A stretch of 63,087 nucleotides of DNA, the filler included, from Octopus bimaculoides (Eukaryota), in assembly GCF_001194135.2 (NCBI RefSeq). It is 8 parts of 8 records of this genome, joined end to end, with 100 filler letters (N's around TTAATTAATTAA, not from the genome) between each part and the next. Parts side by side here need not be neighbours in the genome. Positions count along the whole stretch, not along the records: positions 1 to 19,443 come from NC_069006.1; 7 more parts are not named here. One strand, 5' to 3'. The notes below the pieces were generated by a model, which was given only the letters and a program-made list of their open reading frames with translations, ran no database searches and had not been told where the DNA came from. This document shows, piece by piece, positions 1-63,087 of this stretch (positions within the stretch are counted from its first letter, which is position 1; each line of letters opens with the position of its first letter). A program made the translations under genes and the position numbers.

Positions 1-651
1 TACACATTTTTTTTTCAAATTTCCGTGAAAAAAAAATTTTTTAATTATTTATTTTTAATCTGTATATAAGGAAAAATAACGAAAAATTATTTTGGATCAC
101 TTATGATTTATTATGAAGTTACTGAGAGATATGATGGTTACTGAAAATAATTAATGATAGAAAAGCGGAATAACATCATGAACGAAGTATTTCAGGTAAG
201 AAATAAGTGACAGGTACCTTGGAGTACAATCAACGTATATTTTCGTTCAAATATATATTTACTAGACATCTCTGAATGAAAATATACAGGATAATATGTT
301 AAGAGGTTAAAGGTCAATGATGAGATTGAGATTCTCTTTAAAGGTCAAAATATGTCACTGTAATGTGGTCAGTGGTTATACCTTAGAAGGTCTGGAACCA
401 ACAGACCTCGAAACTAGAAAGAGGTGAGTTTTTAAAGCTGATGGTAGGTTCAAATGGAGTTTAGAACTGACTGTCTCATGTGATTTATTTGGAGGCTGCG
501 ATTGGTTAGTTTGCATATTGAAATGCGATAGAGTAAGAGACAAATTGCGCCAATACCAACCAATCACAGTGGTGGACACATCGGGGTCGAAAGCAGTGCC
601 CAAAGGTTAGCTGTTACCTGCTACGTTCATATGTATGTATATATAATAGAG

Positions 652-1218
652 GGATCTTTTTTAAAACGGGGGCCACATTTTTCATTAACGAAACACTTTG
701 AAACTTGGAACACTGGTAGAATGTGTCATAAAAAACATCTTTTTCTCTTAGTCTTCTTAAAAAAAAAAAGAAATCCATAAATTATTCCATGTTAAAGTTG
801 TCGTATTTCTGTAATTTCAACCAATCACTGACGTCCATTCAGCCGATATACATTAAGTGCCGACTACATAAACAAACGATTCTGAAACAATTAACCCTAA
901 CTCTAACCCTAACCCTAACCCTAGGGTTAGGGTTAGGATTAGGGTTAAAGCAAATTTAAAATGAAAAAAGCAAATAAAACGAAGAATCGTTTGTTTATGT
1001 AGTTGGCACTTAATGTATATTGGCTGAATGGACGTCAGTGATTGGTTGAAATTATCAAAATAACGCAATTTTTTACATGAAATAAATTCGAATACAAAAA
1101 TATTTTTCTATTCTATAACACAAAATAGATAAGTATACGAAGTTTGAAAGTCTTTCCGTACCAAAAACACTACGTAAAACATTAATGAAAAATGTGGCCC
1201 CCGTTTTAAAAAAGATCC
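652..1218. mobile_element. Non-autonomous TIR DNA transposon (MITE) with nested internal inverted repeat and telomeric-repeat core; Merlin-, hAT- or P-type by TSD length
   Basis: Perfect 37-bp TIRs (652-688 GGATCTTTTTTAAAACGGGGGCCACATTTTTCATTAA and its reverse complement at 1182-1218). 8-bp direct repeat TAATAGAG on both flanks (644-651, 1219-1226). Internal 72-bp inverted repeat at 812-883/983-1054. No ORF. Confidence 0.9.
892..947. repeat. Interstitial telomeric-like repeats (CCCTAA)n-CCCTAGGG-(TTAGGG)n
   Basis: Sequence taaccctaactctaaccctaaccctaaccctagggttagggttaggattagggtta, symmetric about CCCTAGGG at 919-926. Confidence 0.9.
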
Positions 1219-1598
1219 TAATAGAGAAAGGAAGTTCATTATGCTTCACTGCAAACTTATTGGCACTCAGTTGCTAAAAGAAAAGGACATCTTTCAATCT
1301 TTGTTTAACACTGTCACTATTTTTCCAAATCTTGCTGCATTTCATACAGGATTTTCGCTCTTCCAAAGTCAACTTGGTGCATAACTTGAACTATCCTTTT
1401 TCGATTGTACATTTTAGCCTGAAAAGTTTGACTTGTATGCTAGAAAATCACAGTAATCAATTACAAGCTTGATACGAAATGCTCCAGCATGGCCCGCAAT
1501 CCAATGACTGAAATTAGTAATACAATGAAAGAGCGGTTAGAATGTGCAATGTTACATACTTAAATTGCTCCGTACAATAATTCTACCTTTGTTTCTAG

Positions 1599-1716
1599 TT
1601 GGACAACTATTCTTCAGGAAACTAACAGAATTAAGTGACAAGTATGTTGTTATTGGGACTTGCTACTCCAAAGATGAACCTCAACTTTATAAATTCGATT
1701 TGAAAACGGCAGCAAA
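1599..1716 (+). CDS. RmlD-like copy 1, first recognisable coding exon (xGQLFFRKLTELSDKYVVIGTCYSKDEPQLYKFDLKTAAK)
   Basis: TTTCTAG acceptor, GTAGGT donor at 1717; homologous to 18421-18527 on the minus strand. Confidence 0.8.
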
Positions 1717-2361
1717 GTAGGTTTCAGTTATTTTCTTTTAACTTTTATAAGGAATATTCTAAAAGAATATGTAACTGAACTTATATTGAGTGCTCTATTA
1801 TTTTGAGCAAATATATATATAAATGTGTTTTTATATTATTAATAAATTCATAAAATTATCAATAATATTCATGCTTAATTACGCATAAATTTTTATATGC
1901 ATTTATATTCACATGTATCTTTATCTACATTCATAGTTCTCAGCTGTTGTTTGTCTTTTTTCTTACTCGTTTCACTCAGACTGTGATCGTGTTGGGGGCA
2001 CTCTTTTAAAGAATTTTCAGTCGAATGTATTGAACTCAGTTGTTTTTTTAAAGCCTGGTACTTACTTTATTAGAATCTGTTGCCAAACTGCTAAGTTATG
2101 GGATTGTCAAACAGCAGAGGGGGGTTGTACACAAACACAATGACACACATCCGCTGAAGACATGATAGATCGTTGACCTAACACCATTCAATTTTTTTTC
2201 TCCGTGTTTTTCTCCTTGTTTTCTCCGTATTCTTTCTGTTGAAGAGCGTAGCTCGAAACGTTAAAGACATTCTGTATTCCCGAGCATCAAACTAATACAT
2301 CCTTTTGTTGTTTACACCACCTGTCCTCGTCTGTTGTTGTTTTTTTTCGTACATTCTCCCT

Positions 2362-2394
<33 letters not shown>

Positions 2395-5300
2395 GATGGA
2401 CTTCTTTCAGTTTCCATCTACCAAATCCACTCACAAGGAGGGGAACTTTCTAAGTACAATCCCATGGTCATCCATGACCGAAGGGGTTCTTTACCCTATT
2501 TTGTGGTTATGAGATAACAGAGATGGTGGTATGTGTAAGCAGAGATGATGACAATGATGGTAGTGGTGGTGGTTGTGGTAACAATCCAACTACCTGTTGT
2601 ATTGCTGGTAACAATACTCTAATTCACTAATCTCCAATGTGTCTTCATTACAGGGACCCAGCATATGTGGATCTGCTTTTGGATGCCTGCAAACCCCATG
2701 TGGTCATTGTATGTGGGGCCATGACCAATGTAAACTTGTGCGAATCGGAAACAGAGTTGGTTTGTTGCAGATTTTTTTCATTGTTGTTAAATTGCTGTTG
2801 TTATGGATTTGGGTTTTGTTGTTGTTGTTGCTGTTAAGATATTTTCTTATCCATGTTCCTTAACCCAACATCAGACCTTTGATTAAAGATGTTCTAGTGG
2901 CATAGAGAAGGGAGGCTGATATGCATGGGCAACTGCTGATCATCCATAAACAACCTTGCCCAGACTTGTACCTTGGAGGGGAACTTTCTAAATGGAATCC
3001 CATGGTCATTCATGACCAAAGGGGTTCTTTATCCTATTTGGTGGTTATGATGACAAAGATGGTGCTATGTGTCAGCAGAGATGCTGGCAGTGGTGGTGGT
3101 GTGACCATCCCATTTTCCATTTCAGACATGGTGTATCAAGGAATACATGACCTAATGTGTTCTTTTTTATTGTTTAGTTCCGATTCAGCTTTCATCCCTG
3201 ATCTCGCAGAACTATGGCTGAAAAAGTTCCAAATATGACCATCCCATCTTTTTTATTGTTGTTGAAATATTTTTTGTCCTTGTTGCTTAACCCGCACATC
3301 AGACCTTTGATCAAAGATGTTCCAGCCATGACCATCCCATCTTTCATTTCAGACATAGTGCATCTAGGAATACATGGTCTAATGTGTTCTTCCTTGTCAT
3401 TTAGTCCCGATTCAGCCATGACCCCTGAGCCAGACCTATGACTGAAAAAGTTCCAAATATGACCATTCCATCTTTTTTTTTTTTTTTTTTTCAGACATCA
3501 ATGTTTTGAAACTGACCTATTTTCCATTACATTTCAGACAGATTTGGTGCTGAGTTTTGAAGCAGAAATATCGTTATAGCAAATATTCTGCTCAATACCA
3601 CAGATTTGCTTGTTACTTGCTTGACCATAACCACTTGAGCATGTCCCTTAGTGGCTGACAATATGTGCATTTCTGATCATGAACAGGAGTAGTAGGGGAG
3701 GGGGAATCATCATAGCCATGTATTGAGAGGGATTCTTTGGGGTTTGAATAAATGTAATAAAAGCAAAGTTTGAAGGAAACATTAGCCGTTTTTCACACTT
3801 TCTAGGGGTTAACAAATAGGAAATAACAGTTGGTACCCAAGGACAAAAATCGTGTTACACAATATAATCAGCTGTTTAATTAGTCATTCAGTCAATAATC
3901 AACCAGCTAACTTGGTCAAAGTCCTTTATGATCCCTTCCATCAATCACTTTATAATCCTTTCCTGTAATCCCCTTTACCTTTCCCCATATTTTCCCTAAT
4001 TCATGTTCATTCTTCTAATACCTTGCTCTTCATGTTTGTTCATTGCAGGCTTATCTTATTAACCGAGACAGTATTGAACAGTTAGGGAAACAAACCAAAA
4101 AGCATGGTGCCAAGTTGATCTTCTTCTCAACCAATTATATCTTCAGTGACCCTCTCAAACCAGATTTACCCCAAGACAGAATCGATATGTTAGGTTAGTA
4201 TTTAGATCTATACCTTCTTAAGTAAAAGTAAAGTTCCTTTCCGAGTCATATAGACTCATAGGGCTGGTTTCTCGGTTTCCATGGCGTATATATGCCCCAC
4301 CTGGATGGTCTGTCACAGGGTTATTCATTTTTGCCAACTGAGTGGACTGGAGCAACGTGAAATGAAGTGTTTTTACTGAAGAACACAACACGTCATCCAC
4401 TCTGGAAATCGAAACCTCAAGCTTACAATCATGAGTCCAACACCTTAGCCACTAAGCCATGTGCCTGTACCCATACCTTCATAGATTGCATTAATTTCTT
4501 GGTAATATTGTCATTGTGGAGGCACATGGCTTAGTGGTTAAGGTGTTGGACTCCTGATCATAAGATTGTGGTTTCAATTCCTGGACCAAGCGATGCATTG
4601 TGTTCTTGAGTGAAACACTTCATTTAACATTGCACCCAGTCCAATCAGTTGGTAGAATTGACTAATACTCTGACAGACTTATATCCCATTCAGGAAGGAA
4701 TATAAATGTCACAGAAAAAACAGGAAACCAGCCCTATGATTCATCATCATCATCATTGTTTAATGTCCATCTTCCATGCATGCATGGGTAGGATGATTGA
4801 CAGGAGCTGGCCAGGTAGAAGACTACCCCAGGCTNNNNNNNNNNGACAGGAGCTGGCCAGGTAGAAGACTACCCCAGGCTACTGTGTCTGTTTTGGCAGG
4901 GTTTTTATGGCTGGATGCCCTTCCTAACACCAACCACTGTGTAGCACCTACTATAGCCTTGGGCTGACCAAAGCCTTGTGAGTGGACTTGATTGATGGAA
5001 ACTGAAAGAAGCCCACTGTGTATGTGTGTGTGTGTTTCTGTCTGTGATGTCTCCCCCACCACTGCTTGACAACCGATGCTGGTGTGTTTATGTTCCTGTA
5101 ACTTAGCAGCTTGGCAAAAGAGACTGATACAATAAATACCAGGCTTTAGAAAACAAGTACTGGGATCATTTCTTCAAAGCAGTGCTCCAGCATGGTCACA
5201 GTCTAATGGCTGAAACAGGTAGAAAACAAAAATTTATGTTTCAAACATTGAATTCTGATGGAAGGTTTTAACTGAGATCCCTTTAAAACTGGGAATTTCT

Positions 5301-8300
5301 ATCATGGGACCAACGGTGGGTTCAGGCTGGTTGGTATCAAACAGGTTAACTAATATTTGATATTCCTGTGATTTCTTTGTAGCTAATGATGTTGGTATAA
5401 AGGAAGATGCACGTCCCAACTGTGTGAACATCTATGGTAAATCTAAGCTGGATTCTGAGAAAGTATTCCAAGATAATGACACTAATGTTTTAATTATACG
5501 CACTTCGGTGAGTATGGGGTAAACATTACATATCTTTCTCTTTAAGACACAACTGGGGATTGAAGATATGTACAGGGTGATTGAAAAGTAATTCCCTATT
5601 TTAAAATACTTATAGATTGTTTATTAATTGTAATTTTTTTCTCAAATTTTTTGTGTTTGGTTTTTGAAGTATGAGCATTTATTCTTTAATTATATTGCTC
5701 ATGTCATTAACAAATAACGGACTGCCCACTTTCCCAGGAGAGGGATGGGTCATTGTTGTCTGCATAAGTGGCCAGCCAGAAGTCCCAACTTAACACCCTG
5801 TGACTTCTTTCTTTGGGGTTGGTTAAAGGAACAAGTCTACTGTACCAAACCAAAGACTTTGGAAGAACTTGAAGGGCAAATATGAGAAGTTATGTCTTCT
5901 ATCACACAAGATTTTCTGGTGAGATCTGTTGGTGCAACTCTTGGGCGACTCAAGAAGCTGGTGGCGACATCTGGAGCCCAAATCAAATTTTAAAGAAAAC
6001 CTCATACTAAAAGTTTTCCTTTCATAACCACTGACGTGTTATGTAAGTAATAATTGCGTTAATTTGCGTTAATGGCAAAACCTGGTCTACGATTAATTCT
6101 TTATTTTGTATATTTTCATTTGTCTTTCTCGTTTATATTCTGGTGTGGGCTGAATTATTCTGGAAAACATTTCTTTTGTGGTTTGATCGTAGATGGTCTA
6201 TTTCTAGCATAATGGATGTCCACTTAGTCGTCATCCCTTCTTATACGTATGTAATACAATTTTTCTGAATTTTCAGATTTTTCTTTATGCTAGACCACTG
6301 GTTTTAAATTGGTGTTAATTAAATTAATATTCAATTTATCTATATGTATATATATCCCTCTCTCTCTCTCTCTCTTTCGGAGAGAGGCACAAACACATAC
6401 ACAGACATATATACACACGGCAGTAACTTCCGCCTACCAAATTCAATCGCAAAGCTTCGCAGGATGTGTGTGTGTGTGTGTACATGAATGTAATTAAGCA
6501 CATCCTCAAATTAGCACGCATGTCGCTCCAATTTTAGGAGGACATTCGTCATGACCCTAGCTGCATTTTTGTCAACTTATTTTTCCGCGAATAGCAGTAA
6601 AAATAAATTTTCAACCAAAACTTTTAACAATTTTCAAGTTAGATAAATCCACCATTATTTACAACGGAGCTATGTCCCCTTCTAGGGACGAGTAAGTTTT
6701 TTAAGACTTTTGTTTTTTATTTTTCCATCGATGTTTTGTTGATATACGGACACACATACGAATATGTATTTAATGTGTCTTTCTTGCTTTAAGAAAGAAG
6801 TTTGTGTGATTTAAGGGAGGTTTAACTATTATTTCTAGCAAAATTGAGCAAACATTTATTAATGAGATATGTTGTTGTTTGTTGCCAAGATTTTAATGTG
6901 ATTTGATGTGACTTTTCCAGGGTGTATATGGACATGATAGCAGAAAAAGGAATTTTGTGTACCAAGTTATAGGGAATCTTCTGGCTGGGAATAAGATGAC
7001 GCTGCTTACAGATGAAGTAAAATTCCATATTCTTCATTTTAAACTACCTTTTTTTTTAAAGTTTTCATTTGTTAATTTATAAATTAGACTTGATTAGAAT
7101 TATCGTATTCTTTTATCTGTTTCAGGCATTTAACTGCAGCCATGCTGGAGCACTGCCTTTAGTCAAACAAATCGACCCCATGACTTATTCTTTGTAAGCC
7201 TAGTACTTATCCTATCGGTCTTTTTTGCCGAACTGCTAAGTTACGGGGACGTAAACACACCCACATCAGTTGTCAAGCAATGGTAGGGAGACAAACACAG
7301 ACACACACACACACACAGACACACACACACAGACACACACACACAGACACACACACACACACACACACACATACATACACACATATACGACTGGCTTTTT
7401 TTAGTTTCCGTCTGCCAAATCCACGCTCAGAAAGCTTTGGTCGGCCTGAGGCTATAATAGAAGACACTTGCCCAAGGTGCCACGCAGTGGGACTGAAACG
7501 GAACCGTGTGGTTGGTAAGCAAGCTACTTACCACACAACCACTCCTGTGCCTATATATGTGTTTTTTTTTTTTCTGGGGGGGTTTTTTGCAATTGAAATT
7601 TAATGGTTCTAATGGACTTGATGCTGTTTAATGAATTATCAACTCTTGGGATAATAATAATAATAATATTATTATTTACTGTGATGAGGAAGAGATATCT
7701 TATGGTACAGAGAGTGACAAACTTCTACTTAACATTTTAATGACACAATAATTTATTCCATTTTATAAACTGTTTGTAGTTACTGTTTACTGGTTACAGA
7801 CCATCACTAGTTTTCTTGGCTTCTATTGTTTCACTTCTATTTAATATTTGTTCATTATTTGCTTATGAACTAATTATGGAAACTATGCTGATATATAAAC
7901 CTAATACTTAAAAATTTGACCATAGCAGGCAAATCTGTGTAACTGCTGATATACAGAGGTAATGATCAAAATATCCTTTGGTTGGAAAGTCTACATGAAT
8001 TCAACCAGTTTATATTACCCAGACACTGAATATATTTAATTCTTGGAAGTGAGATTGTGAAGATTGAGAAATGTTGAACATGTTCCAACTTAACCCTTTA
8101 GCATTCAAATTATTCTGTCGAGCTTAAAGCTTAATTATTCTAATTGGTTTGAATTAATCATGCATTATCTTGCTACTTCTAGATTTCAATGATGTGACAG
8201 TATATTTTTAGAATGTCATTGTATGGTAGATGTGAGAGGTTAGATCTGGCCAGTTTGAACATAAAACATATAGAATATTTGGGTGTGATATGACTAGTTT

Positions 8301-9228
8301 AAATGCTAAAGGGTTAACTGTAAAAAAAAAAAAATAAAACCATTAAGAAGTATGGAAAATATAAAGATAAAGCTTTATCAGTCATGCATCCTATAAAACA
8401 TGTATTTGCTTATTTATATGTCCATTTGTTCATAGATCCAATGTCCAGTTTACAGTGAGGATTTGTGTAGGGCCACACTTGAGCTGATGGAGAAAAACTG
8501 TTCAGGAATCTACCACGTTGTAGGACCAGAGGCATTCAACAAATACACATTTGGTGTGAAGATTGTAAGTTGGTACATTTTATTTAAAAACATTCTAATA
8601 TGGTACTATTGGTGTAGACACAATACTTTTTCTGCTCTCATAAATGAACTCTTCATATATATATATATATATATGTATGTATATATTATAGAGGCAGATA
8701 GATAGATGGAATGATGTGTCATTTAATAATGCCTTGTGATAAATGGCTTTTGTTTTTACCTTGATGGTTTACTTGATCTATTATTGAGTAAAAGATTTAT
8801 CTTTCACTAATTTCAGGCTGAACTCTTCAATGTTGATACTTCATTGTTAGTTCCAATGTCATCAGAAGAACTCAAATTACCTGCCAAAAGGCCGTATTTT
8901 GCAGCATTGTCCACAGCAAAATTTCGGTAAGTATAACACCCAAAACAGTTATATTCAGTAATAATAATAATAATAATAATAGGATAAATTGATAGAGAAA
9001 GAAATGACAGAAAAGTTTAAGGTAGAGTACTTGCACAGATTGAGACTGATCCTTAAAGTGATATAAGTATATATAATTGTTTTATATAATTGTATAAGTA
9101 TATATAATTGTTTTATTTCTATTTTTAGCAAAGAATTCCCAGAATTCAAGTTCCATAATGTATCTGCCGCTGTTGAGGATTGGCAAACTAAACAAATGAA
9201 GGGTAGAAATATCTTGTCTGATTTCTAA
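1599..9228 (+). CDS. rmlD: RmlD-family (dTDP-4-dehydrorhamnose reductase-like) extended SDR, copy 1; 5'-partial; join(1599..1716,2654..2759,4049..4193,5383..5507,6921..7016,8436..8564,8817..8926,9129..9228)
   Basis: Eight exons with GT-AG introns and compatible phases splice into one open frame of 308 aa plus stop. RmlD-like motifs appear in order: KPHVVIVCGAMTNVNLCESE, AYLIN, GAKLIFFSTNYIF, EDARPNCVNIYGKSKL (YxxxK), IIRTSGVYG, NFV, DEIQCPVYSEDL, GIYHVVG, LPAKRP. Family call is by motif recognition; MAT2B is the alternative animal member of the family. Confidence 0.9.
2160..2365 (+). mobile_element. Penelope-like repeat fragment with hammerhead-like motif
   Basis: CTTTCTGTTGAAGAGCGTAGCTCGAAACGTTAAAG at 2232-2266; the same family recurs on the minus strand at 28345-28545, 35525-35700 and 57294-57390. 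Confidence 0.6.
2654..2759 (+). CDS. RmlD-like copy 1 exon (DPAYVDLLLDACKPHVVIVCGAMTNVNLCESETEL)
   Basis: ATTACAG acceptor, GTTTGT donor; matches the RmlD PDVVINxAAxTxVDxxE region. Confidence 0.9.
4049..4193 (+). CDS. RmlD-like copy 1 exon (AYLINRDSIEQLGKQTKKHGAKLIFFSTNYIFSDPLKPDLPQDRIDML)
   Basis: TTGCAG acceptor, GTTAGT donor; carries the catalytic Thr motif STNYIF. Confidence 0.9.
4225..4470 (-). mobile_element. tRNA-derived SINE (family B), also present at the equivalent intron position of copy 2 (16705-16945)
   Basis: Reverse complement has a tRNA-like head (GGCTTAGTGGCTAAGGTGTTGGACTC...TTCGATTTCC) and a shared body/tail. Confidence 0.75.
4522..4740 (+). mobile_element. tRNA-derived SINE (family B)
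   Basis: A-box-like GGCTTAGTGG and B-box-like GGTTTCAATTCC, then the same body as 4225-4470. Confidence 0.75.
4741..4940 (-). mobile_element. RTE-type LINE 3' end with (GAT)n tail
   Basis: (CAT)n followed by a conserved block ending GGATGCCCTTCCTAAC; similar pieces at 13030-13200 and 15045-15090. Confidence 0.65.
5383..5507 (+). CDS. RmlD-like copy 1 exon (ANDVGIKEDARPNCVNIYGKSKLDSEKVFQDNDTNVLIIRTS)
   Basis: TTTGTAG acceptor, GTGAGT donor; carries YGKSK. Confidence 0.92.
5570..6050 (+). mobile_element. Decayed Tc1/mariner-superfamily transposon
   Basis: TA-CAGGGTG start; translation KWPARSPNLTPCDFFLWGWLKEQVYCTKPKTLEELEGQI* with an in-frame stop. Confidence 0.8.
6921..7016 (+). CDS. RmlD-like copy 1 exon (GVYGHDSRKRNFVYQVIGNLLAGNKMTLLTDE)
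   Basis: TTTCCAG acceptor, GTAAAA donor; phase 0 on both sides. Confidence 0.9.
7105..7555 (-). mobile_element. tRNA-derived SINE (family A, octopod OR-like)
   Basis: Reverse complement of the head-core-(GT)n-tail structure seen at 10588-10985. Confidence 0.85.
8094..8313. mobile_element. piggyBac-type MITE
   Basis: CCCTTTAGCATT...AATGCTAAAGGG termini flanked by TTAA at 8090-8093 and 8314-8317. Confidence 0.8.
8436..8564 (+). CDS. RmlD-like copy 1 exon (IQCPVYSEDLCRATLELMEKNCSGIYHVVGPEAFNKYTFGVKI)
   Basis: TTCATAG acceptor, GTAAGT donor. Confidence 0.92.
8817..8926 (+). CDS. RmlD-like copy 1 exon (AELFNVDTSLLVPMSSEELKLPAKRPYFAALSTAKFR)
   Basis: TTTCAG acceptor, GTAAGT donor; PAKRP motif. 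Confidence 0.92.
9129..9228 (+). CDS. RmlD-like copy 1 terminal exon (KEFPEFKFHNVSAAVEDWQTKQMKGRNILSDF*)
   Basis: TTTTTAG acceptor, TAA at 9226-9228; AATAAA follows at about 9251. Confidence 0.88.
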
Positions 9229-9335
9229 TAAGTCCTTTAAAGAGAAAGGAAATAAAGATATATTGATGAATATTAATGAAATGAAACTTGATACTTCATT
9301 TGAAGCAGTTTTTCAGGGTACTTTGTATTATATAT

Positions 9336-9446
9336 AAGGGTGTGTGGAAAAGTTCCCGGCTTTAAGGTTACTGGGAAAGGCCTGGTTAGAGGTCTAACCT
9401 TCCGATGCCTTTTATAATGCCAAGAACTTTTCAGCACCCCCTTGTA
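9336..9446. mobile_element. Short mariner-derived MITE
   Basis: TIR-like GTGTGGAAAAGTTCCCGGC...GCCAAGAACTTTTCAGCAC; same family as 12781-13002 and 28884-29107. Confidence 0.7.
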
Positions 9447-9799
9447 TTTTGGGGAGATTCAGTGGTACACATATCCAAGATGTGCAAGTTATTTGTTTAC
9501 AAGGTCACTTTAAAAAAAAATCATTTAATTGGGGTTTGTTAGAAATGAGGTCATGAGAGGATTGGCATAACAATCAAATGTGATTGATATGAGAGGAAAA
9601 ATTATATCCATTGCCAAAGAATTTCCCATTTCTGTCCATCCCAGTATTCTTAATGTTAAGTCACGCATAACAATACAGAGAATAGAGTTACCAGATATAG
9701 AAGCCTGTCATATATGTATGTATGTGTGTATGTATGTATGCATGTATGTACTTGTGTGTGTGTTTGTGTTTGTCCTCCCACCATCACTTATATCATTTA

Positions 9800-9952
9800 T
9801 AAAAGCAGACATGGGCAGTCTGCAGTGAGCAGAACCTTCTGAACAGCATGGCTAATGAAAAATTATTTCAAATTTTTCAGTAGTATGGCCCATCTCATGA
9901 TGTGCCATATCTCCTGTTGCCTGCTTCTCATAAAAGCTTGCCCATGCCTGAT
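9800..9952. mobile_element. hAT-like MITE remnant in the 3' flank
   Basis: CAGACATGGGCA...TGCCCATGCCTG termini; inverted homologue at about 12241-12390. Confidence 0.55.
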
Positions 9953-10029
9953 AAAGGGTCATTTATAAAAAGGTCATTTATATTATAATTAAAATTACAA
10001 TTTTATAGTATGCAATTATTTGTATACAT

Positions 10030-10155
10030 ATGCCATGGGTATATGGCGTAGTGGTTAACAGTGCGAGCTACTAACCCCAAGATTCTGAGTTCGATTCCAA
10101 GCAGTAACCTGAATAATAATACCTTTGGAATGAGAACCCAGGTTTGAAATTTCTC
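10030..10155 (+). mobile_element. tRNA-derived SINE (family C)
   Basis: TGGCGTAGTGG A box and GAGTTCGATTCC B box, followed by a non-tRNA body. Confidence 0.65.
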
Positions 10156-10587
10156 CAAGACACCTGATGGAGGACTGACATCCTGTATTTTCTTTTACTG
10201 AAAGCCAGAAACTTTTCAGCACACCCTCATATACAAAGCTATTTGTATACAAATTCACAATTTTAAAGAAGTGCATTTATATTCTAATTTGGTTTTCCCA
10301 ATCTTTGGTTTTTTGTTTCCATGGATTAAAATAATTAAATAAGTAAATGACTTTTGTTGTTGATGATTATTTCAAGCAGGATACCTCATCATCTCTATTG
10401 TGACATTAATTATCTCCTCTAAGTTTCTCTCTGTCTTCTTATTGTGAGCACTCATTCAAATGTCAGTTGCATCACACACAGTTACTAAACTATGTTATAT
10501 TATAATTTAAATTACAATTTTATAATATGCAATTATTTGTTAATTATTTGTTAAACAGCTTGAAAAATGAAGTAAAAAATTAATATT

Positions 10588-10985
10588 GCAGCCAGTGGCT
10601 GTGTGGTAAGAAGCTTGCTTCCCAAGCACATGGTTCAGGGTTCAGTTCCAGTGTGTGGCACCTTGGGTAAGTATCTTCTAGTATAGCCTTGGGCCAACCA
10701 AATCCTTGTGAGTGTATCTGGTAGATGAAAACTGAAAGAAGCCCATTGTATAAATGTATAAACTGTGGTTTGTGTTTGTCCCTCCCACTTGACAACCTGT
10801 GTTGATGTGTTTACGTTCGTTCGTATTCAGCAAAAAGCAGTTCAGCAAAAAGATAATAATAGAATAAGTACCAGAGTTTTAAAAAAATTGGTCCTGGGGT
10901 CAATTCATTTGACTAAAGTTTTCTTCGAGGCAGTGCCCCAGCATGGCCACAGTCGAATGATTGAAACAAATTAAAAGGTAAAAGA
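10588..10985 (+). mobile_element. tRNA-derived SINE (family A), near full length
   Basis: GTGGCTGTGTGGTAAG head, GGTTCAGTTCC B box, core GTGGCACCTTGGGTAAGTATCTTC, tail CCCAGCATGGCCACAGTC. Truncated copies at about 1965-2150, 4940-5230 and 11290-11545. Confidence 0.85.
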
Positions 10986-11705
10986 AGTTATGTAATATAG
11001 AAACAAGATAACTTATCTTGTCTTTTACTACTTTTACTTGGTCAGCATTTGCACTAAAAGTACATTAATTCCCGACTATTTTGAGAAAATAAAACACTAA
11101 AGCACAAAAGCAGAATTGGGGTTTGTTAGAAATGAGGTCATGAGAGGATTGGCATAACAATCATATGTAATTGATATGAGAGGATTGGCATAACAATCAT
11201 ATGTAATTGATATGAGAGGAAAAATTATATCCATCCCAGTATTCTTAATGTTAAGTCACGCATAACAATACAGAGAATAGAGTTACCAGATATAGAAGCC
11301 TGTCATATATGTATGTATGTATGCATGTATGTACTTGTGTGTGTGTTTGTGTTTGTCCTCCCACCATCACTTGACAACTGATGTTGGTGTGTTTACATTC
11401 CTGTAACTAAGCGGTTCAGCAAAAGAGACCAATAGGATAAGTACTAGGCTTACAAAGAATAAGTCCTGGGGTCGATTTGTTTGACTAAAGGCGGTGCTCC
11501 AGCATGGCCACAGTCAAATGACTGAAACAAGTAAAAGAACAAAAGAAAGAAGAAATGTAAGCATTTTATACATAAAGCACAGCCGTACATATACATTCAT
11601 ACAGACCTGCTTGCATGTATACATACACACATACATATATATATACTTGGATTTACTCCAAGTCACAATACTGCAGTGATCATCATGAGATGTGCATCAG
11701 TTTAA

Positions 11706-11922
11706 CCCTTTAGCATTCAGATTGATTTATCAAATATAATGCTTGTTTATCTACATTGTTTTAAAATTACATATTATCCTGTAGCTTCAAGATTTTGAAG
11801 ATATGATCATTTATTTTTTGAACGACATTGTAGGGTAAGTGGGAGAGGCTCGATCTGGCCAGTTTGAACATAAAACTGGTAGAACATTTGGGCTGGATAT
11901 GGCCAGTTTAAATGCTAAAGGG
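11706..11922. mobile_element. piggyBac-type MITE (second copy)
   Basis: Same termini as 8094-8313; TTAA at 11702-11705 and 11923-11926. Confidence 0.8.
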
Positions 11923-12636
11923 TTAAAGCCAACTGCAGCAATATCAATTATTGCGTGAAATATGAATCAACAACAAGCTATTTATTCATTTATTTTAATT
12001 CATGAAAAAAACCCCAAAAGATTGAAAAACCCAAATTGAAATACCAATGACCCTCTGTAGCAGAGATTCTCAACCATTTTTCTTTACTTATGAACCCCTT
12101 TGATTGCTATCTTATTTTGGTGAACCCTCCTTAGCCATTTGATGTCTAAAAATTAGTTTTATAGAAACTTCTTTCAAAATTCCTCTAATACACAAATTGC
12201 TTTGAACTCAAATAACCCTTTTATAAATGACCCTTTTTATCAGATATGGGCAACCTTTTCTGAGCAGCAGGTCACATGAGAGGTGGCTCATCTTGAGGTG
12301 AGCCACACTACAAAAACATTAAAAATAATTTTTCATTAGCCATGTCATTCAGAAGACTGGTGGCTGCCAGTTGCTCATGTCTGCTTTTAAAAAATGTTCT
12401 TTTTATTAATGACCATTCATATATACAGGTGACTTGTATACTTGTATACATCTTGGCCATGTGTACCATTGACTCTTCACAGAATACAAACAAAATCATC
12501 CCCAAAATATATAATATAAAGAACCCTGAAAAATTGTTTCTAAAGTAGCAGCAAGTTTCAGGTCACTTATATTAATTAATACACTAAATAATACACTATC
12601 AATATAACTTTATTTCCTTTCTTTTTAAAGGACTTA

Positions 12637-12736
12637 TTAGAATTCAGGCAAGATTTTTCCATTTTTATTTTCTTTACTTTTCCAATCTCTTATAGCAGCA
12701 GATACATCAAGGAACTTGAACTCTGGGACTTCCTTG
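12637..12736 (-). CDS. RmlD-like copy 2 terminal exon (KEVPEFKFLDVSAAIRDWKSKENKNGKILPEF*)
   Basis: 77/100 nt identical to 9129-9228; same length and stop position. Confidence 0.88.
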
Positions 12737-13707
12737 CTGAAAATAGAAATAAAAAAATTCATGTGTTTATATAATGTTTTTATGAGGATGTGCTGAAAAG
12801 CTCCTAGCTTTAAGGATATTGCGAAGGGCCTGGTTGCAGGCCCAACATTCCAAGTTCTTTTACAGGGCTTTGAAAAACTGAAGGACCACTGCAATAAGTG
12901 TGTGAGTCTGAGAGGGGAACATGTTGAATAATATCATAATTAACTGATTCTCCTGCATCTTCTTTCACCCAAAACCAGGAACTTTTCAGCACCTCCTTGT
13001 AGTATATTTCATGCAATATATCCTCCAACATACTGTCATCATCATCATTTAACGTCCATTGTCCATGCTGGCATGGGTTGGACGGTTTGACAAGGTCTAG
13101 TAAGCTGAGGAGCTGCACCAGACTCTAGTCTGATTTGGCATGGTTGGATGTCAAATCAGTTGGATGTCCTTCCTAATGCTAACCACTCTAGGAGTGTAAT
13201 AAGTGCTTTTACGTGCCACTGCATCGGTGTCAGTTTGCATGAACCAATATCTGCCACTACTATGATTTCACCCAGTCAAGTACTGGCCTTGTGCTAGAAT
13301 TAGAAAGACTCATCATAAGTGTTGTTGTTATTATTATCATTACTATTATTATTAATATTATTATTATTGTACATGGCTGTGTTAGTAGTTATGAAGAATT
13401 GGTGAAAGTGTATGTCAAAGAAAGAATATACTTACCGAAATTTTGCTGTGGACAATGCTGCAAAATACGGCCTTTTGGCAGGTAATTTGAGTTCTTCTGA
13501 TGACATTGGAACTAACAATGAAGTATCAAGATTGAAGAGTTCAGCCTGAAATTAGTGAAAGATAAATCTTTTACTCAATAATAGATCAAGTAAACCTTCA
13601 AGGTAAAAACAAAAGCCATTTATCACAAGGCATTATTAAATGACACATCATTCCATCTATCTATCTGCCTCTATAATATATACATATATATATATATATG
13701 ATGATAT

Positions 13708-13739
<32 letters not shown>

Positions 13740-16700
13740 CATCATCATCATCACCATCATCATCATCATCNNNNNNNNNNNNNNNNNNNNNNNNNNNNNN
13801 NNNNNNNNNNNNNNNNNNNNNNNNNNNNNNNNNNNNNNNNNNNNNNNNNNNNNNNNNNNNNNNNNNNNNNNNNNNNNNNNNNNNNNNNNNNNNNNNNNNN
13901 NNNNNNNNNNNNNNNNNNNNNNNNNNNNNNNNNNNNNNNNNNNNNNNNNNNNNNNNNNNNNNNNNNNNNNNNNNNNNNNNNNNNNNNNNNNNNNNNNNNN
14001 NNNNNNNNNNNNNNNNNNNNNNNNNNNNNNNNNNNNNNNNNNNNNNNNNNNNNNNNNNNNNNNNNNNNNNNNNNNNNNNNNNNNNNNNNNNNNNNNNNNN
14101 NNNNNNNNNNNNNNNNNNNNNNNNNNNNNNNNNNCGGTACTGGCAATGGTCACGCTCAGGATGGTACATCTTATGTGCCACCCGCACAAGAGCCAGTCCA
14201 GGGGCACTGGCAACGATCTCACTTGGCTTGCCGGGTCTTCTCGCGCACAGCACATTTCCAAAGGTCTCGGTCAGTAGTCATCGCCTCGGTGAGGCCCAAT
14301 GTTCGAAGGTCTTGCCTCACCACCTCAGCCCAGGTCTTCCTGGGCCTACCTCTTCCACGGGTTCCCTCAACTGTTAGGGAGTGGCACTTTTTCACGCAGC
14401 TATCCTCATTCATTCTCACCACATGTCCAAACCAGCGCAATCGTCTCTCTTGCACACCACTACTGACGCTTCTTATATATATATATATGAAGAGTTCGGT
14501 TATGAGAGCAGAAAAAGTATTGTGTCTACACCAATAGTACCATATTAGAATGCTTTTAAATAAAATGTACCAACTTACAATCTTCACACCAAATGTGTAT
14601 TTGTTGAATGCCTCTGGTCCTACAACGTGGTAGATTCCTGAACAGTTTTTCTCCATCAGCTCAAGTGTGGCCCTACACAAATCAATACTGTAAATTGGAC
14701 ACTGGATCTATGAATAAACAAATATACAAATATGTAAATAATAGACAAATATTAAACAAGAAAAATAGATTAACACAAAACCTGAGGGAACTACTGATGT
14801 TCTGTCTCAGTAAATAATAACCACAAACAGTTTATAGAATGGGATAAATTATTTTGGTATTCTGAGTAGAAACCTTTGTCACTCTCTGTTGAAGAGTTCT
14901 CTAAACCATAAGACATCTCTTCATCACAGTAAATAGGGCTCAGTCTCACGTCCCCCCCCCCCAACTCTGTTTATTATAATTCTCCATTCCATAATACAGG
15001 ACAAGTTCAAGACTGAATGCCTGACAACAGCAGAGATCAATATCGTCATTCTTTAACATCCATTTTCCATGCTGGCATGGGTTGGCTGGTCATGCAGGCA
15101 TGTGTTCTTGTAGCTAAATTGAGGAATTCAAAGAAAGATTCCAAATGCAAAAGCAGAGTCCAGGAACCAGAGGTCTAAAACTAAACCTTGCAAAGAAAAA
15201 AAAAACGTTTAATAAGGAAGAAAATTGAAAATTATACTGTCATCTGAGAAGAGGCTTTGTTTAATATGCAGAATAGGAGTATAGCAAGAATATTTCTCTC
15301 CCTATACCCAACGTAAACTATGGGTTCACAAGAGATTCAATAGGATCACAGACAGGCTGATAGAGGATCATTTCATATTTAGTAACCAATGTGCTGTAGT
15401 AGTGTGGTTATGAAGGGCAGAAAAAGTGTCTTACCATGAGCTGGCAAATGACTTCAAAAAGGAAACTATTCAAATTCTGACTGAAATTTATCCTGTCACC
15501 TTATGACACTTTCTGTACTCAACCTCCTGGTCAAAAACCTAGAATACACAAGGACTCCATCTGCATGTCTGTTCTCTCTGGTTGACTTTCTATCGTCCAA
15601 ATAATGGTATTTCTATTTCATTACCTGGGATCACTTCCAGCACATCGTCCCCTAATGTTTTCCTTCACTCCTGACACATCACCCACTGGGCCACAAGTAA
15701 TTAGCAGTAAAATCTATTATAAAATAAATCCTTTAAAATATTCAGAAATTCGTTAGATGTAATTGATAGATTCTGTCACCGAGATGACTTTACCAGCAGA
15801 GGAGGAGGGTGTTTTAAAAAGGATAGCTATCAGAAAGTAAGAAAGGGGTAAAAAAAAAAAAAAGGGATTCTTTCTTTGAGTGAACAGCAGATTATGTGAG
15901 ACTTGTATATCAAGTGTTATCTTACATCGTAGAGAAACAACTGTCAAGAAATTATCCTCAAATTATAAATTAACAAGTGAAAAAGTAAAAAAAAAAAAAA
16001 AAGGTAGTTTAAAGTGAAGAATATGGAATTTTACTTCATCTGTAAGCAGCGTCATCTTATTCCCAGCCAGAAGATTCCCTATAACTTGGTACACAAAATT
16101 CCTTTTTTTGCTATCTTGTCCATACACACCCTGGAAAAGTCACATTAAATCACATTAAAATCTTGACAACAAACAACAACATATCTCATTAATAAATGTT
16201 TGCTCAATTGACCATACCAGTGAAGTCTTCTGTCTTACACACTATATTTGTTACCTCTTATGTCCATCAAGAAAAGACACACAAAGGACATAGATATGCA
16301 CACCCCTCCTCACTTATCAACCAAACATCATCACAATTTCAACACCTTATCAGAGTCAATGATTAGTTTTTAATACTGCAGTATGCTCAATAACCAATGA
16401 ATAAATCTGGTGAATGAATGTAGATACTATTGAAATCTAATCCAATCCATGGAGGAAAACTCCATGAGTTCAATCTTCAGGTGTGTCTCAATGAAAAAAA
16501 GTTTACCCCATACTCACCGAAGTGCGTATAATTAAGACATTGGTGTCAACATCTTGGAATATTTCTTCAGAGGCCAGTTTAGCTTTACCATAGACATTCA
16601 CACTGTTGGGAGGAGCATCTTCCTTTATACCAATATCATTAGCTACAAAGAAAGGAATATCAAATATTATTTAAAACACTTTCACAGTCCACAAGTACAT

Positions 16701-18527
16701 CTGTTGCTAGGATGTTGCACTCATGACTTCTAGATTGTGGTTTCAATTCCTGGACTGGTCGGTGCGTTGTGTTCTTGAGCAAAACACTTCATTTCACGTT
16801 GCTCCAGTCCACTCAGCTGGCAAAAATGAGTAACCCTGTGACAGACTGGTCTCCCATCCAGGTGGGGCATATATACGCCATGGAAACCGAGAAACCAGCC
16901 CTATGAGTCTATATGACTCGGAAAGGAACTTTACTTTTACTTAAGAAGGTATAGATCTAAATACTAACCTAACATATCGATTCTGTCTTGGGGTAAATCT
17001 GGTTTGAGAGGGTCACTGAAGATATAATTGGTTGAGAAGAAGATCAACTTGGCACCATGCTTTTTGGTTTGTTTCCCTAACTGTTCAATACTGTCTCGGT
17101 TAATAAGATAAGCCTGCAATGAACAAACATGAAGAGCAAGGTATTAGAAGAATGAACATGAATTAGGGAAAATATGGGGAAAGGTAAAGGGGATTACAGN
17201 NNNNNNNNNNNNNNNNNNNNNNNNNNNNNNNNNNNNNNNNNNNNNNNNNNNNNNNNNNNNNNNNNNNNNNNNNNNNNNNNNNNNNNNNNNNNNNNNNNNN
17301 NNNNNNNNNNNNNNNNNNNNNNNNNNNNNNNNNNNNNNNNNNNNNNNNNNNNNNNNNNNNNNNNNNNNNNNNNNNNNNNNNNNNNNNNNNNNNNNNNNNN
17401 NNNNNNNNNNNNNNNNNNNNNNNNNNNNNNNNNNNNNNNNNNNNNNNNNNNNNNNNNNNNNNNNNNNNNNNNNNNNNNNNNNNNNNNNNNNNNNNNNNNN
17501 NNNNNNNNNNNNNNNNNNNNNNNNNNNNNNNNNNNNNNNNNNNNNNNNNNNNNNNNNNNNNNNNNNNNNNNNNNTATATGCACACACACACATATGCAGA
17601 CACACATACGCACACACCTACCCACACACAAAGACGAAGGTAACTATTTCAATAACAATAACAACAACAACAACATTAAAACCAACTAAGCAACAATAAA
17701 TTAGAGTGCAACAAACCAATTCTTTTTCTGATTCACACAAGTTTGCATTGACCATGGCCCCACATACAATGACCACATGGGGTTTGCAGGCATCCAAAAG
17801 CAGATCCACGTATGCTGGGTCCCTGTAATAAAAACAGATTGGAGATTAGTGCATTACACTGTTGTTACCTGCAATACAAAAGGCAGCTGGATTAGGAAAA
17901 TCTCTTTCCATAAACCCAGTGATGATTTGTAGACGGAAAGTTTCAACAAAAGTTCACCATCAAAGATCAGCTCCGAGCAGAATGTAAAACATTCACACAG
18001 AGACTCAGAGGGACATATGAGCACACACACGCACACAAACAACATGCACACACACACACACACACAAACAACATGCACACACACACACACACACAAACAA
18101 CATGCACACACACACACACACACACATGTATGTGTGCTCACACACAAGCACACATCCATGTGTGTGTGTGTTAGTTTTAGTTTCTTTAAGTCATGTAAAA
18201 GAACTCAGAAAGTTGGGCCTCCAACCAGGCCTTTTGCAATCCCCTTAAAGCCAGAAACTTTTCAGCAACCCCTCATATTGTGTGTAATGGAGGCATACTG
18301 GCAGTGCTGAGTCTAACTGTGAAAGGATATATTTTCTAATGGTGTAATAGTATACATCATACAAATAGAATTCCAAAATATCATAGAAAAATTTAGGAAA
18401 AAAACCCAACTAAAACCTATTTTCAAATCAAATTTGTAATGTTGAGGATCATTATCTGTGTAGCAAGTGCCAATAACTACGTATTTGTCACTGCGTTCTT
18501 TTAGCAGCCTGTAGAATGTACTTCCAA
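12637..18527 (-). CDS. rmlD: RmlD-family paralog, copy 2; 5'-partial, possibly a recent pseudogene; exons 18527..~18421, 17822..17717, 17113..16969, 16642..16518, 16130..16035, 14707..14579, 13545..13436, 12736..12637
   Basis: The last seven exons have the same lengths, phases and GT-AG sites as copy 1, an open frame, STNYIF and YGKAK. The first recognisable exon lacks 11 nt that include the G of the canonical donor. Confidence 0.82.
12781..13002 (+). mobile_element. Mariner deletion derivative (MITE) in the last intron of copy 2
   Basis: TIRs GTGCTGAAAAGCTCCTAGC / CCAGGAACTTTTCAGCAC; retains the transposase C-terminus LLQGFEKLKDHCNKCVSLRGEHVE*. Confidence 0.8.
13436..13545 (-). CDS. RmlD-like copy 2 exon (AELFNLDTSLLVPMSSEELKLPAKRPYFAALSTAKFR)
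   Basis: 109/110 nt identical to 8817-8926. Confidence 0.9.
13739..14474 (-). mobile_element. 5'-truncated RTE-clade LINE with (GAT)n tail inserted in a copy 2 intron
   Basis: Minus-strand translation QERRLRWFGHVVRMNEDSCVKK...GRGRPRKTWAEVVRQDL...DRDLW*; interrupted by an N gap; absent from the homologous copy 1 intron. Confidence 0.88.
14579..14707 (-). CDS. RmlD-like copy 2 exon (IQCPIYSIDLCRATLELMEKNCSGIYHVVGPEAFNKYTFGVKI)
   Basis: 124/129 nt identical to 8436-8564. Confidence 0.9.
16035..16130 (-). CDS. RmlD-like copy 2 exon (GVYGQDSKKRNFVYQVIGNLLAGNKMTLLTDE)
   Basis: 93/96 nt identical to 6921-7016. Confidence 0.9.
16518..16642 (-). CDS. RmlD-like copy 2 exon (ANDIGIKEDAPPNSVNVYGKAKLASEEIFQDVDTNVLIIRTS)
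   Basis: 108/125 nt identical to 5383-5507; YGKAK intact. Confidence 0.9.
16969..17113 (-). CDS. RmlD-like copy 2 exon, identical to 4049-4193
   Basis: 145/145 nt identical. Confidence 0.8.
17717..17822 (-). CDS. RmlD-like copy 2 exon (DPAYVDLLLDACKPHVVIVCGAMVNANLCESEKEL)
   Basis: 98/106 nt identical to 2654-2759; same splice sites. Confidence 0.88.
18421..18527 (-). CDS. RmlD-like copy 2, first recognisable exon (xGSTFYRLLKERSDKYVVIGTCYTDNDPQHYKFDLK); donor disrupted
   Basis: TTTCCAG acceptor; 81/107 nt identical to the copy 1 exon by manual count. Confidence 0.75.
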
Positions 18528-19144
18528 CTGGAAATAAAGAGATAAATAGTGTAGAGAACATTACAAATATCTATTATAATAAAAGTGAAAGTCAGTCTGT
18601 CTGGGACCCCTGTATCTCAGTCTACATTTGCTCTACATATTATACCTTTTTGGAATCAGGATGATCCCTGGATAGAAAATTTGCCTTTCCTTTGGGATTT
18701 GATTTAAAAGCATTTGTGTTGCTATTTCTAGCAGGAAAGCTTAGCTGATTCATGCCTTCTTGGTTGGCATTTGTCAGATGACACCAGAGATCAAGGGAGA
18801 GATAAATGACATGGTTATAACCGACAGAGTGCCAGTTAAGTATCAAATATATTTTAAGTGTAATTCCTTACCACATTATGTCTCCCTGAATGCCCCTTTA
18901 ACCCCCATTACTTATGTTTGTCTCCTACTATTTCCATCCCCATGTATTTCTGACTTCAGCATTGAGCATCTCTCACATACTACCCACACTTCCCATCACC
19001 TATGCTGCCTCTTACTGCCTCCACCTTCTCACCCACACCCCCCAAAAAAGCCTCTGGTAATTCACCATGGACCATGGCTCCACCTGTATCCACCATTCAC
19101 TGGCCTTCACCTCTAGCCATCTTTATCCATCTACCACTCTCCTT

Positions 19145-19420
19145 CTAAACCCATCAACTCATGACCCCTTTAATTTCATAGTTAAAGGAGAAAAGAGAAT
19201 CACCCTCCTTACCAATGACCTTTAAAGATAGTCACCTCCCCCACTCTTGACCTTTGAAGAAAATCACTGGCTCATTGGTCCTTATCAATTCGTCTAACCC
19301 ATCAACTCGTCACCCCTTTAATTTCACAGTTGAAGGATAAAAGAGAATTGTCCTCCTTGCTACTGACCTTTAAAAATAGTCACCTCCCCACCCTCTTGAC
19401 CACTGAAGAGAATTGCCTAC
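19145..19420. repeat. Imperfect direct repeat, period about 149 bp
   Basis: Units start CTAAACCCATCAACTC (19145) and CTAACCCATCAACTC (19294). Confidence 0.75.
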
Positions 19421-19443
19421 CTGGATCTGTAAAGAGTATCTCC

Positions 19444-19543
19444 NNNNNNNNNNNNNNNNNNNNNNNNNNNNNNNNNNNNNNNNNNNNTTAATTAATTAAN
19501 NNNNNNNNNNNNNNNNNNNNNNNNNNNNNNNNNNNNNNNNNNN
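19444..19543. other. Synthetic assembly spacer 44N-TTAATTAATTAA-44N (also 26256-26355, 29150-29249, 52474-52573, 54796-54895, 57194-57293, 59826-59925)
   Basis: Identical 100-bp structure seven times; the 12-mer encodes stops in all six frames. Confidence 0.95.
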
Positions 19544-19893
19544 TGACAACGTTTCTCTAAAAGAAATGGAAAAACTTTCAAAATACAAAGACCTGGAAAT
19601 AAGGATAACTCGAATGTGGAGTCTAAAAACAGAAACAATTCCTATCATAGTAGGTGCCTTAGGTATAATAAAAAAAATATTCAGACAAATACATAACAAA
19701 AACACCAGGACTTACAAATATATATAACATACAGAAAATTGCACTACTGGGTACTGCACACATTCTACGCAAAACACTTTCAATACAGTAAACATAAGAG
19801 CACCACAGCAAACCACAGCACATACCCAAGGCGCACAGAGCTGCGCTCGGTAGTGAAGTGAAAGCACGTTATAATAATAATAATAATAATAAT
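19544..19893 (+). mobile_element. 3' end of an RLE-type (R4/Dong-like) non-LTR retrotransposon with (TAA)n tail
   Basis: Translation KEMEKLSKYKDLEIRITRMWSLKTETIPIIVGALG...IQKIALLGTAHILRKTLSIQ* (KxxKY motif). Confidence 0.85.
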
Positions 19894-19909
19894 AATGATG
19901 ATGATTGAA

Positions 19910-21402
19910 CTTAACAGACCAGGGTATCGTTACAAAATTGGTGACAAGAAAATAATCTATTTTATATGGATGACTTAAAACTGCATGGCAAAGACGATAA
20001 TTAACTATTACGTACTGTGAAAGCATTCAGTGATGATATGGGTTTGGAATTTGGTCTTGATAAATGTGCCAAGGCCACTTTCCAGAAAGGGAAATTGAAG
20101 ACTTCACATTCAGTGGTATTAGAATATTGACACAGTTATAAAAGAACTAGAGCAGGAACAAACTTACAAAAACCTCAGAATAAATTAGGGCTCTGGCATT
20201 TAGCATGCAAGCATGAGAGGAAGGAGTGTCACAGAAGAGTTCGAGCAGTCTTAAAATCCGAGTTTAATGTACGTAACAAAGTGTTGGCTATAGATTTCTT
20301 GGTGGTTCCAGTTGTTATTTACAGTTTCAATGTGTTAAATTGGAACATGAGTGAAATGCAGATTAACAGGAAAATACGTAAGCTGCTGACTTGCAATAAG
20401 ATGCACCACCCAGGGGCAGACGCTAATCGTCTTTACCTTTCCAGAGCTCAAGGAGGTCGAGGCTTGACCCACTTTGAAATCTCTTACAAAACCACCACGA
20501 CTGGACTGGCAAAATATCTTGAAACATCTAATGATTGGATGCTAAAATTCGCTGAAAACCGCAAGAAGCAGAAGAAGCTTCATTCCGTCATGAAGGAGAG
20601 CAAAGAATTTGCTAGTGAGTTTATGCATAAATACCCAGGTTGAACAGCAAGATGGAAGTGCAGTGACTGTAATTGAAAAGAAGGTGAAATCAATAGCAAA
20701 GCAAAATGCGTTTGAACAATTGGCTGACAGGTGAGAACAAAAACCTCTGCATGGCAAATATATGGCCCGTAGCAAACAAGCTGATGTAGACCAGAAGTAC
20801 ACGCATCAGTGGCTACGGAGCTCAGAGCTAAAGGCAGAAGGCGAAGGTTTTATCTTGGCTGTTCAAGATCAGAGCTTATTGACCTGGAACTATCAAAACT
20901 GGAGTAGACCCAAAGTGCCGATGCTGCAACGACGAGATTGAAACTGGAGCACCTAATCTCTGGGTGTAAGGTTTTAGTACTTGTAGAGTACAAATCAAGA
21001 CAAAGTTAGTCAATATCTACAGCGGATAATACGTCGGCATTATAAAATCAAAACCGCTGACAAATGGTACAAGCACCACCCTGAGGCTGTAACAGAGGGA
21101 GGAAATGTAACGATTCTTTGGTGTTTTCCTGTATGTACAGACCGGGCCACCAAAGCTAATAAACTGAATATTGTCGTGAAAGACCAAAAACAATAAAGTC
21201 TGTTTATTGATTGACATGAGCATTCCATGTGACCATAATATCTCGGCAGAAGAATTTGGAAAGTGATTGTAGGAACACTTGGAATGATCAAAAAGGGAAC
21301 TGGAAATTATTTGAGAATGATCCCTGGCTTATCCGTACAAGAAGTGCAAAAGATTGTTTTAACTGGTACGTCAAACATATTAAGAAGAACATTGTCGCTA
21401 TG
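19910..21402 (+). mobile_element. Decayed RLE-type (R4/Dong-like) LINE, RT to endonuclease
   Basis: YMDD at 19963-19974, GGRGL, QDQSL, Cys-His knuckle remnant and VIVGTLG...VQKIVLTGTSNILRRTLSL*; many frameshifts and stops. Confidence 0.88.
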
Positions 21403-21699
21403 AATTTTCTTTCCCTTTTTCCTTTGCTTTCCTTTTTTATTTCATTTTTCTGTTTTCTGTTTTCTATTTCTTCTGTTTTCCTTTTTTCTTTCTTTCTTTT
21501 CCCTTTTTTCTATCACATAAGTTGACTTTGTAAATGAACAATCTGGTGTGTTTATTTTAAAAACCTACAAATGCATACAGTAAGTTTCTTTACCTTACGT
21601 ATCGGGAAAACACACAGCAAGAAATGGAAAAAATTGTAAGAACAAAATAATAATAATAATTTCCAATTATTGCTGGCACAAGGCCAGCAATTTCGCTCA

Positions 21700-22265
21700 A
21701 GAAAATGATTTGGTTTATAGTACAGATCCATCAGGACTAATGGAAAAGTTAGGCATAAGTTACAGCCCTGATGAAGAATGGCGACTCTTTATTGACTCTT
21801 CAAAGAAATATATTAAAGCCATTGTGCTGTAATAAATATGCTTCCATCCATGTCGAACATTCAGTGATCATGAAGGAAGCATATAAAAATTTGGTGTCAC
21901 TCTTACAGAAGATTAAATTCAAAGATCACAACTGGAAGATTTGCGAAGACTTGAAAATAATTTGTATGTTGCTTAGACAACAGTTATGTTACTCAAAATT
22001 ACCTTTTTTTCTTGTGTGAATGGGAAAGTAGAGCCAGAGTCTCTATTAACGCTTATACGAAGGACAAAGAATATCGTTCGAGAAAGTTTGGTTCATCTGT
22101 AAATGGTTCTTTTTCCTCCTCTACAAATAAAACTTGGCCTCATGAAGCAATTCGTAAAAACTTTGCCACAAGATGAAGAGGGCTTCTAGTTTTTGTGTAC
22201 CTTGTTTTCTGCTCTATCAGACGCCAAGATGGAAGAGGATGTATTTGAAGGACCAGATACTCGTC
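21700..22265 (+). mobile_element. Decayed DNA transposase, Chapaev/CMC-like
   Basis: Frameshifted motifs EWRLFIDSSK, HNWKICEDLKII, FLCEWESRA, PPLQIKLGLMKQFVK, LSDAK...FEGP. Superfamily call is from memory of these motifs. Confidence 0.65.
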
Positions 22266-22289
22266 GAGGGTAAACATTTTGAAAACTGT

Positions 22290-22640
22290 CTTAGTTCACC
22301 GAAATGTAGAATGTACGATGATGCAGATCAGGTTTTGGCTTACATTGTACCAGAATGTTCACAGTTGGCTCAGAATACATACGAAAAATATAAACGTGAT
22401 TAAGATAGCTGCATCAGTACGTTGGAAATAAGTCATAACCATTTTGTGGTCATAGCCGTCGAAAACAAGGGAGTGTGATTGTTATGAAATGTTCCCATAC
22501 AAACTGAAAAAGAACAAAACACAACAGGCCGGATATAGTAGTCGTTGGTAAGAAGAAATCATGCATTGTAATAGTCGTGGCATTCCTACTTGACACCTGA
22601 GTAATAAAAAAAGGAAAAAGAAAAATGAAAACGTAAAATA
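22290..22640 (+). mobile_element. RLE-type LINE fragments
   Basis: CRMY...IVPECSQLAQ and an NRPDI-like remnant, similar to 20900-21250. Confidence 0.55.
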
Positions 22641-23569
22641 GCCAAGTGAGGGAACGGAGAATTGAACTATAGTCTTGATGTTGTTTATTATTATTGTGAC
22701 CTTGAGAATGGTGACATAAAAACTAGAGAACAAACCTTGAAAAACTTGATCTTAAATGGGAATATGTGTAGTATAGGAAACATGTTTACTACTTTTAGCA
22801 AGAATTGTCTGGAATGTTCTCAATGCAAAGTAAGAACAAATATTTTGTATTTTTAAATACAAAATGATTTTCGTCCCGCACCACGATAGAAAGGATTATA
22901 AAACTGAGCACAATACCAATTCTGTGGAACGAGGGAGCAGAATGCTGGTAATGATGGTGATAATTGTAGTGGTGATGATGATGATGATGACGATCCTTTG
23001 AAATTTTATTAAATTTCTTCCAACCACTCGAATTTATTTAAATTTCCACCGGATTATTTTCAAAATTAGTTTTGCATACTAATGACGAAAATCACAATAA
23101 TTTATTTCTAAAAATTAATAAAATGTTACAAGCATCTAAAATTGATTGTAAGTCGTGACTGCTTGTTTCCATAGGAACAGCATACACGAAACCTTTACAT
23201 GGTCTTTCAACCTGCTAGAAATAGCAACCAAGCTAACGATTGTGCCACCTCACCAACTGATTCTAATGCCAATAATTTTTTTAAAAAGGGCTTTTGTTGA
23301 ATCGAAGATGTAGTTGGGACTTTATTTTTCAAATTCTGAACGGGATTCATAAAGTTGGCTTTGCCGGTATTTGAACTCAGAATCTAAACAAAGCCGAAGC
23401 AAACAAGTATTTTCCGACGCTTTAACGGTTCTGCCACTCCAGATGGCAATGACATTGGTGAAAACAATTATTCACAAATTCTCACCGAATGATTAGGTGT
23501 GGTGGGAAAGGAAAAAGCACAACGATGTCACTAATTAAAAAGATACTACAACTGCTCTCACAAGTTTTA

Positions 23570-23775
23570 GCAATAGTGGTGGTGGTGGCGGTGGTGGCGG
23601 TGGTGGTGGTGGTGGCAGTGGTGGTGGTGGTGGGGGTCGTGGTGGTGGTCGTCGTTGTTGTTGTCGTGGTAAGGTTAATCGCAGTCGTTGTGGTGGTGGT
23701 ATTGTACGTGGCAGTAGAGGTGGCGGTAGTAGCGTGATCATGTAGATAGCAGCAGCAGCAGCAGTAGCAGTAGAT
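23570..23775. repeat. Compound (GTG)n/(GTT)n/(GCA)n trinucleotide repeat
   Basis: Directly visible; explains the poly-V, poly-T and poly-P ORFs. Confidence 0.9.
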
Positions 23776-24509
23776 AACGAGTAAACAGATCCGGTAATTA
23801 ATGATAAAATTGGTCGCAAGTTGCGTATAAACTGTTTCAAGTTGTATAGAAATCATTTCAAGCTATTCTCTATTACAGAATATCTTTCTCTCGTCTGTTA
23901 TCAATCTTATATATTGCTCTTATATACGATATCATCATGGACAGCAAATGAGGGATCAGGTGGCTTGATTTCTATCCTGAGATTTCACCAGTGATTGAGT
24001 ATTCTGTTTTACTGTCCACAAACACACGGCTTCTAAACCCATTAATTATTACGATTTAAAAGCATTTTTTGCATATGTAACATATTCTTGACAATCGGTT
24101 CCATTAATAAGCTTACTTTTATAACTAATTAGTTAATCGGATTAACTCAAGACATTAGCAGTTGTGTGTTTATAAGCTGATATAGATGTCTCTGAGTTAG
24201 CCAGGTGGATACATGAATAGCAGAGGCGGAAGGACAGAGAAGCGTGTTATACCGCAAAATAGAAGAACTTGGACATTCTCTGGTTCCGTTAATGGTACTC
24301 AACATTCGATAGAGCGATGCAGTTCGAAAACTGCCAAAACCGCTGTGAGCTTCAGTTGATAACTCATGAAGCGAGTATTCGAGAAGATCACGGAACACAT
24401 ATGTAAGAGGGCATTTTCTCGTGCAAATTCAATCAAGTGCGACTCGAATCTGGTCAACCGCAAATATTACTTAACTTTTCACATGAAATCATATATAGGT
24501 AGCTAGCTT

Positions 24510-24559
<50 letters not shown>

Positions 24560-24593
24560 GTGTCTGCTTGTCTGTCGATCTACCTATCTTTCA

Positions 24594-24625
<32 letters not shown>

Positions 24626-24646
24626 GTTTTCTGCTTCTCTGTGTGA

Positions 24647-24687
<41 letters not shown>

Positions 24688-24754
24688 GTAGTATATTGCC
24701 ACTTAAGTGTGGCTGACCCCTAGGGGTGGATGTTACTGTTGCTTTTAGCCCCAG

Positions 24755-24808
<54 letters not shown>

Positions 24809-25199
24809 ATGTATGTATATATTGTTTGTTTTAATGTTTAATTATAATCAGTGATTCTCGACCGTTTTTTTTGGTTATGCCCCCGCCTGGATTCTTATTT
24901 CACTCGTATGACCTCCAATAGCCATTCGATGTTTTTTTTTTAAAGAACACAGGATCAAGTCAAACCGATTCGCAGAATATGCACTTTTTAAAAAGAAGTA
25001 AAAAATCTGAAAATTGGCTATCAGTATTATTGCTATGAAAGTATGATATTGCAGAGACAAAAATTGGAGTTTTATATGCCTCCTTTTTTCAGGAATAGCT
25101 TTAAGTATTGTTGAACAATCAACGGCGTTGGAGAGTATAAAGATTAAAGTTTCAGTTGAGCAAAAGTTTGCTGACTTGAAACACTGAAAGCCATTGGAA

Positions 25200-25800
25200 A
25201 ACAAATACCTATATCACGACGATTTGCGCCGGATATCAAATTGCTGACATTATGACTGCTGCTCGATACACTGTGAACGCTGCAAAGGTTGTAAGACGTG
25301 ACGTGGACATCATGGAAACCAAGTTGCCCCAAACTCTGATGGTCTTTGGGTGTGTCTCCTGTGATGGTGACGTCATGCTGTTCCATATCTTTGAAAAAGG
25401 CCAAAGGCTTACTTCAGATGGTTACGTGACGATACTGGAGACTGCATTGAAACCCTGACTGGGGATTCTTACTGCTGGAAGGCCACGTTTGGCAGCAGAA
25501 TTCGGATCTAACCATACCTTGAGAAAGAGTCAGAAATGTTTTTTGGAGATTTATCAGGTCCGTTTTCATGCCGCCTAATTTTCCCGATCGTAATCCGATG
25601 GATTACTATGCGTGGGGCATTTAAAAACGATACCAACTGCTGTGTTTGCAACACCAAGGCCGAGTCGGTTGCGAAAATCAAGGAGGTGTTCGAAGATCTT
25701 CCCGGCGACACAATGAGGAACGCATGCGCCAGGTTCCGGAACCGTCTCGAGGTTGAGTGTGGTAACTTTGAGTAAACTGCTATCTCTTAGCCATAATCCA
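25200..25800 (+). mobile_element. Decayed Tc1/mariner (maT/DD37D-like) transposase
   Basis: TKLPQTLMVFGCVSCDGDVM...ILETALKP*, PDRNPMDYY, NACARFRNRLE...GNFE*. Confidence 0.82.
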
Positions 25801-26193
25801 ATTGATATCTGTTGCTCTTTTAAAATGCCCTTAGTTTAGGTTAGGATAATGTGGTTTTCTATACCTTGTATGCAAACTTTAACCTGAACACTCTTTATAT
25901 GTCGATCATATTACAATCAAAACTTCTTGAACCGTTTACATAATTTGACTGTGGCTCTGACAGCTTGGAGCTATAATCTTTTAGTAAGAGAAGTTCTTTC
26001 TGGTTTTATGAAGCCTATCCTCTCAAAGTTGGTAGTGAGACGGTTAGTCACGTAGCCAAGTGCACCAATAATCGTGCCGATGGCTTAACAGATGTTAGAA
26101 TACATCGCTGTGTATGTATATATGTATGTATATATGTATGTATGTGTTTGCATGTGGAGAAAGAAAGGGGGGATGAGCAAGGGAGAGAAGGAG

Positions 26194-26255
<62 letters not shown>

Positions 26256-26355
26256 NNNNNNNNNNNNNNNNNNNNNNNNNNNNNNNNNNNNNNNNNNNNT
26301 TAATTAATTAANNNNNNNNNNNNNNNNNNNNNNNNNNNNNNNNNNNNNNNNNNNN

Positions 26356-26810
26356 CCCCCCACAAAAAAAGGTCAGCTGGAAGGACTCTCTTGCACTCCA
26401 AAGACAAACTAAGAAACAATCTGCCGTGATGCAACATCGCCTTTTCTTCCTTAGAGAACAAAGCACCAGAGCACAGGACCTGGGGCAAGTCCTGCTTCTC
26501 CTCAGCTGAAAGATTTGAGCAAAGGTAACTCCAACACCGAGAACAACTTCATGCAAGCATGAAGGAACGCTGACAAAATGCTGCTTCCATAAATGGAAAC
26601 CTTTGCCTGTCATTGTGGTTTTGTGGTAAGAAGCAAAGCAGGCCTTGCCGTCCACTCAAAAAAAGAAAAGTAAATAATCCACAAGCACTCGAGCAAACTG
26701 AGTCCTCAACTTGTTCCATTTGCCAAAAGGTTTGCAAGGCATCAGCGGGCCCCTCAAGAGACACATTCGGGTCCATAGAACATGATTAAACGCTTTATTT
26801 TACTGATCCT
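26356..26810 (+). mobile_element. RTE-clade LINE 3' end with C-terminal C2H2 fingers
   Basis: CGFVVRSKAGLAVH and CSICQKVCKA...KRHIRVH*, frameshifted. Confidence 0.75.
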
Positions 26811-26840
26811 TCATCTGTCGTTGAAGACAAGAGAATCCAA

Positions 26841-26890
<50 letters not shown>

Positions 26891-27039
26891 TCTCTCACAC
26901 ACACACAAACACAAACANNNNNNNNNNACACTCTCTCACACACACACAAACACAAACACGCCTACACACATACACACATACGCACAAACATATATACATA
27001 CACATATATATACATACATACATACATATGCCTACAGGG

Positions 27040-27210
27040 AACTAAACATAGAGGGGACAAACAAAGGGATTAAGTTAATTACATCGACCACAGTGCGTAA
27101 CTGGTACTTATTTAATCGACCTCCGAAAGGATGAAAGGCAAAGTCGACCTCGGCTACCGCTAAGCATTTCGCCCGGCGTGCTAACGTTTCTGCCAGCTCG
27201 CCGCCCTCGT
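27040..27210 (+). mobile_element. SINE/LINE-tail repeat (family D); other copies at about 23340-23440, 50225-50370, 51415-51625, 53155-53320, 56755-56885
   Basis: Shared block CTGGTACTTATTT.ATCGACC.CGAAAGGATGAAAGGCAAAGTCGACCTCGG. Confidence 0.75.
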
Positions 27211-28344
27211 ATATAACAAGCAAATTATATAGCAATGAACATAATTAGAAATATCCACACCTGGACATTAGACTAGCGCTATAGTGTAACGAACAGATTT
27301 TCACGTTGTTTGCTTGGCTGGAGGGATTGATTTCGCTTGGCTGAGTTTAGCTGGAATATTTTTGATGTAAAAAACGATTTTCATAATTCCATGTCACCAA
27401 AAAAAAAAAAAAAATTTCGGATAGCCCGCCCCCACCACCATGTCATCGAGGCACCGACTTGAAGAATTTTTAGTTGAATGAATTGATGAACAGATCCTAG
27501 TACTTATTCAATCGGTTTCTTAGGCTGAACCGCTAAGATGACGATGATGTTGGTGATGATGATGGGCGCTAATGTAAAATGACACGGGTGGAGTAGATAT
27601 ATACTACTTGGTGATTGGTGGTGGCGGNNNNNNNNNNNNNNNNNNNNNNNNNNNNNNNNNNNNNNNNNNNNNNNNNNNNNNNNNNNNNNNNNNNNNNNNN
27701 NNNNNNNNNNNNNNNNNNNNNNNNNNNNNNNNNNNNNNNNNNNNNNNNNNNNNNNNNNNNNNNNNNNNNNNNNNNNNNNNNNNNNNNNNNNNNNNNNNNN
27801 NNNNNNNNNNNNNNNNNNNNNNNNNNNNNNNNNNNNNNNNNNNNNNNNNNNNNNNNNNNNNNNNNNNNNNNNNNNNNNNNNNNNNNNNNNNNNNNNNNNN
27901 NNNNNNNNNNNNNNNNNNNNNNNNNNNNNNNNNNNNNNNNNNNNNNNNNNNNNNNNNNNNNNNNNNNNNNNNNNNNNNNNNNNNNNNNNNNNNNNNNNNN
28001 NNNNNNNNNNNNNNNNNNNNNNNNNNNNNNNNNNNNNNNNNNNNNNNNNNNNNNNNNNNNNNNNNNNNNNNNNNNNNNNNNNNNNNNNNNNNNNNNNNNN
28101 NNNNNNNNNNNNNNNNNNNNNNNNNNNNNNNNNNNNNNNNNNNNNNNNNNNNNNNNNNNNNNNNNNNNNNNNNNNNNNNNNNNNNNNNNNNNNNNNNNNN
28201 NNNNNNNNNNNNNNNNNNNNNNNNNNNNNNNNNNNNNNNNNNNNNNNNNNNNNNNNNNNNNNNNNNNNNNNNNNNNNNNNNNNNNNNNNNNNNNNNNNNN
28301 NNNNNNNNNNNNNNNNNNNNNNNNNNATATATATATATATATAC

Positions 28345-28545
28345 ATTTGGGAGAATTTACGAAAAAAACAACAGACGAGCGCAGGTGGTGTAAACAACGA
28401 AAGGATGTATTAGTTTAACGCTCGGGAATAGAGAAAGTCTTTAACGTTTCGAGCTTCGCTCTTCAACAGAAAGAATAAGGAGAAAAACATGGAGAAAAAC
28501 ACGGAGAAAAAAATTTGAATGTTGTGGTCAGCGATCTATCACACA
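28345..28545 (-). mobile_element. Penelope-like repeat fragment, same family as 2160-2365
   Basis: About 200 bp of reverse-complement similarity to 2160-2365. Confidence 0.7.
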
Positions 28546-28768
28546 CATATATATAATTCAGGTTTGATCTAAACTTCTTTTAATAGGAATTAAATTAATT
28601 CAAAGCTATCCACAATGATACAAATTAATCTAGAAAGAAAGAAACTTTAAAATGTAAATGTCTATACTTATCGCAAATGCTGAGAAAAAAACCTTTAATG
28701 TGATCACGTTAAGAATGAGATAATACTTTCTTTCCAACCTAATCTACATGCATATATATAAATACACG

Positions 28769-28824
<56 letters not shown>

Positions 28825-28883
28825 CGAGGTGTTGAAAAGTTCCTGGCTTAAGGGTGTCGCGAAAAGCCTANNNNNNNNNNCAT

Positions 28884-29107
28884 ATATATATACGAGGTGT
28901 TGAAAAGTTCCTGGCTTAAGGGTGTCGCGAAAAGCCTAGGTAGAGGCCCAACCTTCCGAGTTCTTTTACAGGGCTTCGAAAAACTGAAGGACCGCTGCCA
29001 TTATTGTGTGAATCTGAGAGGGGAATATATTGGATAAAATCATAATTAACTGTCCCCCTGTATATCCTTTTACCCAAAGCCAGGAACTTTTCAGCACCTC
29101 TTCGCTT
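28884..29107 (+). mobile_element. Mariner deletion derivative (MITE)
   Basis: TIRs and the C-terminus LLQGFEKLKDRCHYCVNLRGEYIG*; its start is duplicated at 28823-28870 across a 10-N gap. Confidence 0.82.
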
Positions 29108-29249
29108 ATACATACATACATATGTATATATTGTAAATCCCCACAAAAANNNNNNNNNNNNNNNNNNNNNNNNNNNNNNNNNNNNNNNNNNNNTTAATTA
29201 ATTAANNNNNNNNNNNNNNNNNNNNNNNNNNNNNNNNNNNNNNNNNNNN

Positions 29250-29560
29250 ACTATGGAATAACAACAGAAAAGAGATGGTATAAACACACGCCAGAAAAGG
29301 TCACAGAAAACGAGAAAGCAACCATACTCTGGGATAAGCCAATACACACAGATAGAGAAATTAAGGCAAATAGACCAGATATAGTTGTCAAAGAAATAGA
29401 CAGAGAAAAATCCCAGCAATGGCTGAGAAGCTCAGGACTCAAAGCAGAGACTGAAAGATTTTTAATTGCTGCACAAGACCAGAGCCTCCCCACCAGAAAT
29501 TACCAAAAGCACATAATGAAAAGAAATATAACAAGTAACTGTAGAATATGCTGGGATTTT
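29250..29560 (+). mobile_element. RLE-type LINE fragments
   Basis: TILWDKPIHTDREIKANRPDIVVK and QWLRSSGLKAETERFLIAAQDQSLPTRNY. Confidence 0.85.
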
Positions 29561-29894
29561 TCTCTGTGTTAGGTAGATTGATTTCTTGTTTGTATTTGTC
29601 AGCTTCCTTAAATACTGAAAACAGTTTTTTGTTTTGCTCGTGTTTTGTGGCTATTTGTATTAGTTTCCCTTGCTTATTATTATTATGATGGTTCATGTAT
29701 AAGATAAGAATTGATTGCATATCGCAATTCTAGAAAAACAGGTTATTCTCAAAAAAAAACAGAGGCAGTTTTTTAGGAGCTTAGGAGAGGGTACAGGATA
29801 TAATATACCTCCTGAAGTAGAAGAAACCCGCCAATTTTGGAATAACATCTAGGGTCATCACCTGGGGACTCCACGACAGGACCATGTACGCATA

Positions 29895-30310
29895 ACAACG
29901 GGAGATGTTATTGCAAAGGTATCAAAACTGCCAAACTATGCAAAGTTGCAGAAAGTGTATAGAGAAGTCCGAAAGGGTCGCATACAAGAAGAGTACGAAT
30001 GGTTCAGACGTTCCCAAGATGGCCGAAAAGATGTCGATATTGGCGAACGTTCGGGGAGACCCACAACCAACAGAACTGAGAAAAACATCGCTGATGTGCG
30101 TGCAGCTCTGAGGGGAGATCGTTGAATCACCATCCGTGAGTTATCAGAGGATGTGCAGATTAGTTAAGGTTCAGTTCAGTCCATTATCACCAAAGATTTG
30201 GGTTGAAACGCGTGTCTACCAAGTTTGTGCCAAAACTGCTTTCAGCTGAGCGAAAAGACACTTGGGTCTCAAGTGCACAAGATCTCCTTGGTTGGGTCGA
30301 GAACGGTGAA
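29895..30310 (+). mobile_element. Mariner transposase N-terminal (HTH) pseudogene fragment
   Basis: EWFRRSQDGRKDV...ERSGRP...ITIRELSEDV...IITKDLG*KRVSTKFVPKLL with in-frame stops. Confidence 0.88.
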
Positions 30311-30374
30311 AACCTTTTTAAAACATAGATATACATATATGAGTGTGTGCGTGTGTGAGTGTGTGTTGGCCTCT

Positions 30375-30560
30375 CAGCAAGTATTGCCAAGCATTTGGCA
30401 AAGTTTGATGCATATTCTCTGCTCAACTTTCTCTGTCATAGTCAATGCGACGAGCACACGCTACACACCTTCCTTCCAAGCACTGCTATAAACAGCGGAA
30501 ATGAGCTAGAACTATAAAAATTAGTACGCACGCACAGCAGAGTTCAAGATCAATCTGTGC
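30375..30560 (-). mobile_element. Mariner 5' region and transposase start
   Basis: Minus strand reads MTEKVEQRICIKLCQMLGNTC*. Confidence 0.75.
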
Positions 30561-31004
30561 CAAGCAGCTTCACGCTGCGTGCTTTAGCTTCGATACCATG
30601 GCAACATTCCGGATGCCTATTGATCTGACCGTGTACGCGTAAAAATATATTTATAACACGAACGGTAAACATACTGCAAATGAATTCATAAAATAAAATA
30701 CTCGATACGAACGTACAGTAAGAAATAGATATTAATACAATACATGTATGAAGGGACACACTTTTAACAATAGTCTCACGTTACGATTAAAAAGCCCAAT
30801 CAATTATCGGAGAATACAAGATCAACGTTCTTCATTGCACGGCTGTTAGCTTAGAGTTGGTGTAACTTCCGTGGAATATTGCTGTCGTTCTATCGTTCGA
30901 TGACAGATTGTGTATTTATTATTATCAAGAATGTTATTAGCAATGATGTATTAGTTCATCGATGGACGGATGGATTTATATATATATATATATATATGTA
31001 TTCT

Positions 31005-31248
31005 TTTACTCTTTTACTTGTTTAGTCGAGCAGATCAACACCAGGACTTGTTCTTTATGAGCCTAGTAATTATTCTATCAGTCTCTATTGCCGAACCGTT
31101 AAGTCACGGGGACGTAAACATACCAACACCGGTTGTCAAGCGGTGATGTGGGGGACAAACATAGACACACACGCGCACTCATACACGCACGCACGCAAAC
31201 ATACACATACACGTGCGCGCAAATACATATATATACGACGGACTTCTC

Positions 31249-31260
<12 letters not shown>
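31005..31260 (-). mobile_element. SINE family A, 3' half
   Basis: Matches the tail of 7105-7400. Confidence 0.75.
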
Positions 31261-31279
<19 letters not shown>

Positions 31280-31736
31280 AACACACACACACACACACAC
31301 GGATATATGTATATCTGTGTTATAATGTTTGAAGAAGTGCGGGATTGTGTCCAGTTTATATTTTTCCTCACGTTATTAAAAATGTCATATTTCTTTGAAG
31401 AAATTACAAATGAATATTAAAAATGTTTTAAACTATAAAGTTTATTTGTGTATTAAAAATGAATTATAATGCTTAATATTACAGGATTCGCTTCTGTTTT
31501 AAAACTTCCGTTTGAATTCCATATGTAAACAAATAGCTTTTCTTCTCGTTCGTAAAAAATGTAATAAAGCGAAAAAAAACCAACAAAATAAGTGAGTAAA
31601 TTATTTTTAAAAGTATTACGTTGGCCAAAAACAATAATCCCTGTTTCATAGAATTAAGTTTTCAAATTGTGTTAGACTGCGGACATGCTGGAGTACCACC
31701 TTGAAATTATTTAGTCAATAATATCATCTCCGAATA

Positions 31737-31830
31737 CAATTCTTCGCACATGGTCAGATGTATGTTGCATTATCAAGAGCGTCAAGAAAAGAAAATATAA
31801 AAATATTAACCCAGATAAACGAAAGGGGTC
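31737..31830 (+). mobile_element. Helitron (PIF1-type) helicase C-terminal remnant
   Basis: QFFAHGQMYVALSRASRKENIKIL matches the HGQLYVALSR motif. Confidence 0.75.
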
Positions 31831-32880
31831 CATTCGCTGACAGTTGTGTCTGCATAAAAATTCTACAGTGATGTAGGACATTCATTACTCTGTTTTAATT
31901 GAAATGTATTTAAGTTTCTTTTTTAATCATTTGGAAAAGGACACTAGAAACACTTAAGCCGTTTATAAGTGAATAGAATGAAAGAACAATATAGCAAAAC
32001 TCAACTCCTCAAATTGGTAAATGTAATTCCTTAATTCCCACCAGAGCATCTATTTTCAAATTCACTCGAGTGAAGATTCATGAACATTTTCCCTTGACAG
32101 TCTCATCGCTTTCCCAATTTTCATTATCGTCTTTTTTAAATGTATCATGGATTATTTTACTGATTACAGAATAAACTATAACAGAGTCTTTGTTCAATTC
32201 ATGAGCATATTGTCAATTTACTCTATATAATTTATGTATTATATCTATATGTATATTTAATATCAATATGCGGAACGCATATGCCACCAGAGAACCGCCC
32301 GGAGGGCGGTTTTTCTGCTACTGTATATAATATATAATATATCATATATATATATNNNNNNNNNNNNNNNNNNNNNNNNNNNNNNNNNNNNNNNNNNNNN
32401 NNNNNNNNNNNNNNNNNNNNNNNNNNNNNNNNNNNNNNNNNNNNNNNNNNNNNNNNNNNNNNNNNNNNNNNNNNNNNNNNNNNNNNNNNNNNNNNNNNNN
32501 NNNNNNNNNNNNNNNNNNNNNNNNNNNNNNNNNNNNNNNNNNNNNNNNNNNNNNNNNNNNNNNNNNNNNNNNNNNNNNNNNNNNNNNNNNNNNNNNNNNN
32601 NNNNNNNNNNNNNNNNNNNNNNNNNNNNNNNNNNNNNNNNNNNNNNNNNNNNNNNNNNNNNNNNNNNNNNNNNNNNNNNNNNNNNNNNNNNNNNNNNNNN
32701 NNNNNNNNNNNNNNNNNNNNNNNNNNNNNNNNNNNNNNNNNNNNNNNNNNNNNNNNNNNNNNNNNNNNNNNNNNNNNNNNNGGTACGAGTAAGGAGTTCA
32801 ACGTTGGTCGTGTATTAGCATGCATATATATAAATTGACAGAATGAGATAAAAAAAAATCCAAGGCTGTAAATAGTTTTC

Positions 32881-33085
32881 AGAACATTTATAAAGAAAAA
32901 TGTCTTACAGCTGTTTCCGGGATATTTTATATATTCCTTCATCAGAGACGATGCAACGAAATGTTTGATTTCATATCTTCTCAACAATAACTAATATTCA
33001 AACATTTTCTCTTGCCGTTTCTGATGAAGGGATATATAAAATATCCCGGAAACAGCTGTAAGACATTTTTCTTTATAAATGTTCT
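32881..33085. repeat. About 205-bp inverted repeat with a hammerhead-like motif in each arm (Penelope-like)
   Basis: Arms 32881-32950 and 33016-33085 are near-perfect reverse complements. Confidence 0.85.
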
Positions 33086-33443
33086 ATGACCACAGCACCC
33101 CTAACATCTGGCCACCTAACTCCCCAGACTAGATTATTATGTGTGGGGCACAGATGAGCGAGAGACCAACAAAACTCCTTGTAACAGGAAATATGAAATG
33201 AAGGCAGGGATTATGGTACCACAGACTAACTTAAGCAAAGAGACCGTCCAGAAGAACTGCAGGAGATTCCGAAGTCGTTTGGAGGCCGTAGTTGAAGCAA
33301 ATGGCGATTTTATTGAATAAATTTACTCTTCATTATTTCAAGATAATTTTGATGTAATTTTATTAAATATATCTGTTAAAATGAAATGTCAGTGTTATTT
33401 TTTTATTTGCGTAATTTAGACGACAATTTATTCACCGCACTGT
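33086..33443 (+). mobile_element. 3' end of a maT/DD37D-like Tc1/mariner element
   Basis: IWPPNSPD...YYVWG and KETVQKNCRRFRSRLEAVVEANGDFIE*; TIR-like end at 33420-33443. Confidence 0.85.
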
Positions 33444-33450
33444 GTGTGTG

Positions 33451-33523
<73 letters not shown>

Positions 33524-34348
33524 GTATATATATGTATATATATATATAATTATATGTATATATATATATATAATTATATATNNNNNNNNNNNNNNNNNNN
33601 NNNNNNNNNNNNNNNNNNNNNNNNNNNNNNNNNNNNNNNNNNNNNNNNNNNNNNNNNNNNNNNNNNNNNNNNNNNNNNNNNNNNNNNNNNNNNNNNNNNN
33701 NNNNNNNNNNNNNNNNNNNNNNNNNNNNNNNNNNNNNNNNNNNNNNNNNNNNNNNNNNNNNNNNNNNNNNNNNNNNNNNNNNNNNNNNNNNNNNNNNNNN
33801 NNNNNNNNNNNNNNNNNNNNNNNNNNNNNNNNNNNNNNNNNNNNNNNNNNNNNNNNNNNNNNNNNNNNNNNNNNNNNNNNNNNNNNNNNNNNNNNNNNNN
33901 NNNNNNNNNNNNNNNNNNNNNNNNNNNNNNNNNNNNNNNNNNNNNNNNNNNNNNNNNNNNNNNNNNNNNNNNNNNNNNNNNNNNNNNNNNNNNNNNNNNN
34001 NNNNNNNNNNNNNNNNNNNNNNNNNNNNNNNNNNNNNNNNNNNNNNNNNNNNNNNNNNNNNNNNNNNNNNNNNNNNNNNNNNNNNNNNNNNNNNNNNNNN
34101 NNNNNNNNNNNNNNNNNNNNNNNNNNNNNNNNNNNNNNNNNNNNNNNNNNNNNNNNNNNNNNNNNNNNNNNNNNNNNNNNNNNNNNNNNNNNNNNNNNNN
34201 NNNNNNNNNNNNNNNNNNNNNNNNNNNNNNNNNNNNNNNNNNNNNNNNNNNNNNNNNNNNNNNNNNNNNNNNNNNNNNNNNNNNNNNNNNNNNNNNNNNN
34301 NNNNNNNNNNNNNNNNNNNNNNNNNNNNNNNNNNNNNNNNNNNNNNNN

Positions 34349-34383
<35 letters not shown>

Positions 34384-63087: not shown

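What the first reader, a model, noticed from the sequence alone, without database searches (positions are those of the whole stretch)
1599..18527. Convergent pair of intron-containing, bacterial-looking RmlD-family reductases in a probable octopus genome
Seen: two 8-exon paralogs tail-to-tail, stops 3.4 kb apart, with the extended-SDR Thr...YxxxK triad. Established: RmlD performs the last, NAD(P)H-dependent step of dTDP-L-rhamnose synthesis (RmlA-D) in bacteria. Most animals are not known to make rhamnose, nematodes being an exception, and the usual animal family member is the regulatory subunit MAT2B. From memory, motifs here (AMTNVNLCE, RTSGVYG..RKRNFVYQV, GIYHVVGPE, LPAKRP) look closer to prokaryotic RmlD-like proteins than to MAT2B. 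Inference: an old horizontally acquired or patchily retained nucleotide-sugar reductase that gained introns and duplicated, implying an undescribed deoxysugar or glycan pathway. This is the best candidate for a novel system in the window.
Basis: partly seen in the sequence, partly recalled or inferred. Interest (0 to 1): 0.8.

Follow-up and report, generated by a model that had tools for sequence, protein, structure and literature searches.

The report
Octopus RmlC–RmlD rhamnose-synthase gene pair
The window holds the back two-thirds of two tail-to-tail octopus genes for a fused epimerase-reductase of the kind that makes activated L-rhamnose in algae and bacteria. The gene is not a recent bacterial import: an annelid and a sea squirt share its introns, so it is an old animal gene that most animals have lost.

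Summary
Octopus bimaculoides DNA here carries two convergent paralogs. Each has 8 GT-AG exons, and the stops are 3,408 nt apart.

- **What the exons are.** They are exons 4-11 of 11-exon genes. Exons 1-3 lie outside the window and encode an RmlC 3,5-epimerase domain. The 507-aa product is an RmlC-RmlD fusion, the same family as the characterised Prymnesium parvum enzyme that makes dTDP- and UDP-L-rhamnose.
- **Not MAT2B.** Identity to human MAT2B is 24%.
- **Not a recent bacterial transfer.** The annelid Owenia shares 10 of 10 intron positions and phases with octopus, and the tunicate Styela shares 5 of 8. A full-length tree groups cephalopods with Owenia (95% bootstrap) among eukaryotic fusions, apart from bacterial ones. 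The gene is therefore at least bilaterian in age and patchily retained (cephalopods, an annelid, amphioxus, Styela).
- **State of the two copies.** Copy A is intact in the window. Copy B has an 11-nt deletion and a GT-to-AT donor change at exon 4, which shifts the frame unless it is an assembly error.
- **Gaps.** All three assembly gaps are intronic.

The rhamnose-synthase function is inferred from conserved catalytic residues and fold, not shown. The genes are already in databases under misleading names. I found no paper describing them in animals.

The parts
1599..9228 (+). Copy A: exons 4-11 of an 11-exon RmlC-RmlD fusion gene (RmlD domain from Val199 to the stop). Exons: 1599-1716, 2654-2759, 4049-4193, 5383-5507, 6921-7016, 8436-8564, 8817-8926, 9129-9228. 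Intact in the window.
   Evidence: Exons were defined by hand and by tblastn with O. vulgaris P0001. All junctions are GT-AG. The product is 92-93% identical to O. vulgaris CAI9741286.1. Pfam RmlD_sub_bind scores 6.5e-49. XP_014787525.1 is an exact substring.
12637..18527 (-). Copy B: exons 4-11 of the paralog. Exons: 18417-18527, 17717-17822, 16969-17113, 16518-16642, 16035-16130, 14579-14707, 13436-13545, 12637-12736.
   Evidence: It groups with O. vulgaris B and O. sinensis B at 89% bootstrap. XP_014787528.1 is an exact substring.
18410..18430 (-). Lesion at the 3' end of copy B exon 4: an 11-nt deletion plus a donor GT-to-AT change relative to the O. sinensis B ortholog. The next GT gives a 111-nt exon (-7 nt), a frameshift, and a stop in exon 6.
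   Evidence: Nucleotide alignment of window A, window B, O. vulgaris A and O. sinensis B.
9229..12636 (.). 3,408-nt spacer between the two stop codons, rich in repeats.
4835..4844 (.). Assembly gap in copy A intron 6. It is flanked by an exact 36-nt duplicate (4799-4834 = 4845-4880), so it is an unmerged overlap and the sequence is continuous.
13771..14134 (.). Assembly gap in copy B intron 9, inside a stretch of about 765 nt (13710-14473) that is absent from copy A's 252-nt intron 9.
   Evidence: In one search, A 8403-8669 matches B 14740-14474 and A 8655-8935 matches B 13709-13427.
17200..17574 (.). Assembly gap in copy B intron 5. Homology to copy A's intron runs up to the gap edge at 17199.

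Best explanation
The window is Octopus bimaculoides DNA. It carries the 3' two-thirds (exons 4-11 of 11) of two tail-to-tail paralogous genes.

**Product and proposed function.** Each gene encodes a roughly 507-aa bifunctional protein. The N-terminal part is an RmlC-type cupin domain (an NDP-4-keto-6-deoxyglucose 3,5-epimerase), encoded by exons 1-3 outside the window. It is fused to the RmlD-type short-chain reductase domain that the window encodes. The likely reaction is 3,5-epimerisation of UDP- or dTDP-4-keto-6-deoxy-D-glucose, followed by NADPH-dependent 4-reduction to NDP-beta-L-rhamnose. This is the reaction shown for the Prymnesium parvum RmlCD fusion of the same family. The substrate would come from the animal 4,6-dehydratase TGDS, which is now known to make UDP-4-keto-6-deoxyglucose.

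**Origin.** The gene is not a lineage-specific bacterial acquisition. Its 11-exon structure predates the annelid-mollusc split, and half of its introns predate the protostome-deuterostome split. It is therefore an ancient bilaterian gene lost from most animals. It was duplicated in the Octopus lineage after the split from Argonauta.

**State of the copies.** Copy A looks functional. Copy B in this assembly has a frameshifting lesion at the exon 4 donor.

**Shown:** gene structure, domain architecture, fold, conserved catalytic residues, family membership, intron sharing, tree position.

**Inferred:** enzymatic activity, nucleotide specificity, supply by TGDS, and any rhamnose-containing product.
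For: **Architecture**
- The O. vulgaris, O. sinensis and Argonauta orthologs (92%, 82% and 56% identical to copy A) are 502-507 aa and carry PF00908 plus PF04321.
- The genes map as 11 or 12 exons. The window's 8 exons correspond to exons 4-11.

**Fold**
- The AlphaFold model of P0001 has pLDDT 91.8 and pTM 0.92.
- Its C-terminal domain matches RmlD 1vl0 at TM 0.92. Its N-terminal domain matches RmlC 1ep0 at TM 0.89 and rmsd 1.8.

**Catalytic residues**
- RmlC His63, Lys69, Tyr129 and Asp170 are invariant across 17 fusions. They align with the columns that, from memory, hold the catalytic His63, Lys73, Tyr133 and Asp170 of Salmonella RmlC 1dzr.
- RmlD Ser300/Thr301, Tyr339 and Lys343 are conserved, and they are present in both window copies.

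**Family**
- An exhaustive HMMER search puts colinear eukaryotic fusions on top: Branchiostoma, Styela, Micromonas, Pycnococcus.
- Owenia and Prymnesium parvum are in the same family. The P. parvum protein is 35% identical to octopus across both domains.
- P. parvum RmlCD makes dTDP- and UDP-beta-L-rhamnose with NADPH (PMC6556577).
- TGDS makes UDP-4-keto-6-deoxyglucose (PMC12488480).

**Age**
- Intron positions and phases are shared 10/10 with Owenia and 5/8 with Styela.
- In the neighbour-joining tree, cephalopods plus Owenia/P0129 have 95% bootstrap support. Adding Branchiostoma gives 57%. Bacterial fusions lie outside.

**Selection and expression**
- dN/dS is 0.33-0.51.
- Squid and cuttlefish relatives occur as intron-free contigs of about 2 kb with complete 503-aa ORFs in read-archive assemblies. 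These are probably spliced transcripts.
Against: - No activity, sugar nucleotide or rhamnose glycan has been measured in any of these animals. A literature search found no clear report of rhamnose in cephalopods.
- In octopods the first glycine of the cofactor motif GxxGxxG is replaced (SSKGQVG or SAKGQVG against the consensus GASGQVG). This could weaken NADPH binding.
- The RmlD half scores 165 bits against NCBIfam TIGR01214, below its 224-bit equivalog cut-off.
- Cephalopods carry an insertion of about 15 aa after STNYIF.
- The only O. bimaculoides RmlC-exon contig in the database (L010) encodes Arg in place of the catalytic His63.
- Copy B is broken in this assembly.
- Whether octopus has TGDS or a rhamnosyltransferase was not testable here.
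- Deep tree nodes are weakly supported (4-18% on the RmlD domain alone), and Styela is unresolved in the full-length tree.
Confidence: 0.75

Rival explanations
1. One reading: a bacterial RmlD-like gene was transferred into an octopus or cephalopod ancestor, then gained introns and duplicated.
For: When the RmlD half alone was searched through the word-indexed database, the best non-cephalopod hits were bacterial or metagenomic proteins at about 34% identity. The survey in bioRxiv 10.1101/854612 reports the rml pathway only in bacteria, archaea and phages, not in eukaryotes.
Against: The exhaustive search finds eukaryotic fusions ahead of all bacteria. Intron positions are shared 10/10 with an annelid and 5/8 with a tunicate. 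Cephalopods group with Owenia at 95% bootstrap, inside a eukaryote-only fusion clade.
Confidence: 0.03
2. The gene entered the animal stem lineage, or an early bilaterian, by transfer from a marine alga or a bacterium carrying an RmlC-RmlD fusion, rather than descending vertically from the eukaryotic ancestor. Its later history in animals is vertical with many losses. This is a rival only for the deep origin and is compatible with the best explanation otherwise.
For: The family is abundant in haptophytes, prasinophytes and marine eukaryotic metatranscriptomes. Wagstaff et al. infer a bacterial origin for the algal RmlCD. No cnidarian, sponge, arthropod or vertebrate member was seen among the named hits. 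Bacterial fusions of 441-494 aa exist.
Against: The deep nodes of my neighbour-joining trees are unresolved. Absence from the lists is limited by 50% clustering, by unnamed clusters and by the 120-150-hit display limit.
Confidence: 0.4
3. The protein is enzymatically active, but its product or role is not rhamnose supply. It might make another 6-deoxyhexose (for example 6-deoxy-L-talose, or a D-sugar if the epimerase is inactive). It might instead mainly consume or buffer the TGDS product UDP-4-keto-6-deoxyglucose, which regulates UXS1.
For: The C4 stereochemistry of the product cannot be read from sequence. TGDS's product has a role of its own as an enzyme-rescue metabolite (PMC12488480). The O. 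bimaculoides contig L010 has Arg at the catalytic His63. Rhamnose is unreported in cephalopods.
Against: The RmlC and RmlD catalytic residues are conserved across the family. The characterised family member makes L-rhamnose.
Confidence: 0.15
4. It is a MAT2B-like, non-catalytic regulatory subunit, as the database names suggest ('methionine adenosyltransferase 2 subunit beta').
For: UniRef and RefSeq names. The MAT2B structure is a good fold match, with TM 0.81-0.85. The first Rossmann glycine is lost in octopods.
Against: Identity to human MAT2B is 24%, the lowest in the set. An RmlC domain is fused, with its catalytic residues intact. The C-terminus does not resemble MAT2B's. MAT2B lies outside the RmlD and fusion groups. 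The names come from automatic transfer on the shared Pfam domain.
Confidence: 0.03

Closest known systems
Prymnesium parvum RmlCD fusion (Wagstaff et al. 2019, J Biol Chem, PMC6556577); also found in Haptophyta and Gymnodiniaceae
   Same: The domain order is the same (RmlC, then RmlD, in one chain) and the length is similar. A P. parvum genome-annotated protein, P0393, is 35% identical to octopus across both domains and falls in the same eukaryotic fusion clade. The catalytic residues are conserved.
   Different: The host is an animal. The gene has 10 spliceosomal introns and spans 26-45 kb. Cephalopods have an insertion of about 15 aa in the reductase domain. Octopods lack the first glycine of GxxGxxG. 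Activity is untested. I could not confirm that P0393 is the very protein that was assayed (CAMPEP_0191228776).
Bacterial RmlC (e.g. Salmonella 1dzr) and RmlD (e.g. Salmonella 1kbz, Clostridium 1vl0), and bacterial RmlC-RmlD fusions
   Same: The folds match (TM 0.85-0.92). The RmlC and RmlD catalytic residues are in place. PDB sequence hits reach E=1e-23 to 1e-25.
   Different: Identity is only 21-35%. The RmlD half is below the NCBIfam equivalog cut-off. The bacterial fusions form a separate group in the tree.
Nematode L-rhamnose pathway RML-1 to RML-4 (Feng et al. 2016; PMC10473587)
   Same: It is an animal pathway that uses an RmlC-type epimerase, and the presumed end product is the same.
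   Different: Nematode RML-3 is a stand-alone RmlC. PMC10473587 infers that it came from Chlamydiales-like bacteria after the Chromadoria/Dorylaimia split. RML-4 is described there as related to eukaryotic and viral reductases; I take these to be NRS/ER-type, from memory. It is not a fusion with RmlC. That paper calls nematodes unique among known metazoans in having the pathway.
Human MAT2B (PDB 30gd, 4ktt, 2ydx)
   Same: The SDR/RmlD_sub_bind fold is shared, and sequence similarity is detectable (E=2.6e-18).
   Different: Identity is 24%. MAT2B has no RmlC domain and a different C-terminus, and it takes a separate position in the tree.
Plant NRS/ER (UER1), the RHM C-terminal domain, and mimivirus L780
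   Same: From general knowledge: the same overall conversion of NDP-4-keto-6-deoxyglucose to NDP-L-rhamnose.
   Different: From general knowledge, those enzymes perform the epimerase and reductase steps in one SDR domain without a cupin RmlC domain. This was not compared by sequence here.

Membership tests
RmlC-RmlD fusion (RmlCD) NDP-L-rhamnose synthase | One polypeptide with an N-terminal dTDP_sugar_isom (PF00908) domain and a C-terminal RmlD_sub_bind (PF04321) domain | tested here: met
   Met in the O. vulgaris, O. sinensis and Argonauta orthologs of both copies. The window itself holds only the PF04321 part. The O. bimaculoides RmlC exons sit on a separate 3-kb contig, L010.
RmlC-RmlD fusion (RmlCD) NDP-L-rhamnose synthase | RmlC catalytic residues (His63, Lys73, Tyr133, Asp170 in Salmonella numbering, from memory) | tested here: inconclusive
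   The four residues are invariant in 17 fusions, including O. vulgaris and O. sinensis, and align to the expected columns of 1dzr. The only O. bimaculoides model (XP_014790046.1, L010) has Arg at the His63 position. It is unknown which copy that contig belongs to, or whether the change is a sequencing error.
RmlC-RmlD fusion (RmlCD) NDP-L-rhamnose synthase | RmlD catalytic Thr/Ser...Tyr-x-x-x-Lys triad | tested here: met
   FSTNY and YGKSK (copy A) or YGKAK (copy B) are encoded in the window. S300, Y339 and K343 are invariant in alignment A1.
RmlC-RmlD fusion (RmlCD) NDP-L-rhamnose synthase | NAD(P)H-binding GxxGxxG at the start of the reductase domain | tested here: inconclusive
   Octopus has SSKGQVG and Argonauta SAKGQVG, against GASGQVG in other members. 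The first Gly is lost and the other two are kept. The motif straddles the exon 3/4 junction, and only its last Val-Gly is encoded in the window.
RmlC-RmlD fusion (RmlCD) NDP-L-rhamnose synthase | Groups with the characterised or eukaryotic fusions rather than with stand-alone or bacterial enzymes | tested here: met
   Full-length neighbour-joining tree, colinear single-stretch HMMER matches, and 35% identity to the P. parvum protein over both domains. Only neighbour-joining was available, and the deep nodes are weak.
RmlC-RmlD fusion (RmlCD) NDP-L-rhamnose synthase | Converts NDP-4-keto-6-deoxyglucose to NDP-beta-L-rhamnose with NADPH | not testable with these tools
   This needs an enzyme assay.
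Bacterial RmlD (NCBIfam TIGR01214 equivalog) | Score at or above the curated equivalog cut-off (224 bits) | tested here: not met
   165.2 bits.
MAT2B (regulatory subunit of methionine adenosyltransferase 2) | Orthology to animal MAT2B: closest similarity and clade membership | tested here: not met
   Identity to human MAT2B over 275 aligned columns is 24%, lower than to any RmlD-type sequence in the set. It lies outside the fusion and RmlD groups. Only one MAT2B sequence was included.
MAT2B (regulatory subunit of methionine adenosyltransferase 2) | Stand-alone SDR protein whose C-terminal tail inserts into the MAT2A dimer (from memory of the 4ktt/4ndn papers) | tested here: not met
   The octopus protein carries an N-terminal RmlC domain and ends ...KDWQTKQMKAGKFLSEF. 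This is unlike MAT2B's ...SLWPFLIDKRWRQTVFH.
Horizontally acquired bacterial gene in Octopus | Nested among bacterial sequences, with no orthologs with shared gene structure in other animal phyla | tested here: not met

The most novel reading that the evidence does not exclude
[quoted passage not shown] That route still works in cephalopods, at least one annelid, amphioxus and some tunicates. These animals would then make rhamnose-containing glycoconjugates that nobody has looked for. TGDS in vertebrates would be the surviving half of a lost pathway.
Probability: 0.4. Interest if true: 0.75.

Novelty: new member of a known kind. Interest (0 to 1): 0.6.

Why it matters
Current papers say that nematodes are the only animals with an L-rhamnose pathway, and that RmlC-type epimerases are absent from other eukaryotes (PMC10473587). 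A survey of genomes found the rml pathway in no eukaryote (bioRxiv 10.1101/854612).

Here an RmlC-RmlD fusion with intact catalytic residues turns up in cephalopods, an annelid, three amphioxus species and a tunicate. Intron positions are shared across phyla, so the gene is ancestral to bilaterians and was repeatedly lost.

Together with the 2025 finding that animal TGDS makes UDP-4-keto-6-deoxyglucose, this gives a concrete hypothesis that can be tested in vitro for rhamnose synthesis in several marine animal groups. It also suggests why TGDS is conserved in animals.

There is a practical correction too. The public names for these genes (MAT2B, MAT2B-like, SpsK, rfbD) are misleading, and the O. 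bimaculoides models are truncated.

Tried and rejected
1. **RmlC exons inside the window.** tblastn with the O. vulgaris N-terminus found none in 1-1598 or 18528-19443. In O. vulgaris intron 3 is 4.4 kb long.
2. **Assembly-artefact duplication.** Rejected because the introns differ, each copy has its own orthologs, and O. sinensis has the same convergent layout.
3. **Search with the RmlD domain alone.** The word-indexed search gave a misleading 'bacterial' neighbourhood. The exhaustive search corrected it.
4. **Profile search with alignment A1.** It returned only 25 hits because of the candidate pre-filter. It was still useful for finding Sepia.
5. **RmlD-domain neighbour-joining tree.** Deep nodes had 4-18% support and could not test whether the animal sequences form one clade. 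The full-length tree did better. No maximum-likelihood program was available.
6. **Pfam on two intronic ORFs that look like transposon remnants.** Nothing was significant; a DDE_3 tail scored E=0.1. One search failed on stop codons.
7. **Literature searches.** I searched for rhamnose in cephalopods, and for any description of the gene in octopus, amphioxus, annelids or Styela. Nothing relevant turned up.
8. **Organism behind P0129.** This is a Logan ERR6349604 transcript, sister to Owenia. It could not be named.


Full report
**1. What is in the window**

The DNA is AT-rich and full of microsatellites and repeats, with short conserved exons. It is eukaryotic.

A self-comparison shows an inverted duplication. 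The exon blocks on the left half match the right half in reverse orientation at 77-100% identity, while most intron sequence does not match.

I defined two gene models by reading the junctions and by tblastn with an ortholog.
- Copy A is on the + strand, with exons 1599-1716, 2654-2759, 4049-4193, 5383-5507, 6921-7016, 8436-8564, 8817-8926 and 9129-9228.
- Copy B is on the - strand, with exons 18417-18527, 17717-17822, 16969-17113, 16518-16642, 16035-16130, 14579-14707, 13436-13545 and 12637-12736.
- Every junction is AG...GT, and the two stop codons are 3,408 nt apart.

**2. The gaps**

All three gaps are intronic.
- The 10-N gap at 4835-4844 is flanked by an exact 36-nt duplicate. It is an unmerged overlap and the sequence is continuous.
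- The gap at 13771-14134 lies inside a stretch of about 765 nt in copy B's intron 9 that copy A's 252-nt intron 9 lacks.
- The gap at 17200-17574 lies in copy B's intron 5. Homology to copy A's intron runs right up to its edge.

All exons are present in order on both sides, so no coding sequence is affected.

**3. Species and existing annotation**

RefSeq XP_014787525.1 and XP_014787528.1 are both from Octopus bimaculoides. Each is 247 aa and named 'spore coat polysaccharide biosynthesis protein SpsK'. They are exact substrings of copy A and copy B. The window is therefore O. bimaculoides, and both genes are already annotated, though truncated and oddly named.

**4. The models are incomplete: the gene is an RmlC-RmlD fusion**

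Both 'first exons' begin at an acceptor in mid-codon.

The closest proteins are O. vulgaris CAI9741286.1 (92% identical), O. sinensis XP_036369587.1 (82%) and Argonauta hians GAB1602157.1 (56%). They are 502-507 aa and carry PF00908 (the RmlC epimerase domain) in front of PF04321.

Mapping these proteins onto their chromosomes gives 11 exons in Octopus and 12 in Argonauta. Exons 1-3 encode the RmlC domain and the start of the Rossmann fold. Exons 4-11 are the eight exons seen here.

Intron 3 is 4.4 kb long in O. vulgaris. The window has only 1,598 nt upstream of copy A and 916 nt beyond copy B, and tblastn finds no RmlC exon in them.

In O. bimaculoides, exons 1-3 are annotated separately as a 200-aa 'dTDP-4-dehydrorhamnose 3,5-epimerase' on an unplaced 3-kb contig.

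**5. Copy B is damaged in this assembly**

I aligned the end of exon 4 from window A, window B, O. vulgaris A and O. sinensis B. Window B has lost 11 nt, and its donor GT reads AT. The nearest GT gives a 111-nt exon instead of 118 nt. The frame shifts and runs into a stop in exon 6.

The rest of copy B is open, and its dN/dS against the O. sinensis B ortholog is 0.40. That is similar to 0.33 for copy A against O. vulgaris A. The lesion is therefore either recent or an assembly error, and I cannot tell which.

**6. Family, fold and active sites**

- The RmlD half hits Pfam RmlD_sub_bind at 6.5e-49.
- It scores 165 bits against NCBIfam TIGR01214, below the 224-bit equivalog cut-off.
- It matches solved RmlD structures at about 1e-23 and MAT2B at about 3e-18.
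- An AlphaFold model of the O. vulgaris protein is confident (pLDDT 91.8, pTM 0.92). Its C-terminal domain superposes on RmlD 1vl0 at TM 0.92, and its N-terminal domain on RmlC 1ep0 at TM 0.89 and rmsd 1.8.
- In an alignment of 17 fusions, His63, Lys69, Tyr129 and Asp170 are invariant. They align with the residues of Salmonella RmlC that I recall as the catalytic His63, Lys73, Tyr133 and Asp170.
- The reductase residues Ser300/Thr301, Tyr339 and Lys343 are also invariant, and both window copies encode them.

Two oddities stand out. Octopods have SSKGQVG or SAKGQVG where other members have GASGQVG, so the first glycine of the cofactor motif is lost. All cephalopods have an insertion of about 15 residues after STNYIF.

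**7. Relatives and distribution**

An exhaustive HMMER search of 1.84 billion cluster representatives with the 507-aa protein puts colinear, full-length fusions at the top. Those that carry names are:
- Branchiostoma belcheri (38% identical)
- Styela clava (36%)
- Micromonas
- Pycnococcus and Pseudoscourfieldia
- a squid/cuttlefish cluster that includes Sepia pharaonis 'rfbD'

A second profile search added the annelid Owenia fusiformis, B. floridae, B. lanceolatum, Pyramimonas and Prymnesium parvum, plus many unnamed marine eukaryote sequences.

The P. parvum protein is 35% identical to octopus across both domains.

Among the named hits I saw no bivalve, gastropod, arthropod, vertebrate, cnidarian or sponge. 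That absence is limited by clustering at 50% identity, by unnamed clusters and by the length of the lists.

**8. Age of the gene**

I mapped each animal protein exactly onto its genome and projected the intron positions onto a common alignment.
- Owenia shares all 10 octopus introns, at the same column and phase.
- Styela shares 5 of its 8.
- Sepia shares the 8 octopus introns that fall within its partial model, and it has one extra.
- Amphioxus has a single, unshared intron.

Under a simple model of about 1,500 equally likely sites, the chance values are about 6e-26 and 2e-10. That estimate ignores any intron-site preference.

A full-length neighbour-joining tree (475 columns, 100 bootstraps) gives:
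- cephalopods 100%
- cephalopods plus (Owenia plus an unnamed transcript) 95%
- adding Branchiostoma 57%

Styela sits on a long unresolved branch. All eukaryotic fusions are separate from the bacterial fusions.

On the RmlD domain alone, window A pairs with O. vulgaris A. Window B pairs with O. vulgaris B and O. sinensis B (89%), with Argonauta outside both (100%). The duplication therefore happened in the Octopus lineage after the Argonauta split and before O. bimaculoides separated from O. vulgaris and O. sinensis.

The convergent layout is also present in O. sinensis, where the gap is 8.4 kb.

**9. Likely mechanism**

The only characterised member of the family is the P. parvum RmlCD. With NADPH it converts both dTDP- and UDP-6-deoxy-xylo-hexos-4-ulose to the corresponding beta-L-rhamnose nucleotide (PMC6556577).

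Animal TGDS has recently been shown to make UDP-4-keto-6-deoxyglucose (PMC12488480).

The most economical reading is that TGDS supplies the substrate and this fusion makes NDP-L-rhamnose, probably the UDP form. Everything past 'conserved fold and catalytic residues' is inference.

**10. Comparison with what is known**

- **MAT2B.** The gene is not MAT2B. Identity is 24%, it has an RmlC domain, its C-terminus is different, and it lies outside the MAT2B branch.
- **Nematode pathway.** It is not the nematode system. There, RML-3 is a stand-alone RmlC inferred to have come from bacteria, and RML-4 is described as related to eukaryotic and viral reductases.
- **RmlCD fusions.** It is a new, animal member of the RmlCD fusion kind described in haptophytes and dinoflagellates.
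- **Literature.** The literature I could search states that nematodes are unique among known metazoans in having the pathway, and that the rml pathway is absent from eukaryotes. None of my searches found the animal fusion described.

**11. Verdict**

The bacterial-transfer-into-octopus idea is refuted, and the gene's real architecture was missed.

I rate it a new member of a known kind. Interest is moderate to high, because it contradicts a stated generalisation about animals and gives a directly testable pathway hypothesis.

Noticed in passing
L010 (O. bimaculoides LGKD02034306.1) 1295-3047; outside the window: The only O. bimaculoides model of the RmlC exons (XP_014790046.1) reads RGLRIAAY where O. 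vulgaris and O. sinensis have RGLHIAAY. The catalytic His63 is Arg. On this 3-kb contig intron 1 is 134 nt, against 6.3 kb in O. vulgaris, and the contig has two N runs. It is slightly closer to copy A of O. vulgaris (91-94%) than to copy B of O. sinensis (87-93%).
   Followed up: partly
window 4049-4193 vs 16969-17113, and 9129-9228 vs 12637-12736: Identity between the two copies is a mosaic. Exon 6 is 100% identical, with 93.6% over about 500 nt of flanking intron. Exon 10 is 99% identical, exon 7 is 86% and exon 11 is 77%. This pattern suggests gene conversion between the paralogs.
   Followed up: partly
window 13710-14473 (- strand gene, intron 9): Copy B has an insertion that copy A lacks. 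It contains the 364-N gap and an ORF ending ...RRLRWFGHVVRMNEDS...GRGRPRKTW...DRDLW. From memory this resembles the C-terminal tail of invertebrate LINE-type retrotransposon ORFs. Pfam gives nothing significant. About 15 nt of copy A (8655-8669) align on both sides of the insertion, which could be a target-site duplication.
   Followed up: partly
window 5671-5885 (+), copy A intron 7: A short ORF (...WPARSPNLTPCDFFLWGWLKEQVY...) gives a weak match to the C-terminal end of Pfam DDE_3 (E=0.1, positions 107-145 of 146). It looks like a decayed Tc1/mariner-type transposase remnant.
   Followed up: partly
window 4799-4880: The 10-N gap is flanked by an exact 36-nt duplicate. It is a scaffolding overlap that was not merged.
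   Followed up: yes
window 7289-7383, 18022-18168, 17583-17630, 13672-13739, 2364-2393: There are (CA)n and (TA)n microsatellites and a 29-nt CA-rich tandem repeat. A 36-nt perfect tandem duplication lies at 11140-11220.
   Followed up: no
window 9527-9789 vs 11114-11372; 7108-7311 vs 11336-11539; 8090-8317 vs 11702-11926; 4948-5231 vs 10678-11544: Dispersed repeats, 77-89% identical, are shared between copy A's introns and the spacer between the two genes. They are probably interspersed elements.
   Followed up: no
P0368 (Pyramimonas, 873 aa) and P0139 (868 aa): Some algal or environmental members are much longer. The Pyramimonas protein also carries PF01041 (a DegT-type aminotransferase). 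This points to a three-domain enzyme for an amino-deoxysugar.
   Followed up: no
L005 and the same 3.2-Mb Sepia pharaonis contig (P0314, P0327): The cuttlefish also has two annotated copies on one contig. Both models are truncated (352 and 442 aa). Squid and cuttlefish transcripts with complete 503-aa ORFs are common in read-archive assemblies; one sequence was seen on 76 contigs.
   Followed up: partly
L003 (ENA ERZ25072740 contig, 356 kb): A 502-aa fusion homolog (P0131) sits in a gene-dense, apparently intron-free eukaryotic contig, beside VPS13, AIF-1-like, BTB and galactosyltransferase genes. The organism is unidentified and protist-like.
   Followed up: partly
P0001 residues 306-325; window 4172-4193 and 5383-5420 (copy A): A cephalopod-specific insertion of about 15 residues (DPLKPDLPQDRIDMLANDVG) lies between the STNYIF and YGKSK motifs and spans the exon 6/7 junction. 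Model confidence there is lower (pLDDT about 80-86).
   Followed up: no
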